A stretch of 61,965 nt of DNA, counting the filler, from Dugesia japonica (lineage: Eukaryota): NCBI GenBank assembly GCA_001938525.1. It is 6 parts of 6 records of this genome, joined end to end, with 100 filler letters (N's around TTAATTAATTAA, not from the genome) between each part and the next. Parts side by side here need not be neighbours in the genome. Positions count along the whole stretch, not along the records: positions 1 to 8,399 come from MQRL01458595.1; positions 8,500 to 25,770 come from MQRL01583722.1; 4 more parts are not named here. One strand, 5' to 3'. The position numbers and the translations under genes were made by a program. Positions 1-61,965 of the stretch are shown one piece after another (positions within the stretch are counted from its first letter, which is position 1; every line of letters starts with the position of its first letter). The notes below the pieces were generated by a model. It worked only from the letters and a program-made list of their open reading frames with translations. It was not told the DNA's origin and did not search any database.

Positions 1-752
1 TCTACTTTTAATTTATTACACTTACTTTTAAATTAATAATTGGATTCAATATTTATATTATTCTTCATCAAAGTATATACAATTAGTCGAAATATTTAAC
101 TTTCTTTTTCATTAACGAAGTTATGCCTTGATTTTATTATATACCTTGTAATTTTGCTTTATAAATTCACCAACCCCTTAAATTAAAAAATAGTCGTTTA
201 TATTTAAACACGTATCCAAATTCAACATTTCTAATTTATACACAATTGTTAAATTTTCTTTACTGAAAAAAATTATATACATATGACACTAACAATTAAA
301 AGCTAGGTTGATTTTTTGACGAATGAAAAAATTCATTTAAATAAAAGCTTCGATCAAAAAAAATTTTCTTATTGTTTTTTTGAGATTGATTCATATTAAT
401 AAAACAATATTAATATATTTTAAAATTTAAAAACAAAATTGAAATACCAATTTTCGGTGTAACAAAAGTAAGTAAAAACATTTATCAATATATTCATATT
501 ATTAAAAATGAATTTATGTACCTTTAAAATTACTCTATATTTAAAATGTAGTAAATGACTATTATCGAAATCGAAAATTCGATTTACTAACGAAAGAAAA
601 GTGTTTATATTAGGAAATTTCTATTAAAAAATTTTCTTACTTAAAATATTTTATAATGCAAGTTTTAAAATTTTGGTTATAATATTAATTTAATAAATTA
701 TAATTTTGTAATTTGTTTAACTGTCGTATTGTTATTTTAATTTATGAGCTGA

Positions 753-1826
753 ATGGCAGAATTATTTTTAGATTCAGCAATCAGATTTTGGGTATTTTTA
801 CCTTTAGCATTAATAACCTATCTTTTTGGTATAATTAGACATTATATAACAATTTTAATAACAAATGAAAAGAAACCTGATTTACAAGCTGTTGTTGATA
901 GGTTTGAAATATTATTCTTATCACTTTCTCTTCAATTTTATTTCAAATTAGTCACGCTTTAATTAGAAGCAGGTTGTTACGGGAAAATGGAAAATATCTT
1001 ACAAAGCAGGCTTTTAATATGAGAAAACATTACTTTAATGACACAGAAACTGGATTTTTCAAAGTACAGAAACGTGATTCCACAGCTAAAAATCCAATGA
1101 CTGGTATTTTATTCATTTAACTATAATCTAAACTATAAAATTCAACTTAGATCCATCTGCCATGTCAGAAATGGTTAAAGGAAATGCATTAAATGTAATT
1201 CCCATGTTAGTAATAGGAACATGGATAAATTCAGCATTTACTGGATTTCTAACAACAAAAGTTCCATTTCCTCTTACTTATCGTTTTAAACCAATGCTAC
1301 AAAAAGGATGCGAATCTCTAGTATCTCTTGATGCTTCTTGGTAAAATTTATTTTATATTTATGAATGTTAATTTTATGTATAATTGAGAATCATTTAATT
1401 AAATAGATTAATAAATTTAATTATCAAAGTTTTTAAATTAATCGAGCATTTTAAGTAGTATAAATTAAATAAATTTTAATTAAAATATTGGCAAAAAAAG
1501 AAATTATTGTTTCTGGGTTATTTAGGGTGAGCTCAGCTTCTTGGTATTTTTTAAATATTTTCGGGCTGAGGAGCATGTACGGGTTGGTTCTCGGTCAAGA
1601 TAATTCCGCAGAACAACCGACAATGATGAGAGATCCAACCAGCACAATGGCTGCACAAACTGGACAAGATAGTCAGAAGGCATTTAAAACAGAATGGGAA
1701 GCTCTGGAAATCGTTGATCACAATTGGGTGCTGAAGGATGTTCCGAATAAATTGATTCTAAACGGAATGAACAATTATCAAAACTGTACTCATAACACGA
1801 ATAATCGCATGATAACAGCCGAATGA
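753..1826 (+). CDS. EMC3: ER membrane protein complex subunit 3; exons 753-901, 952-1103, 1151-1340, 1526-1826
   Basis: Three GT-AG introns (50, 47, 185 bp) join into one frame: [17 protein letters not shown]...[18 protein letters not shown]...[16 protein letters not shown]...[19 protein letters not shown]...[21 protein letters not shown]...[11 protein letters not shown], matching EMC3/TMEM111 throughout. Confidence 0.97.
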
Positions 1827-1947
1827 AAAGAAAATTTTGATTTAATTTAATAAAATTGTTTTGTATTTACAATAGAAATTACGCGTTGACTTCTGTTTTT
1901 CATTTATTATTTTATCTAGAGTAACCAATCGATTAAACTATCAAAAA

Positions 1948-2570
1948 GGGAGCACCCATGTTTTACGTATGCAAAAATTTTATTTTAACACCCCCCCCCC
2001 TGCTGCACCCGTTTATTTATTTAGTTTTATTAAAATCGATGACCAATTGTGACCTATGATTCAAATTAAATTCACCATTATACAGTAGAATACCCGAAAT
2101 AGACCTCAATATGTGAACCAATAGTTTGAAAGCCATTTCCAGCAAATTGAACCCAAGTTTGAGGTTCAGAATTGCTATACGGCCAGGAGTTGTTTATAAC
2201 ATGATTGTCTGTGTTGCCGATATCGTTTACAACTGAATTATTGAAAGCACCGAATAAAGAAAATTCAGAGTTTGATTCGATCTGAATACTTTTACTGATA
2301 ATTTTGGAAAATTATTTACAATTTGTTGATTGATCCATGTGATTTGCAGTTGTTGAAATGGAATTATTAGATGATTCAGCTTGATTTGCTGCCCATGTCG
2401 AAATATTTCGATTTATATATCGTTCGTTTGGTAACTCAAATAGGGAGCACCACTGTTTTACGTACCGAAAAAATGTTAATTTCTTACGTTCCATGTCTCT
2501 GCTGCACCCTGTTTATTTATTTAGTTTTATTAAAATCGAAAAGATGACCAAATGTGACGTATGTTTTAAA
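1948..2570. repeat. Diverged ~110-120 bp direct repeat (1948-2060 and 2443-2570), probably DNA-transposon debris
   Basis: GGGAGCAC...TGTTTTACGTA and TGCTGCACCC-GTTTATTTATTTAGTTTTATTAAAATCGA occur twice. Confidence 0.6.
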
Positions 2571-3184
2571 TTAGTAGAACCTCCGTATGTGGACCAAAGG
2601 TTTTCTCCTAAGAGATTTCGCTGTTTTTGTGTTCGAAAATAACCTTTCTAGTACGGTAGTTGCCAACATGTAATCCATGAGAACTTTCATTAAAAAATGG
2701 CATATTTAAATGGTTTTGACCCTGGAGATTTTTTAATAATTCGCGTCAAAAAACTGTATTATAAGTTGCTGACGTTCGGTTCACTGGATAATTATGGAAA
2801 GATTTTAAATTAAAGACTAATAAAGAATTATCAATAAATATTATTGGTTGGTCGAATTAAAAATTATTATTTTATTGGTCTGTGAAGTCCTAATCGTTAG
2901 CGACCACTGTTCTAATACATCTCTATCAATTAATTAATTTTCAGCATTCAACCAAATATTTGATTTATCACTGTTATGAACCTCACATTTTGATCAACTC
3001 AAATTGATTAATGAATATTTTAGTGGTAAATTTACTTGTTATTTTTAAGAATAAATTTTCTTTTTGTCTCCAATATTTCGTCCGCTTAATAATTAATATG
3101 TTATCATATCGTATTAATACTCATACTGAGCTTAATTAATTTATCTAAAATAAATACTTTCCTCTGTTATACGTTTGGAAAAAG

Positions 3185-3366
3185 TGTTGGGGTTCCACCT
3201 GAGTAGAACCAAAAATGTGGCTGGGGAAAAAACAGTCCTCAGGGGACCCTTTCAAGAATTTAACCTAATGCCCCTAGGCTAGGTATTCAGCTTATGGTGG
3301 GTGACCTCTCGCTTAATGGGAGGTGCGCGCCCATAGGCCTTTGTATTTGGGTTCACTATTTTCCCT
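3185..3366 (-). ncRNA. Novel structured RNA motif, copy 1
   Basis: Conserved in 4 copies with frame-breaking indels and compensatory stem changes (see findings). Confidence 0.7.
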
Positions 3367-3430
3367 ATTACTACGAATTTATTAAAGGTGAGAAAAAGTT
3401 AAACTAGACACACTTTATTTTATATAATAA

Positions 3431-3813
3431 TTACATCAGATCCAATGCCCCCGGATCTAACCACTGGACCGGATTGGTTGTTAAGAAATTGAATAACGCT
3501 GAATCGTCGTTGTCATCCCATTGGACCCATGTAGGATTTCCTAGTTGACGGGAGAGATCTCCAATGTATTGTTTCAAAAAATCGATTTTGCGCTGCAATA
3601 GTAAATGAGTTTCGTGTGCAAGGGCCTTAGTTTGCTCGGCCAAACTGCTCTGTCGTTTGACTATTAAGTCCAGTCTTTTTATCAATCAATCTCTCTTATT
3701 AAGATGTTTCAGAAGTGCTCGGTCGGTTTTTCGCTTAAGCTGTCGTTCGACCAGGCGTCGTCGCATAATTCGGTGACATCTTCTTAAGCTATTTGGGAAC
3801 GTGATTCGCGGCA
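3431..3813 (-). pseudogene. Cassette ORF B, copy 1 (in-frame TGA near 3686)
   Basis: tttag|TG CCG CGA ATC; PRITFPNSLRRCHRIMRR...QWLDPGALDLM; homologous to 13877-14259 and 24722-25104. Confidence 0.8.
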
Positions 3814-3931
3814 CTAAACAAGATATAACATTATTTTATTCGTTCGGTGACAAAGGCCAATTAACTAAAAAAAAGTAATAGAATTAAAATAAATTTGAAT
3901 ATCAAAACATTTATTTATGCAATGGCAGATA

Positions 3932-4269
3932 TTAAGCTCTCGGAGCCTGTGTACCCTTGTCGACCATCAATGGTTCGAGGGGCATTGCAGTTTTCAATTT
4001 GTGAATATCCTGGACCAGTTTATTCTCTCCGTCTTGGTAGGACCGGATAACCTCCGTGAAAGATTCCAGTTGAGCCTTCCAGACTCTTTCCTGTTTGTGT
4101 GAAGCTTCCGCTTCTGCCTTAAAGGCTAGACATTTTCTTTTATACCGGCTCACCTTACTTTTGGTGGTGGCTATCTCGGACTCCCAGCGTCGCTTTGCCA
4201 GGCGATAGAAATCACTGGCGTCTCTCATCTTTTTAGCGGGAGCTGAAGAACGGTTCAGAGAGGAATGCA
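3932..4269 (-). CDS. Cassette ORF A, copy 1 (coiled-coil orphan)
   Basis: ttgcag|TG CAT TCC; HSSLNR...YRLAKRRWE...FTEVIRSY...LEPLMVDKG; AATAAA just after the stop. Confidence 0.75.
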
Positions 4270-4465
4270 CTGCAAAATAGAACTTATTTACTAAAGGTTT
4301 CATCATTGAAATTACTGAAGTACTCGAAACCCTTAAAAAAAATTTTAATAACCTTACAAGAAATTTTCCTTTATTAAAATAATGACAAGAGCGAAGCCGA
4401 TTATTACTAACTAGAGACACGTATTTATTTATTAAATTAAACATCAAATAATATAAACACTATTA

Positions 4466-4809
4466 TTTAGTGGATAAGTCAGACACAGGAGCCGTGTTTT
4501 CAAAGTCTTCAACCCAGGTTTGGTTCCCGAACACCTCAGAGTAAATTTATGATAAAGGCTTGCACGACTGGGGGTGGGGCCGGAGGTTGGTAATTAAAAG
4601 GCGTGGCGTGAGTACGCACTGGCCCATTCCACTGTTGATAGTTAAGCCGTTCGCCGAAGTCACGTATGGGAGAGACGCTGGCTTACACGGGTGGTAAATT
4701 CAATTGATCCACCAAGATGCCCGCATCACGATTATGAGGGTTATGGTGGCGCCTAAAAATTATACGGCGGGTTCTTCGATCAATTATCCGTTCCCATATG
4801 GACTTTATT
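4466..4809 (-). pseudogene. Cassette ORF C, copy 1 (start decayed to ATA, internal stop)
   Basis: atgcag|A ATA AAG TCC ATA TGG gives IKSIWERIIDRRTRRIIFRRHHNPHNRDAGILVDQLNLP*, aligning to MEHKWEILLDRTSGGTLFKRYKNPYDRDASILVDRANLP. 3' limit approximate. Confidence 0.7.
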
Positions 4810-4859
4810 CTGCATTAGAAATTTGACTTAAATCCACATAATATAATCATTTATAAAAT

Positions 4860-5582
4860 TTTAAAATTTTGAAGTTTGGATTTTTGCTAGATGAAAAACT
4901 TTATTTAATAATGAAGATGAAGATAATAATTCACTAAGAAAACAATGTAGAGATCTTGGAAATTTCTATGATACTGATATCCATGGGGACGAACTTTGCA
5001 CTAAAATTTGTGGCTGCCAAATGTTACTTCTGGTAAGATATTATACTTTACCAGCAACTCCATTGGATCTTTTGTCTTTCATCATTTATTATGGTGAGAA
5101 CGTTTTTCTAATCCTGCAAATTGCCCTGCAAAGCCTTCTAACAATTTCATTATCAATCGCTAGCTGTGAGCGTTCTTTCAGCCAACTGAAGTTAATTTTG
5201 TCATATTTGCGTGCATCGATGAGACAATATCACCTTAGTGACCTTGCACTTCTCAGTATTAAACGAAACGAAATGAAAAAGTGTGATTTTGATGAAGTTA
5301 TTGATAAATTTGCCACAGTTAAATCCAGAAAAATCAACCTGATATGAACATTCTACATGTACNNGCACAATGTATGTATAAAGTTATTGGTAAAAATTAA
5401 ATAAAATATAGTATTTCGTTTGTATTACTTCTTGACTAATCACATGTTTCGTCTGCATCAGTTTCTTCATTAGTATTTATTTTAGTAGCTATTACATTGG
5501 ATGACTTTTAATTTTTTAGTGGGGGGGGGCGCAAAATATGGATCTTGTCCCCGGGTTGCCAAACACACTAGCTACGCCTCTG
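4860..5582 (+). mobile_element. hAT (ZMYM1-like) transposase 3' fragment with right terminus
   Basis: Dimerisation motif SIASCERSFSQLKLILSYLRASM...LALLSI; ends CTAGCTACGCCTCTG, a hAT-type TIR. Confidence 0.85.
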
Positions 5583-6173
5583 AATAGAACACATTCAAAA
5601 TTTATTGTTTTTAACAGTGCTTCAAAATAATTGATGAAATAGAACACTTAAGGGAAAGACTTTAGTATACCAATTTCTAAAAAGGTGAATTTGATCAACC
5701 ATACAAGGATATTCGCGACCACGACCGTCTCGACGCCAAAATGATATATAATATTTTATAATTGTTTCTCACAGTCAATATTTTATTTTTTCATTATTAG
5801 TGTCGGCTTTTATTTTTAAATTTAATTCCTTTTTCTAATATTTCTACAATTTCCATTTACTGATTTCCGCTTTATTATCAACTCTTCTGCTTAAAACTAC
5901 AATTTTCGGACATTCTTTTAATTAACCGGTAATTCCAGCCCAACAATTTTATCAAAATAAAGCTCACTACAATAAATAACTTATATGATGTGAAGATAAA
6001 TGATATGCAGGCCTGAAAAAGTGACGGAGATCATCATGTGTGTATGAAACAATAAGTTTTCAAATAAATATAGAATCGTAAAAAATCCATTAATAAATAA
6101 TCCAAATGTTTATTTTTTGACAGATAAATACAGCATTTAATTTAATAAACTTGTTTTCTTTTTACAATAAAAG

Positions 6174-6460
6174 CTAAAAGTTGAATTCTGCTTTTTTCCA
6201 GTAACCCGACATGTCAGAAATTACAATTTTGTTGTCGGTGATCTCTAGAATTCCATATGGTTGTTCTTTTTCTGCTGCTTCAATTATACCGGGTAATGTT
6301 ACATGGATAAATTTATCCGTTATTATAACCGATGCGTCATGAACATGTCCACAAATATATGCTTTAACACACGAAAACTTTTCAATTATTTGAAGCAGTT
6401 GGTCATCGTTCCATATCATCCATCGTGGGTTATGTGATTTACTTAATAATGGAGTGTGAC
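6174..6460 (-). CDS. ADPRM: Terminal exon of a Mn-dependent ADP-ribose/CDP-alcohol diphosphatase-like metallophosphoesterase
   Basis: Acceptor ttgcatttag|GT CAC; HTPL...WN...CVKAYICGHVHD...HVTLPGIIE...YGILEI matches the ADPRM C-terminus (GHxH motif). Upstream exons not recognised. Confidence 0.75.
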
Positions 6461-7909
6461 CTAAATGCAATTTATATGAATAGCTAATTACGTGAGATTT
6501 ATAATTTGAATTAAAATATTTTACTAAATATCATTCATGGTTTTGACAAGAACAGAAAGTCTGTAGTAAATGTATAGAACCATTACCATTTAGTAGGGTT
6601 CTAAATTCAAAAAAAGGTCCACGTTGAGTAGTTCAACAGGCTGTACAAGGATTCATGAGAATAAAAGCAATGCGTTGTAACCAATTTTATATCCAAATAA
6701 ATTACAACGCAACAGATTCACACGCGAATAAGCAACGCCAAATAATAAGCAAAAAAGACCACAGATTTACTGATTTTTATGCATGAATATAAAATGTTTT
6801 AAATATAATCACCGTTAAATTGTAATTCAAGTTACACGGACAAACTCATTGTTTTGCGCTCTTGACTTCGTTCCTCATTTTAAAAATTAATATTTGAATT
6901 TCTATATCGTAGTCATGGCAACGTAACGAAAATTTGACCCGAAAACATTGACATTTCTTAAAGTTTCAATAATAACATAATGTGGAACTCTTTTGTTTAA
7001 CACTAAATTTTTGGAATGATTCAATTTTCTATGTAAATATATAGCAAATTGAGTCAAATTAACTCGGTCCGTAAATCTAGTGTTACAAATTACATAAAAA
7101 TTTAATGTTTTTTAGATTCATGACATTTCAACCATAACTCAACTGAGTTGATAATAACATTTAATAAGTAAATAGTTGGTGTCAAAGACAAGGCAAACTT
7201 TTCATTCTACGTATTTAAGTTATTTGATTTTACAAATAAGTTTCGGCGGACAGCGGATGCCCGGTCGGCCCCCTTAAACCGACATTGAATGTAATTTAAA
7301 TGAATGTAAAGTTTCTATATATTATTGTAAATTATTTTATTGTATATTATTGTAAAATTATCCCAATTTATTTTCTGTGTCAGCTAAAATCAGTCAGATT
7401 TGATCCATTGATGGATTAACTTTTAAGACCTCTGAGGTGGAATATCAGAACTTAAATTCATACAACGCTAATCGTGTGAAATTTTTCGATTATATTTTAT
7501 AAATTAAAATAAAAATATAATAATTACAAGAGCATTATTTGTAGCAATATTTGGATAAAAGTAGATGGATACTTGCGCATCGGACAGCCACCCCGTTGAC
7601 GCAATAATATAGTGACCTATAAATTAGGAGGTCAGTGAAGATGATTTAAATTACAAACAGAAGTAATAAAATTATTGATAAATAAAATATTTAATAATAC
7701 CAAAAAATTCCTATTTTATAGTATTTTAAATTGTTTATTTAAATCATTGACATTTGATATTTTCATATTAAATTTACTTTGAATATTCGGAATTATAAAT
7801 AAAAAACAGAATTAATAAAATTAGATTAATCAAATATTTAATACTGCCAAGAAAAATGATATTTTCATATCAAAATGTAATTTTTTATATTATTATTAGT
7901 AAGATATTT

Positions 7910-8337
7910 TGAATTTCGTCTTGTGATGGGACCCTAAAAACGAAATTCAAAATAACATCATTAATAGACTTTTGTATTCATGCTATGAATGAATATGAAC
8001 TTGCAAACAAAGCAGTTCATATACTGATTCCATTTGCAACCACATACCTATGTGAAACTGGCTTTTCTACATTAACTGATATCAAATCAAAATATAGAAA
8101 TAAGTTGAATGTGGAGAATGACATAAGAATGAAATTAAGAAGTACATTCCTGGTTTGTGCGCCAAAAATTTGCCGCAAGGCTCACATTGATGGATTTATT
8201 TTTATATTATTACTTACAGTCATATACTCTATTTAAATAAAATCTGTAATCTTTGATTTTCATGATTACTTTTCATAAGGTGGTCCGTATAAAGCTTAAA
8301 AAGAAAAAGTGGTCAACAATGAGGTTAAGAACCGCTG
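7910..8337 (+). mobile_element. hAT (Buster/Charlie-like) 3' fragment with right TIR
   Basis: LIPFATTYLCETGFSTLTDIKSKYRNKLNVENDIR; ends AGGTTAAGAACCGCTG. Confidence 0.85.
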
Positions 8338-8399
8338 ATCTATTACATAATCACATTTAAAACATATTGGTACGCGTAAAAGTTAGCAAAAAATACATT

Positions 8400-8499
8400 N
8401 NNNNNNNNNNNNNNNNNNNNNNNNNNNNNNNNNNNNNNNNNNNTTAATTAATTAANNNNNNNNNNNNNNNNNNNNNNNNNNNNNNNNNNNNNNNNNNNN
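8400..8499. other. Artificial scaffold linker N44-TTAATTAATTAA-N44 (also at ~25771, 34875, 44835, 53261)
   Basis: Identical six-frame-stop 12-mer centred in 100-bp gaps. Confidence 0.95.
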
Positions 8500-9312
8500 A
8501 AATACTCTCAAATGGTTCATTAGCCTTTAATTTTATAATTTCCTCCTTTGTTCTAATTGTTGTTACTTTGTTCGTTTGGCACGCTGTACATTCTTTAATT
8601 ACTTTTGACACAGTTTCACTTAACTCTTCAATATCATATTCATTTTTCAAATAATTTATGACTTTTTCCATACCGGCGTGCACCAATAATTTATGGATTT
8701 CTTTTACCATTTGAATTTTCTTTTCTGATGGGATCCATATTTTGTCGTATTTTGTTTTTATTATATCTTCTATTAATCGAAACTTTTTACATGTTCCATT
8801 TTTTATATCATTCTTTATCTGTTCAATTTCTTGTACGTTACTTTGCCATTTATATGTATCTGAACTTGATATACCATTAATTGTTCTTGTCTTTATTTTC
8901 CTTCCTTTGGATTTTCATGATCTGTTAGGCATTGTACACACGTACCACAATTCATTCTTGACAGCATATCTGCATTCGTGTGTTTCGAACCTTGTGATCT
9001 GTTCTCACCAAAAATCTTTTTCCATACAAATAATGTTTAAAATGGTTACAAAAATAGTAAATGNNNNNNNNNNNNNNNNNNNNNNNNNNNNNNNNNNNNN
9101 NNNNNNNNNNNNNAAAATCTTTTTCCATACAAATAATGTTTAAAATGGTTACAAAAATAGTAAATGGCCAATAATTCTTTTCTTGTTGTACAATATCCCT
9201 TTTTATGAGCTGACATTGCATGTGACCCATATGCAATGATTTGTTCTACACCTCTTCCATCTATTTGCGATAAAACTGCTCCAATGGCATCAAAGCTCGC
9301 ATCAAAACGCAT
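8500..9312 (-). mobile_element. Gypsy pol fragment (RNase H and integrase H2C2 finger)
   Basis: DASFDAIGAVLSQ...YCTTRKELLAIY...HYLYGKRFLVRTDH; EIHKLLVHAGMEK...CTACQ. Confidence 0.9.
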
Positions 9313-9561
9313 CCCAACGTTGCGTTCCAGCTTTTCATCCCAACGTTGCGTTCCAGCGTTTCATCCCAACGTTGCGTTCCAGCGTTTCATCCCAACGTTG
9401 CGTTCCAGCTTTTCATCCCAACGTTGCGTTCCAGCTTTTCATCCCAACGTTGCGTTCCAGCGTTTTATCCCAACGTTGCGTTCCAGCGTTTCATCCCAAT
9501 GTTGCGTTCCAGCTTTTCATCCCAACGTTGCGTTCCGGCTTTTCATCCCAACGTTGCGTTC
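9310..9561. repeat. 26-bp minisatellite CATCCCAACGTTGCGTTCCAGC(G/T)TTT, ~9.5 copies
   Basis: Seen directly; accounts for the spurious FIPTLRSS/SSQRCVPAFHPNVAF ORFs. Confidence 0.95.
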
Positions 9562-11731
9562 TAGCATTTGTGTGTAATCGTTAGAGAGATAAAAAAAAAT
9601 TTTCCAAAAACAAAAGTTTATTAAAATTATCAAAATAATTAAAAATTTATTTTCCCAGCAGAATCTGAACAAAAAATTATTGATTTAATTTTATACTAGG
9701 ATATCGATTTTTCCGTTGACCGACAGCAGTAGTAGCAGAAATAGTAACACACGAATACAATTGCCGAAATGATCATAGCAATAATTAATAAATTTATTAT
9801 CAATATTAAATAATCTTCTGAATCAAATTAAATATTAATTATTGATTACTTTTTACTTACTTAAAATTATCCAATTTATCAAAATTTCTTTGCAATCTCC
9901 TATCAAATCAAATCAAATCAAAATAATTAATAAAATCACAATATTTATCACCATCAATCACCAAACTCAAATCAACCTTCGAATCTTGATCATCGAGACC
10001 TTTCGTGTCTAATTTGATAACAAGTGATGAAAAATTAGAAAATATTTTCTCTAATTTATCTATTTCTCCTCCACAAGTGCTGGATAACTTGATAATAATT
10101 AATAAATCGATAATCTAGTTACACTTCAGCAGCAAATTAAAATTTATTAAAATTATTTCTAATTATAATTTAATCAATTATCAAAGTTTAACGAGTATTT
10201 CTATTATTCTATTCACAACTAAATAATTACTTTATTATCTTTTGTTATCCCATTTACAACAGTAATTATATTCAAATCAAAAATTTCACATTTATTATAC
10301 TCTTGAGCTTTTAACTTTATCAAATTATTATTAAATTTTACAGTTGGATTTGATAAAGTAAAGTTTAATATGCAATACAAACTTTTGTTTCCAATATTGT
10401 TAAAATTTATTTTATATCCGCATTCAGTGGTGAAATTTGTTCCATTAATACAATTATTTTTATTAATCTCTACAAGTAATTCTATAAATATTTACACAGA
10501 ACAGAAATACCTTCAAATAAATAAACCTGAATACAAGTAGAAAATATTATTAATAATTTTAACATTATAAATTAATAGAAATATTTAAAATATATCAAAA
10601 ATATTCAATATTTTAATAATTACAAATTCAACTTATAAAATATCACTTTATTCCGAAAATTTATTCATTAATTTAGTCTAACAATTACTTCATTCAATTC
10701 TTAATTTGTAGTTTTAAATTATAATTTCATTAGTTATTTTATCATTAATTAAAAACAATTCAAAATATTTCATAAAGAAATTTAATAAAAACATTTCATT
10801 TATTCTTTAATAATATAATTATTTGTTAACCTTATTTTAATCCAAATTACAATAAATAATTCAAATTTATTTGAAAAATATTTTAAGTTCTATTTTCCTA
10901 TTTTATTATAATTATTTTTTAATTAATAATTAGAATTTACTTTTTAAAAGTTATTATTTAAGAAATGGAAAATGTTAATAAATCGAATAAAGGGTTAAGT
11001 GACCATTCATTCGGATTTCGTACAACTATTTTCCTCAAACTGATATTGCAAATATCGTGATTTTCCAACTTACTATAGAATTTTTTTTATAGATAATTTA
11101 AAATCCGCTATTAAATTTAAAGATTTTATGTCCTTTTACAGTGACAAGCCAATTAAACCGGTAGATTTCTGTATAAATTGCAGGCAGCAAATAGTACTAT
11201 GATGATCGGTAACATCACTTTCCTTTAATAATAATTAAACTGCAGTTAAATTAAGGATAATTGAATTTAATTTTATCTTGTATCTTAAAGGATGATAAAA
11301 ATAAAGTTTTTAATAGCTATATTGGAACAGAACCCGGCCATGTTTATCCACTTTAGTCTTTAACAATTGAAGAGGAAAAACTATTAATAAATAAATATTA
11401 GCGGGAAAATAAATTATTATTTAATAAATCGAACTATTATTAATGTTGGGCTCCGAGGTTTTGATGTTTTATATCTTCTCTTGTAACTCTTGGTACTTCT
11501 TTCTTGACATTCCTTTTATCTCATTATCTTGTAGAGGCAGATACCCCGGAGCCGGCAGAAATTTGGCAACACTCATTGTTTTGCTCCATCCACCCCGAGT
11601 CCATGCGGGACTATGCGGTATTCCGTCTTTTAGAAAGTCTTAGTTGTTATGGTTCATATTAAGTTGAATCAATTTAATCTTTAAACAATGAAGAGACTTC
11701 GATAATAATTACGCATTTATTTTGATATAAT

Positions 11732-12056
11732 TTATGGCGACTCGAAGACTGTTTCCTCGGTAATCACACATTCATCGTAACTTTTGTTCTTCACCTCATA
11801 TTCCTTCCACAATGTCTTTACGTTGGCATAGGATTTGATTATCTCGACAAACATTCGGTTGTTCGCAATGAGTGTGAGTTCTCTCCGGTGACTCACACTC
11901 AATCGTTCTCGCAAGTTAGATATCCTTCGCTTGGTGAGGCTGGCCGTTTCTTGTAGTTTTTTGTTTTCTTTACGTAGCCTTTTTAGTTCAAAATCTGGCC
12001 ACGCGCTGATCGATCAACAACTCTTTTTGAGTGGGTTTGATGATTCTCATTGACAT
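11732..12056 (-). pseudogene. Distant paralog of cassette ORF A (one frameshift)
   Basis: ttatag|A ATG TCA ATG AGA ATC ATC AAA CCC ACT CAA AAA; KPTQK and MFVEIIKSY compare with APTKK and SFTEIIRSY of ORF A; AATAAA after the stop. Confidence 0.5.
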
Positions 12057-12155
12057 TCTATAATTTAAATAGACTAATCATTCATCATAAAATAGTTCGA
12101 TTTTATCGGTATAACAATTTTATCACATAAATTCGTAATAACTAATTAATTTTTA

Positions 12156-12503
12156 TTATAATGATAGAGTTAAATTATTGTAGATTTTATCTCTTTTTCT
12201 CTTTTCTCCTGATTCATGATTGGTTAATTGATGCTCATACTGTTGCTCTTGTTCCCTGATTTTCCCCTTTAATCGCTTTAATTTCTCGAAATGTTGACTA
12301 GTTATTTCCACCTCCAGCCTTTTGATGCGATCCTCCTTCTGATTCATTTGATCTTGTATCATCCACCAGGGCTTGGTATCGGTACCTTCTCTCCCTATGG
12401 AATCCAAAACGTCAGACATGCTGCTGTTTGAACCGATGTTGAAACTGAGTCCTGCTTCACTTAAATTGGCGATGGCTTCTGCTCTCACGAATTGATGGGT
12501 CAT
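12156..12503 (-). CDS. Orphan 115-aa coiled-coil ORF in a second acceptor-ORF array
   Basis: aacatag|ATG ACC; open frame in a GC-richer island. Confidence 0.5.
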   Translation of the reverse strand: MTHQFVRAEAIANLSEAGLSFNIGSNSSMSDVLDSIGREGTDTKPWWMIQDQMNQKEDRIKRLEVEITSQHFEKLKRLKGKIREQEQQYEHQLTNHESGEKRKRDKIYNNLTLSL

Positions 12504-13622
12504 CTATGTTCTAAGTAATAATATTATTAAGTTATTAATATGTGGCTACTGAAAAATTGTAAATCAACTCAAAGAACAGTATATATTATTAATTAAAGGA
12601 ATGTTAACCGATAAATTTTGTTTCGTTTATCCATACTACTCTTGATTAGTAGATCATCGACCACTCATCATCTTGGATGGAGATGGAAGACCTTTATGAA
12701 ATTCATTAAATACTCCTTTTCTATTTCAGACATGATTTTCCACATCACTGTACATAATATTTCATGGTGACCCTATTGTAATCAATCAAGAATTATCAGG
12801 AATCCAGCTCCCTCTGGATGATGAATGGTCCTTCTATCTCTTAGAGCATCATTATGGTAATATCACAAGGTGTATTTTCGTATCTAAACCAACAAAACCT
12901 TTATGTTTAAATACTGAAATTATAGCTAAGAAATTAATATTAATCAATTAACAGCAATCCAAATAAATGTTTATTATAAGATATGAAATTAATGAATAAT
13001 AAACACATAGTTGAAAGTTTGATATTTTTACATACACTGAACAATCGTTTATTTCAGTCTAATGGCCATATAATAAGGAGAAAGATCCAACCACCCAAAT
13101 CCAACATCAGGTTAATCACGTTTAATAGAAAAACAAGTTTTGAACGACGAGTGTCTCATTCTATCACTACAATCANNNNNNNNNNNNNNNNNNNNNNNNN
13201 NNNNNNNNNNNNNNNNNNNNNNNNNTGAACGACGAGTGTCTCATTCTATCACTACAATCAATTCGCCGTTTATTATCTAGTAATAATTGTTCGTTCTAAT
13301 CATCATAGTNNNNNNNCTCAGCTCTTTTATTGATCAAGGCAGGAAATTGTCATTTCTTCCGTGTTACTCTACGTTAATATTTATCATTTCGCGACACGTT
13401 TCTTTCTTTCTACACATTGTCAATTCGCTATAGTTCATCATTTTATCATCGTTATTTATGAGTGGAAGATCTCGCGAGGAAGGAGCTGATAAGATGGACC
13501 GCCGGAGATAGCAGAACTACCCTCAGATGATCCCTCTTCAGTGTCTTCCAAAAAATAAAAAACAATTTAAAATATGATAACATAAAAATAGAAGGAATCC
13601 TTACTTCTTTTCCCGATAGATG

Positions 13623-13811
13623 TGTTGGGGTCCCCCCTGAGTTGAGTGACAAGAAAAGGTGGCTGGGGAAAAAACAGCCCTCAGGGGAACCCTTCCAAGA
13701 ATTTACCCTACCGTCCTTGTGGTAGGTTTTCAGTTTATGTTGGTTGACCTTACTCTTAATGGAAGGTACACGCCGATAAACCTTTATATTCGGGTTCAAT
13801 AATTTTTCCCT
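13623..13811 (-). ncRNA. Novel structured RNA motif, copy 2
   Basis: Same stems with compensatory substitutions, including 13-bp GGGUUCCCCUGAG/CUCAGGGGGACCC. Confidence 0.7.
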
Positions 13812-13876
13812 TCTTGTTATCGTTAAAATACAGAAATCACACTTTTGAATACAGACATTTTATTTTATGGAAATAT

Positions 13877-14259
13877 TTAGAGCAAATCCAGCGCCCCTGG
13901 ATCTAACCACTGGTTTGGTTTTGTTACCATGAAATTGAAAGCTACGATGTCGTCATCGTCATCCCATTGTGTTACCGATGGGTTGCTTATTCGACGGGAC
14001 AGGTCAGCAATATATTGCTTTAAGAACTCGATTTTCCGCATCAACAGCTGTTTGGTTTCGGTTTCCAAAGCTTTGGTTTGAACCGCCAGATCATTTTGCT
14101 TTTTTATAATTAAATCTAATTTTTTAATCAGTTGATCCCGTTGTTCTAAATGTTTCATAAGCGCCTTATCCGTCTTATGTTTTAGGTGACGTTCGACCAG
14201 TAAGCGGCGCATAATTCTATGGCACCTCCGGATACTATTGGGAAAGTTAATTCGTGGCA
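13877..14259 (-). CDS. Cassette ORF B, copy 2 (intact)
   Basis: cattcag|TG CCA CGA ATT; ends QWDDDDD...QWLDPGALDLL; AATAAA at ~13860. Confidence 0.8.
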
Positions 14260-14380
14260 CTGAATGAAAAACCATTAACAGAGAAATAATAACAGTTATT
14301 ATAATCAAGTTTATTATGTATTCAATGGTGTAAAAGAACTGAAGCTAAGATTAAGATATACAAAATTTTATTTTTTAAAG

Positions 14381-14748
14381 TTAAACATGGGGAGTGGATT
14401 TCGTCTTGGTGCCCTTATCAATCATCAAAGGCTCCAGATATGATTTAGTTTTGAGAAGTAGGATGTCTTTGACCAGTTTATTCTCACGGTCATGGCTGGA
14501 CCGGATAATTTCGGCGAACGACTCTACCTGGGACTTCCACACTCTCTCTTGGTCCTGCACCATTTTTATTTCTTCGCGGATATTCGTACATTTGGTTTTA
14601 TATCGCTTTACCTTAGAGTGGGCCGTAGCGATTTCTGCTTCCCATCGCCTCTTGGCTAGTTTGTATAGGTCCCAAGTAATCTCCTTATCTTCACTATCTT
14701 CGCGTAATTTTTTAGTCGGGGCCTGCGATCGATTCAAAGATGAGTGCA
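14381..14748 (-). CDS. Cassette ORF A, copy 2 (intact)
   Basis: atttcag|TG CAC TCA; synonymous changes relative to the other copies; AATAAA at ~14367. Confidence 0.8.
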
Positions 14749-14901
14749 CTGAAATATAAATGTAGTAAAATTTAAGAATTCTAATTAAAATGAGGTGTAA
14801 TTCGAAAACAAGACCAAACAGGGTGGATCAATAAATATTCTACACTAAGGAAACAGAGAAAAAACAAGTTTTTATTCAAATTTTATTAGACAGTAGTGAG
14901 T

Positions 14902-15330
14902 TTACACGAGCACATCAGTGTGATCTTCTGTTGCATTCTCGTTGTTATCGTTGATTAACGCGTTCCGCGCACTCCACAGATTATTTTGTATAAAAGAAGA
15001 CAGTTGTGCCGTAGGGGGTAAGAGGTTCGTGGTGGGTCCCACTAATGAAGAACCATCGTGCCATACACGTTCTATTTGCGGAGTTTCGGTGGACCGCTCA
15101 AAGGACAATGGTGCTGGTGGAAAGGTGACTCTATCTCTTCTCGGTCCACACCAACTATAATAGGCAGCCCGTTCGGTCGCGTCCCACTGTCTTTCCTCAG
15201 CGGCCTGCTCGGGTGACAAATTAGAGTGCTCCACCAGAACACCGGCATTCCTATTGTATGGATTCCGATATCTTTTAAAGGTCGTTCGGCCGGAATGGAC
15301 GTTTAGACACACTTCCCATTTGTATTCCAT
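14902..15330 (-). CDS. Cassette ORF C, copy 2 (intact, 142 aa)
   Basis: ttgtag|AGATTCAT ATG; homologs in copies 1 and 3; two AATAAA at ~14870-14887. Confidence 0.8.
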   Translation of the reverse strand: MEYKWEVCLNVHSGRTTFKRYRNPYNRNAGVLVEHSNLSPEQAAEERQWDATERAAYYSWCGPRRDRVTFPPAPLSFERSTETPQIERVWHDGSSLVGPTTNLLPPTAQLSSFIQNNLWSARNALINDNNENATEDHTDVLV

Positions 15331-15529
15331 ATGAATCTCTACAATTAATAGGGAGTAATGGTATAATTTGAAATAGTGAGAATGGGTTAGATAACTAGTT
15401 CATATTAGAGGAAATTAATTTATAATTACAATGAGACAAAAAGTTTATTTTACAGCAATTTTACACAAATGACACGACAGGAAAACAATCTTTTAAGTGG
15501 ATATCACCCGCACGAATTAGAACATCTGG

Positions 15530-15697
15530 TTATTCCTCGTCTATATCAACTCTGGTTGGAAAGGGGAACATCTCGACGAAACACTGGAGGTCTGTTTCGT
15601 CGGGGTGTTCCACCTCACCCCTCGTTAAATAGTGGGCAATGACAGATTCGTCGTTGGCAACACCACCTCGCGCAATTCTAATGTATGGTTTGATTTT
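15530..15697 (-). CDS. Cassette ORF D, copy 2 (55 codons, LxCxE-like acidic motif; not in the ORF track)
   Basis: tttgtag|AAA ATC...GEVEHPDETDLQCFVEMFPFPTRVDIDEE*; C-terminal half conserved in copy 3. Confidence 0.6.
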   Translation of the reverse strand, partial: KIKPYIRIARGGVANDESVIAHYLTRGEVEHPDETDLQCFVEMFPFPTRVDIDEE

Positions 15698-18600
15698 CTA
15701 CAAAAAAAAATTTNNNNNNNNNNNNNNNAAATTTATTTTATACTGTGTGGATTTTAACGAATTTGTCATTTAATTATCATATTTCGTGATCGTCTCCTTA
15801 CCGGCGTGACTAGAGTTGTTTAAAAGGTAAAGCAATCGAGATAGTTTAACAGTTATTTCGTTTGTGTATAATCTAGCTAGATAGATACAATTACGGCAAT
15901 GATTTTCTGCAGAATTAGTGGATTTATCGATTTCCTAACCAAGAGAAGAAACTGAGCTAATTGTTGCCTCAAGCACTGATGTCGATCATGGGTCTCGATC
16001 AAAATACAATCTATTAATCATGTTACTGAAGAGGAATTTTTTAATCAATAGTGTAAGTTTGCTAAGTAAACTACCTTGGTTCTCCGGTAAATAAAAAATA
16101 GAAGTAGAATTTCGTTAATTTATCACTTTCTATTAACAATTAAAAATGATGGATATTTATCAAATTAGTTTACCCTCGTAATTCTTGGTACAATAACTCG
16201 TAATGTTATATTTTGTTATATTATTTTTTTTTATTAACAATGAAAAGGATGGATATAAAATTTGTTTATCATAGAAATTCTTGGTAAATTCAATCATAAA
16301 GTTATATTCCGTTATTTTATCAATTACTTATCTAAACGATGAATATTTATAAAATAACAACTATAATGGTTCATCATAGAAAATTAAAATAAATCATAAA
16401 GTATTATTTTGTTATTTTAACGATTTTGAGTAATTAACAAATGAATATTTATAAAATAACAACTGCATTTAGCTTAACATAGAAATTTTATTAAAGTAAA
16501 TGTTATTTCACTTTTCACAACATGACTATTTAATATAATCAAGATAATATTTTTACTTTTTCTTTTGGCTTATAGGTTGTTTGCAACGGGCTTCTTTTCG
16601 AGAACAATCACTACTAATCTTGCAATTCCTTGGGTCGATTCTAAAGTCCGGAATTCTTTTACTTTCTTGTATTACGATTTTCTGTTATCGTACACTTCTG
16701 TTGCCGCACGATGACTTTTGACTGATTTGCACTTGTATGTTAAGCTTTTTTCGACTATCCGTTGTTTTACACAGTTCACTGTCAATTTATTACCGTAAAT
16801 TCCTTTTGAATAATTAAGTGTTTGAAAGCTAACGTTTGGTTTTTCCAAGAGAAAATAATGATAATTAGTTGTTTTTTTCAGCTAAAGTTAGGGATCCTTT
16901 TATAGGATTTGTCATACACCCCGACTTCTTCTTGATTTGCTGATTATTTTTGGATCAGCCTTTTCTTGATCTTACTGGTTACTGAACCAATTTTCCAAAA
17001 TTTTCTAAAAATTTTGGTGCTGCTATTGGCAGCTATTTTTATCANGACACATGACATTTGTGTCTTTGTTATATTTTTATTTTTAGGTCTTCTATTGGCT
17101 GGATCTTGGAAACCTTGCCGTACCCTTCTGGAAGGTGGTATGTTTTCCTTCTTCAGAATTTTAATTGCACATGGATGTTTTCTCTTCATTTTTTCTTGTC
17201 CGGGTTTTTTCCGACTTCCGGATAAAACAGATTTTTTCACTAATTTCGCTTCTTTTTATTTTAAAATTAATTAATTTTCTTTTGCTAATTAATTATTTAC
17301 AATACTGCTTTTCTTTGTTGTTTATTATTAATTAATTAATTTTTCTTAATTTCCAAATGTAAATTGCTTCTATGTTAACCTGTTCTTCAGCTTCGTCTAA
17401 GCCTTTCGTTCGTTCTCTGCTAAGGATGATTACATGTTTTATATTTCATTATTGATAATTACAGCGGTTCTGCTATTCTTTGCCGTCGATTTGACTTTTG
17501 GCCTTATTCTCGTTTAGCGAGTGTTTTACCCCAACAGATGTTCTGATTTAATTAAACAGTTAATGGTGTTTAATGGAAATTTTTAAGAGTGTTTTTCTAA
17601 TAATTTTGATTTCCTTTTATACCTCACTGTATCGTCAAATTTTAACAGATACAGTTGGCGTCCACTTCAGATTTCTGTTAATGCAAGAAATCGTACTCTG
17701 TTTACCCGTAGCTTCTACAGAGATGTCCAAATATGGGCGTGATTATTTTTATGTTTTTGTTAATTCTGTAGCGGATTATGTGCTCACAGAAGTTCTATAT
17801 TTTTTTCCTCAATTGGAGAAGCTTAAAAAAATAATATTTTTCTTAAAAAATAATAATTTTCTTAAAAAATAATAATTTTCTAAAACTTGTATGAGTTTTA
17901 GAAATAAAAATAACTACACAATCACATGCAGATATAAACATATCAACCCTGAATTCTAACATAAAATCATCAGAGGTTCTTCTGCATATAACTTTTCTTT
18001 TATAATTCCTTCTTATTCATTATAAATAATAATATTTATTGAATAATAATAATTTTAATTATATTTATCGATAATAATAATAATTTCCCATTTTTATATT
18101 TTTTTAAAAATTTATAATAAAAATACAGTTCTTGTACTTAAACCTGACTAATAATCTATTATTTTTTTATTTAAAATGATTATGATGATTTATTCTGCTT
18201 TTCTTTTCCTATAATTACTCTTTAAAATATCTAAATATTTTAATATAGTTATTTGTTTTAATTTCTCCTTTTTTCTAATCATTATAACTTTATTTTTAAT
18301 ACATGAATTCTTTCAGCACATTTATATAAATTATAAATAATATTATTTTCTTGGTTTTATTTTACATTCTCCTTTTTGATTATTTAAATACTTTCTGAGC
18401 ATATTTTACCTTAGCCATCTAATTTTTGATTATCTTCAATTATTATGTTTTAATATTTAATCAATTCTTCGTTTTCTCTACAACATATTACTTATTTATT
18501 ATTACCCTTTAATTTATTTCCTTCTCTGCTTTTCATATTTTACGAAAGGCTGTTTCAGCCCAACATTAATATAATAGATAAAATTATCAAAAAAGGTTCA

Positions 18601-20456
18601 TTAATTATTCTGTGTAAAGAAAAAATTTTATATTATCAATTCGTATTCGTAAAATAATAAAAGATGTTAATCAGAAGAAGAAATAATTTCACTGAAAAGT
18701 TAAACAAAATATGATAAAATAAATCGATTATCCCACCAAAATCCACCAACCATTGATTGATTAATACCAAAAAAGGGTATAAACGGAACTGCGACTTTGT
18801 GCAATACTACCCGTAAAAGAAAAATTAAGATACAAGTAAGAAATTTCAATGTTTCTCTATAGAAAACTCGGCTTGAATATTTACATTAATATTACATTAT
18901 TTTTTATAGTCTTATTACATTAAACGTCTTCTTAGCAAATCAGTTGCAGATGCTATTAAATTTTACCCAGTTGTTAATAAATCTATTTAATGGGGATATA
19001 TAAGGACTTTAACTTGAAATTTTATTCATAGAGCTAGAACTAATACACTTCCTAATAACTTTTATGATTTAAAAAATATCATATTTTATGATTATTTTAT
19101 GATTTTAAAAATATACAGACTACCTTCTTTGGTTATTTTATAATAAAAATATACAAAGATTCCCTTCTTCGGTTATTTTTATAAGTATTTAATAAGTATA
19201 ATTACAATATGGTTGCAACATAGTTGCAACAATCTACTCAAACCACTCAAATATAACAATAATCTAAAAATAATCCCTGCCACATAGAGTAAATAATCAA
19301 ACAATGCACCATAACTATGCAAATATTACACTGTTACCATGTAATAAATGAATTTTTTAAGTTTATATCACTTTTATATTAATTTCATATTACCATAATT
19401 ATCATAATTACAATTATGATAATATGAAATTAAACAATCAATAAATATTGGTTAATTATAATTGATTAATTTCATATTACCTTAATTTTAATTGTATTAA
19501 TATGAAATGAAAATTTTAATTTCAAATAAATTTATGGTAATGAAATTAAGCAATCAATAAATATTTAGATTTTTTAATTTATAAAACTATAATTATATTT
19601 GAAATTAAAAATGGTGATTTTATTTGTTTGATTTTTTTAAGTTAAATTTTAATGAAACTTTTTAATTAGATTTTAATGAAACTTTTTTANTTAGATTTTT
19701 TTATAAGAGAATTTAATTAACTATTAATTGAAATTTAGGTAAATCTATTTAAAGGTATCATTATTATATGGTCTATGATGATGAAGGGTTCCATAATAAT
19801 ATGGTCTACGAGGATTAAAGGTTCTTTTAATATGGTAAAAAATGTGACAAAGATATATAATATGTGCTAAATAATATAAATATATCATGTTTTGAATAAG
19901 TAACAGTTGCGAGGGAATTCCTGATAATTTTTCGGATCTGGAAGCACTGATACCAGAGATGCACATACCTTAATCGAGCTTAGCCTAGTTAAAACTACAC
20001 AAGCTGATCGATAAGTTCAATTATGAACAGACTCGAATTGGATACAATCAGACTTTGATGGATTCGCTCCGTTAGACTGTACATGTCGGATGAGGTAATG
20101 GTATGGAATGAAAACAAGACTGTTAGAGAAACAATACATGAAAATAATTATTAATGATTTATTTATTTAAATTAATTAACTTATATAAGAAAAAGAACAA
20201 GAAAAATTCTTTTAAATTTCTCGCCAAAAAAACATAAAAGACAGAGGAAAGAAAAAAAATTTTTCTCCAAAAAAATTTTTAAAAAATAAAGAAAATAAAA
20301 TTTTTTTTTAAATTTCCCACCAAAAATTTGTACGATAACTAGTAACTCAGATGAATACTAGTAACTCACACGATAATAAGCAGCTTGCAACAAATTTAGG
20401 AATTTACACGGTTGGTGTGAGCACACTGAACCATTATGATGTATCGATAACCCTAT

Positions 20457-20608
20457 CCCCTCTTGCGATAATACCAAAGTGAGTTACTATTTTAGATCAA
20501 TAAATTTGCAATAATCAGTAACATATATTAACCTATTTTCTATTTCCGCGCGATAACCAGTAAATGACTTCAAAATAGTAACTCATTTTGGTATTATCGA
20601 GAAAGGGG
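20457..20608. mobile_element. MITE-like element with ~37-bp TIRs
   Basis: CCCCTCTTGCGATAATACCAAAGTGAGTTACTATTTT ... AAAATAGTAACTCATTTTGGTATTATCGAGAAAGGGG. Confidence 0.75.
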
Positions 20609-21070
20609 CTCAATAACTCATAGTGAGCCAGTGCGCTTACATCTACCTACTAAAATATTAACCCAACATATAAAAGTTACATAAATCACACGAAAATTAT
20701 AATCTAACGTATAAAAAATCGAAACCAACTTATTAAAATTATAATTACAATTATTGCGAGAATAATTGTTGGACTTAACCATTGATTGCATTTGAGATTT
20801 TAGTAAAATAAAGAAAAAGGTTTGATAAAAATAAAATGTATTTGTAACGAAATTCAAATTTTCGACACTTGCCTTCTTCAGGAATGATGACTTTTTGCTA
20901 GATTCAAAACGATAATAGATCTTTGTTACAAAATTCTTTATATTTTATCTAAATTTTTTTTTAAAATTAAATCTCAAAAAATCTTTTTTAAATTAAATTG
21001 AATAGAAAATCGTTCAATAATCGCGAATAGACGTATTTTCTTGTCTGCAATTAAGTACATTAATTATAAT

Positions 21071-21260
21071 TGTTGGGGTTCCACCTGAGTCGAGGTTGAC
21101 AGAAAACACTGACCTGGGAAAAACGGCCCTCAGGGGATCCTCTTCAAGAATTTGAATCTAATGTCCCTAAATTAGATATTCAGTGCAGAGCGGTTGACCT
21201 TCAACTTCATGCGAGGTTCACACTCCTACACCTTTGGTTTGGGTCCATATTCATTTCCCT
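21071..21260 (-). ncRNA. Novel structured RNA motif, copy 3 (most diverged)
   Basis: Stem sequences rewritten but still pairing (GGUGUAG/CUGCACU; AUCUAAU/AUUAGAU). Confidence 0.7.
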
Positions 21261-21319
21261 ATTATTTTAATCATTATATAAAAAACAAAATTCTAATAAT
21301 AATATGTATTATTTTCAAA

Positions 21320-21678
21320 TCACATTTCATCCAGAGTACCCGGGTCTAACCACTGGGTAGGCTCTTCTGGTAAAAAATTAAACACAGCTGTGTCGTCGTT
21401 ATCGTCCCATTGTAAACATCACACGTTACCTAATTAACGAGGCAGGTCGGAGATATAATGCTTTAAAAAATCTATTTTATTTTGCAGGAGTTGTTTGGTT
21501 TGCATTGCCAGGTCATTCTGCTTTTTCACAATAACATCCATCTTTTTGATCAACTTATTGCGCTGGGATAAATGTTTTAGTAGGGCCCTCTCACTGTCTT
21601 TTGACATGTTTTTCTACCAGCATGTTTGTATCAGATGGTGACATCGCTTAAGACTTGTAGGGAGTCGGATCCTATGCA
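21320..21678 (-). pseudogene. Cassette ORF B, copy 3 (disrupted)
   Basis: tgtttag|TG CAT AGG ATC; ends QWLDPGTLDEM*; internal frameshifts and stops. Confidence 0.75.
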
Positions 21679-21825
21679 CTAAACAAATAAGAAATAAGAA
21701 TAGAATTTAATTTTTAAAAACAAATTTAATTAAGAGGGGACTCTATCAACATCACCAGTATGAACGTAAACGAATTATTTAGACAGCCACATTTATTTAA
21801 AAACTAAACACAACATTACAAAGGG

Positions 21826-22184
21826 TTAAGTCCGCGATGTCTGAATGCCCTTGTCCATCATAAGGGGTTCAAGCGGCATCGCTGTTTTTAACTTTAAAAT
21901 ATCGATGATCAGTTTATTCTCTCGGTCTTTGTAGGACCGGATGATTTCGGTGAAAGATTTTATCTGGGCCTTCCATACTCTTTCCTGGGTATGGGAGGCT
22001 TCGGCCTCTTTCTTAAATTCTACGCATTTTTTCTTATACCGACTTACTTTACTATTGGCATTTGCCGTGTCGGCCTCCCATCTGCGTTTGGCTAGCCGAT
22101 AGAGGTCCCAGGTCATTTCCTGGTCCTCGCTGGTCTCCCTTACCTTTTTGGTCGGAGCTGGAAGTCTATTTAGCGATGAATGCA
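21826..22184 (-). CDS. Cassette ORF A, copy 3 (intact)
   Basis: tctatag|TG CAT TCA; ~119 aa homolog. Confidence 0.8.
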
Positions 22185-22352
22185 CTATAGAATGAGTAAA
22201 TAAATTAGACTAGCTACATATTTAATGTAATAGATTTAAATCAGAATTCAAATTGTGAAAAATCATCAATGGACAAGCAACATGACAAGTCATCCTAGGC
22301 TTAAAGTAATAAAGACATTTATTAAAAAATATTTAACAAATAACAAAGGGCG

Positions 22353-22772
22353 CTAGTCGCTCGGAGTGGTGTTTGTGTTTTCATCATTATCGTTCTCGGC
22401 CGAATTCCTTATAGTCCATAAATTGTTATGGACAAAGGCAGTTAAATTGTGTAATGGGCGTAGATGGTTAGTAGTGACACCTACAACCGAAGACCATTCG
22501 TGCCATTTTCGAATAATTTAGGGCACGCCATCTCAATTTATGGTTACAACTGGAACCGCATGATAAACGGCCCTTGTATGATCAGGACCGTTCCGCGTGA
22601 AATATGAGTGGCGCTCATTTGCGTCCCACTTGCGTTCGTCGTTTGCGTCTTCAATGGGTAAATTGGCTCTGTCGACAAGAATACTGGCATCTCTATCGTA
22701 GGGATTTTTATACCGTTTGAACAAGGTTCCACCCGAGGTGCGGTCTAACAAAATCTCCCATTTGTGCTCCAT
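22353..22772 (-). pseudogene. Cassette ORF C, copy 3 (disrupted near 22530)
   Basis: attag|G ATG GAG CAC; downstream WHEWSSVVGVTTNHL...FVHNNLWTIRN matches WHDGSSLVGPTTNLL...FIQNNLWSARN of copy 2. Confidence 0.75.
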
Positions 22773-22929
22773 CCTAATATTATTTTTTCGACATTTATTA
22801 AAACCATTTAAATATATTAAAATATGATGGAAAAAAATGATAATAAAGTGATTTCAGAAAGAGGATTAAAATGTTTCTCAATTTTATTTAAACCAGGCCA
22901 TAACAGTTGTCAGTATTATGTTTGCCGTG

Positions 22930-23118
22930 CTACCATTCTTCGTCAAGGTCCACATGGAATTGCTGTGAGAACATTTCGACGAAACACTAGAGATCAGTCT
23001 CATCGGGATGTTCGATCTTACCATGGGACAATATGTAAGCTAAAAATTGCCTCAACCGAGAGGTCTTATGTCGTTTTCAAATTAAGCGTAACGCATTTCT
23101 TAGTTCCGTGGACATAAC
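22930..23118 (-). pseudogene. Cassette ORF D, copy 3 (two in-frame stops)
   Basis: atttcag|GTT ATG TCC...GKIEHPDETDL*CFVEMFSQQFHVDLDEEW*. Confidence 0.65.
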
Positions 23119-24473
23119 CTGAAATTAATATGTACATTAGATCATCACACCACTGCCACCCCTAAGTGCAATATCAGCCAAAAAGAGGCCCAGATTTATG
23201 ATGTCTGGTTCTGGCATCAATAATAAAATTTTAGAGGTCGTCACCCATGATTACTAACCTGCTGATGGAAATAATAATCACTTATTCTGGACTAGTCGTG
23301 ACTTTACGAAAGACGCTTCACAATTCTAATACTCCAATTAAAGGTTCTAACCGAAGGGCATTTTTAGCCTTAACTCTGTCATTGGTGCAGTTCATATCCA
23401 TAACTGGATGGATCATAATAAAAAGAGAAAGCCAACAAATCATGGTGAAAGTGATAATAATATAATAACAGTAAGGCCATCCACTAGTTTAATATTTAAA
23501 TAATAACGTTAATGATGCTAACGGACGACCTCTAAACCATCTAGTTGCTGAAGGTGGTCACGACTATAACAATTGTATATGGATAAGCCTGGTAATAGTG
23601 TTGTTAGTAATAACAACAACCCTTTTAATATACACCATAGTTGTAATGATATTCCGAACGATATTGATGATAATAATTATTATGTCAATACGAAAATTAC
23701 TAACGGTCACAATGCTGACAAAAATTACCATTTTAATAATGAGAACAAGAATTTTAATAATGATAAAAATCATGAAAATAATAATACTAAAGGTGAGAAT
23801 TATGAATCCATTTAACACATGCAAATAAATCATTTTATCATGGTACATACGACAGCAAAATTACTAACGATGGCCAATTTCCTACAAATTATATAAGTCA
23901 CTTCTGAATTATCATAAATGAGCAAAATTACTAATTATTAATAAATGACGGAGATAGAATATGTTAGTTCTAGTGATGTGCTAACTTTAGCCGTGGTGTA
24001 TACGAGACACACACATTCGTAGTCAATATTAGTAATTATGATAGAGAGCTTACATACCATAATTGGATCACTATATATTAGGTAGAACAAGAAATGACAA
24101 AGTTAGTGTGCATTCCGCTATCAACCAGATTCAACGTTAGCATAATTGAAAAAGTGAAAACTGCTTATGAAAGAACTACTGAAAAGTTGCACGGCGAAGC
24201 CAATTCTCGAATCTAAACCAATACGATTTTGGAATTAGTAAATATGGAAATCACAATTATTCATCAGGTGGAATGTTCGAATGGCTCGCTGGATAAGTGA
24301 CATTACACTGCTACATTCAAGAAATAAAAGATAACAGATCTCACACTGGAATTATCGCGAGGACAATCCTGCCAGCGGCTTAATTTGTTAGTTACGAGTT
24401 TAATAAAATTTTCCATCGCTGTTTATGTCCTACCAATTTCTATTAAAATAGCAAATAAAGTAACTCATAGTAT

Positions 24474-24657
24474 TGTTGGGGTTCCACCTGAGTAGGAGGA
24501 AGAAGAATGTGGCTGGGGAAAAACAGCCCTCAGGGGAACCTTTCAAGAATTTAACCTAACGTCCCTAGGTTAGATATTCAGCTTATGGTGGTTGACCTCT
24601 CGCTTAATGAGAGGTGCGCACCCATAGGCCTTTTGATTTGGGTTCACTATTTTCCCT
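24474..24657 (-). ncRNA. Novel structured RNA motif, copy 4
   Basis: Closest to copy 1; ACCUCUC/GAGAGGU, AUCUAAC/GUUAGGU, GGCUG/CAGCC. Confidence 0.7.
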
Positions 24658-24721
24658 ATTATCACGAATTTATTAAAGGTGAAAAGGAGTTGAACAAGAA
24701 AAACTTTATTTCATAAGAAAA

Positions 24722-25104
24722 CTAGAGGAGATCTAATGCCCCAGGGTCTAGCCACTGGCTTGGATCCGTCGTTGAAAAGTTAAAGGCGGCTATATCATCA
24801 TCATCGTTCCACTGTAACCAAGAGAGATTACCAATCTGGCGAGAAAGATCTTCGATATACTGTTTCAGGAAGTCGATTTTCCCTTGCAATAACAGTTGGG
24901 CTTGATTCTCTAAAGCCTTAGTTCGAGTGGCTAAATCGTTTTGCTTTTTTACTATCAAATCTAGTTTTTTTATCATTTGGTCCCTTTGCGCCAGGTGTTT
25001 TAATAACGCTCGGTCGGTTTTACGTTTTAACTGTCTTTCGATGAGTAGGCGACGCATTATCCGGTGACACCATCGTAAGCTGTTCGGAAATGTGATCCGT
25101 GGCA
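24722..25104 (-). CDS. Cassette ORF B, copy 4 (intact)
   Basis: catctag|TG CCA CGG ATC; 127 aa; AATAAA at ~24705. Confidence 0.8.
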
Positions 25105-25235
25105 CTAGATGAAGAAGTATTAATGAAAAGAAATTATTAATTTATTTTATATAGAACGAAACTCCCCTAATCAAATCAAAATAAGACACACAAAGGTAAG
25201 GATTTACGAACTAATCATTTATTTGCAAATATAGT

Positions 25236-25606
25236 CTAGTCATTTGATATAGNNNNNNNNNNNNNNNNNNNNNNNNNNNNNNNNNNNNNNNNNNNNNNNN
25301 NNNNNNNNNNNNNNNNNNNNNNNNNNNNNNNNNNNNNNNNNNNNNNNNNNNNNNNNTGGCTGGACCGGATGATCTCGGCAAAAGATTCAACTTGTTTCTT
25401 CCACACCCGTTCTTGCATGTGGGAGGCTTCGGCTTCTTTTCTAAACACGATACATTTTTTTTTGTATCGGAGTATTTTTGCGGTGGCCACCTCCGCCTCC
25501 CAACGACGCTTCGCGAGGCGGTATAGGTCCCAAGTCATCTCTTGGTCCTCGCTGGTGCTTCTCATCTTTTTAGTGGGAGCCGATGGACGGTTCAGGGAGG
25601 AATGCA
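25236..25606 (-). CDS. Cassette ORF A, copy 4 (3' part in gap)
   Basis: tttatag|TG CAT TCC; HSSLNRPSAPTKKMR...WDLYRLAKRRWE. Confidence 0.7.
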
Positions 25607-27076
25607 CTATAAAATTGTAAATATTTGCTAAAGTATTGTTATTACATTTATTGAAGCACACAACACTTAAAAATACACTCTTATATTAATATATCTAGAA
25701 ATTTTCTTTTTATGTATGAACAAAACTAGGTGCGATTATCATTAAAAAGAGACACTTATTTATTTACGATNNNNNNNNNNNNNNNNNNNNNNNNNNNNNN
25801 NNNNNNNNNNNNNNTTAATTAATTAANNNNNNNNNNNNNNNNNNNNNNNNNNNNNNNNNNNNNNNNNNNNTAGAACTGTTTATTAAAATCCTTGAAATAC
25901 ATTATCCAACACTCAAAGATGCCATCAAATACTGTGCACCTGAAGTCATTTTGATAAAAATAAAGGATATAACTGGAGTGGATATCAATGATGTCATNNN
26001 NNNNNNNNNNNNNNNNNNNNNNNNNNNNNNNNNNNNNNNNNNNNNNNNNNNNNNTATTTTAAAAAGAAAATTTATTGATATAATTTATGGTTTTAGTCAT
26101 AAATAAAGACAATAATTGTATTTTAATTAAATTTTATGTTGTATTGATGTTAAATAAAAATTTTAATTTGACTTGACTTTGAATTGAAACATTGACTTTA
26201 ATTTAAAATATTTGTTTTCTTTACATAATGTGTTACAAAAAAATTTCAAAAAAAAAATTTGTAAATAAAAAATTTTTTTAAAAAAAATATTTTAAACAAA
26301 AAAAAATAAATAAAAATTTAAAAAACAAAATTTATAAAAAAAAATTTCAAAAATTTATTTTCTAACCTCCCCTCCCCCTGGGGGGTTGATCTAGAAATTT
26401 TTTTCTTTGTTTGTTTGGACATAGAAATTTTTTTAGTTACTGGAATAGTTACAGGAATTCCAATTATATATTCAATTGCTCATGGATCTTTGAGAGTTGA
26501 ATGAAGTTAAATGCATGTTGAACAAATGGCGCAGCAAAAAGCTAAGTTTATGGCGGAGCTCGAGACAATGAAGTTGCAATAAACNNTGAAGGAGAGCCTT
26601 ATACACATGATGGAGATAGAGAGGAATAAAATGCATGACGTTTATGAGACGATGATGAAAGGAACGTTAGTAGAGTGTAAAAGGCGCAATTTGGCAAAGA
26701 CCCCCAAACCATAAAATTTAATTTTTTTTAAGAAAAAGTTCGGGGTTGAAAAAATTGCGTTTTTTGCCGTCAAAAGATGAACAAAAGACTAAAAACTAGT
26801 AAAAATGAGCAAAAAATCAAAAAGTGAAAAATCATGATTTTATACCTGAAATTTTCTAGGGGGGAAATTGAAACTTGCAAATTTTTTTTTATAAAAATCA
26901 GTTTTGAGCTTGAAGCAAAAAAAATAAGAAAAAAAGAGTTGGCTGAAAATTAGTTAAATTTTTTTTTTTTTAATGTTAATGAGTTCTTGGTCTAATCATA
27001 CTTTTTACACTCTACTTGCGAGTTGAAATGTCGCTTGTTGTTTATTTTTTGTCGTTTATCGTTTGTAGTTTATCGT

Positions 27077-30000
27077 TTAATATCCAAATGGTAATGTAGT
27101 TATTCCATCTTCTAGAATAAATCTTTTATCATCAAATGAAGTTAGTGCTTTTTTATTTTGTTCAGTTTGTTTAACTTGATGTATTTTAGAATTTATAGAA
27201 TAGTTTGTTCCAGTTATTACTAAATTATTATACAAAACTTTTTTATATTGATTAGCTGTAAAGTTGTTTGTATTACTAATTCCTTTATGTTTCTTTAAAT
27301 CTTTCTTTTCTTTTACAAGATAATAAGATTTTGCTTTTAAAAAGAATGCTTCTTTAATTATTTCATTTGGATATTCATCCTTCATTTGAAACAAATTATT
27401 ACCAAATAGATTTGAAATTTGTGTTTTCCTATCAAATTCTTTCCAATTAATCTTTGGATGTATAAACTCAATCATTAAAGAATCTGTATCAGAGTAATGT
27501 ATTTTCCACTGTTCTTTATTGAATGAGTTTGGAATTCTTTTATTTAATTGGTTATAAACAAAATCGTACATGATTAATTTTGCGTAATCTAGAACAAAGA
27601 ATCCTATATATTGAAATTTATTGTAAGTGATTAAATTTTTAAATGATTTAATTAAAGCAACTTGTTCATTAATTATAATTGAAGACTTATAACTTGGTTT
27701 AGAAACTTGATTTAATAATTCTTTTTTAGTCCTTGATATAAATAAATTAATCCTATTTCTAACATTTTCAAGAGTTTTGCCAAAGAAGGCATTATTTAAT
27801 AGTTTAAAGAATGAATTTCCGAAATCATCATTATCAACTTTTGCTGCATCTCTTGAATTAATATTTGATTGTATATAATCTTTTAACCAATATTTAGTTG
27901 GAATCTTTATTTTACTATGTACTTTTGATAAAACCATTCCTTGATCAAGATATAAATCCAAAACTTGTCCTAGAACTACATAATTGTATTTATTTTTCTG
28001 AGTCATTATTAATTTTTCACTATTGGATTGTTTTTGATTATTTATTTTTAATAAATGCTGTTGGTAATCACTTAAATCATCATAACTAATTGAATTTTTT
28101 TCTACAGCTAATGGATAATATTTTGTCTTTTCTTTAATATTTTCTGGATAAATTAAATCAACTGTATAGATGTAATCCATGTAAATTTTCTCTCCAAGTT
28201 CATTAACTGTATAATTATCATTAGTTNTAACATAAGTTTTGTCATTATCCCAACTCATTTCACCCCAAGGTAATCGTTTTGTCATTGATGCAGCATACAA
28301 ACTATTCTCATCTAAACATTTTAGTGTGTGATTTTCATCGGCCACTACATGTCGATTTCCACATACTCCTGAAAATCCACCTCGAATTCCTTGTTCAATA
28401 GTTAGAAACATGTCAAAGTTGGAAGGATTAGCATTTAATAATTTAACTTTTGATACTTTCATTCCAATTTCCCATGTAAGTCCTGGTGCAGAATAACAAT
28501 AAGTCGGATCAATTTCATTCCTATCTAGTGATAATTTTCTAAAGTTTTCGAAAAAGTCTGTAAGAATTATTACATCGAGTTTCATGTAATGTAATGTATA
28601 ATCAAATAAATTATTAAAATTTGAATAATCTTTTAGAAATGTTTGATAATCAGATTCTGAAAGTTTAGATTGTCGTAATACATTAAAAAAGTCATCAATA
28701 TTTGGATAATAATTTATTAATTTTTTCTTAACTTCTAAATAATTTTCACCAGTTACATAATCATATGGATAAATTCCTTTACAAGGTTTTAGATTAAATT
28801 TATCCAAATGAGGATGATTTTTACTTTTTAATAAATCTTGTCCCATTTTTTCAATTGAATGTCCACTACACATTCTTAAAGAATCAAGAAATCTTAATCT
28901 TTCTATAGAAAATGTTATGTAGACATCATCATTTAATGGAATTAGATTACTAATTTTGTCTGGATGAGATTTACACAATTCCTTAAAAATAAAATGATTA
29001 TCAAATTTACTAGAATTATGTGCATAAACTGGAACAAAATACTTTTTAATATTTTCATTTTTCTTGATACAATCAGCATGTGCATATCCTCTAGAAGATC
29101 CTGTCCAAGGATTGAGTGAAAGTGAGTCGCACTGTGGTGTATTTAACTCACAATAATAACACTTATCGCTGGACGCTAGATGAAGATCCTTATCAAGTAG
29201 TGGAAAAGAAGAGTATGATTTATTAATTAATTGTTCAAATAAATCATTAAATCTTAATAACCAATCGATGAATTTGGAAATACATTTAGGTCCTGTGAAA
29301 GATTTATAAATATTTTCAACTAATGGATGATCACTTACTAGATATAATCCTAAAGCAAATGGAATTAATTCATTTGATGAACCATCAGACTTTAGTTTAT
29401 AAGTTTCTATATCAAAGTAGATTGCAAATGGATTTTTGTTTTTCATACAAAACTTATTAAAAGAATATGATTTATTAAAAGTGAATTTAATTTCTGCTGT
29501 TTTCTGTTTTAAACAAAGTATTTGATGATTAATTAATGATTGTTTATCTCTTTTCCAGTTCATGCAATTAATACACAATTCATTACAATGTTTAGATTTA
29601 TTATTTATTTTGTTGAGATTTCTAATTAAAATGTAGTGGTTATTGAATAATAACAAATTACATTTCCTAACTGTGTGATGAGGATTAGTTTCAAATTGTG
29701 ATGAATATAGTTTTTGAATTGTTGGACTAGTTTTACTTGGAATTATCTCAAAGATATTAACTTGAAAATCATTTAATCTTTCAAATTTTGGAATATTTTT
29801 TATATCCATTGGCATTGTTATTCCATTCCAAATTAAATCATCTTTAAATTGATAATTGATTACCAAATCATTTAATAAAGGATTAAGATGTGCCATTATA
29901 CAATATTTAAAACAGTTGAAATCACCTTCTGGATTCTTGATATTTAAAATTCCAGGAATATTTTTCCATATAATAGGCAATGGGAAATATCCTTGACCAA

Positions 30001-30832
30001 CTAGAGATTCATAATTAGATAGTTCAATTGTGAAAGAATTAAACTTTTCAAATGACCAACCTGATCCTTGAATCTCTGTTGTAAAAATATCCTCTGAAAG
30101 TTGATCCAACATTTTATCAATTGTTTCATTAATTTGACTAGTCATTGTTATTTTCTGTGAATGTGTATCATAATCCTTTATCCAATTTTGATTAGTTGTA
30201 CTATCTGCTCCAACAAAATCTTTTGTATATGTTGTACTACAAGTTATTGAAACTGCAACCTTTTGAAATTTATCAAGAAAAATATTAACCATTTCTTTCA
30301 TACTTGATGAATATTCTTTCAAAAGGTTAAAATTAATTATGTGATTAAACTGTTGTATATTCTCAATATCTGGTTGACTTTCATTTTTATAGATTAAAAA
30401 ATCATGTTTTAATTTAATCATTGATTGTTGACATGTTTCTACTTGATAATTTCCTATTGGTTTAATATATTCTCTGAATAAATTTCTAATATTAAAAGAA
30501 GGTTCTTCATCTTCAGAATCTGTAGAATCTTCTATATTACTTTCTGCTACTTTATTAATATGTTTACGTCCATTTAAATGTCTGTTATAGTTTACAATAT
30601 TATCAAAATTCATGTTACAAATGTGACATCTTCTCCAAGAATTTCCTTGATTAATTGATTCTATTTTTCTTAAATGAGCTCTACCTTTGAGATGAGTTTC
30701 TAAATGATAATTTGATCTAAAAGATTGATTACAGATTTCACAAAATTTATCAATGAATGCCACAAATGGCGTGGAACATAGTTGATGGAGATGATGTAAC
30801 CGCGGCATTATTGGGATTTTGGTTCCCAACAT
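27077..30832 (-). CDS. Protein-primed family B DNA polymerase (pPolB) with two N-terminal zinc fingers
   Basis: ExoI FDIET, ExoII YAHNSSKFDNHF, ExoIII YMKLDV, motif A LDENSLYAASM, motif B KLLNNAFFGKTLEN, motif C YSDTDSL, plus IRGGFS, LKAKSY, KGI and DDKR. Confidence 0.97.
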   Translation of the reverse strand: MLGTKIPIMPRLHHLHQLCSTPFVAFIDKFCEICNQSFRSNYHLETHLKGRAHLRKIESINQGNSWRRCHICNMNFDNIVNYNRHLNGRKHINKVAESNIEDSTDSEDEEPSFNIRNLFREYIKPIGNYQVETCQQSMIKLKHDFLIYKNESQPDIENIQQFNHIINFNLLKEYSSSMKEMVNIFLDKFQKVAVSITCSTTYTKDFVGADSTTNQNWIKDYDTHSQKITMTSQINETIDKMLDQLSEDIFTTEIQGSGWSFEKFNSFTIELSNYESLVGQGYFPLPIIWKNIPGILNIKNPEGDFNCFKYCIMAHLNPLLNDLVINYQFKDDLIWNGITMPMDIKNIPKFERLNDFQVNIFEIIPSKTSPTIQKLYSSQFETNPHHTVRKCNLLLFNNHYILIRNLNKINNKSKHCNELCINCMNWKRDKQSLINHQILCLKQKTAEIKFTFNKSYSFNKFCMKNKNPFAIYFDIETYKLKSDGSSNELIPFALGLYLVSDHPLVENIYKSFTGPKCISKFIDWLLRFNDLFEQLINKSYSSFPLLDKDLHLASSDKCYYCELNTPQCDSLSLNPWTGSSRGYAHADCIKKNENIKKYFVPVYAHNSSKFDNHFIFKELCKSHPDKISNLIPLNDDVYITFSIERLRFLDSLRMCSGHSIEKMGQDLLKSKNHPHLDKFNLKPCKGIYPYDYVTGENYLEVKKKLINYYPNIDDFFNVLRQSKLSESDYQTFLKDYSNFNNLFDYTLHYMKLDVIILTDFFENFRKLSLDRNEIDPTYCYSAPGLTWEIGMKVSKVKLLNANPSNFDMFLTIEQGIRGGFSGVCGNRHVVADENHTLKCLDENSLYAASMTKRLPWGEMSWDNDKTYVXTNDNYTVNELGEKIYMDYIYTVDLIYPENIKEKTKYYPLAVEKNSISYDDLSDYQQHLLKINNQKQSNSEKLIMTQKNKYNYVVLGQVLDLYLDQGMVLSKVHSKIKIPTKYWLKDYIQSNINSRDAAKVDNDDFGNSFFKLLNNAFFGKTLENVRNRINLFISRTKKELLNQVSKPSYKSSIIINEQVALIKSFKNLITYNKFQYIGFFVLDYAKLIMYDFVYNQLNKRIPNSFNKEQWKIHYSDTDSLMIEFIHPKINWKEFDRKTQISNLFGNNLFQMKDEYPNEIIKEAFFLKAKSYYLVKEKKDLKKHKGISNTNNFTANQYKKVLYNNLVITGTNYSINSKIHQVKQTEQNKKALTSFDDKRFILEDGITTLPFGY

Positions 30833-30932
30833 TCACATTGGAACTAATTACATTCATTGAGTTAAAATTATTAATTAACATGTTCATTTCTTAAACAAAT
30901 AGTTTGGTTCAAGGGGTCGTACATCTACTTGT

Positions 30933-31661
30933 TCATTTTTTTTTACTAGTCAATTTTTTATAAATTTTTTTTTTATCATGTTGAATCTGATTGGAAATTT
31001 GGTTCATCAATATTGGAAATGATTTTGCAAATTGATCCAACTGCTCAACTATATTATCTTGTTGACTTGCAGGCAACTTGCTTACATCTTGACTTGCAGT
31101 CAACTTTAAAAGTTGTTCTTTAAGTTTATTAATTATATCTTTACTAATTTTAATTTCTTCATTACTCAATTCATTATCCTCTAAAGCCTTTGTGTGAAAG
31201 AGGAATAATTTATTTTTAGTTTCTTCTAATAATTTAATTTTACTGTTATACTTTTCAATTTTATTTTTTATTAAACTAACTCTCAAAGATCCATGAGCAA
31301 TTGAATATATAATTGGAATTCCTGTAACTATTCCAGTAACTATTAAAGGTATTGTAAAAGATAAAGTTGTCATTAATATTATTGTTCCTGAAGCAATACC
31401 TACAAGCGTAGAAATACCAACATCTGTAAATCTAACTCCACTGTCAAACTTTGACCATCTTCTTTTTAATTTTCTATAATGTTTTAGTTTATCTTCTATC
31501 CATTCTAGATCATTCTCAAAATCTTTAATTCTTGTTTGGTTTAATTTATTTTTCAAATCCTGTATGGTTGTAGGCATCAACTTTTTAGTATCATTATCAA
31601 AATCAAAATCATTATTTAAATCTGGGTATAGGTTACTAGATGATAGGTTACTTGCTTCCAT
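30933..31661 (-). CDS. Polinton membrane-associated protein (coiled coil, hydrophobic hairpin, KALEDNELSNEE); possibly the adintovirus GasderminX class
   Basis: Two adjacent hydrophobic segments flanked by basic coiled coils; family assignment is from recollection. Confidence 0.6.
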   Translation of the reverse strand: MEASNLSSSNLYPDLNNDFDFDNDTKKLMPTTIQDLKNKLNQTRIKDFENDLEWIEDKLKHYRKLKRRWSKFDSGVRFTDVGISTLVGIASGTIILMTTLSFTIPLIVTGIVTGIPIIYSIAHGSLRVSLIKNKIEKYNSKIKLLEETKNKLFLFHTKALEDNELSNEEIKISKDIINKLKEQLLKLTASQDVSKLPASQQDNIVEQLDQFAKSFPILMNQISNQIQHDKKKIYKKLTSKKK

Positions 31662-31686
31662 TTTTTATTAAATAATTTGAGCTTAA

Positions 31687-32868
31687 TCAAAACTTTTTAG
31701 TTGATATTATTAAAGATTTAAAAAAAGTATCTTCACTAATGGATATTGAAAACTTTAACCATTTTGTCCAATTTTTAGAATTTCCATTATTTATTTCTCT
31801 ACTATTAATATAAAATAATCTTGATAAATTATTATCAATTTTTGTTTTATAAATAAAGTTTTTAAAAACTACTGGAGTAGATTCATTTTTTATTAAAACT
31901 TCATTAGTCATATGAAAAAGACCTTCATCTTCATTTTTTTCTGGAAAGCCAAATATAAAAAGGAAATATAATTCTTCTTCTTCTTTTAATAATTCAAAAT
32001 TAAATGATACATCTTTTTCTAATAGATAATAAGTATTCCCTTTTCCTTTATCAAAATAATATCCATCTCTATATGCAGTAAATCTTTTAATTTTATAAAT
32101 TACAACACATGGTAAATCATCAATAACTTTATCTATTGTTAATTTAAATAATACATTATTATTTTTTATTTCATCTTTCTCTAATGCATAAGGAAAATAA
32201 TTTTCTAATGAATCTTTCAACTCTGTGATTAATTTAGGTGAATAAAGTTTCTTTTTTCTTCTTTCTTCTTTCAACTTGGTTATTATCTTGTAAAGATATT
32301 CTCTATCATTTTGATACATGTGTTTTCTTAAATAAAATATTGATTCAAATCTAGGTAATGGATCGTTTTTAGTTTGTACATAAAAATCAAATTCATATTT
32401 TAATTTATCAAACTGATTTTGAATGTCATTACATTTATCTTGACCACATTTACTTGTCAACTTTTCAATTTGTTTAATCAAGAGATTAGCATTAGCATAT
32501 ACTTTACTCATGTAATCATTATTAACTTTATTAATCATATTATTTAATTGAAATATCATGATACTTTTAAAATTAATAAATTCCTTTTTCCTATCACTCA
32601 AGTGAACTTTGTTAGTTTCCAATAAAGTATCAATAGTAACTTGTTGTTTAACTATTTTTCCAGTTAACTGTTTAACCACTTTATCAACATATTCTCTATC
32701 ATCATATTTTTTATTTCTAATTTCTTCTTCATTCGAATGAATCTTTAATTTTAAATTAATTTTGCTTTCCACTTTACCATCAAATGCTTCTAGTAATTGG
32801 TTAGTATTTTTATTGTCCAATGTTTCACCAAACCTATTCATTATAACATTTGAAAAGCTGTGAGTCAT
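31687..32868 (-). CDS. Polinton orphan protein, 393 aa
   Basis: Intact ORF starting 3 bp after the protease stop; helical N-terminus, aromatic beta-rich C-terminus. Confidence 0.75.
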   Translation of the reverse strand: MTHSFSNVIMNRFGETLDNKNTNQLLEAFDGKVESKINLKLKIHSNEEEIRNKKYDDREYVDKVVKQLTGKIVKQQVTIDTLLETNKVHLSDRKKEFINFKSIMIFQLNNMINKVNNDYMSKVYANANLLIKQIEKLTSKCGQDKCNDIQNQFDKLKYEFDFYVQTKNDPLPRFESIFYLRKHMYQNDREYLYKIITKLKEERRKKKLYSPKLITELKDSLENYFPYALEKDEIKNNNVLFKLTIDKVIDDLPCVVIYKIKRFTAYRDGYYFDKGKGNTYYLLEKDVSFNFELLKEEEELYFLFIFGFPEKNEDEGLFHMTNEVLIKNESTPVVFKNFIYKTKIDNNLSRLFYINSREINNGNSKNWTKWLKFSISISEDTFFKSLIISTKKF

Positions 32869-32871
32869 TTC

Positions 32872-33369
32872 TTACAGCCAATCTTTGAAAGTAGTTTTCA
32901 ATTCTCTAATTACTAAATCAAATTTCTGATTAGTTGCAACTCCAGCAATTTTATAAATAAAGTAAACACACAACACTCCACATATTTTAGTTTTCCAAGG
33001 AACTCTATAACTGTTCCATTTTAAAGAACAATTTGAAATCTTTACAATACATTCTAATGGAGGTAAGCCATAAGAATCAAAATAAAAACCTTGTAGTTTG
33101 GTAGTCAGTTTACTGTCAGTAGTACACCGCTGAACGTAGGCAACCCAATGACTTCCTTTTTGATTTGTATTTTGATAGTTTATTATAAAACAAATAATTG
33201 TATTGTTGTTCGTTGGTTGCTTATTTAAATAATCTTCCATTTCATTTTTCATTAACACATAAACTGGACAATTGAATTGTAAGAATTTAACAAAATCTAT
33301 CAAATCAAAATTAGTAGTTGTTGTTATGCCAAATGTTTTTAAAAAGTCTATTATATTATATGAAGTCAT
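32872..33369 (-). CDS. Adenain-like cysteine maturation protease
   Basis: IINY...GSHWVA...YFDSYGLPP...ICGVLC (His-Asp-Cys triad). Confidence 0.93.
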   Translation of the reverse strand: MTSYNIIDFLKTFGITTTTNFDLIDFVKFLQFNCPVYVLMKNEMEDYLNKQPTNNNTIICFIINYQNTNQKGSHWVAYVQRCTTDSKLTTKLQGFYFDSYGLPPLECIVKISNCSLKWNSYRVPWKTKICGVLCVYFIYKIAGVATNQKFDLVIRELKTTFKDWL

Positions 33370-33386
33370 TTTTTAACCAACATCTT

Positions 33387-33947
33387 TCATCTAACTTGTC
33401 TTAAATGAATTAAGATGTTTATTTTTTCACCATCAAAGTCTATTGTATTAAAATTCTCATCTACTATATTTATTTTTATTCTAGATATAAAATCTGTATT
33501 AATTTGAGAGTAAATTGGATTCGCTGGTCTGTCAGTTATCCTATATCCATAAGGAACTGTTCCCATTGGTAAACTATGTAATAAATTATATTCTTTACTA
33601 TTTAAATAATTACCTTGTACAATATTACAAATAATATTAATTGTGTTGATGTCAATAATATTAATTTTATTATCTGAAATAAAAGTCTTGTCTTTTGTAA
33701 GCTGATAGCCACTAGCTAAAACATTATATCCTAATATGGTATGAAAAAAAGAAGTATTATCAAATTCAAGGTTTACATCACTTTTGTTTGCACATAATTG
33801 GATAAAAGCTTTACCTGTTGATATATGAAAAGTTAATTGAATATGATCGACAGCCAACCGCTCAGCTATTTGCTTAATTTCATGTTGCATTAATTGAAAA
33901 TTCATTCTTGGGAATGTATTTATTCCGAGTAAATCTATTCTTATCAC
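33387..33947 (-). CDS. Minor capsid protein (penton), 5'-truncated
   Basis: ILGY...INIICNIVQGNY...LLHS...IKINIVDENFNTIDFDGEKINILIHLR, typical of the Polinton penton C-terminus. Confidence 0.85.
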   Translation of the reverse strand: MIRIDLLGINTFPRMNFQLMQHEIKQIAERLAVDHIQLTFHISTGKAFIQLCANKSDVNLEFDNTSFFHTILGYNVLASGYQLTKDKTFISDNKINIIDINTINIICNIVQGNYLNSKEYNLLHSLPMGTVPYGYRITDRPANPIYSQINTDFISRIKINIVDENFNTIDFDGEKINILIHLRQVR

Positions 33948-33949
33948 TA

Positions 33950-34579
33950 TTCATTGAAGTGACTAACATATCCCTGACTGTTCTAATTGCTCGCTCTGCT
34001 AGGCTGTTGGCTTAATGTTGGTAAGGTGATGTAAATTCCTGTGTAATTCCATATCTTACACACAACTCGTTCATTTTGCTACTTTTTAAAACTCTAACAC
34101 GACCAGATAAGATTGATTTTGGTTTTCCAAATCGGTAAATCCATTGTTTCTTTATTGCATCTGATATTGCTTTTTCATCTTTTTTACTAAAAGGTATCAA
34201 TCGAACTAGTTTGCTAAATCTATCGATAATAACAACCAAGTACTTTTGATTAGACTTATACTCAGAAAAGTAGGCCACATCTATTACAATTTGTTCTAGT
34301 GGTTCAAATTCCTCTCTAGGTAACAATAGTTCTTTTGTTCGACCAGTGTAGACCTTTCGTTTAGCACATATTTCACATTTTTGAAATTCCTGTTCTATTT
34401 TTCTACTCATATCAGGCCAGAAATATATCTCTTGAATATATTACACTAACTTCTTGCTTCCCAAATGACATAATTCTTCGTGCAAGTATTTAACTAATTT
34501 TGGTGAGTGATTTTCTGGTATAACGATTAGTTTCTTCTCCAAGTATTTATTTAAGAATATATATTTTGTATTATTCAAA
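33950..34579 (-). mobile_element. Gypsy integrase fragment abutting the penton
   Basis: HEELCHLG...CEIC; IVIDV; IIDRFSK; WIYRFGKPKSILS; SPYQH*ANSLAERAIRT. Confidence 0.88.
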
Positions 34580-34646
34580 NNNNNNNNNNNNNNNNNNNNN
34601 NNNNNNNNNNNNNNNNNNNNNNNNNNNNNNNNNNNNNNNNNNNNNA

Positions 34647-34873
34647 AATATAATATAACTTTCCATTGTAATTCTATTATGGTTTCCCGGGTTATTAATT
34701 CTACATGAGACCTGGCATCGTCATGCAAAAGAATTATCATGTTTTGCATTGTCACATAATATGGCCGTTTGTCAACCAACTGCTCATTAAACTATCTCGA
34801 TTGTCGAGTATTAAATTCTCGGTGATAATGTGATATGGTTTTAATAGTTCATAATACAGAACACTTTGTGTGT
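34647..34873 (-). mobile_element. Mariner transposase fragment (between gaps)
   Basis: IILLHDDARSH (HDNARPH-like)...LQWKVI. Confidence 0.75.
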
Positions 34874-34974
34874 ANNNNNNNNNNNNNNNNNNNNNNNNNN
34901 NNNNNNNNNNNNNNNNNNTTAATTAATTAANNNNNNNNNNNNNNNNNNNNNNNNNNNNNNNNNNNNNNNNNNNN

Positions 34975-35253
34975 CATTGTTTTGAATAAACTTGGAAACC
35001 AATTATTTTCTAAAGTTATTTTATCTTTATCTGAAACAGTTATCTCTATTATATAATACATCATTGAATTAGAAATGTCTAATAGATTTGATGATTGTAA
35101 AGATTGAAAAACAATATCTCCAGAAGACATTAAATGACTAATTGAACCAGATGATGGTGAAATTCTCAAAACATCATTTTTCAAAAATAAATGTTGGAAA
35201 CTAATATTATTATCAAGATTAAGATTTGTTTCTATTATATAGTGTAACTCCAT
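34975..35253 (-). CDS. Major capsid protein (hexon), N-terminal part; remainder lost at the linker
   Basis: RISP...GDIVFQ...LLDISNSMMYYIIEI...LENNWFPSLF pattern, and position upstream of the penton. Confidence 0.75.
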
Positions 35254-38200
35254 TTTCTAATAATAAAAATATTTATTTAAATTTTACTTGTAACTGAATT
35301 TTATTAGTTATCATATTTTTATTTNNNNNNNNNNNNNNNNNNNNNNNNNNNNNNNNNNNNNNNNNNNNNNNNNNNNNNNNNNNNNNNNNNNNNNNNNNNN
35401 NNNNNNNNNNNNNNNNNNNNNNNNNNNNNNNNNNNNNNNNNNNNNNNNNNNNNNNNNNNNNNNNNNNNNNNNNNNNNNNNNNNNNNNNNNNNNNNNNNNN
35501 NNNNNNNNNNNNNNNNNNNNNACATTATTTTATCCCATGACAGGTTGTAAGGTAAATGAAGGGTAGAACCTTGTCGGGAAACCGTCATTTACACATTACT
35601 TACAATGCCATTTACTTTAATAATAAATAATTATTGCAATATTTTTTTCATTTAAATTGATTTGAGTTTTTTACTTTTAATTATATTTCACTGTGAAATT
35701 ATTACTAGTAATTTATTGCATAATCTAGCACATGACGTCATCTGCAGTGTGCCGCGGTAAATTTTTGGCTCTACTGATGATGTATTTCACAAGGAATACA
35801 AGAGCTTGTGAGTTTATAGGCTCCATATAGGAGTTACTATAGGGTAATAAGGAAGGTAGATGTATGTCTTGTAGTGCTCCATAAATACTTGTATATACCA
35901 ATGCATGATGAGACGGTATGATGAACTGGTAGGATGGAATGTTGTCGCTTTACCTTATGTAGTCAGAACTGTAATAAACCTTTCTACCATTATTAAGTAG
36001 ATTTTATTTCTTTGGGATAATTAATTACTATAACTATAAACATAACTAAATTAACTTATTGATTAATCACTATGACTACAGTATTGCAGATGTTATTACA
36101 ATGGTAGCCATAGAGGCAAAAGAAAAGTAAATCGAGTATCATAGATAGAAGGACTCGAACCAAAGGAATAAGAGCATGCACTNGAACTACGGGTTAAAAG
36201 TCACCGGCTCTATTCCAAAAACCTAAATTTGGGACTCTAGATCAAATTCTTTGCGGGGTTTCCTAGGCCATGTTACCCTAGATATTAATTAAAATTGAGC
36301 TGTTTAGACAAAACCCTAACACTGATATTATAATAAAGTATGGAAATTATATTTACTATAATAATTCGTAATTTTTATTTATTGACATTTATGTTAATTA
36401 ATTGGTCCAGGCACTCAACTTAGTTTAAAACAGTTTAGATTTTCCAAAACCGAAATTAAGTGAAGGATTAATAGCCAGCTAAACAAAAAATATAGGTACT
36501 TATCGAGCGGTGTGTGTAGTTTGAAAAATCCAAACTTCACATCAATCATTTAGCAGTCTGAACACCTAATGAATCACAAATTAGATGAGGCTATCAATAA
36601 GAAATTTACAAGTACCTGACTGGTTAGCTGAACTGGTAAAGTCATTTGAAAGTAGCAATACAAAATAGTGTGTGTAATAGCTGAGCTCCAAGTTGATTTG
36701 CTATGGAGAGATAGGCAAATCACTTGTCAGCGGACAATATATAAATAAACGCGAACGCAATTTCATACAAGACACCCAAAATAAAAAATTTATTTTTACA
36801 CAAAAGTTCTTACGGATAATTTTTAAAACATTTTTAAAGTTATTTTGTTATTAAACGTACGGAAAGCAGCTAAACTGAAGAAGTAATTTTACGATTTTGT
36901 TTGATGAATTAATTATTTATCATCTGAGTGACATCCGTATTCTCGAAGTTAATGATCAGACTCATAACAAACCAAGGAGAACTAAATTAATCTTTTGAAG
37001 CGAATTCAACTGATGATTTAAAACTAATTTAATTGGCGATGTAAAGTAAACTCAACCACTGATTTAAAGAGAATTAACTTAATGACTGATAAAGAATTTA
37101 AGTGAAAATAATGAAATTTTAATTAAAACATTTTATATCAGAATTATTGTTGTAACTCTTTATAGAACATTAAAACTTTTTGTTTAATTCGATGATTCTT
37201 AATTAAATTTCATATTGTTTAAACTATCTGTTACTTTTTAAAATTATCGGTAACTTTTCAAATTCCCTTTAAAAATTAAAGATTGATCTAAACTTAGAAT
37301 AGATACTTAATCAAATTAATAAGTTTCAGTGTTGTAATTTTCAGAAGCGAAGGTGTGAGGCAATTGAAAGTTTAACGCTTGTTTCAGCTCCTCATTACTG
37401 GTTTTATAGACTAGAACATAACTTAATACGAGAACTCATTATTGTTGAATTCCAAAACGAAACTCTTCTAATTTAAATAATAAAGCTGATTTAAATGCAT
37501 TTAAATTTTTTTAGAATCATTTTGATTTTAAATATAAAATTATTTGAAGTTTTATTAGATTTTTATTATTTGTAATTAGTTTGTGTTTATAATTTAATGT
37601 CAAATTTCTTATTATTCTAAAACATTCGTAATTACTTTAAATAAATATATTAATTATATAATTCAAAGTTAAATTAACTCGGTTCTTTGATTTTAATGAT
37701 TCACTTCAAAGTGTATTGAATTTTTTTTTGATAAATTCGTAAATGCCAAGGCTTTTAAAATAAACAAAACATTTCACAATTTGAAANNNNNNNNNNNNNN
37801 NNNNNNNNNNNNNNNNNNNNNNNNNNNNTTTTTTCAAAGTTTGAACTTGTAACAAACATAAGTTGTGTACTCAAAGTAAACTCCCATTTCCAAGAATTTT
37901 TTTTAGAAAATTTGTTTTAGATTCGTCATTTTATTAACATTTATTGCACAATTCTTGTGCATTTTGCTTTTTCCGAATTTCTGTCTCATCCATTTCTGAT
38001 ATTTTCTATTGTCAAAAAATACATGGTTAATTTCAGAGAAATTTCCATTTAACGGAATTTGTTTTTATGAATCAAAAATTTCAACTTTCAATATGCTATC
38101 AGTTTTAATTTCCAAGTTAATATTTTTTTCTTTATCCACAATGCTTCGAGAATTTTTATTTAATTTTCTCATTATTAATTCTAAATAATTTAATTGTTTT

Positions 38201-38748
38201 TATTTGTGTCTCAGAAAAATTTTTTTACACCATATTAATATAATGAAAATTAAACTTTTAAATGTTTTTAAGTAAAAATAAACGTAAAAAGTTAGTATTG
38301 TTAGGTTTTCATGAATGCGGATTCCTTTTGTCCTCGATTGTTGACTACGAATAGTGGAACTTCATGCAAACGACAAGCATTTACGATTGCNNNNNNNNNN
38401 NNNNNNNNNNNNNNNNNNNNNNNNNNNNNNNNNNNNNNNNNNNNNNNNNNNNNNNNNNNNNNNNNNNNNNNNNNAGATCTTCTCGGTTAAGTCTCTCAAA
38501 AGGTTTACGTAATTCAATTAAGATATGCTTTTACTAATCTTGACCTTTTATCTGATCCAAATTATGTAATTGTTAGCGATTTCAGATTTCTCTTCTTTTA
38601 AGTTATTCACATTAGCAATAATAAAATACTGAAATAAATACAATAAGTAAAGTTTATTATTATAAGAATTTTTACAAAAAATTTTCTAATTAATTCCTTA
38701 AAAAAAATATTACAATAATTCAATAATTACAAATGAACTAATAATTAG

Positions 38749-40230
38749 CAGTGGCGCGTTTACGCAAACGTGCATTAGGCGTGTGCCTAGGGACCCCATA
38801 TCTTATAATGTCACCAATCTAACGAATAAAATGTTTTAGATTAAAAAAAACATTTGCGAATTTTGACTTTAATAACTTACTGTAAATATAAGTTATTTTA
38901 TAATTTCACAGTTTAGCATTCCCATAAACGTGTATTATTGTAATTATTTAATAATTGGCTTTGTTAAATTGGGCTGATAATATTCGATTGTATGCAAAAC
39001 AACATCAAACTTGTTAACAAGTAGCCGCAACGCCAACTACGGCCGTATGCTGCAGCTTACGTCAGTAATATAATGTAAAAATAATCAATATAATTGAAAT
39101 TCATACAATAATAAATATTAATTAAAATCTACCGCAATGAAACGTTGCTACGATTCTAGAAATGCAAAACGAAAGAAGCGTAAGCAAGTGATAAATGAGT
39201 TAAGCAAACAAAAGAAACTCACTTGATGCATTTGNNNNNNNNNNNNNNNNNNNNNNNNNNNNNNNNNNNNNNNNNNNNNNNNNNNNNNNNNNNNNNNNNN
39301 NNNNNNNNNNNNNNNNNNNNNNNNNNNNNNNNNNNNNNNNNNNNNNNNNNNNNNNNNNNNNNNNNNNNNNNNNNNNNNNNNNNNNNNNNNNNNNNNNNNN
39401 NNNNNNNNNNNNNNNNNNNNNNNNNNNNNNNNNNNNNNNNNNNNNNNNNNNNNNNNNNNNNNNNNNNNNNNNNNNNNNNNNNNNNNNNNNNNNNNNNNGA
39501 AGAGTCATTTTATCTTTCAGAAAATCACGTAAATCACAATAATGTATTCCCCAAAACTGAAATAATATATCCTAAAGATGTTGGTCAGTGGCTTGATAAT
39601 ATAACTGAAAAGTTGAGGAAACAATTTTTGACTCAGAAACTAAAAGATATGGATATTGAAATGAGCTAAAGCATGCATGATATTCAGGTAGAAGATCGTG
39701 ATAGAAGANNNNNNNNNNNNNNNNNNNNNNNNNNNNNNNNNNNNNNNNNNNNNNNNNNNNNNNNNNNNNNNNNNNNNNNNNNNNNNNNNNNNNNNNNNNN
39801 NNNNNNNNNNNNNNNNNNNNTTTTTAAGTTGTTTTCTATTAAGAAAATACAACTAACGAATGGTTATTTCGATTGGATAAACTTAATAACAGTACTAATT
39901 GAATATGAAAATTCAAATGACAACCGGTGCTCAACGATAACGTATTCAAAGCACTTGGTTCAAGAAGAGCGCATTACAGAAATAGTAAAACAATTTAAAA
40001 CAATTGCGTATCTACCTTACGATAATAATTAGCAATGCTTCATGAGAACGATCTTTTTCTGTACTTAAAAGAGTGAAAAACTATATCAGAATTTCTATTG
40101 ATCAAGTTCGTAGAGGAAATTTAGTATTGCTGTGCATCAAATTTGCTTAAACAAAGAAAGCAAACTTTGACTAACAAATTGATGAATTTTCTGTACTTAA
40201 ATGCAGAATTAAACCACAATAGTGGAATGA
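38749..40230 (+). mobile_element. Degenerate hAT (ZMYM1-like) element
   Basis: Left end CAGTGGCGCGTTTACG; N-terminus MKRCYDSRNAKRKKRK at 39138; ERSFSVLKRVKNYIR near 40045. Confidence 0.75.
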
Positions 40231-43200
40231 CTTAGTAGTGAATACACTTTGTTGGAATTTTTAATTCGCATATTTTGCACTTTAAACTCCATAATCTATA
40301 TTCTCTTCTATTTCTGTAACGTTATTTGTGACTATTTAACTAGTTTGGGAAGAAAGTAACAGCGATTCAATTTCAATATTTTGAAATGAAACTTTATATA
40401 ATAATATTATAAATATACCGCATTACAATTATTTAACCAAACTTCACTTGTTAAACATCAATTTAAGCGTTATGACAATTAATAAAACTAACGTAACCTG
40501 AATCCCGACCCAGAGCAAGCACAACGTTTGAATTGCTGATTCTTCAGTTGAAATTAAAGATTCGAGGGGTCCACGATAACTGTTCATCCTCGAGTCGGAA
40601 ATCTTTGCGTTTTATCAACAACAAGAAATTACCGTTGAATTCGCCTTTGAATCAAGTCTTCGCTTCAAATTTGGATAAATTAGTTGGAATCTGTTACACT
40701 TGGTAAATTAACATTATCTTTCTTTGTCCTGTTACAGCTTCTATTACTTATTTTCTTCTTTGGTTTGCTTATTTNNNNNNNNNNNNNNNNNNNNNNNNNN
40801 NNNNNNNNNNGGTTGTTTCGTTGGTTTTAGCTACCAATCTTGGTTTTCCTTTTAATTATCTCTTCTTTTCACTGAATTATGTTCTTCTTAGGTCCAAGTG
40901 CTTTGCTTTCTTTTCTGACGACCATTTCTTTGACTTTCGAGTATACTTATTGCCATTTTTATTTTCGATACCAGGTGTTTCACCCCAACAGTCTTATGCA
41001 TTTTACAACGGCGTGTTTGAAGAAACCACTAATCTCATTATATTGTTTTCAGTGCAGTTTGTCGATGATCGATTGTTTGAAGTATTCGTTTAATTTTCCC
41101 CTTGAGACTAACAGCATTCTTATAAACTTACATTATTGGTTAATTGTATTTTTAGAATTTCAAGTTGGTATTCTAAAATTAATTTTCTATTTCATTAAAT
41201 TAAAAGCTTTGATCAAAATTTATTTTTTTAGTTCTTGATAGTATTTTTCTATTACAGTAATTTTCTATTAATGATAATTTATATTATTTGAAATTATATT
41301 ATTTATTTTACTTTTCCTTTTTACTTTTTCTTTTTCTTATGATTTTTTTTAATTGTTGATGTTCATTTTATGAAATGTGCCACATTGAATTTGACTTCAT
41401 ACTTTTAATAATTATTTTTACTATTTTTCTTCATTACTTGTTTTAATTTTCTTCTTCAGATAATAATCTTTTGAATAAATGGTAAATTTTGCATAATTTT
41501 AATAAGTTTGCCTTTAATTTTAGTAAAATGCCCCATAATTATTTTAAATTTAAAAATAAACGTTATATAAGAATATAAATATTGGTCAATTGAAAAAAAA
41601 GAATTAACTTAAGAAATAATGATCTTATTCAAAAAATTACTGCTTTTGCTTGTAAGACTAATTTTAATAACGAAGAACCTTTTATTTAAGACTAATAAAA
41701 TACAAAAAACTAAAATGTATTGAACTAAAAATATGCCCACGCGTTTAAAAAATGAAAAATTCATACATTTTTCAAATTTTATTAGTAAAAAGTTTTGAAT
41801 TATTTTTCTTTCTTTTTCCATATTAATAAAAAATTTTGTTTTCTTGTAATAATAGGTACAGTCAAAACTGTGTATAATGACAACCAGAATCTACAAACAA
41901 ATTAGTGTTCATTATATGACTTTTAGCTAACAAGCTATTTTGATTGGTCAGCTATCTTAACTATGAAAAACACACCATAAAATATACATGTATATATGAA
42001 TACAAGTAAATACGAAAGAAAAACACAAGATTGTGAGTCAAACCAGTATGTATAATATGTAATTAGTTTTACTCACTTCCGAAAAATCTGTTATTTTATC
42101 TTTGTATTTTTTACTTTCATTTAGAATAATATTTTCAATATAACGCAAATTTGTCCTAGTTTTTAATTTTGAATTATTCCTTATATGGAGTTAAACTAAT
42201 TATAAAGTTAAAACAAATTATTTATTGTTTTATGAAATTATTAAAAATTGTGTTAATTGTTCATAATGCACGATTATAATGAACATAGAGAAGTTTTCCA
42301 TAGGATTTTGGAGTTCTTGATCCAGATTTTGAGGTCATTATCCAAGAGGTTAGGGTCTGGACAGAATCCAGCCCAAAAACCGTATTTATAACTCATTTTA
42401 TTACTTTAGTAAACGTATTAAATAAGGCTTTTAAGAGCACATATATTTAAAGAACTGTTAAGTAAAATTTACTGTAATTTCTTATTGATGTTACAGATTT
42501 GGCCAATCCATAAAGTTGGATGATAGAAAAGTTATTTAGTCCGTGGATTCAAATGGTTTGGAAGAAAAGATCGGGCTCATTTTTCAAGCGTTTATCGTTA
42601 GTTATATTTGACTCAACTAAACCTCACTTAACACAAAAGGTCAAAAAACAAATAAATATTCAACTATCATCCAACTTCCTAAAGATATCTTGATTTATTT
42701 CATTTACTAACAAAACGATCTAAAGGTTGAAGCAGTTTTGCTAATCTTTCCAAAAAATTAGCAATTGTCTAATGATTATGATACTTATTCGATAGACGAG
42801 AATATCCAAAAAGATTCTTATATTAAGGATTGTCATTGGTCCAGGCCAGTGGTTGGCAAATGGTGTCACGACAAATATTTTAAAAATTAAAAATCACAAC
42901 ATCAAGCCAATACATTGCATTGATTTCAATCTTATATAAAGAATAATACGATTTCATTTTTATGCTTTCTGTCATTTCGTAGGTCTTTCTAAGTTTTTCA
43001 AAAATAATTTAAATGAATGTTTTTGGTACCGCCATATATTGCGAAAAAATAAAAAGGTGTCCCGAAAGAAATGTACTTATGTGTGTCGCAGTTTGAAAAA
43101 GTTTATCCACCATTAATATAAATGAAACGAAAACATCTAGAAATAATANGAAACTATAAAAAATCTGTTATATTTTGAAATTGCCATAAGTTTGTATGAC

Positions 43201-43337
43201 CTCAATTAAACAAAACAATTTAAACTCAGAAAAACTATTAATACAAATTTCATTTCAGAAATCAATATTTTTAAAATTTCCATTTCAAAAATTTTATTAT
43301 CTAAAAATTAACTTTTCCATTGATCTGTAAATTAAAC

Positions 43338-43471
43338 AAATATTTTGAAAAACAAATTTAATAAGAAAAATAGATTTTCAATTGCAAAGATCTAAAAATA
43401 GAAAAACATCGTTTTTGATGTTTGCAATTGAAAATAAATTTTTCTTATTAAATTTGTTTTTCAAAATATTT
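43338..43471. repeat. Near-perfect palindrome, ~60-bp arms with a ~12-nt loop
   Basis: AAATATTTTGAAAAACAAATTTAATAAGAAAAAT..ATTTTCAATTGCAAA and its reverse complement. Confidence 0.9.
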
Positions 43472-46229
43472 ATTGATACCAATTTAATAACTTTTGTTGT
43501 ATTTTAGGAATGATTTTAAAATTTTCTGAAATATTTTTGGTATTATTAATATTTTACTATAATCGGGGAAATAACTAAGTTAAAGAAAATCAATTAATCA
43601 TCCATTAAGAAATGAATTTTCTCATATTAAATATAAGGAAAAAAGTATCTTGAATTGGTGTAGTCATTTCCATATTCACTAAGACTGGCTATTAAATNNN
43701 NNNNNNNNNNNNNNNNNNNNNNNNNNNNNNNNNNNNNNNNNNNNNNNNNNNNNNNNNNNNNNNNNNNNNNNNNNNNNNNNNNNNNNNNNNNNNNNNNNNT
43801 TTCTAGAATTTATTCAGTGGAAACCAAATCAAATCGATTAACTGACAGCTGGATTCCGTAGATCTTTTGTTTGAATATAGCACAAATCAAAAATGTTTGC
43901 CTCGTTTATTTTTGATATATTGTATATGATTCTTTAATTTCAGTCTGGAATCATTAATTGAAACTAATATTCTTGTTAGGTAAATCTTCAATTGTTAATT
44001 CATTTTGCNNNNNNNNNNNNNNNNNNNNNNNNNNNNNNNNNNNNNNNNNNNNNNNNNNNNNNNNNNNNNNNNNNNNNNNNNNNNNNNNNNNNNNNNNNNN
44101 NNNNNNNNNNNNNNNNNNNNNNNNNNNNNNNNNNNAATTATTAAATAATAATTATTTCCTCATAATTCTAATCATTAATTTTCTAATGATTATTTGCATA
44201 AATAATTCAAAATGAACATCAATTTTTTTACAGTTGTGTAGACTATATTATTTAAGAAATTATTTCTTGTTCATGACAAATTCATATGATTTCTGATTTA
44301 TTATTTTATTTTTTAATAAAATATTTATTAATTGTTCATTTTCTTAGAAAAATTTTTTTTATTGATTAAACAGTTAATTATTTAAAATATTTTAATTTAT
44401 AAAAATCTATAAAAACAAAGTTTTCATTGTTAAAATTTCAATTTTATTATTATCAGGTCTCATAAGATTTTATAATATTGTTAATTAAATTTATAATGAA
44501 ATAATATTTATCNNNNNNNNNNNNNNNNNNNNNNNNNNNNNNNNNNNNNNNNNNNNNNNNNNNNGTGAAAGATCAAATACTTGTTCAATAATGTTTAAAC
44601 ATTTAAAACAAAAATAAATTATTTGTAAAATAGTTATAAAACAATGATAAATGCGGCTTTTGCAATTTTATTATAGTAAATATACTTATAAAATAATTAT
44701 AAAATGTTACCATTTTGTTCGTTTTTGATAAATTAATTAGATTTTTATTTTGTTATTTACTTTTTTTAATAAAATTGATATTGTTCAATGAGTAACCCAT
44801 AAAAGTACTTGCTTTTCAATTTATTTCATCAGGTNNNNNNNNNNNNNNNNNNNNNNNNNNNNNNNNNNNNNNNNNNNNTTAATTAATTAANNNNNNNNNN
44901 NNNNNNNNNNNNNNNNNNNNNNNNNNNNNNNNNNAAAATAATTCCAATTAAAAATTGCATAATAAATTTAATTGATGGATTAAATTACCGATGATGCAAT
45001 TACATCACGGATTAAGATATCAAATTTCAGATAATCGCACTAATTACATCACTAATCGGCGGGGGGGTTCGCTGAATGTGTGCTGGCTACGACTGCCACT
45101 ATCTATCTACTTACAATCGTTAACAATTGTAATCAATTTGGGACTTGCGATTAATTTGTATAAATTGGTAAAGATAACAAAATTTTGGTTTGAAACAGAA
45201 TGGTTTCCAGCATTACGTCTTACAAAATATGATCTTATATGTGTTAATGTATTTTCATCAGGAAACGTTCTTATACTTGATCTCAAAAATTTACATTATC
45301 ATGGATATGTTGACAAAATAAGTACAGAATTAATTAATTTAATTGATAAAATGCAATACTAATGCAATCTTGTGTCAACAAGCAATGTAAATAGTTGATT
45401 TGTGTAAATATGAACTTTTTAAAATAATTATTTTGTATAAAAATATTTTTTATTTTGTTTTTTATTTAGTTTTTATTAAGAAATAACAAAATAACAAAAA
45501 ACATGTAATAACCTTTTATTAATAACACATTTTAATCAACGTTTTGNACACATTTTATTCTCTAGATTGGTCCAGTATTAATGTCATATTTTCTATATCC
45601 TTAGATTTCAATTTTTATCATCCATTTATACAAATTTTGATATCCAACATCATATGTATTTTAAGGAAAATCCTTTGAATTAATAAAAAACTCATCTTTT
45701 ATTACAAATGATGAGTCAAATCTTTGTAAGATTTGATTTAATATCATCATATCATTGGAACTTATTTCTGATACAAGCATACTGTATGTGCATCTTTTCA
45801 TTTTAACTGGTTTCTAAAACAAAGTAATTAATAAATAATAGTAAAAATTATTACTTCAAATGAATATATTAGTGGCTTTTTGAAAAAATACATCATATTT
45901 ACTTAAAATATCTTTGGTTTGCAACAGTCAAGAGTAACTGTTAAGACATTATCTTTAGNTAAATTAATAAGCTTTCTTTGCAGTTAAGATAATGAACAAT
46001 TTCCCATTTGTTTTAAAGATAAAACCTTTGACATTTTCAAAATTAATGAAGATGAAAAGTAAATTATATTATATATATATATATACATGTTAGTGTTTAA
46101 TTTGCATGACTTTGATTGCTTCATACAAGTATTAGTCATAATTGTAGAAAACAAATGCATCAAGAACAATGAAAATTGTTGATTACTAAGCAAAAATGTG
46201 TGTTGAAATAATATTTGGTTGCACATAGT

Positions 46230-48540
46230 CTTATATGGGTTATTCTATGGTTTTAATTTAAGTTTATATGGTTATTATAGTGTTTTTATATAGTTTTGTA
46301 TGGTTATTATAGGGTTAAATATTATCTATAAAGGTTTCATATGAATCTTTTTTATATAAATGTATGAGTTTAATTTAATAGAGTTTTATATGTTGATATG
46401 TTTAAATTGGTTTTGTATGATTTAATAGGGTTTTTTAAACTAATTATATGTTTCTATATGGTTATTATTTAGTTTTCTAAGGTTATTATAGAGTCATTAT
46501 AAGTTTTTATAAAATAAATATATGGTTATTATAAGTTTTTTATAAGGTAATTATAGTGTTTTTATAGAGGTTTATATGATTGATGAGTTTGATATGTTTC
46601 TATAGGGTATTCATGTGGTTTTATTTGTTATTATATTACGTTTTATATTGTTTTTTATGGGAATTATACAAATTTTATAGAATAAATATAGGGTTTTATA
46701 TATTTTCATTATGCTTTTATAGGGTTTAATATGGTAATTATATATGTTTTATAAAGTAACCACAGGTTTTAATAGGGTAATTATATGGTTTTATATGAGA
46801 TTATTAATCAATTGTTTTAAAATTGTATAGATTTCAATAAAAAGTTACCAAATGCTATGTAATTATTTCTAAATATTTACTAAATGTCCCAGAAAAGTTA
46901 TTAGAGTTAAAAAAAATCTAATACATTCCTTAAAATCATGCAATAAACCAAATATATTCAATGAAAATAATAAATAGTATAGATTCAATAACTACATCAT
47001 ATAAACGCAAGTAATTCAAATAAATCGATAAATTAAATGTATTCAGTACATTCATATAAACATTAATACACTTAATCTGTACAATTACATAGATGTATAT
47101 TTTTTATTCTCAAACATAGAATAGATGTATACGTTTTATTTTCAAACATAGTATAGATGTCTATGTATTTATTTTAAACATAACATAGATGTATGGATAA
47201 TTTTTACAAACATAACATAGATTTTATTAGAGTTTAATACAACAAATCCAATAGAGCTTCATACACAGTAAGATAAGTGAGTATGATACATAGAAAACCA
47301 ATGGATATTATACATTCCATTTACAACATAGAATTATATAATACATATAATAAACCTAATATTGTAATATAATACATACGCTAAACCAAATAAATTCTTA
47401 TAATACATACAATTAACACAATATAGTGATATAATAAATACATAATATACTATATATATACATATTATATACACAATACACCCTATATTTACATAATGCA
47501 AGCAATATGCTAAATACTATCATATAATACATACAATACATTTAATAGTGACATATAATACACACAAATAACCCAATGAAACCATTTAAATACACAGAAT
47601 AAACCTAATACATACAGTTAAATACATACAATAAACCAAATAGAGTCATATAATACACATTATACAGCAAATATACTCAATTTTTTAAAATATTAATATT
47701 AAAGGTTCCCGGGGGAATATTAAAATTTTATACATATTAATCTACGTGTGCATCAAAAATACATGTTAAGAAATGGAAATGTAAGATAAACAAAGGACTG
47801 ATATAAATTTAACAACTGATTAGTAATGGATTTGTATAATATTATAGACGATATGACTAGTAATATAATTTCATCGGTTCAAGGTAATAACAACTAATAT
47901 TAATCTAAATAATTTTTAATAGTAGATGATTTTTAAGGAAATGATGTAGAAATAATTGAAATAGATGCATCAACAGAGGAAGATATCAACGATACTCAAC
48001 CAAATGATGATATTATTACCTAGAAAATGATTGATCCATAACCAAATGATGTCATTATTGATGAGGAAATCATTGATATGCCTCCAAATGATGATATTTC
48101 TGATGAAGTAATGTCTAGGCCAAGTACAAAAAAGGATATGATTGGTAGGGAAATGGTTGATTAACAGTCCAATGTGGTAAAAAATAATAAAGAAATGACT
48201 GATATTGATTGAATTTTCTAGTGTCTAATAAAGAACATGTATTTAAATAAAGTTTTCACATAATTGTCTTTTGTGTGTTATCTTACATAGATATTTTAAC
48301 AGTATTAATTAGATGTCGTTAAAATATTTCAAAAATTACATAGATGTCATTACACCTTTCTTTATAAAAATTACATAGAAGTCACTAAAAAGTTTCAAAT
48401 TCCTATGTAAACCAATGGGAAAAAATTTTGAAAAATGCATAGAAGTCGACAAAGATTTTAAAAATTACATAGAAGTTTGTGAAATTTTATAAAAATTACT
48501 TAGAAGTCTATGAAAATATAACAAAGTATTTCTATGTGTG
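46230..48540. repeat. Arrays of short degenerate repeats (~21-22 bp and ~30 bp ACATAGA(T/A)GT units), subterminal-repeat-like
   Basis: GT-rich TTATATGGTT array 46230-46800, AC-rich array 47300-47680, CATAGATGT/CATAGAAGT arrays 47085-47220 and 48285-48510. Confidence 0.6.
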
Positions 48541-48699
48541 TTCATTTTTATTAAATATGACATGTGCAACACGTATGCAATAAATTAACATTTTCAAAAT
48601 TTTCCATATTCTTTTTAAAATAAATGTTATCTATTTACATTTTATTCACTTTTTATTCATGTTTAAAGTTTAAATGTCGATACGTGAACTGAAGCATTT

Positions 48700-49940
48700 T
48701 ACGACACAAGTACTTTAGGTGATTTATAGGCAGTTTTTAATTTTAAGAAGATTGGTAAATATTTCGAGTTCAAATATTTCAAAATAGCGATGTTCTTTAA
48801 TTTCAAGTTTAAATGTCGAATACCTCAATACATATTTATCAAACGGTTTTGAAAACATGACAAGAGTATTTGTCATCTCATTATCATTCTTATTATATTA
48901 AGTTTGATAAATGTTGATAAAGAAATGGTGCCAAAGTTCATTTTAAAAATATGTTTTAAAAAATCCTTTGTAATTTCTTAAATGATTTTATCGTTAAGTA
49001 TACATTTCCCTATCCTAATCTTTTAAACAATGTATAGACAGTTTTTAATTCTTTACCAAGTTATACAAGAAAAAGGTTTAAAAATTCAAAATGGAGGCTT
49101 ATATACGCTTTCTTTGTTTAATAACTTTTTATGATTACGTCACTAGAACATGTTTTATACACCAAATTAATCATCGTGTAATTGCACATCCAGAGATATA
49201 AGATGCCATATCATTTTTCTCCCTGACTCTGTCTAATAAAAATAATATTGTCAATTTTCTACCAAAAGGAAGCATTTTAGGATACAAGTATATGGGACAT
49301 TCCTATCATACTTTTTAATTCTACATCTAACCATGAATTTTCATCCAAATTAGGTGATGTATAGGCAGTTTTTAATTTTAGGAAGATTGGTAAGTTTTTC
49401 GAGTCCATAACTTTCAAAATGGCGGTGTTCTTTAATTTAAATATTTAATTTTATCCACCAAATATTTTACTTTTTATCCACCCAACCGACTAAAATTTGA
49501 AATGCATAGCGTGGCTTCACTTTGCACGTTTACTGATATCAAATTTGTTTTTATAGGATGAAAATTACGCACAGGAAAATCAAAAAAACGTGGAAAATAT
49601 TTTAAAATTTATTACGTAATCAAGTTAATTATTACTTATTCCGATTATGTGACCTAGAATAACTAAATTTTCAAACATCATTTTAACATGGAAGGATAAA
49701 TTTTCGGATAAGAGTTCATTAGACATTCTTATCTTACTTTATTTTTCTCTACCTATGCTGAAAGTTTCGTCGCGATCGGTAATCATCACTTCCCTTGGGG
49801 ATGTGAAGAGTGGTTTCATGCTGACATACCTTTTGTGGCAAATTTAAAAATTTTACGACACAAGTACTTTAGGTGATGTATAGGTAGTTTTTTATTTTAA
49901 GAAGATTGTCATAAATTTCAAGTCAATTTCTTTCAAATTT
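48700..49940. repeat. Three diverged copies of a ~60-100 bp segment (48700, 49350, 49855)
   Basis: TTAGGTGAT(G/T)TATAGG(C/T)AGTTTTT(A/T)ATTTTA(A/G)GAAGATTG recurs. Confidence 0.7.
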
Positions 49941-50928
49941 TTTAATCTTTTTTAATTTTTTAAATTTTTAAATAATTTTAATCTGTAATAACATTTTAAG
50001 AGTCAACCGGAGTAAAGTTTGAAATGCATAACATTGTGCGGCTTTGTAATGCGCGTCTATTAATATCAAACTTCTGACTGGCCGATAAGAATTGTAGACA
50101 ATACGAACAAAAAACTGTGCTAACGTAATCGATCATGTAATCAAAATAATTAATTTTTTATATGCGTTTTTAATGGGGAAGGAATTATTTTACTATACAT
50201 GTTCATTACACATTTCTATTTTACTTTTGATTTCTCTATCCGAGGATGCTACTCATTACCTTTAATGATTTAGGCAAAAAAAATCAATAACCTTGGAAAA
50301 AAAAAATTTAATAAAGAAAAAAAATTTTAAAAAAAATATATATAAAAATAAAAAAATAAGATTTTTAAAATAAAATTTTTAAAAAAAATAACAATTTTTA
50401 AAGTCTTTCTACGTGAATCAACGATTCTAGTTTTCATTTTATTCGGAAAATTGATAGTTTTTTCTTTTTATTATTACTGAGACATTTTATATTAATACTA
50501 AGATGCTTTGAAGATTCGGTCAAATTTCCACTACTCTCTGCAATTGTAACAAGCTATTTTAGATTATCCATTATTTTTATATAAAATTATAGAATTAATA
50601 CGTTACGGAAGATTGTTTATTATTTTAATAAAATTCTATTTAAACTTATAAATATAATTTCTACAGAATAATACCTTAGAACAATAATTCATTATTTCTA
50701 ATGGATTCATTTTTTTGTTAATTACTACTTGTATTATGAAATGAATAATTTAATTTACTTGATCTCTCTTAACGGTCTTCTCTACTACAATCAGTTGAAA
50801 TGTTTCCTTTATATTCGCCAATTCAATTTCGACATTAATATAACCTACAAGTTCAAGCAACCTATGTTGGCATATCATAAATTATCTTCGCATTTTAGCA
50901 TATCAATTTTTTTTAATAATTTATAAAT

Positions 50929-51174
50929 CTACAAATACATCATATTAAATCTTTCTCCTGTGTTTAACAAACATTCAACTTTTATTTCTAGATTCTCTAC
51001 AATTACACTTGATATAATTCGCGTCCTATCGCAAATTGTCATTTGCTGCTTTATTACTTCTGTTGAGCTTCTGTTGACCACTTCTATCCTGAATGATTTT
51101 CTGTTTTCTCTGTTTGATTTCTCTTTCCCGGGGATGATACCTAGAAGCCACAGAAATTTGTGATTTATTCTCAT
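50929..51174 (-). mobile_element. LTR-retrotransposon aspartic protease remnant
   Basis: VECLLNTGERFNMM resembles LLDTGA with the catalytic Asp changed to Asn. Confidence 0.5.
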
Positions 51175-51842
51175 ACATCACGATTCCCTCATTCTCGAAT
51201 CCAGTGGAACTATGCTGTATCTCGTCTTATGTTTCCTTTTCCAATTTTATTCAGCCCTATTATTATTGTATATTGGTTGGTTACTGGAGATGAAATTTGA
51301 AACAACTTTTACCCAAAAATTTTATTTTATAGATAATCACATCCCTCATCCATATCAATTATGTCTCTATGTTTTTCTTTGAATTCCTTTTAAATATTGT
51401 ATGTATGTATCTTAGCAAGTATAAAAGCGGTAGTTTTCGTAAAATCTTATTTTATAATTCAAAATTATTCTCAACAAGAATTATTTAGAAAAAGAAATTA
51501 AGAAATTTTCAGATTCAATTAACAGCGGATTCATTGAAGAAATTCAAATCCTAACCGAACTTGATAATGGTCCAATGAGTAAACATGACTATGTTGAACT
51601 TATTGTCCGNNNNNNNNNNNNNNNNNNNNNNNNNNNNNNNNNNNNNNNNNNNNNNNNNNNNNNNNNNNNNNNNNNNNNNNNNNNNNNNNNNNNNNNNNNN
51701 NNNNNNNNNNNNNNNNNNNNNNNNNNNNNNNNNNNNNNNNNNNNNNNNNNNNNNNNNNNNNNNNNNNNNNNNNNNNNNNNNNNNNNNNNNNNNNNNNNNN
51801 NNTTTAAAAAAAAAGATTTTTTAAAAAAAAGTCATTAAAAAC

Positions 51843-52072
51843 ATGATCTAGAAAATTTTTTACCCCAGGGAGGAGATTAGTCACCCTGATCTAGAAAATC
51901 GATGAGTCATGATCTAGAAAAACGATGACTCATTGTCTTTGTTCTAGTCAGTGATGAGTCATCATTATGAGTTATCGCCTTTGTTTTTAATCATTGATGA
52001 GTCATCCGTTGAGTCATTGTCTATGTTATAAAAGTTCTTTGTCTAGGGAGTTGATCTAGTGCGCTACTATCT
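51843..52072. promoter_or_regulatory. Cluster of AP-1-type TGA(G/C)TCA sites and GATCTAG repeats; candidate Polinton terminus
   Basis: Five perfect TGASTCA between 51903 and 52016; block ends ...CTACTATCT (5'-AGATAGTAG on the minus strand). Confidence 0.5.
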
Positions 52073-53360
52073 ACCTACTATCCATTTTTACTTTTTCATC
52101 ATCGGGTTTAATTCCATCAGATAGCAGATATTTATCTGTTAGAACAATATTAAAATGAAATGGTTTAAATTGTTCAAGAAATCCATAATCATCACTTTTA
52201 TTATCATTACTTTTAGTATCACCACTTTGTAACCCTTTCTCTAAACCACTTTTTAAACCACTTTTCACATTCTTAATTGTTACAATTGTAGGTTTCTGTT
52301 TAAAGGTTTCATCTTCAATAAAAAGATTAAAATCCGATTGTTGAGATACTAGTAAATTATTTAATTTGATCTCTTAATATTTTAATTCTAGCACTAATCC
52401 AATCATCTGGATCATATTCTATGTTAAGCTTATCATCCATCATTTTTTAAATAGAAGGATTATAAAATGGTCTTAAATATATTCCATCACCTTAGGAAAT
52501 AGTCTCAACACCTTGTTTAAAATTTTTGTTATATTCTTGGTTATGGGAAGATCTTTATCTAGAATACTATTGTAGCAATCATGAATAATAAAATATTAAA
52601 TAATTAGTGATTATAAAACAAAGTATTAAAATAGCTGCATATCTGGCAGGCTCTAAACAAAGGCTCAATAATACATATCAGTAACTAGTAGTTAAATTAT
52701 GTTAATAGTGTAAAGTTGTATTTTAATGTATANNNNNNNNNNNNNNNNNNNNNNNNNNNNNNNNNNNNNNNNNNNNNNNNNNCACAATGAAATTAAAGCA
52801 ATAATGCTGGTTAGTATTCATCGAACAATTTAGTAAAGCTGTTTTCAATATATTATATTAAGGGAATGCAAAAGTTTCTATTGTTTTAAGAGGAAGTTAT
52901 TTGTTAATATTGTAGCAATCATTAATAATTAAATATTAAATAAAACATAGTATTAAAATAGCTACACATCTGGCAGGCCCTAAACAAAGGCTCAATAATA
53001 CATATCAGTAATTAGTAGTGAAATTATGTTAATTGTGTAAAGTTGTATTTTAATGTATAAAGTGAATATAATTTTTGAAACTTTAAAATCTATGAATGAA
53101 TATTTGATTATCCCGAGTGATTATGTAAATTATAAAATTTTGTAATAACAAAATATTTATTTGAATTTGAAAAGCGACAAAACATATTATGTTATTTAAT
53201 GATAGCGATAGACGAAAATAGACCCGTAAAATAAAAGCACAGATCATTTCAAATGGTGAGNNNNNNNNNNNNNNNNNNNNNNNNNNNNNNNNNNNNNNNN
53301 NNNNTTAATTAATTAANNNNNNNNNNNNNNNNNNNNNNNNNNNNNNNNNNNNNNNNNNNN

Positions 53361-53416
<56 letters not shown>

Positions 53417-53431
53417 AAATAATAATAATAA
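53361..53431. repeat. (AAT)n microsatellite
   Basis: Seen directly. Confidence 0.95.
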
Positions 53432-54476
53432 TATATAATTCATAAATTCTAATTATAAAAATCCATCAGTAGTAATTTTTCTTATTATTATTTATCAAAT
53501 TGCAGTAAAAAAATATTTGTTAAGAAGGAATTTGAATATAGTTTAGAAAAATCAAAATTCCCCTGAAAACGAGTATCCAAATGTTATTATTTTATTTATT
53601 TTATAATAATCATATTGTTTTCATGTTTTGTTAATGTTTATTAATACAATTATCGATAACACATATATCAATAGTAACTATCAAATACACAATATATATT
53701 CCAGTGACTCTTGTTTATTGTAAAATGTTTACAGTAATAGACATGATTCATCATATATTGACTCAGTTATGTAATCATGTAGTATCATTATTAGCTCCAA
53801 TTTACACAATATGCTTACCGAATGTTTTCGTTGAATTAGCGTTTATTTCAAATAAATCAACTTAATTTTCATAATTAAATTTTGAAAATATTTTAAACAT
53901 ATTTCAAATACTTATTTTTCTAATCTAATAATCAGTAATCATTTTTATTTTGTTTAAACAGAGTAATAAGTAAAATAAAACATCTCACTTATCCAATTAA
54001 TTTCATATTTATGTAATTTTTCAGTTTAAAATAATGTTCGTTTNNNNNNNNNNNNNNNNNNNNNNNNNNNNNNNNNNNNNNNNNNNNNNNNNNNNNNNNN
54101 NNNNNNNNNNNNNNNNNNNNNNNNNNNNNNNNNNNNNNNNNNNNNNNNNNNNNNNNNNNNNNNNNNNNNNNNNNNNNNNNNNNNNNNNNNNNNNNNNNNN
54201 NNNNNNNNNNNNNNNNNNNNNNNNNNNNNNNNNNNNNNNNNNNNNNNNNNNNNNNNNNNNNNNNNNNNNNNNNNNNNNNNNNNNNNNNNNNNNNNNNNNN
54301 NNNNNNNNNNNNNNNNNNNNNNNNNNNNNNNNNNNNNNNNNNNNNNNNNNNNNNNNNNNNNNNNNNNNNNNNNNNNNNNNNNNNNNNTACTTTGTTAAAT
54401 AGATATTGTTAGAAGTCTGTTTCATAACCATAATATTTATTAATATGACAATCTAAAAAGAAGAATAAATATATAT

Positions 54477-55599
54477 GTAATTGGGATTTGAGCAATCAAC
54501 ATACCTCAATCTGCAAACAAACATTGACCTGTCATGCAACATACAAAATATTTGAACTCATTGTCAAATAATAATTATGCAACATACAGTTGTAATAATC
54601 ATTTATAATAAATATAAAATATCCTCACATCCCCCTCTCTTTAAAAGCTCTAAACCACTCTACATTTCTGATAACTATTTTACCATTTTCAAATTTTATG
54701 TGATAACTCCTAACATGTCTCTTTTTAATTATTATTTCTGGGCCTCCGTACCTATCTTTATCTTTATTAGCAGATATATTTTTTACTCCAAAATTTAAAA
54801 ATGTCTTTTCGTAATTCTATACATGCTATGACTATTTTCATCTTGATCAATGAGATTTTTTATTCTATTTCCATGTTTCTCTTCTAAAGTTTCATGAATA
54901 TTCCATTTTTGTGAAATTTTCTTTCCAAAAAGAATTTCCGATGGGCTCAATTTTAATGTACTTTGATATGCAGAATTTATCATAAATCCTACTTCTGGGA
55001 TTATATCTGCCCAATCTTTATTCGTTTTATCTTGTAATGTTGTATGGATTGCATCTCTTATAGTTCGAAGTTGTCTTTCAATTTGTGCATTACTAGAATG
55101 ATGATACGGACTTGAGAATTTTAACTCTATTCCATGTTTTTCTGTCAATTCTCTAATCAAATTTTATTCAAACGATTTTCCTATATCACAAGTAATAATT
55201 TTAGGTGCCCCGAATTTCANNNNNNNNNNNNNNNNNNNNNNNNNNNNNNNNNNNNNNNNNNNNNNNNNNNNNNNNNNNNNNNNNNNNNNNNNNNNNNNNN
55301 NNNNNNNNNNNNNNNNNNNNNNNNNNNNNNNNNNNNNNNNNNAACGGTCCACAGAAATCAATATGTATAATTTCAAATATATCTGTAGGTAACGTTTTAA
55401 TTATGTCTTCTTTTGTATTTGAAGTTACTGTGTTTTTCTTTTGTGACATTTTTCACAGCTTTTTACAGTCTCATATATTATATCAGTTTTATTTTCCATA
55501 TCAAATTGTCTCGAAATATATTCAAGAACTCATAGTCAAATATTAATTATGCAACATGCAGTTTTAATAATCATTTATAATAAATATCAAATATCCTCA
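54477..55599 (-). mobile_element. Gypsy 3' end: integrase fragment, polypurine tract and LTR start; second LTR piece at 55545-55599
   Basis: FEIIHIDFCGP, FGAPKIITCDIG, SSPYHHSSNAQIER; PPT AAGAGAGGGGGA followed by TGTGAGGATA at 54629; the same LTR start recurs at 55599. Confidence 0.85.
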
Positions 55600-56230
55600 C
55601 AGATATGTTAAATTAATCTATTGAATTCTAGCAGGTTCCATTAGTATACAATCAATTGTCTCCAAAATCATAACATTTTAATTATTATTTTTTATTTATT
55701 ATTATAAATGATAAAGTTGTTAAAAAAAATAAACAAATAAGAAGTTTTCTTTTTAAATCAATATTTTAAATTAATTAATTTCTATAATTCCATTTTATTA
55801 AACATATTTTATTAGGATTTCATTGAAAGGAATAACTTCGATCAAAATGTTGTTTTGTAGAGATATATTGAACCTTGCTCATATATTTGAATATCTACAA
55901 AACAACAATTTGTTCTAAGCTATTATTTTAATTAAATCTCAAATATAATCAATGGTAAAGTCAACTAATTATTCTCTAAATAATTGTAATTGTAAAAGAT
56001 TTTAATTATATGGAGAATATCATTATGTTGGAAAAAAATTTTCCCGCAATTTTTATTTTCATCTTTATAAGTCTACGAACAAACCGCTTATAACTGTAAA
56101 AATATTCATATATAAAAAATTAGTATCAGTCATGATTCCGTTCATTTTATCATTTTTTTTACATCTATTTGAGAAATTGTAATGATGGGATAAAGAATCA
56201 TGACTACAATTGTCATTAGCGAATATCGAA

Positions 56231-56571
56231 AACAAATATCAATAACAAATATCAATAACAAATATCAATAACAAATATCAATAANNNNNNNNNNNNNNNN
56301 NNNNNNNNNNNNNNNNNNNNNNNNNNNNNNNNNNAAATATCAATAATAAATATCAATAACAAATATCAATAACAAATATCAATAACAAATATCAATAATA
56401 AATATCAATAACAAATATCAATAACAAATATCAATAACAAATATCAATAACAAATATCAATAACAAATATCAATAACAAATATCAATAACAAATATCAAT
56501 AACAAATATCAATAACAAATATCAATAACAAATATCAATAATAAATATCAATAATAAATATCAATAACAAA
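56231..56571. repeat. 13-bp tandem repeat AACAAATATCAAT
   Basis: Seen directly; more than 20 copies spanning a gap. Confidence 0.95.
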
Positions 56572-58569
56572 TAATAATGATTTTTATCAATAGTATTTAT
56601 CAATAACAAATATCAATAAAAATTTCTAAATTACAATTGCTTTGAAATGTTTTTTGTACTATTAGTTTGTAACATAAATATTATTGTTTTAAAAGTATAT
56701 TAGCTAATTCATTTAAATTATTACAAAGTATAATTTTGTGTTATTTAATAATGATACATATTCATAATTCCAGTAAAATTTATTTCTGTTTATTATTTTC
56801 TATTATTGAATTAAAAATAATAATTGTAATAATCGTTGTTTAATCATTATTAAACAATTACATGTTTAGCGGTTGGAGGCATAACGTCAAAATAATTATT
56901 AATAACGTCATTCATTTTCTTTGCAATACAGGTCGAGAAGTTGGGAAGATAACCCGGTTTAAAATCTATGCCATGAAATGGAAAGTTTTGCAACATAAAT
57001 AATTTATAGGATCCTGGCCGTCTAATTGCCATTTGTTTATATCATTACAAAATGCAATGAAAGATAAGCATTAAACAAGAAACTCTAAAGTGATCTTATT
57101 GATTTATTTGAGTCAAAAATGGTTAATACAAAATGATACAAGTAAACAATATAAGTAGATAAGAATCATTAAGTTCTTTCTTCAAAGATAATTTATTATA
57201 TAATCAAAATATAAAACCAATCTGTTAAAAACAAAATTACTTAAAAAGTTTACAATTCTCAAAGAAATATATCATTTAAAGTCCAGTATCAAATTATTTT
57301 TCTGCAAATTGGTTTTGAATAAAACTGGATCAAATTATGACTGATTCAAATCTATTATTATCAGACTATATTGTTAAAATATCAATTAACAATCATTGCC
57401 GCAGGTTTTCAATAGCGATTTCCGATGTGATAAATTGATATCATGACACAACACATATTACCACCCAATCCNCAAAAAAGGAGGAATTAATCCGCATTGA
57501 TGTATAGATATTATTATCTTAATATACTTGAAAAATTCTCTTCATAGACAAGCATCGACAAAGAATACATTAATTTTCATAATTTCAATTTTATTTCCAA
57601 TACAAATGGATATTATTCTAATCCGTATATATANNNNNNNNNNNNNNNNNNNNNNNNNNNNNNNNNNNNNNNNNNNNNNNNNNAACACATATTACCACCC
57701 AATCCCCAAAAAAGGAGGAATTAATCCGCATTGATGTATAGATATTATTATCTTAATGTACTTGCAAAATTCTCTTCATAGACAAGCATCGACAAAGAAT
57801 ACATTGATTTTCATAATTTCAATTTTATTTCCAATACAAATGGATATTATTCTAATCCGTATATATATATATATCCGAATATATATATATATATATTCCC
57901 GGAAACTGTCACCATACTAGCAATCTGAATAATTACACAATTTTTCTGGAAATTATTAGATATAATTTATTGTATCACTTATAAGCATTAGTAATAACAT
58001 TAAACTTGTAAATGTCATGGTTCATTGGTTATTGTAATTCATTCATCCTAAACGCATGTATAATAATGAGTATGTATATGTACATTATAATAAATTAAAC
58101 ATGTGTATATTTAATATTTTATAAATAATCTTCAAAGAATAAATAACGAAATGCGATTAATTTGATGAGAAAATTTATTGATACAATTTTTTTTACTGAG
58201 ATTATTTAAAATTTACGAGGAAACAATGAAAGACATTTTTATTTTTATTATTAATTTTCAATTTGTCTTTAGTAATTAAAAAATATTTGATACATGAAAT
58301 TGAGAAAAATTTGTGGAGTTAAACTGATTTTTACTGAGGGAAAATACTACAATTTCAAATTTTTGTCGTTTCGTTTTGGTTTTTATTTTCAGTGAAAAAT
58401 AAATAGTTATTAATGTTAGAAATTTATATAATTTACAATGAAAATAAATAACAATTTATAAAATTAATTAATTACAAGTTTATTTAAAATTTAATTAATA
58501 GTTAAATTGTACGTAATTCAAGATATTCATACTAAATATAGTTATCAAAATGTTGAATTAAAAAAGATA

Positions 58570-59430
58570 ACGATTTCGAATCTATGAAATTGGAGATTGA
58601 TTTTTGGACATCATCAAACTTTCTGAACTGCGAATCAGCCAAGTGATGCTGAAGGGACCGAAATAATTAATAATCTGATGGTGACATATCATAGGAGTAA
58701 GCCCCATGAGGAAAAACTTCGCAACCCAAAGAGGAAAACTGGTGCACGTATGTGGTTTGGTATTGTAATGCAGAATAATAACAGGCCTCTTTCCAAGGTC
58801 ATTAAATGGTCTATTTACTTCAGGCGCTTCGTTCAGGTGACTCAATTGGCTTATGTACTTTTTAGATGTGACTGTTTCACCTGGTTTCAGAAACTCATAG
58901 TAGACCACTCTCAAGTAGTCCCACCAAATGCACAGCAAAATTTTGGCTGCGTCGATATTTCGCTTCACAATAGCCAAAGATGGTTTACCGGGAAGAACCC
59001 AGGATTTGTTTCGTGTGAGGTTATCGTAATATTTCCATTTTTCATCCCCCGTAACTATCTTGTGCAAAAAGGTCTTCTTCTTAAATCTGGTTAAGAGGGA
59101 TATTGCAGTTTTGTATCGCCTTTACATGTTCTCTAGAGTAAGATGATAAGGCACCCACCTGCAAGCCTATTAAATCCTTATTAGCTATTTTAGTCGAAGG
59201 GATATCGCCTGCTGAGTAATTTCGAGTTGTATAGCGAGCTCTGCTTGCGTCCTACATGGATTTTCACTCAACAAATTCTCATCAACAATTTTATTTGATT
59301 GACCAGAACGTTCGACATCTAATAAATCAAACCATTTTTTGATGTTTTATTTTTTGAGGTTGGATTGTCACTTTGGAGCCATTTACTAAATAGGCACCTT
59401 TTCACCTTGTAGACCTAATACATGATAAAT
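58570..59430 (-). mobile_element. Degenerate mariner (Mos1-like) transposase
   Basis: RWVPY, IVTGDEKW.YYDN, LLCIWWD, YEFLKPGETV, IILHYNTKPH. Confidence 0.9.
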
Positions 59431-59919
59431 GATGTTCACAAATTAATTCAACAAAAAAATCAAATAGAATTCATTATTTCGTAAAATGAGTAATGACGAT
59501 AACAAATGAAAAAAATAATTTTAAATCAACGTGCATGTTTTAAATATAACAAACCAAATTAAATCGATGCTATTTGGAATTCAACATTGGTTTTCATTTA
59601 TTTATTTGAACCAGGAAATAACACGTTCTCTTCAAGACAATACTACCTCAATTATTTGTAATTATTTCTCAAAGATCTGGTAGTTTTTCAATACTATGGA
59701 TGAAGAAATCCTTTGATTTGTAAGTACATAAACTATCAAACTAATTGTGAAGCGCAAAATCGTCATTTAAATAGATTTCATGAATAATGTTAGCTAGATA
59801 TTGACAGTGATGAAAATCTGACGAAGTGAGATCTGAGAGTAAAGATAATGTGAAATGAACTCCCAACCAAAATACTGAATAGCTTTTCTAATGTAAGCAC
59901 AAAGTTATTATGCTGCTAA

Positions 59920-60666
59920 AGAACGTTTTGATTTGTTTGCGCGTTTTTTCTTTAATTTCGGCTTCAGGACGGCGGAGTTGTTGACAGTAAAAGCTGACAG
60001 TGATGGTTATATTTCTTGGAAGAAATTCATCTCACCAAATTTACGTGTACGTATAGTAAATTTCACTCGATAAGTTGCTCTGTTGGAAGGACTAAGCCAT
60101 TCTTTTCTCTTTTTCTCATTAGATAAAGTGAATTGATATTGTTAAGGAGCTAAGCAATAACAAGTTAGCAATAACTCGCAAATCTTTATTTGTATTGATT
60201 TTTGTTAAAACATGTAGCATATAGATACTAATCTTTTGAAAGTTTCTCATAGATTAAAATATCATACTAAAGGCGATTGTCAATTAAGACGTTTATATAA
60301 TCATCATCAAAGTTTAATTTTTTCCAGCACGTTGAACATAGTTTATGTCAAAATAGCGTTCTTTGAAAGCGTGAAACCATTTTCGTGATGTACTTTCCAC
60401 AATTACATTCTTTCCATAAACACTACTAATTATTCTAGCGACATCTGATATATTAACTGCTTTGTTGAATTCAAATAATATTATAAGACGGAAAGGAACT
60501 TATTTTTCTATTTGATACTCCACTTTCTTTTCAAATAATTATATTGGAATTTTTGACAAATTCAAAATTTCTAAAATAACTCATTCGGTGTTATGCCTAA
60601 CAATATTTTATTTTAAATCATTATTGCTTTAAAAAAATGCAACAGACTTATGCAGCGACTTAATAT
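59920..60666 (-). mobile_element. Second degenerate mariner, 5' part with TIR-like end
   Basis: ILFEFNK...ISSVYGKNVIVESTSRKWF; end TATTAAGTCGCTGCATAAGT. Confidence 0.65.
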
Positions 60667-61049
60667 AATATTTATTGATGTAAAATTTCAAAATAGATCA
60701 ATATGAAATAAATATAAAAGTGAATCATGAATCCAAAAGAATTAAGATTTTATAAATGAGCTGAAAATTGTTAGATACCAGTTTAATACTTACTGAATCC
60801 CATAAAAAGTGGATTTAATAAATTTAAATTTAATTCAATAAAATTGTTTTATTTTTAATTGGCATTTGTTTTAATAAAATATTTTGTTTAAATCTTTATG
60901 AAAACTTTTGAATTTTAAAAGTCAATAGGAATACCAAACATTATTGCTTCTATTACATTATAAAAGATTTTTAGACAAAATACTAAAGGTTGAATCTGAA
61001 TAAAGTTCTGTCAAAGAATTATGTTAAGCTTTTGAAGTAAATAAAAATT

Positions 61050-61250
61050 ATGCCAGAAAATTGTGGGACATGTTTTTTTTTGAATGTGGCACATTGTTGA
61101 ATACCATCCGTAAGCTACGCAATTGTAGTTTCTCCGATATTTCAGAAGCTATTGAAATCCCATAGAGCAGCATGCAAAGAATTGTTGTAGATGAATAATC
61201 ATATTTGCACAAGTGAAAATGTGCCCACTCATGATGATCAGAAGAAACAA
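61050..61250 (+). mobile_element. Mariner HTH remnant
   Basis: ISEAIEIP*SSMQRIVVDE resembles the second HTH region of mariner transposases. Confidence 0.4.
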
Positions 61251-61896
61251 TAACAGTGGCTGTCAATGTTACTCATAAATCGTTAATATTAACATTTTAA
61301 TACAAATTGTCTTTTTTTAATATCCACGNNNNNNNNNNNNNNNNNNNNNNNNNNNNNNNNNNNNNNNNNNNNNNNNNNNNNNNNNNNNNNNNNNNNNNNN
61401 NNNNNNNNNNNNNNNNNNNNAATGCCTATTGGTTTCTGGTAATTATACTGCAGATATATTGTATGTACAGATGCTAGGTTGGAAAGATTTGTTTAAAAAT
61501 CTTTAAAATAAACGAGTAAATTTAATTGGAAATATTCAAAAAATTGATTTAGTGATATTTTTTTCAAAATAAAGTTCATATGTTAAATAAAAAAAATGAC
61601 ATTTGTTTTAATTGTCTTTTATCAATTTAACGTCATGAAAATAAAGTGAATTAAATTTTTAAAATTTACCAGAAATTTTTTCAAATTAAAAACTTATTTA
61701 TTTTTCATTATTTATTTATTTGATTTTCAAAAATGTTTTTATGAAAATTTTAAAATTTTATGTATTTAAATAAATTACGTTAAATATTAGTCATATAGTT
61801 ATACTTTTATTAATGAATTAAATGAAATTCGATAAAATAGGCGTGGTCAATTATTATTGGATTAATACTAAACTGATCAATCTGTATGCGTATATT

Positions 61897-61965
61897 ATAT
61901 AAATATAAATATAAATATAAATATAAATATAAATATAAATATAAATATAAATATAAATATAAATA
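61897..61965. repeat. (AAATAT)n microsatellite
   Basis: Seen directly. Confidence 0.95.

What the first reader, a model, noticed from the sequence alone, without database searches (positions are those of the whole stretch)
3185..24657. Candidate new ~185-nt structured RNA in four copies, with covarying stems and a predicted long-range pseudoknot
SEEN: copies at 3185-3366, 13623-13811, 21071-21260 and 24474-24657 (minus strand), each ~45-55 nt downstream of the poly(A)-type signal after ORF B. There is no shared reading frame, yet pairing is kept while sequence changes. Stem 1: GGCCUAUGG/CCAUAAGCU (copies 1, 4; one mismatch), GGUUUAU/AUAAACU (2), GGUGUAG/CUGCACU (3). Nested stem 2: ACCUC/GAGGU, ACCUU/AAGGU, ACCU/AGGU, ACCUCUC/GAGAGGU. 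Stem 3: ACCUAG/UUAGGU, CCUAC/GUAGG, AUCUAAU/AUUAGAU, AUCUAAC/GUUAGGU, closed by GAA/UUC. Stem 4: GG(U)UCC-CCUGAG/CUCAGG-GGAACC, enclosing a GGCUG/CAGCC hairpin (weak in copy 3) and a variable pyrimidine loop. That hairpin loop (U5-6CCC) is complementary to the conserved 5' GGGAAA(A) ~130 nt upstream. Most G-U wobbles favour the minus strand. KNOWLEDGE: I see no hammerhead CUGANGA/GAAA core, HDV double pseudoknot, tRNA boxes, RNase P CR-I/V or complete group I P-Q-R-S set. INFERENCE: a new RNA motif. Possible roles are a self-cleaving ribozyme or terminator, an Xrn-resistant fold protecting the RNA left after 3' cleavage, a VA/EBER-like viral ncRNA, or a replication/packaging signal.
Basis: partly seen in the sequence, partly recalled or inferred. 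Interest (0 to 1): 0.92.

Follow-up and report, generated by a model that had tools for sequence, protein, structure and literature searches.

The report
Folded RNA ending flatworm retrotransposon LTRs
The four look-alike sequences are the last 190 bases of an abundant mobile element in a flatworm, likely the long terminal repeat of a retrotransposon, and they keep their base-pairing while the letters change, so they are likely an undescribed replication signal of that element rather than a free-standing RNA or ribozyme.

Summary
The four copies and their stems are real. With a fifth, diverged copy found here (36134-36321, +), 13 of 40 pairs change on both sides (0 of 500 shuffles; relatedness not controlled). 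There is no Rfam match. The pseudoknot is plausible but only weakly supported, and the G-U strand argument fails.

The motif is not a stand-alone RNA. Copy 2 is the end of a 3,914-bp element with 9-bp inverted ends and a 4-bp target duplication, the anatomy of a solo LTR. It carries a TATA promoter, four spliced micro-genes and poly(A) signals pointing towards the fold. It is nested in a second such element, whose end folds into an analogous three-domain shape with no detectable sequence likeness. The host is a flatworm, and read depth suggests about 10^4 copies.

Best reading: a U5 leader structure that would sit just before the tRNA primer site and help start reverse transcription or packaging, like the Ty1 pseudoknot. 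The primer site and gag-pol link could not be seen here. This scan noted the same kind of fold earlier in another genome (e1-8146185).

The parts
3185..3365 (-). Fold, copy 1; 3' end of an LTR-like element whose 5' end is unresolved
13623..13810 (-). Fold, copy 2; last 188 nt of the 3,914-bp element
21071..21259 (-). Fold, copy 3
24474..24656 (-). Fold, copy 4; best-folding copy
36134..36321 (+). Fifth, diverged homologous fold (new here), ending CCCTAACA, with different upstream sequence
   Evidence: nhmmer E 9e-10; covariance model 50.7 bits, E about 3e-12; pairs
13623..17536 (-). Complete solo-LTR-like element, 3,914 bp, ends TGTTGGGGT ... ACCCCAACA
   Evidence: chance of the far end plus duplication about 2e-5 per 10 kb
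13619..13622 (.). 4-bp target-site duplication, first copy
17537..17540 (.). 4-bp target-site duplication, second copy
16896..17098 (-). Predicted promoter: CCAAT boxes at 17098 and 17029, TATAAAAGG at 16904
   Evidence: motif match only
15533..15690 (-). Micro-gene Y exon (EHPDETD motif); homologue near 22930-23130
14902..15330 (-). Micro-gene Z, 142 aa; no homologue found
14381..14748 (-). Micro-gene A exon after a conserved AG|TG acceptor-like site; coiled-coil-like
13877..14259 (-). Micro-gene B exon after AG|TG; under purifying selection (codon positions 73/86/40% alike, copies 2 v 4)
13859..13864 (-). Last poly(A) signal, followed by GT/T-rich sequence; predicted R/U5 border just downstream
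11444..18565 (-). Second LTR-like element (about 3.2 kb without the nested copy 2): ends TGTTGGGCT ... AGCCCAACA, duplication TTAA, same TATAAAAGG at 17621, its own micro-ORFs
11444..11637 (-). Analogous three-domain fold at the end of the second element, with an 11-bp closing stem; not found by the family-1 models
   Evidence: p 0.003 for the closing stem; no hit

Best explanation
The motif is the last 190 bases of a very abundant flatworm mobile element, likely the U5 end of a giant Ty3/gypsy-type long terminal repeat, and it likely works as a cis-acting RNA structure for starting reverse transcription or packaging. SHOWN: the position at the element's end, the 9-bp inverted termini and 4-bp duplication (copy 2), the covarying stems, and stronger conservation than neighbouring synonymous sites. 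INFERRED: transcription runs promoter, micro-genes, last poly(A) signal, fold. In the 5' LTR of a full element the fold would lie directly before the tRNA primer-binding site. The closing stem overlaps the integrase end and would sequester or present the bases next to the primer site. The long-range purine/pyrimidine pairing would compact the leader as the Ty1 pseudoknot does, and the invariant GGG loop and the internal loop would be Gag or RT contacts. The copies in this window are solo or 3' LTR leftovers; selection acted while their lineages replicated.
For: Termini and duplications for two nested elements (chance 2e-5 and 1e-4 per 10 kb). Homology stops at the CA end in 4 of 4 copies, with flanks 42-51% alike against 69-90% for the motif. 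Both TATAAAAGG matches in the window lie on the sense strand of the two elements, 633 and 945 nt from their 5' ends (1.8 expected by chance anywhere). ORFs, acceptors and the last AATAAA point the same way. Covariation. A second LTR family ends in an analogous fold. Summed contig depth in run X2 is 213,322 on the motif against 18-153 on the element's low-copy middle part and about 10 for the locus's own contig. In 102 contigs the stem-3 loop reads GGGAC where copy 2 differs, and 6 RNA reads of run X10 show a stem-3 variant with a further both-side change. The host is a flatworm: top named EMC3 hits are flukes and tapeworms at 80-85%. Planarians carry giant gypsy-like elements in thousands of copies (PMC6431247, passages). 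SIR, AATAAA, GT-rich stretch and TATA are the LTR hallmarks (PMC3601003, passages).
Against: No primer-binding site follows any of the six ends and no gag-pol is linked in the window, so the LTR-retrotransposon link and the orientation rest on anatomy. Wobble pairs do not pick a strand, and the plus strand folds as well or better in 3 of 4 copies. If the promoter at 16904 starts the genomic RNA, R is about 3 kb with several AATAAA sites, an unusual layout that needs read-through. AATAAA is common here (15 in 3.9 kb). RNA runs gave only 18, 114 and 25 reads, none 99% alike, nearly all only partly laid, and no RNA joints. Copies 2 and 3 do not fold better than shuffles. Run X2 is of unrecorded type, and its depth is not a copy number.
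Confidence: 0.62

Rival explanations
1. Same LTR, but the fold begins the replicative RNA. A second start site or a splice acceptor lies at its 5' edge, so the genomic RNA skips the 3-kb micro-gene array and its poly(A) signals, and the purine word at the RNA's very start closes the pseudoknot as in Ty1.
For: Conservation starts abruptly at the GGGAAA word, and all four copies have an AG at or 1-3 nt before it. The fifth copy has an acceptor-like TTGCAG about 110 nt after its last AATAAA. Ty1 uses nucleotides 1-7 of its RNA in a 7-bp long-range pairing needed for reverse transcription (PMC4974528, passages). It would solve the read-through problem.
Against: No RNA read shows such a start or joint. 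No conserved TATA at -25 to -30. AG is common. A spliced 5' R would tend to lose the micro-genes at strand transfer (inference).
Confidence: 0.17
2. The genomic RNA is the plus strand. The fold is at the start of U3 just after the polypurine tract, and the micro-genes are an antisense unit with its own promoter, which would explain why introns and poly(A) signals survive.
For: The termini are symmetric. The plus strand folds as well or better in copies 1, 2 and 4, and A.C states outnumber G-U states. Hairpins at the U3 start exist in Sireviruses and HIV (PMC3601003, passage). Copy 1 has a short purine run before its plus-strand TG.
Against: The two plus-strand TATA-like words lie inside or beside coding exons (14755, 14989). 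The A.C excess comes mostly from the decayed fifth copy. An earlier scan note places a primer site after this kind of fold (e1-8146185, not checked here).
Confidence: 0.1
3. The fold is an unknown self-cleaving ribozyme, or an exonuclease-blocking structure, that processes or protects the RNA left after cleavage at the last poly(A) site.
For: It lies just downstream of a poly(A) signal, has invariant single-stranded words (GGGAC loop, AAAUUCUU linker) and a possible pseudoknot.
Against: No hammerhead, HDV, group I or Rfam match. A second family ends in the same shape with none of the invariant words, which is unlike a catalytic core. No pile-up of RNA ends was listed at the motif (low depth).
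Confidence: 0.07
4. The element is a non-autonomous cut-and-paste DNA transposon with TGT ends (Ginger-like), or a Penelope/Terminon-like element, and the fold is its end signal.
For: TGT...ACA ends with a 4-bp duplication also occur in Ginger elements (recalled). Terminons carry co-oriented coiled-coil ORFs and a 3' fold (PMC6431247, section 8).
Against: The inverted ends are only 9 bp, there is no transposase or RT in the complete 3.9-kb element, the fold is at one end only, and there is no hammerhead or telomere-repeat tail. Exact inverted ends with a duplication are not Penelope features.
Confidence: 0.04

Closest known systems
Burro / GYPSM1 giant gypsy-like LTR retrotransposons of planarians (PMC6431247, passages read; Grohme et al. 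2018 not held)
   Same: Flatworm host, thousands of copies, multi-kilobase LTRs implied (internal region up to 25 kb, total over 30 kb), accessory ORFs.
   Different: No sequence comparison was possible. The passages read describe neither LTR-borne spliced micro-genes nor an RNA fold at the LTR end.
Ty1 5'-terminal long-range pseudoknot (PMC4974528, passages read)
   Same: A 6-8-bp pairing between a purine word and a pyrimidine run over more than 100 nt in a retrotransposon leader near the primer site; needed for starting reverse transcription and bound by Gag in Ty1.
   Different: In Ty1 the partner lies downstream of the primer site, in gag. Here both strands lie inside the LTR. No sequence likeness was tested, and function is not shown.
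Rous sarcoma virus U5-IR stem-loop (named in a PMC3601003 passage and its reference list; primary paper not held; role recalled)
   Same: A stem at the U5 end that overlaps the integrase-recognised bases beside the primer site.
   Different: Much smaller. Here there are three domains over 190 nt plus a possible pseudoknot.
MDG1-group (412, Mdg1) sORF1/sORF2 with an internal poly(A) site (PMC11952523, passages read)
   Same: Small accessory ORFs 5' of gag, with an internal poly(A) site that full-length RNA reads through.
   Different: Those ORFs are unspliced and lie upstream of gag. Here at least four acceptor-led micro-genes lie inside the LTR, upstream of the fold.
Terminons / Penelope-like pseudo-LTR hammerheads (PMC6431247, section 8 read)
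   Same: Co-oriented coiled-coil ORFs and a structured RNA at the element's 3' end.
   Different: No hammerhead, no telomeric tail; this element has inverted TG...CA ends and a target duplication.

Membership tests
Solo LTR of an LTR retrotransposon | Short inverted ends TG...CA | tested here: met
   9-bp perfect inverted ends on two elements
Solo LTR of an LTR retrotransposon | 4-6-bp target-site duplication | tested here: met
   CATC for copy 2, TTAA for the second element; not found for copies 1, 3, 4, whose far ends are unresolved
Solo LTR of an LTR retrotransposon | TATA, then AATAAA and a GT-rich stretch, in order on one strand | tested here: met
   Motif matches only; start and end sites not mapped
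Ty3/gypsy (Burro-type) element | Two such repeats flank gag-pol, with primer-binding site and polypurine tract | not testable with these tools
   No genome held; none of six ends is followed by TGG; collection scans found no relative
Ty3/gypsy (Burro-type) element | Sequence match to a described Burro LTR | not testable with these tools
   No Burro sequence available; the paper is not held
Known Rfam RNA family | Covariance-model hit at gathering score | tested here: not met
   Nothing on the four motifs at E up to 5; best 17.7 bits against 80 needed
Hammerhead / HDV-like / group I ribozyme | Conserved catalytic core words | tested here: not met
   One CUGANGA in copy 1 only, no CGAAAY in any copy, no HDV L3 or group I R/S words inside the folds (core words recalled)
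Pol III VA/EBER-like RNA | Internal B box and no internal run of four or more U | tested here: not met
   No B box inside the four folds on either strand; U5-6 run inside the sense strand
Ty1-type 5' pseudoknot | One strand is the first nucleotides of the genomic RNA | not testable with these tools
   RNA reads too few
Ty1-type 5' pseudoknot | Long-range pairing supported by covariation | tested here: inconclusive
   Invariant in 4 of 4 copies; the fifth copy pairs at 6 of 8 with both changed loop letters matched, chance 0.03-0.09, judged after the fact
Penelope-like / Terminon | Hammerhead next to the 3' end; no inverted TG...CA ends | tested here: not met
Ginger DNA transposon | Inverted repeats of tens to hundreds of bp and a gypsy-like transposase (recalled) | tested here: not met
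   9-bp ends; no long ORF in the complete element

The most novel reading that the evidence does not exclude
These flatworm LTRs are two-in-one units: a 3-4-kb cassette of spliced, separately polyadenylated micro-genes, followed by a pseudoknotted RNA domain that defines the 5' end of the replicative RNA, by its own start site, by splicing or by self-processing. The genomic RNA would thereby bypass the cassette's poly(A) signals, and the fold would couple that choice to primer use. Unrelated LTR families would have kept the same three-domain shape with no shared sequence.
Probability: 0.2. Interest if true: 0.75.

Novelty: new variant of a known kind. Interest (0 to 1): 0.45.

Why it matters
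Leader structures that control priming and packaging have been mapped for yeast Ty1/Ty3 and for retroviruses. The searches run here showed none for a flatworm retrotransposon. This fold has on the order of ten thousand genomic copies in several diverged lineages, so one genome holds enough natural variation to solve its structure by covariation alone. It also marks LTR ends for annotating a repeat that is a large share of this genome. It poses a clear mechanistic question: how does a genomic RNA get through several poly(A) signals inside its own 5' LTR? It is not evidence for a new class of free non-coding RNA.

Tried and rejected
No whole genome is held, so no full-length element, primer site or genome-wide alignment could be seen.

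Collection scans:
- Viral contigs, DNA pattern: 1 locus, L001, a chance match inside a phage holin-like ORF.
- Viral contigs, ORFs A, B, Y: 0 confirmed of 32, 288 and 6 candidates.
- Metagenome contigs, DNA pattern: 0. ORF Y: 1 of 291 candidates, L002, antisense to a bacterial MutS-like ORF and without the fold, rejected.

Protein searches:
- ORF A: 0 of 987 candidates. ORF Z: 0 of 22. Both searched similar lengths only.
- ORF B profile: 1 hit, P0001, a repetitive bacterial-type surface protein, rejected.
- Pfam gave only sub-threshold coiled-coil matches for A and B; the Atlas gave unnamed clusters only.

RNA data: no RNA holder was listed. RNA reads laid on 11300-16600 were too few for strand, start, end or splice calls.

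Structure tests: the wobble strand test is uninformative. The family-1 models do not find the second family's fold, so it is an analogue, not a shown homologue; its 6-bp 5'-to-loop complement could be chance. An HTLV-like fold bridging AAUAAA to a distant cleavage site was considered and judged unlikely, because GT/T-rich sequence follows the hexamer directly. No matching duplication was found for copy 1: a family-2-like start lies at 5945, but the flanks differ.

Literature: searches listed no paper on this fold. Grohme 2018, Miller 1997 and Huang 2013 are not held. Grohme's extended data and Repbase entries, which I could not see, may already describe these LTRs.
Full report
Setting. The window is a string of small scaffolds joined by linkers from an AT-rich eukaryote. 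It starts with an intron-containing EMC3 gene. The best named homologues of one EMC3 exon are from flukes and tapeworms at 80-85% identity, against 70-78% for nearly all other animals listed. The host is therefore a flatworm; the AT richness and repeat load suggest a planarian (inference). No whole genome is held.

The observation. Four copies end in CCCCAACA on the minus strand at 3185, 13623, 21071 and 24474. They are 69-90% alike, against 42-51% for the 60 bases beyond the end. On a plain MAFFT alignment, 90.7% of 172 cells pair and 8 of 43 pairs change on both sides (2 of 500 shuffles). A profile and a covariance model built from the four copies both find a fifth copy at 36134-36321 on the plus strand (E 9e-10; 50.7 bits). 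With it, 13 of 40 pairs change on both sides, some through three pair types; 0 of 500 shuffles reach this, and slid partners give 1-5. These controls ignore relatedness and five sequences are few, so this is good but not formal evidence.

Further support, and limits. Six RNA reads of run X10 show another stem-3 variant with a new both-side change, and 102 contigs of run X2 read GGGAC in the stem-3 loop where copy 2 differs. Rfam has no match. Single-copy folding beats shuffles only for copy 4 and for copy 1's plus strand. Wobble pairs do not favour the minus strand: 7 G-U against 6 A.C states in the four copies, 8 against 12 with the fifth. The long-range pairing is present but invariant in the four copies. 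The fifth copy has two changed loop letters, and both are matched in an upstream word that pairs at 6 of 8 positions, four bases further out (chance 0.03-0.09). That is suggestive only.

What the motif is part of. Homology continues upstream through exon-like ORFs (B, A, Z, Y), each led by a splice-acceptor-like AG and followed by AATAAA. An earlier scan note (e1-9268182) describes such an array in a solo LTR, so I searched for the far end and a duplication. Copy 2 runs from 17536 to 13623 (3,914 bp), begins TGTTGGGGT, ends ACCCCAACA and has CATC on both sides (chance about 2e-5 per 10 kb). It is nested in a second element, 18565 to 11444, with ends TGTTGGGCT and AGCCCAACA and a TTAA duplication. 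Both carry TATAAAAGG on the same strand, the only two matches in the window. Short inverted ends, TATA, AATAAA and a GT-rich stretch are the conserved LTR features (PMC3601003, passages). The far ends of copies 1, 3 and 4 were not found; copy 4 may lie inside copy 3 (not shown). None of the six ends is followed by TGG, so these are solo or 3' LTRs.

Abundance and selection. In run X2 the summed contig depth on the motif is 213,322, against 47,168 on part of ORF A, about 4,300-6,600 on ORF B, 16,149 on Y and 18-153 on the element's low-copy middle part. The contig of this very locus has depth 9.8. Taken loosely, that is about 10^4 motif copies; the tool warns that depth is not copy number, and the run's type is unrecorded. 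ORF B of copies 2 and 4 is 73/86/40% alike at codon positions 1/2/3, so these are long-separated lineages under selection. Their motifs are still 79% alike. The ORFs have no homologues in the searches run.

A second family. The end of the outer element folds into three adjacent domains closed by an 11-bp stem five bases before the end (pair probabilities 0.98-1.0 for ten of them; p 0.003 against shuffles). It was the deepest bin of that element in X2 and in X10. The family-1 models do not find it, so the shape is shared but the sequence is not. This argues for a structural role tied to the LTR end and against a catalytic core.

How it most likely works. Promoter, ORFs and the last poly(A) signal put the fold in U5 (inferred). 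In a full element's 5' LTR it would lie directly before the primer site, with its closing stem overlapping the integrase-recognised end, as the RSV U5-IR stem does (named in PMC3601003; role recalled). In Ty1 a 7-bp long-range purine/pyrimidine pairing is needed to start reverse transcription and is a Gag site, though not shown to be needed for packaging (PMC4974528, passages). I put 0.62 on this reading. The open problem is that the genomic RNA must pass several poly(A) signals in its own 5' LTR. MDG1-group elements read through one such site (PMC11952523, passages). Alternatively the replicative RNA starts or is spliced at the fold's 5' edge (0.17), or the micro-genes are antisense and the fold opens U3 (0.10). 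A ribozyme or nuclease-blocking role (0.07) and a non-LTR element (0.04) are least likely. RNA reads were too few to decide: 18, 114 and 25 laid, none 99% alike.

Comparison and novelty. Planarian Burro elements are the obvious candidates for the parent (PMC6431247, passages and section 8), but membership could not be tested. A supplement row of PMC13524379 lists planarian env-carrying elements with no LTR or primer site assigned. Passages of PMC8532177, PMC11410931, PMC13238120 and PMC4558846 did not describe this fold, and seven literature searches listed no paper on it. The original Burro paper could not be read. This scan noted a fold at planarian LTR ends before, in another genome (e1-8146185); its claim of a following primer site was not checked here.

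Verdict: a real, apparently undescribed conserved RNA fold, but a cis-element of a retrotransposon end and not a new free RNA. New variant of a known kind; interest 0.45.

Noticed in passing
window 14748 and 14259 (-), and the same sites in copies 1, 3, 4: ORFs A and B start with TG right after the acceptor-like AG in all four copies, so an upstream exon ending in A would create the ATG by splicing (also noted in e1-9389716). The second element has a donor GAA|GTAAGG at about 13605. No RNA joint was seen.
   Followed up: partly
window 27077-33947 (-): Polinton-like gene block: a protein-primed B polymerase of 1251 aa with N-terminal zinc fingers (Pfam), and a 165-aa ORF with an adenoviral-protease-like motif (recalled).
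   Followed up: no
window 11735-13560 (-): A second set of co-oriented micro-ORFs in the outer element, including a 115-aa coiled-coil-like ORF (12156-12503); no likeness to ORFs A, B, Y, Z in tblastn.
   Followed up: partly
window 40300-40990 (-), 5600-5945 (-), 20668 (-): Further TGTTGGG starts. The one at 40990 resembles copy 2's 5' end and the one at 5945 the second family's; matching 3' ends were not established. A possible end at 38299 has a near-matching 4-bp flank.
   Followed up: partly
window 5021-5347 (+) and 39200-40200 (+): hAT-type transposase remnants (label from a recalled motif), similar to each other in tblastn; the first lies upstream of copy 1's ORF Z.
   Followed up: no
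window 8444-9620 and 34012-34780 (-): Gypsy-type pol/integrase fragments (rve hit for 34012-34410). The first adjoins a 13/26-nt tandem array at 9258-9621. Not linked to the LTRs described here.
   Followed up: no
window 26429-26498 and 31278-31347: A 70-nt, 97% complementary inverted copy of part of a Polinton-block ORF, 4.8 kb away.
   Followed up: no
window 6174-6480 (-): Host metallophosphoesterase-like gene fragment (weak Pfam hit) upstream of copy 1.
   Followed up: no

Follow-up and report, generated by a model that had tools for sequence, protein, structure and literature searches.

A row of small genes in a high-copy mobile element of Dugesia japonica, two of which may receive their start codon by splicing

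Results

The cassette and its copies

The DNA analyzed here (the window) is a stretch of 61,965 nt from Dugesia japonica (assembly GCA_001938525.1), made up of 6 parts of 6 records with fillers of 100 N between them. Positions 1-8,399 stem from MQRL01458595.1 and positions 8,500-25,770 from MQRL01583722.1; parts joined in this way may not adjoin in the genome. Four copies of a cassette of small open reading frames (D, C, A and B) are present. The cassette lies on the minus strand at all eight acceptor sites described below, a point absent from an earlier reading of the sequence alone (the sequence-only reading). Splice boundaries are marked by a slash.

3185-4860, minus strand: copy 1, lacking its 5' part; C decayed; A with exon start at 4269; B with start at 3813 and a single internal stop; 3' end present
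13623-17536, minus strand: copy 2, whole element of 3,914 bp; ends TGTTGGGG...CCCCAACA; 9-bp inverted ends; probable solo LTR
15530-15697, minus strand: ORF D of copy 2; acceptor-like site adjoining an N gap; phase 0
14902-15338, minus strand: ORF C of copy 2; behind an acceptor; ATG of its own at 15330; 142 codons
14381-14748, minus strand: ORF A of copy 2; acceptor TTTCAG/TG; 121 codons
13877-14259, minus strand: ORF B of copy 2; acceptor ATTCAG/TG; 126 codons
13859-13864, minus strand: AATAAA downstream of ORF B (AATAAA in copies 1, 2 and 4; AATAAT in copy 3)
13623-13815, minus strand: conserved 3' end, predicted to be structured, U5-like (changes on both sides in 7/40 pairs)
21071-23118, minus strand: copy 3; D with ATG at +3; C with ATG at +1; A starting at 22184; B starting at 21678 and broken; 3' end present
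24474-25766, minus strand: copy 4; A starting at 25606, with an N gap; B starting at 25104, intact; 3' end present
40930-40990, minus strand: extra 5' terminus of the cassette family; flank AGAC versus ATAC at the 3' flank of copy 4; assigned to none of the copies

Read mapping to the copy 2 region identifies the element family as high-copy. Some frames are damaged: B carries stops or a frameshift in copies 1 and 3, and A of copy 4 runs into an N gap. ORF D of copy 2 aligns with D of copy 3 (0/500 shuffles score as high), and no ATG is seen in 15530-15697, beside the N gap. The product of ORF A is predicted to form one long helix spanning residues 14-102 of 121 aa.

Acceptors and first codons of ORFs A and B

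ORFs A and B open with YAG/TGC behind a T-rich tract at all eight sites, and the codons are in frame after TG, as the sequence-only reading had described. Its count of eight out of eight is right as to presence but really amounts to two independent events, namely two independent sites, each in four copies with saturated synonymous positions. Pyrimidines account for 0.56-0.81 of the 16 nt 5' of the acceptors and the next AG upstream is 13-79 nt away (eight sites in both cases). Coding constraint, said to begin immediately, does so: over the first 13 codons pN is 0.03-0.18 versus a pS of 0.28-1.27 in 9/9 pairs (six for A, three for B, with B of copy 3 excluded as frameshifted).

Four-fold degenerate third positions are invariant at 2/12 sites in A (4 copies) and at 1/19 in B (3 copies). 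A valine codon G/TG would be four-fold degenerate and, with such sites invariant at these rates (product about 0.01), should drift. In the window, an acceptor-like YAG is followed by TG in 46 of 801 cases (5.7%); against this background for each ORF, a TG common to both would arise by chance with a probability of about 0.003. The two ORFs are indeed unrelated, their alignments being no better than those of shuffled sequences (133, 275 and 500 of 500 shuffles as high).

The statement that A and B share no upstream ATG is correct, but private in-frame upstream ATGs occur at 2/8 sites (A of copy 1 at -11, -12 and -58 codons; B of copy 2 at -5). The first downstream in-frame ATG of A and B falls at codon 14-62, past the conserved start. 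ORFs C and D, on the other hand, possess ATGs of their own at +1 (C of copy 3), +3 (D of copy 3) and +8 (C of copy 2) after the acceptor, exactly as noted before, and these three different phases fit a non-coding leader.

Element ends and an outer element

Copy 2 is flanked by a 4-bp target duplication, GATG, at 13619-13622 and 17537-17540, and is itself inserted into a related element:

11444-18565, minus strand: outer element, related, host of the inserted copy 2; ends TGTTGGGCT; target duplication TTAA; own small ORFs

One of the ORFs in the outer element (12013-11735) aligns with A (2/500 shuffles as high) and keeps an ATG one base 3' of its acceptor. Inverted repeats of 9 bp are present in both whole elements and 4-bp target duplications in 2/2; copies 1, 3 and 4 have no assignable 5' end. 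Overall, alignments among the 5' blocks (copy 2, outer element, 40990 end) score no better than shuffles (13 and 44 of 200). The TG...CA ends match the pattern TGTNR, given in the cited passages as the end pattern of gypsy LTRs (PMC2836005). Paired LTRs, gag-pol and PBS-like or PPT-like flanks were not found beside any copy within the window. Judged by its sequence features, the copy 2 element most likely represents a solo LTR from a large retrotransposon of the gypsy type. The mobile-element nature of the cassette had been overlooked in the earlier reading.

Several other assignments were considered. The element ends and target duplications, once found, spoke against a 5'-truncated relic of a Penelope or Helitron, and likewise against a PPT plus a short LTR of 190 bp at the 3' terminus; both readings were given up. 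A Penelope-like end with a hammerhead was rejected because the ends are TG...CA and no ribozyme family was detected in 3000-26500 at E up to 5, a search that minimal forms could escape.

Promoter and donor candidates

16896-16904, minus strand: TATAAAAGG, predicted promoter (TATA box) of copy 2; recurs in the outer element at 17621
16970-16979, minus strand: donor-like CCA/GTAAGA; exon end A at 16976; located 72 nt 5' of the TATA box, in phase 1 of a frame that is open and has its ATG at 17189
15796-15804, minus strand: donor-like CCG/GTAAGG; exon end G at 15802; stretch nearly private to copy 2
13599-13607, minus strand: donor-like GAA/GTAAGG of the outer element; exon end A (13605); about 99 nt of own sequence behind its TATA box

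The word TATAAAAGG is seen twice on the minus strand of the window versus about one expected occurrence; at this near-chance frequency it is informative by placement only. Donors were ranked by a generic frequency table, which is not planarian. On this scale the best donor behind the TATA box of the outer element is the A-ending one at 13605, and the strongest in copy 2, the only whole copy, is the G-ending one at 15802. The counterpart position in copy 2 of the outer element's donor, 16794, holds a weak, G-ending site, and the donors behind the TATA box of copy 2 end in G.

Reads over the junctions and searches for relatives

Three raw RNA runs contributed 22, 131 and 32 reads on 11300-17300, mostly less than 90% alike, free of joints and with zero depth over the bin of the A acceptor. 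None of the runs listed as carrying this sequence is recorded as RNA. Of the four copies, the mapping covered copy 2 alone, and the RNA yield is too thin to speak either way on splicing. Four contig runs taken as RNA mirror the depth profile of run X5 and look like DNA. Among the joints listed (15 of 31 and 15 of 25) in reads and contigs, none connects a GT donor to an A or B acceptor. One contig, from run X3, stops precisely at 14748 and continues from 15135, within ORF C; if contiguous, this joint reads G/TG in frame with C.

Relatives of ORFs A, B and C were not found elsewhere (best atlas score 0.77, for C). The pattern of the 3' end returned 0 loci in metagenomes and one in viral contigs (L001), which is likely due to chance. 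For the cassette ORFs, Pfam and PHROGs yielded nothing but weak matches below cut-off, Rfam two weak matches ascribed to chance, and the open-access literature no paper on the element.

Discussion

A proposed leader ending in A

The small genes D, C, A and B form a row within a mobile element of high copy number, which is probably the solo LTR of a large retrotransposon of the gypsy type. On balance we favor, with some reserve, the view that A and B start at an AUG formed when the last A of a shared non-coding leader is cis-spliced to TG. A non-coding leader exon ending in A would be joined to either acceptor to give A/TG, so that the proteins A and B would arise from spliced RNA only. All four genes would use separate splice acceptors and a single common 3' end at the AATAAA after B and, with one acceptor per gene and one AATAAA, the choice of acceptor would pick the protein. 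The phase of the leader would be irrelevant for C and D, as these carry their own ATG. The donor of the leader may lie behind the TATA box in the 5' part of the element or inside the full-length element, in an internal 5' portion that is absent from solo copies; the latter would resemble the situation in Drosophila gypsy env. As to the earlier claim that a spliced leader supplies the A, the DNA backs the splice acceptors, the constraint from codon 1 and a constrained N-TG codon; for the putative A before TG, neither a junction-spanning RNA read nor a conserved A-ending donor linked to the acceptors was found.

Alternatively, A and B could be second exons behind a coding exon in phase 1, either an A-rich frame at 17189-16976, which would make the junction codon an internal methionine, or codons 1-65 of ORF C, which would make it a valine. 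In fact, the frame 17255-16944 is open over 103 codons (16/1000 shuffles as long), has the donor 16976 in phase 1 and is carried by a high-copy 5' block. C of copy 2 is likewise in phase 1 from its acceptor, and the X3 joint (14748 to 15135) coincides exactly with the A acceptor and keeps the frame of C. That joint, however, is one contig in 1/4 runs, the run looks like DNA, and copy 2 has AT instead of GT at this place. Furthermore, no long frame is present in the 5' block of either the outer element or the 40990 end (141 and 458 of 1000 shuffles as long), C and D of copy 3 would fall out of frame because they are in other phases, and a junction methionine in two unrelated proteins would be the coincidence of 0.003 calculated above, whereas a valine should drift. 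We consider a coding first exon unlikely. It is still less probable that the leader ends in G and that translation of A and B begins at a GUG, whose weakness as a start would keep both proteins scarce. The exon end at splice donors is mostly G, the top donor of copy 2, CCG/GTAAGG, would yield G/TG with a purine at -3, and invariance of TG is equally expected for a GUG start. Yet the base following the start codon is C in 8/8 cases, which is a weak context for a non-AUG start, and there is almost no family depth around 15802 (0-1.3 in that bin in 4/4 runs). An ATG in some frame within 32-104 nt downstream (8/8) would moreover catch scanning ribosomes, and yet constraint is strong over codons 1-13.

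Addition of the leader in trans is suggested by the host group, since flatworms trans-splice with leaders that end in AUG according to the cited passages (PMC3510090), and by the operon-like tandem of acceptor-led ORFs. The earlier conclusion that such a leader would be out of frame holds: frame 0 closes within 4-25 codons at 8/8 sites, after 4 further codons in 4/4 copies of A and after 9-25 in 4/4 copies of B. Trans-splicing would require an undescribed leader ending in A and appears very improbable; cis-splicing is much likelier, given that the cassette is a single mobile element bounded by TG...CA and a 4-bp duplication. We give equally little credence to the idea that the RNA is unspliced, in which case the AG would be part of a GTG, whether start or internal codon, and the T-rich tracts would represent ordinary AT-rich spacer. 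The in-frame codon is GTG in 8/8 cases and no splice appears among reads and listed joints, but a pyrimidine precedes the AG at 8/8 sites, zones of 13-79 nt are free of AG, the base at -3 would be a pyrimidine in 5/8 cases, and scanning would miss internal ORFs without promoters of their own.

Possible significance

If the leader ending in A is real, the LTR of a retrotransposon carries a spliced set of accessory genes that is strongly selected and stands outside known protein families. Ordinary gene prediction could not find two of these genes, as the DNA would hold no start codon for them. A start codon present only after splicing would bar genomic RNA from making the A and B proteins, and the host would gain a control point because piRNA pathways can act on splicing. 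The surprise is limited insofar as the principle is known from Drosophila gypsy env. More speculatively, and with doubt prevailing, the LTRs of giant planarian retrotransposons might be mobile multi-gene units, in which one promoter and leader feed at least four alternative acceptors and the output, including two unrelated proteins with a splice-only AUG, is gated by splice choice; thousands of solo LTRs might still express them, and the whole would be an accessory programme like that of complex retroviruses but of independent invertebrate origin.

Comparison with known systems

In complex retroviruses, accessory genes like MMTV sag and HIV nef reach into U3 and combine one leader with alternative acceptors and a common 3' end; their AUG is whole. 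The cassette would share with them the leader, several acceptors, the common 3' end and ORFs within the LTR, a likeness of arrangement. Ginger DNA transposons have TGTNR ends and 4-bp target duplications as well, but the cited passages describe inverted repeats of 40-270 bp and a transposase (PMC2836005) versus 9 bp and none here. A gypsy-like integrase ORF is likewise absent from 13623-17536, although a non-autonomous copy could be without one.

Among gypsy-type elements, the MDG1 group has small accessory ORFs, sORF1 and sORF2, that are under purifying selection (PMC11952523). According to the portions of that source cited here, these are two in number, lie 5' of gag, are read from unspliced RNA and have detected proteins; the cassette comprises four ORFs with one acceptor each, predicted from DNA. 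By description only, the giant gypsy-like elements Burro and GYPSM1 of planarians, likely the same host group, resemble the cassette in their thousands of copies, implied multi-kb LTRs and accessory ORFs; they differ in that their extra domains reside in an internal polyprotein, and the cited passages describe no spliced row of genes in the LTR (PMC6431247).

The closest mechanistic precedent described in the passages cited is env of gypsy and the springer-subclade errantiviruses, an ORF of an LTR retroelement whose start codon arises when a non-coding 5' segment is spliced to a remote acceptor, as AT/G in Drosophila gypsy (PMC2585583; bioRxiv 10.1101/2023.08.03.551782). The sequence-only reading had overlooked this precedent. 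There, AT/G serves a single gene, coding for an envelope glycoprotein, between pol and the 3' LTR and has been mapped experimentally. In the cassette, the exons begin with TG, ORF A encodes 121 aa with one predicted helix and no Pfam family scores above cut-off; the proposed A/TG, read from DNA, would be formed at two alternative acceptors for helical proteins of 120 aa inside a probable LTR. Compared with gypsy env, the new features are the A/TG phase as proposed here, the two alternative ORFs and the location of a row of genes inside a probable LTR.

Results

The four 3' ends of the cassette family terminate at the identical base, CCCCAACA, and the start matching them, TGTTGGGG, is located at 17536; copy 2, the only whole one, is therefore a single element of 3,914 bp, with a GATG duplication on its flanks. 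It is nested in a related element of 7,122 bp flanked by a TTAA duplication. The inverted ends comprise 9 bp. The element's ends fit the TGTNR ends of gypsy LTRs (PMC2836005, available portion). They do not fit Ginger transposons, for which inverted repeats of 40-270 bp are given in the same portion of that source. Neither an LTR pair nor gag-pol was found adjoining any copy within the window, and we infer that copy 2 is a 'solo LTR'. In contigs of the sequencing run X5, summed depth, which does not equal copy number, was about 116,000 at the 3' end, 16,000-22,000 in the 5' block and mostly 900-6,400 in the ORF bins, one of which reached 61,661; a 1,362-bp contig with two differences from copy 2 had a depth of about 10. 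The family is evidently large. Contig depth over 14315-14567, the 3' half of ORF A, is roughly tenfold that of the adjoining stretches, as if this half were common to a more abundant family.

Layout of copy 2
5' end of copy 2 (-): A-rich block, 630 nt
16904 (-): TATA word, TATAAAAGG
Between TATA word and ORF D (-): stretch of about 1.2 kb, nearly private to copy 2
ORF row (-): ORFs D, C, A and B, in that 5'-to-3' order, each after its own acceptor-like site
3' of the ORF row (-): AATAAA
After AATAAA (-): 3' end, 200 nt, predicted fold with both-side changes in 7 of 40 pairs

Within the private part, at 16088-16500, a unit of about 100 nt is repeated four times in tandem, in decayed form. At 13623-13815 and in the three other 3' ends, all on the minus strand, the predicted fold is conserved with compensatory changes and a hairpin with an AGGGAC-type loop; it has no match in Rfam and may act as a signal for packaging or priming. 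Protein A is predicted to form a single long helix, and database searches found no relatives of A, B or C beyond the window.

Other features of the window (GC 28%)
745-1826 (+): host gene resembling EMC3/TMCO1, introns short
4895-5580 (+): hAT fragment, truncating copy 1
9240-9580: tandem array, 26-nt unit
11444-18565 (-): outer element, a second, related family, with acceptor-led ORFs at 12503-12156 and, A-like and frameshifted, at 12056-11732, ATGs kept
26434-26498 and 31278-31342: 65 nt from a Polinton-like ORF, repeated exactly in inverted orientation
27077-34440 (-): Polinton-like gene run with a protein-primed DNA polymerase B of 1,251 codons that bears two zinc fingers at its N terminus, an integrase fragment, a likely protease (by eye) and three unknown ORFs
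54554-55601 (-): decayed ordinary gypsy piece, integrase and PPT
58582-59121 (-): mariner-type transposase fragment

The opening that the sequence-only reading had described for A (exon starts 4269, 14748, 22184, 25606) and B (3813, 14259, 21678, 25104), that is a T-rich tract, YAG and TGC with an open frame after TG, is present at all eight sites, all on the minus strand, and the pattern is real. Upstream pyrimidine share is 0.56-0.81, and the preceding AG lies 13-79 nt away. The count of eight out of eight stands for the sites and not for their independence: there are two events, each seen four times. The copies are old lineages (pS 0.63-1.02, pN 0.14-0.26; nine pairs, the frameshifted B of copy 3 being excluded) and, as had been claimed, constraint sets in at the ORF start, the first 13 codons being constrained like the remainder (pN/pS in nine pairs). 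Of the four-fold third positions, 2 of 12 in A and 1 of 19 in B do not vary, and the argument from the invariant TG codon held, the chance of an internal Val with fixed G at both sites being near 0.01. Alignment against shuffles bore out that A and B are unrelated; since TG follows 46 of the 801 acceptor-like sites in the window, the chance of both sharing it is near 0.003. The asserted lack of a shared upstream ATG was upheld, but private in-frame ATGs occur at two of the eight sites. Downstream, the first in-frame ATG is codon 14-62.

Discussion

ORFs C and D do carry the ATGs previously ascribed to them, at 1, 3 and 8 nt past the acceptor in C of copy 3, D of copy 3 and C of copy 2, respectively. 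Since their phases differ, a leader shared by the ORFs would not be coding, and for A and B the start would then have to arise at the junction. The flatworm spliced leader ends in AUG (PMC3510090, accessible part) and, as anticipated, would be out of frame at all eight A and B sites. We lean slightly, from sequence features, towards A and B starting at an A|TG made by splicing, where cis-splicing of an A-ending exon to both acceptors would provide the ATG. The outer element might serve as the model. The TATA word of copy 2 recurs there at 17621, the top-scoring local alignment between these promoter regions begins on this word, and the best donor downstream of the outer TATA box, GAA|GTAAGG (13605), follows about 99 nt devoid of ATG. 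Copy 2 is inserted about 80 nt downstream of this box. The A-like ORF of the outer element retains an ATG one base past its acceptor, and we would guess that the split start originated by a two-base loss (AG|AATG to AG|TG). In the full-length element the donor possibly resides outside the LTR, like that of gypsy, and would then not be in the window.

Two donors argue against an A-ending leader: the top donor of copy 2 (15802) ends in G, and so does a weak one at 16794, position-matched to the outer donor, visible in the sequence and ranking below the nine best. Initiation of A and B at GUG nevertheless appears quite improbable to us. A good A-ending donor at 16976 would yield a strong start context, yet it is situated upstream of the TATA box. 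It lies in phase 1 of a frame that stays open for 103 codons and has an ATG at 17189 (16 of 1000 shuffles were as long, in one of the three blocks examined) and so could end a coding exon. That the upstream exon of A and B is coding we consider unlikely, even though one contig of run X3 also speaks for it, breaking at the A acceptor (14748) and resuming at 15135, exactly where codon 66 of C begins. If contiguous, this joint would fuse C to A via G|TG; copy 2, however, has AT there, and the intervening letters are not known. The contig, in frame with C, may represent a spliced and re-inserted copy. Other explanations, taken together, seem a little less probable still than a GUG start. None of the listed sequencing runs matching the element is recorded as RNA. 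Three RNA runs, sampled at 6-25%, yielded few reads; these were diverged, did not cover the A acceptor and showed no joints. Another four runs resembled DNA in their behaviour.

The openly accessible papers listed in literature searches included no description of the element, and a study of env-carrying elements with flatworms in its scope contains neither 'splic' nor 'accessory' in the retrievable part of its main text (PMC13524379). Burro is a candidate parent (PMC6431247, in part), and the sORFs of MDG1 are unspliced according to the available text (PMC11952523). In Drosophila melanogaster gypsy, AT of the gag region is spliced to G of env (PMC2585583, excerpt), and env of the springer subclade is spliced onto an AU dinucleotide (bioRxiv 10.1101/2023.08.03.551782, excerpt). 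The likeness to these systems would be the splice-completed start, whereas the ORFs described here are not env and differ in phase, number and position. If the A|TG start holds, the element would be a variant of a known splice-made start, the principle of which already exists in gypsy env.

What the first reader, a model, noticed from the sequence alone, without database searches (positions are those of the whole stretch)
13623..15810. Repeated operon-like or adenovirus-like cassette: [acceptor-ORF-AATAAA] x4 followed by the structured RNA
SEEN: order D-C-A-B-RNA is complete in copies 2 (13623-15697) and 3 (21071-23118). Copy 1 retains C-A-B-RNA and is cut by a hAT fragment; copy 4 retains A-B-RNA up to a linker. 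The ORFs are GC-richer than the flanks, have no internal introns, and are generally followed by AATAAA. The next acceptor lies ~100-155 bp further on (15445 to 15340, 14875 to 14750, 14367 to 14260, 21792 to 21680). Spacers diverge while the proteins are conserved. I recognise none of the proteins; A and B look coiled-coil and B ends in a conserved QWLDPGALDL. KNOWLEDGE: this layout resembles SL2-type nematode operons (~100 bp from 3' end to trans-splice site) and adenovirus units that use alternative acceptors and poly(A) sites from one leader. INFERENCE: an undescribed multi-gene module of a virus or mobile element, or a lineage-specific operon.
Basis: partly seen in the sequence, partly recalled or inferred. 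Interest (0 to 1): 0.85.

Follow-up and report, generated by a model that had tools for sequence, protein, structure and literature searches.

The report
Repeated four-gene cassette ending in structured RNA
A small block of four short orphan protein genes plus a conserved folded RNA is repeated side by side in an AT-rich eukaryotic genome. Its layout suggests one transcript cut into several leader-spliced messages, and nothing marks it as a virus or a jumping element.

Summary
The layout is real and lies on the minus strand. Three homologous cassettes exist: copy 2 at 13623-15697, copy 3 at 21071-23118, and copy 4 from 24474 to the piece edge. The order is D-C-A-B-RNA.

- **Coding:** A, B, C and D are coding. 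Synonymous sites are saturated (pS 0.84-1.03) and pN is 0.14-0.37.
- **ORF starts:** Every ORF starts at a polypyrimidine-AG site. A and B lack an ATG and begin AG|TGC in 6 of 6 cases. The G of that junction codon never varies, although 20 of 24 neighbouring third positions do. An upstream exon or leader ending in A probably completes the AUG.
- **ORF ends:** AATAAA follows the stop within 30 nt in 5 of 6 intact ORFs, against a background of 0.096.
- **RNA:** The 178-nt RNA has 47 pairs, 9 with compensatory changes, and no Rfam match.
- **Copy 3:** It is decaying, with 7 in-frame stops in D, C and B and no frameshift.
- **Origin:** There are no hallmark viral or transposon genes and no terminal repeats. 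One 94-aa metagenomic protein is the only relative found.

Best reading: a lineage-restricted, tandemly duplicated unit that is operon-like or spliced from a shared leader. The leader was not found, and no transcripts or structure models were available.

The parts
15530..15697 (-). D, copy 2: 55 codons plus stop. It begins directly after ttttgtAG and has no in-frame ATG.
   Evidence: Coding signature against copy 3 over 36 codons: pS 0.84 and pN 0.25 in this frame, against 0.44/0.33 and 0.25/0.41 in the other two frames.
15565..15611 (-). GC-rich hairpin inside D (19-nt arms, 9-nt loop). It starts 9 nt after a conserved donor-like GGTRAG.
   Evidence: I8, 89% complementary.: -32.2 kcal/mol and z -3.96 in copy 2, but only z -1.76 in copy 3. 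The Rfam mir-7640 match (22.9 bits against a threshold of 90, E 0.48) is taken as chance.
14902..15338 (-). C, copy 2: acceptor-like AG at 15339-15340, own ATG at 15330, 142 codons, stop, AATAAA at +15.
   Evidence: The N-terminal 74 residues are 57% identical to metagenomic protein P0001.
14381..14748 (-). A, copy 2: begins tttcAG|TGC with no ATG of its own. About 121 codons, heptad-periodic, AATAAA at +9.
   Evidence: pN 0.22-0.25 against saturated pS when compared with copies 3 and 4.
13877..14259 (-). B, copy 2: begins ttcAG|TGC with no ATG of its own at the start. 126 codons ending QWLDPGALDLL, AATAAA at +13.
   Evidence: pN 0.157 against saturated pS when compared with copy 4.
13623..13809 (-). 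Structured RNA, copy 2. The core is 13623-13800, it is preceded by AG|GGAAA, and conservation ends at ...CCCCAACA.
   Evidence: (193.3 bits). No Rfam family.
22930..23118 (-). D, copy 3: broken by 2 in-frame stops and no frameshift. It has an in-frame ATG 4 nt after the acceptor-like AG.
22353..22773 (-). C, copy 3: broken by 2 in-frame stops and no frameshift. Its own ATG lies 2 nt after the acceptor-like AG.
21826..22184 (-). A, copy 3: intact. It begins ctatAG|TGC, with AATAAA at +29.
21319..21678 (-). B, copy 3: broken by 3 in-frame stops and 8 gap columns, with no frameshift. It begins gtttAG|TGC.
21071..21258 (-). Structured RNA, copy 3.
   Evidence: (184 bits).
25236..25606 (-). A, copy 4: begins ttatAG|TGC. 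Its middle and end are partly hidden by the N mask at 25253-25356.
24722..25104 (-). B, copy 4: intact. It begins atctAG|TGC, with AATAAA at +12.
24474..24655 (-). Structured RNA, copy 4.
   Evidence: (197.1 bits).
15714..15728 (.). Assembly gap (N). It lies outside every conserved unit, just 5' of D's T-run and AG.
11450..12503 (-). It is a doubtful, much more diverged or unrelated block with a similar look: two GC-richer ORFs, AATAAA signals, and a GC-richer tail ending ...CCCAACA.
   Evidence: read by eye. One search gives only E 0.006 over 39 residues. It is not found.

Best explanation
Each cassette is a compact multi-product transcription unit on the minus strand of an AT-rich eukaryotic genome. 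It was duplicated in tandem long ago.

Shown from the sequence:
- Four short protein-coding units (D, C, A, B) are under purifying selection.
- Each begins at a polypyrimidine-AG site and ends with a stop plus AATAAA.
- A fifth unit is a folded RNA of about 180 nt, also preceded by AG.

Inferred:
- One primary transcript is resolved into separate messages.
- A short leader is joined to each AG, either by cis-splicing from an upstream exon or by trans-splicing.
- The RNA is cleaved and polyadenylated after each ORF, as in SL-type operons or in a late-adenovirus-type unit.
- For A and B the leader's last base, an A, completes the start codon (A|UG). C, and D in copy 3, use an ATG of their own 2-9 nt after the AG.
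- The proteins are basic/acidic, without signal peptides, and A is heptad-periodic. I guess that they act with the locus's own RNA as a small nuclear ribonucleoprotein. That last step is conjecture.
- The family is a host, or long-domesticated, lineage-restricted one. It is not an active virus or transposon.
For: - **Three cassettes in one order and orientation**.
- **Coding signal:** pS is 0.85-1.03 (saturated) against pN 0.14-0.37 for 5 of 5 pairs of A, B and C. D gives pS 0.84 and pN 0.25 in its own frame only.
- **ORF starts:** 6 of 6 A and B units start YAG|TGC. The preceding 20 nt are 0.55-0.85 pyrimidine against 0.47 background. For A, identity jumps at the AG from 0.29-0.36 upstream to 0.64-0.69 downstream.
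- **Junction codon:** the G of xTG is invariant in 6 of 6. Third positions of the next 12 codons vary at 11 of 12 (A) and 9 of 12 (B). This fits a non-degenerate ATG better than GTG, CTG or TTG.
- **Own start codons:** C2, C3 and D3 have their first ATG 2-9 nt after the AG.
- **Poly(A) signals:** AATAAA lies within 30 nt of the stop in 5 of 6 intact ORFs against 0.096 background. My binomial arithmetic gives about 5e-5.
- **Spacing:** AATAAA-to-next-AG distances of 105-133 nt at 5 junctions lie in the 50-200 bp range, with a median of 129 bp, quoted for C. elegans operons in passages of PMC7668243.
- **RNA:** 92.9% of cells are paired. 9 pairs changed on both sides, against 0-1 in six slid controls and 0 of 500 shuffles. 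G-U pairs fit the minus strand.
- **Against a mobile or viral origin:** no terminal repeats and no hallmark domains.
Against: - No leader exon ending in A was found. Candidate A|GT sites upstream of copies 2 and 3 share nothing, and no conserved upstream coding block exists.
- D of copy 2, the best-kept copy, has no ATG and is not rescued by a leader ending in A. The rule therefore holds for 9 of 10 units.
- From memory, known spliced leaders end in G, or in AUG in flatworms (passages of PMC9851317). None ends in a lone A.
- The invariance of TG could reflect splice-site context rather than a start codon.
- The host is unknown, so whether it trans-splices is unknown.
- There are no transcript data.
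- AATAAA is not rare in this AT-rich DNA.
- The RNA lies beyond B's AATAAA, so its link to the messages is unclear.
- The ribonucleoprotein idea has no direct support.
Confidence: 0.45

Rival explanations
1. One gene per cassette with a coding first exon and alternative last exons. The 5' part of D (26 codons) ends at a donor G|GTRAG in phase 1. It is spliced in frame to C, A or B, or is left unspliced, which gives D. The isoforms then share a short N-terminus and differ in the rest.
For: - A donor-like GGTGAG/GGTAAG sits at the same codon in 2 of 2 copies that have D.
- Its phase (1) equals the phase of the A and B acceptors in 6 of 6 cases and of C in copy 2 (read).
- A strong hairpin starts 9 nt after it in copy 2.
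- B is conserved right up to its stop, so these exons are terminal, not internal.
Against: - The junction codon would be GTG (Val), yet its third base never varies although 20 of 24 neighbouring third positions do.
- D of copy 2 has no ATG, which would silence every isoform of the best-preserved copy.
- The shared 26 residues are poorly conserved: only residues 20-55 of D align.
- C of copy 3 is in another phase.
- C has an invariant Met start in 3 of 3 sequences, including P0001.
Confidence: 0.2
2. The cassette is a module of an endogenous virus or of a mobile element. It would be non-autonomous, moved or copied by machinery encoded elsewhere, with the 3' structured RNA as the recognition element.
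For: - Sharp, identical 3' ends (...CCCCAACA) in 3 of 3 copies.
- The proteins are orphans: 1 true relative among 1.84 billion cluster representatives for C, and none for A or B in the word-indexed search.
- The design is compact, with several products per transcript.
- An LTR-retrotransposon fragment lies nearby.
Against: - No polymerase, capsid, integrase or transposase domain.
- No LTR, TIR or visible target duplication.
- No poly(A) or microsatellite tail after the 3' end.
- Nothing in IMG/VR.
- The copies are tandem, co-oriented and saturated at synonymous sites, which looks like an old local gene duplication.
Confidence: 0.12
3. These are independent small genes, each with its own promoter. 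The AG sites and T-rich tracts before the ORFs would be what AT-rich spacers give by chance, and A and B would start at internal or non-AUG codons.
For: - The spacers are 21-30% GC, so T-runs and AATAAA are common.
- A TATAAAA lies about 45 nt plus the gap upstream of D in copy 2.
- B has a conserved internal Met at residue 16 in 2 of 2 intact copies.
Against: - Coding-type conservation starts at the first base after the AG in A and B.
- A has no conserved Met at all.
- The spacers of 119-191 nt leave little room for promoters.
- The exact AG|TGC in 6 of 6 is unlikely by chance.
Confidence: 0.1
4. The 3' RNA is an independent small RNA gene, of Sm class and like an SL RNA or snRNA, or an H/ACA-like RNA. 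It would merely be linked to the protein genes.
For: - The architecture is two 5' stem-loops, a single-stranded AAAUUCUUGR, then a long 3' stem-loop and a short tail.
- An ACA ends the conserved region in 3 of 3 copies.
- The 5' single strand contains ACCC[AG]AA...AAAG|G. From memory, this is loosely like nematode spliced leaders.
Against: - No Rfam family at E up to 1 on the piece or up to 10 on single copies, and no consistent hit between copies.
- The Sm-like site carries a C inside the U-run.
- There is no conserved GU donor: copy 4 has GC at the best site, and no A|GU is shared (read).
- An H box (ANANNA) is present in 1 of 3 hinges only, read by eye.
- The internal U6 run argues against Pol III.
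- The three copies differ by about 20-35%, unlike homogenised SL RNA arrays.
Confidence: 0.08

Closest known systems
Nematode SL2-type operons (C. elegans, Trichinella). I read passages of PMC7668243.
   Same: - Co-oriented genes.
- About 100-130 nt from each AATAAA to the next UUUCAG-like acceptor.
- The start codon lies at or within a few nt of the acceptor.
   Different: - A and B have no AUG of their own.
- The host is unknown.
- No SL, SL RNA gene or Ur element was shown.
- The last unit is a non-coding structured RNA.
- The whole 'operon' is tandemly duplicated as a unit.
Flatworm spliced leader that donates its 3'-terminal AUG. I read passages of PMC9851317, which cites Cheng et al. 2006 (not read).
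   Same: The leader supplies start-codon information to ORFs that lack their own AUG.
   Different: - Here only one base (A) would be donated, because the exon keeps UG.
- A leader ending in a full AUG would put A and B out of frame. It would fit only D of copy 2, read.
Adenovirus major late transcription unit (recalled, not fetched or compared).
   Same: One leader, several alternative acceptors, and several poly(A) sites on one primary transcript.
   Different: - No leader or promoter was identified.
- There is no viral hallmark gene.
- The unit is 2 kb, not tens of kb.
- No sequence similarity was tested, because fetching such a virus is barred.
Arrays of alternative 3' exons on a common 5' part: Drosophila mod(mdg4) and lola (recalled).
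   Same: Many terminal exons, each with its own acceptor, stop and poly(A) signal, lie in one orientation and are partly duplicated.
   Different: - There the common part encodes a large BTB domain and the variable exons encode zinc fingers.
- Here no common coding exon was found, and the variable units are unrelated orphan proteins.
Structured 3'-terminal RNA modules of long transcripts, such as the tRNA-like and triple-helix ends of MALAT1-type RNAs (recalled).
   Same: A conserved, compact fold at the 3' end of a Pol II unit, with no canonical poly(A) signal after it.
   Different: - No tRNA-like fold: ARAGORN finds none.
- No Rfam ENE, mascRNA or other match.
- The function is untested.

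Membership tests
SL-type operon (nematode SL2 model) | Co-oriented genes with about 50-200 nt between the upstream 3'-end signal and the next trans-splice acceptor | tested here: met
   The distances from the first AATAAA to the next AG are 105, 133 and 107 nt in copy 2, and 133 and 113 nt in copy 3. Three other junctions are shorter or masked. The reference range comes from passages of PMC7668243.
SL-type operon (nematode SL2 model) | A spliced leader is actually trans-spliced to the downstream acceptors | not testable with these tools
   There are no transcript data and the host taxon is unknown. No SL RNA family was found in the piece.
SL-type operon (nematode SL2 model) | Each cistron carries its own AUG | tested here: not met
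   A and B lack an ATG at their conserved starts in 6 of 6 cases. D of copy 2 lacks one too.
Leader plus alternative acceptors and poly(A) sites (adenovirus-late type, or alternative last exons) | Several acceptor-ORF-stop-poly(A) units in series | tested here: met
Leader plus alternative acceptors and poly(A) sites (adenovirus-late type, or alternative last exons) | A common upstream donor or leader exon | tested here: inconclusive
   A GGTRAG in D is conserved in 2 of 2 copies and matches in phase, but it predicts GTG at the junction. No conserved exon ending in A was found upstream. The gap at 15714-15728 hides part of that region.
Virus or provirus | Hallmark genes (polymerase, capsid, packaging enzyme and the like) | tested here: not met
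   - Pfam: nothing above the cut-offs for D, C, A and B.
- PHROGs: one weak hit of unknown function, E 0.0026.
- PDB sequences: none below E 0.21.
- IMG/VR: none.
- Fold comparison was not possible.
Transposable element | Terminal repeats, a target-site duplication, or a poly(A) or microsatellite tail | tested here: not met
   No direct or inverted repeats flank copies 2 and 3. The 3' flanks are unrelated and have no tail.
Transposable element | Dispersed copies and insertion polymorphism | not testable with these tools
   Only 17 kb of the genome is in hand. Within it the copies are tandem and co-oriented.
Known RNA families (Rfam 15) | A match at or near a family's gathering score | tested here: not met
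   The best match on the piece is mir-7640, at 22.9 bits against 90, on the D hairpin. Single RNA copies give at most 17.7 bits, with different families in each copy.
Sm-class SL RNA or snRNA | A canonical Sm site (RAU3-6GR, recalled) between stem-loops, plus a conserved GU donor for an SL RNA | tested here: inconclusive
   AAAUUCUUGR is invariant in 3 of 3 copies but is interrupted by a C. The best donor position is GU in 2 of 3 copies and GC in 1 (read).
H/ACA RNA | An ACA near the 3' end and an H box (ANANNA, recalled) in the hinge | tested here: not met
   ACA ends the conserved region in 3 of 3 copies. An ANANNA is present in the hinge of only 1 of 3, read by eye.

The most novel reading that the evidence does not exclude
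The cassette is a self-contained unit that encodes a ribonucleoprotein. Three or four small orphan proteins and their dedicated 180-nt structured RNA would be expressed together from one transcript by leader splicing, with start codons split across the splice junction (A|UG). This would be an undescribed selfish or domesticated genetic element, kept for a very long time as a tandem family.
Probability: 0.15. Interest if true: 0.8.

Novelty: new variant of a known kind. Interest (0 to 1): 0.6.

Why it matters
- **Compact expression design.** If the model holds, a eukaryotic nuclear locus packs five products into 2 kb using serial acceptors and poly(A) signals. Two of its start codons would exist only after splicing, which gene finders and ORF-based annotation miss. 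That would explain why these conserved proteins are absent from protein databases.
- **New RNA family.** The 3' RNA is a new structured family with covariation support. Its strict linkage to three or four orphan proteins gives a concrete hypothesis, a protein-RNA complex, that ordinary descriptive experiments can test.
- **Host biology.** It would also tell whether the unknown host uses leader splicing or operons.

Tried and rejected
**Homology**
- B gave no hit in the word-indexed protein search, and neither did an alignment of A.
- C was searched against 1.84 billion representatives and gave 2 hits. One is a true relative (P0001, 94 aa, from a 512-nt ENA contig, unnamed). The other is a spurious repeat protein of a bacterial MAG.
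- IMG/VR with alignments of C, B and A: 74, 275 and 47 pattern matches, none confirmed.
- JGI metagenomes with C: 58 pattern matches, none confirmed.
- GTDB genomes with C: 57 pattern matches, none confirmed.
- A 27-nt degenerate pattern from the RNA gave 0 matches in metagenomes, IMG/VR and GTDB genomes.
- PDB sequence profiles gave nothing below E 0.21.
- Pfam gave only sub-threshold coiled-coil families. PHROGs gave one weak family of unknown function.
- A full-text search for four peptides found 0 papers. That library lacks most subscription journals.

**Host taxon**
- The retrotransposon integrase piece found no protein, so the host stays unknown.

**Rejected ideas**
- The mir-7640 match is chance.
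- No tRNA-like element.
- An alternative genetic code could explain the stops of copy 3, but all three stop codons occur among them, and the same codons end the conserved ORFs of the intact copies. This was read.
- A telomerase-template reading of the CCCCAAC tail does not hold, because the tail is terminal and the 5' C-rich stretch varies.
- The RNA as a protein exon does not hold, because no frame is open in all three copies.
- LTR or TIR boundaries are absent.
- No conserved upstream exon, and no shared leader candidate.

**Papers**
- PMC9851317 and PMC7668243: passages only, by find.
- PMC3273482 and the other rows: search listing and start of the abstract only.
- Adenovirus late unit, mod(mdg4)/lola, MALAT1-type ends, Sm and H/ACA consensus motifs, and known spliced-leader 3' ends: recalled, from no call.
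- I did not ask for supplementary tables. Those of PMC7668243 may list leader sequences that bear on the 'leader ending in A' point.

Full report
**What is there**

Only 8500-25770 is genome. It is AT-rich: 14-30% GC in the spacers. Everything relevant lies on the minus strand.

blastn and tblastn with copy 2 as the query find two further copies:
- Copy 3 at 21071-23118 has D, C, A, B and the RNA.
- Copy 4 has the RNA, B and A at 24474-25606. The piece then ends before any C, and an N mask (25253-25356) hides part of A.

The RNA covariance model does not find it either (3.0 bits, E 7.4). Only a 39-residue pairwise match to A exists (E 0.006). It has a similar look, but I do not count it as a copy.

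**The assembly gap**

- N at 15714-15728 lies 13 nt upstream (minus strand) of an in-frame stop that closes the D frame.
- No frame is open across the gap into a conserved unit.
- No conclusion depends on continuity there, except the unsuccessful search for a promoter or leader upstream of D.
- I did not try to fill it.

**The ORFs are real genes**

- For A (3 pairs), B (copies 2 and 4) and C (copy 2 against the first intact part of copy 3), synonymous differences are saturated (pS 0.85-1.03). Non-synonymous differences are 0.14-0.37.
- D, which I first suspected to be only an RNA hairpin, has pS 0.84 and pN 0.25 over 36 aligned codons in its own frame. The other two frames give 0.44/0.33 and 0.25/0.41.
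- The duplications are therefore old, and the proteins have been kept by selection.
- ORFs are 42-51% GC, while spacers inside the cassette are 21-30%.
- Copy 3 is decaying. C has 2 in-frame stops. B has 3 in-frame stops and 8 gap columns. D has 2 in-frame stops. No gene needs a frameshift to align. A and the RNA of copy 3 are intact.
- Seven stops and no frameshift is an odd ratio that I cannot explain beyond AT-biased mutation.

**Signals at the ORF edges**

- All six A and B units begin exactly YAG|TGC after a pyrimidine-rich tract (0.55-0.85 against 0.47 background).
- For A, ungapped identity between copies rises from 0.29-0.36 before the AG to 0.64-0.69 after it.
- A has no conserved Met anywhere. 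B has none before residue 16. Both are nevertheless conserved in a coding manner from the first base after the AG.
- C has its own invariant Met (3 of 3 sequences including P0001), 2-9 nt after an AG.
- D of copy 3 has an in-frame ATG 4 nt after its AG. D of copy 2 has none.
- AATAAA starts within 30 nt of the stop in 5 of 6 intact ORFs, against a background of 0.096.
- From that signal to the next AG is 105-133 nt at five junctions.
- The RNA unit is also preceded by AG|GGAAA in 3 of 3 copies.
- B is conserved up to its stop, and no conserved GT lies before the stops of A or C. These are terminal coding units, not internal exons of one long gene.

**How the starts of A and B may be made**

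The codon that spans the AG junction is xTG. Its G is invariant in 6 of 6 cases. Third positions of the following 12 codons vary at 11 of 12 sites in A and 9 of 12 in B. Of the four possible codons only ATG is non-degenerate. An upstream exon or leader ending in A is therefore the simplest reading.

With such a leader the first AUG of each message is the right one in 9 of 10 units. The exception is D of copy 2.

The rival is a donor-like GGTRAG inside D, conserved in both copies. It is in phase 1, like the A, B and C2 acceptors. That would give in-frame fusions, but it has four weaknesses:
- It predicts GTG at the junction.
- It depends on a D start that copy 2 lacks.
- It uses a poorly conserved common peptide.
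- It fails for C of copy 3.

I found no leader. No conserved peptide or block exists upstream of D in copies 2 and 3. The A|GT candidates there share nothing.

**The hairpin in D**

The arms are 19 nt long and the hairpin gives -32.2 kcal/mol with z -3.96 in copy 2. It is weaker in copy 3 (z -1.76). It lies in coding sequence just after the donor-like site, and its role is open.

**The RNA**

- The three copies align over 178-190 nt. RNAalifold predicts 47 pairs in five helices.
- 92.9% of cells pair. 9 pairs changed on both sides, against 0-1 in the six slid controls. 0 of 500 shuffles reach the observed covariation. With three sequences this is suggestive, not proof.
- G-U pairs fit the minus strand.
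- Conservation ends at ...CCCCAACA in all three copies.
- Rfam gives nothing, and ARAGORN finds no tRNA-like gene.
- An invariant single-stranded AAAUUCUUGR between stem-loops looks Sm-like but carries a C.
- A possible pairing of the 5' GGGAAAA with the UUUUCCC loop is invariant, so it cannot be tested by covariation.

**Origin**

- No Pfam domain passes its cut-off.
- No PDB relative and no meaningful PHROG.
- No terminal repeats.
- No relatives in IMG/VR, JGI metagenomes or GTDB genomes.
- C has one true relative, an unnamed 94-aa protein from a 512-nt ENA contig that is 57% identical. A and B have none. The length window of that search means fusions could have been missed.
- A crude heptad test supports a coiled coil in A, not in B.
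- Tandem, co-oriented, anciently diverged copies fit a host gene family better than a virus or transposon.

**Verdict**

The viral or mobile origin is unsupported. The proteins and the RNA are new families, and the architecture is a new variant of operon-like or leader-spliced units. Transcript data would settle it.

Noticed in passing
window 8501-9360 (-): A fragment of an LTR-retrotransposon pol gene. Pfam finds RNase H (E 4e-19) and the integrase H2C2 zinc finger (E 1e-10). It is interrupted by an N mask at 9064-9113 and cut by the piece edge. It found no protein in the length-limited search.
   Followed up: partly
window 9310-9569: A tandem repeat of a 26-nt unit, 10 copies with 94% matches. 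It abuts the pol fragment and produces long spurious ORFs on the plus strand.
   Followed up: no
window 16127-16320: Two copies of a 96-nt tandem repeat (77% matches) lie about 430 nt upstream of D of copy 2 on the minus strand.
   Followed up: no
window 21071-23118 (copy 3): Copy 3 decays only by stops. There are 7 in-frame stops in D, C and B and no frameshift, while A and the RNA stay intact. This ratio is unusual for a pseudogene and is not explained.
   Followed up: partly
window 15732-15742 (-): TATAAAATAAA lies directly 5' of the assembly gap, about 45 nt plus the gap before the first base of D. It could be a TATA box for the cassette or a poly(A) signal of something upstream.
   Followed up: no
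window 13803-13810 with 13669-13676 (-), and the same in copies 3 and 4: GGGAAAA just before the RNA core is complementary to the UUUUCCC loop of the last hairpin in all three copies. It is a possible pseudoknot, but it is invariant and so gives no covariation test.
   Followed up: partly
P0001 (ENA metagenome contig of 512 nt): The only outside relative of C is closer to copy 2 (57%, 54% in the alignment) than copy 3 is (48%). The family therefore exists in at least one other sampled genome or locus.
   Followed up: partly
window 11450-12503 (-): This block looks like the cassettes. It has two GC-richer ORFs, each after an AG and followed by AATAAA, then a GC-richer tail ending CCCAACA. Its similarity is not significant, and the A-like ORF seems out of frame with the ATG after its AG.
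   Followed up: partly
window 14394-14759 (+), 25369-25620 (+), 22824-23117 (+): Long ORFs lie antisense to A and D. The substitution pattern supports the minus-strand frames, so these are taken as by-products.
   Followed up: partly
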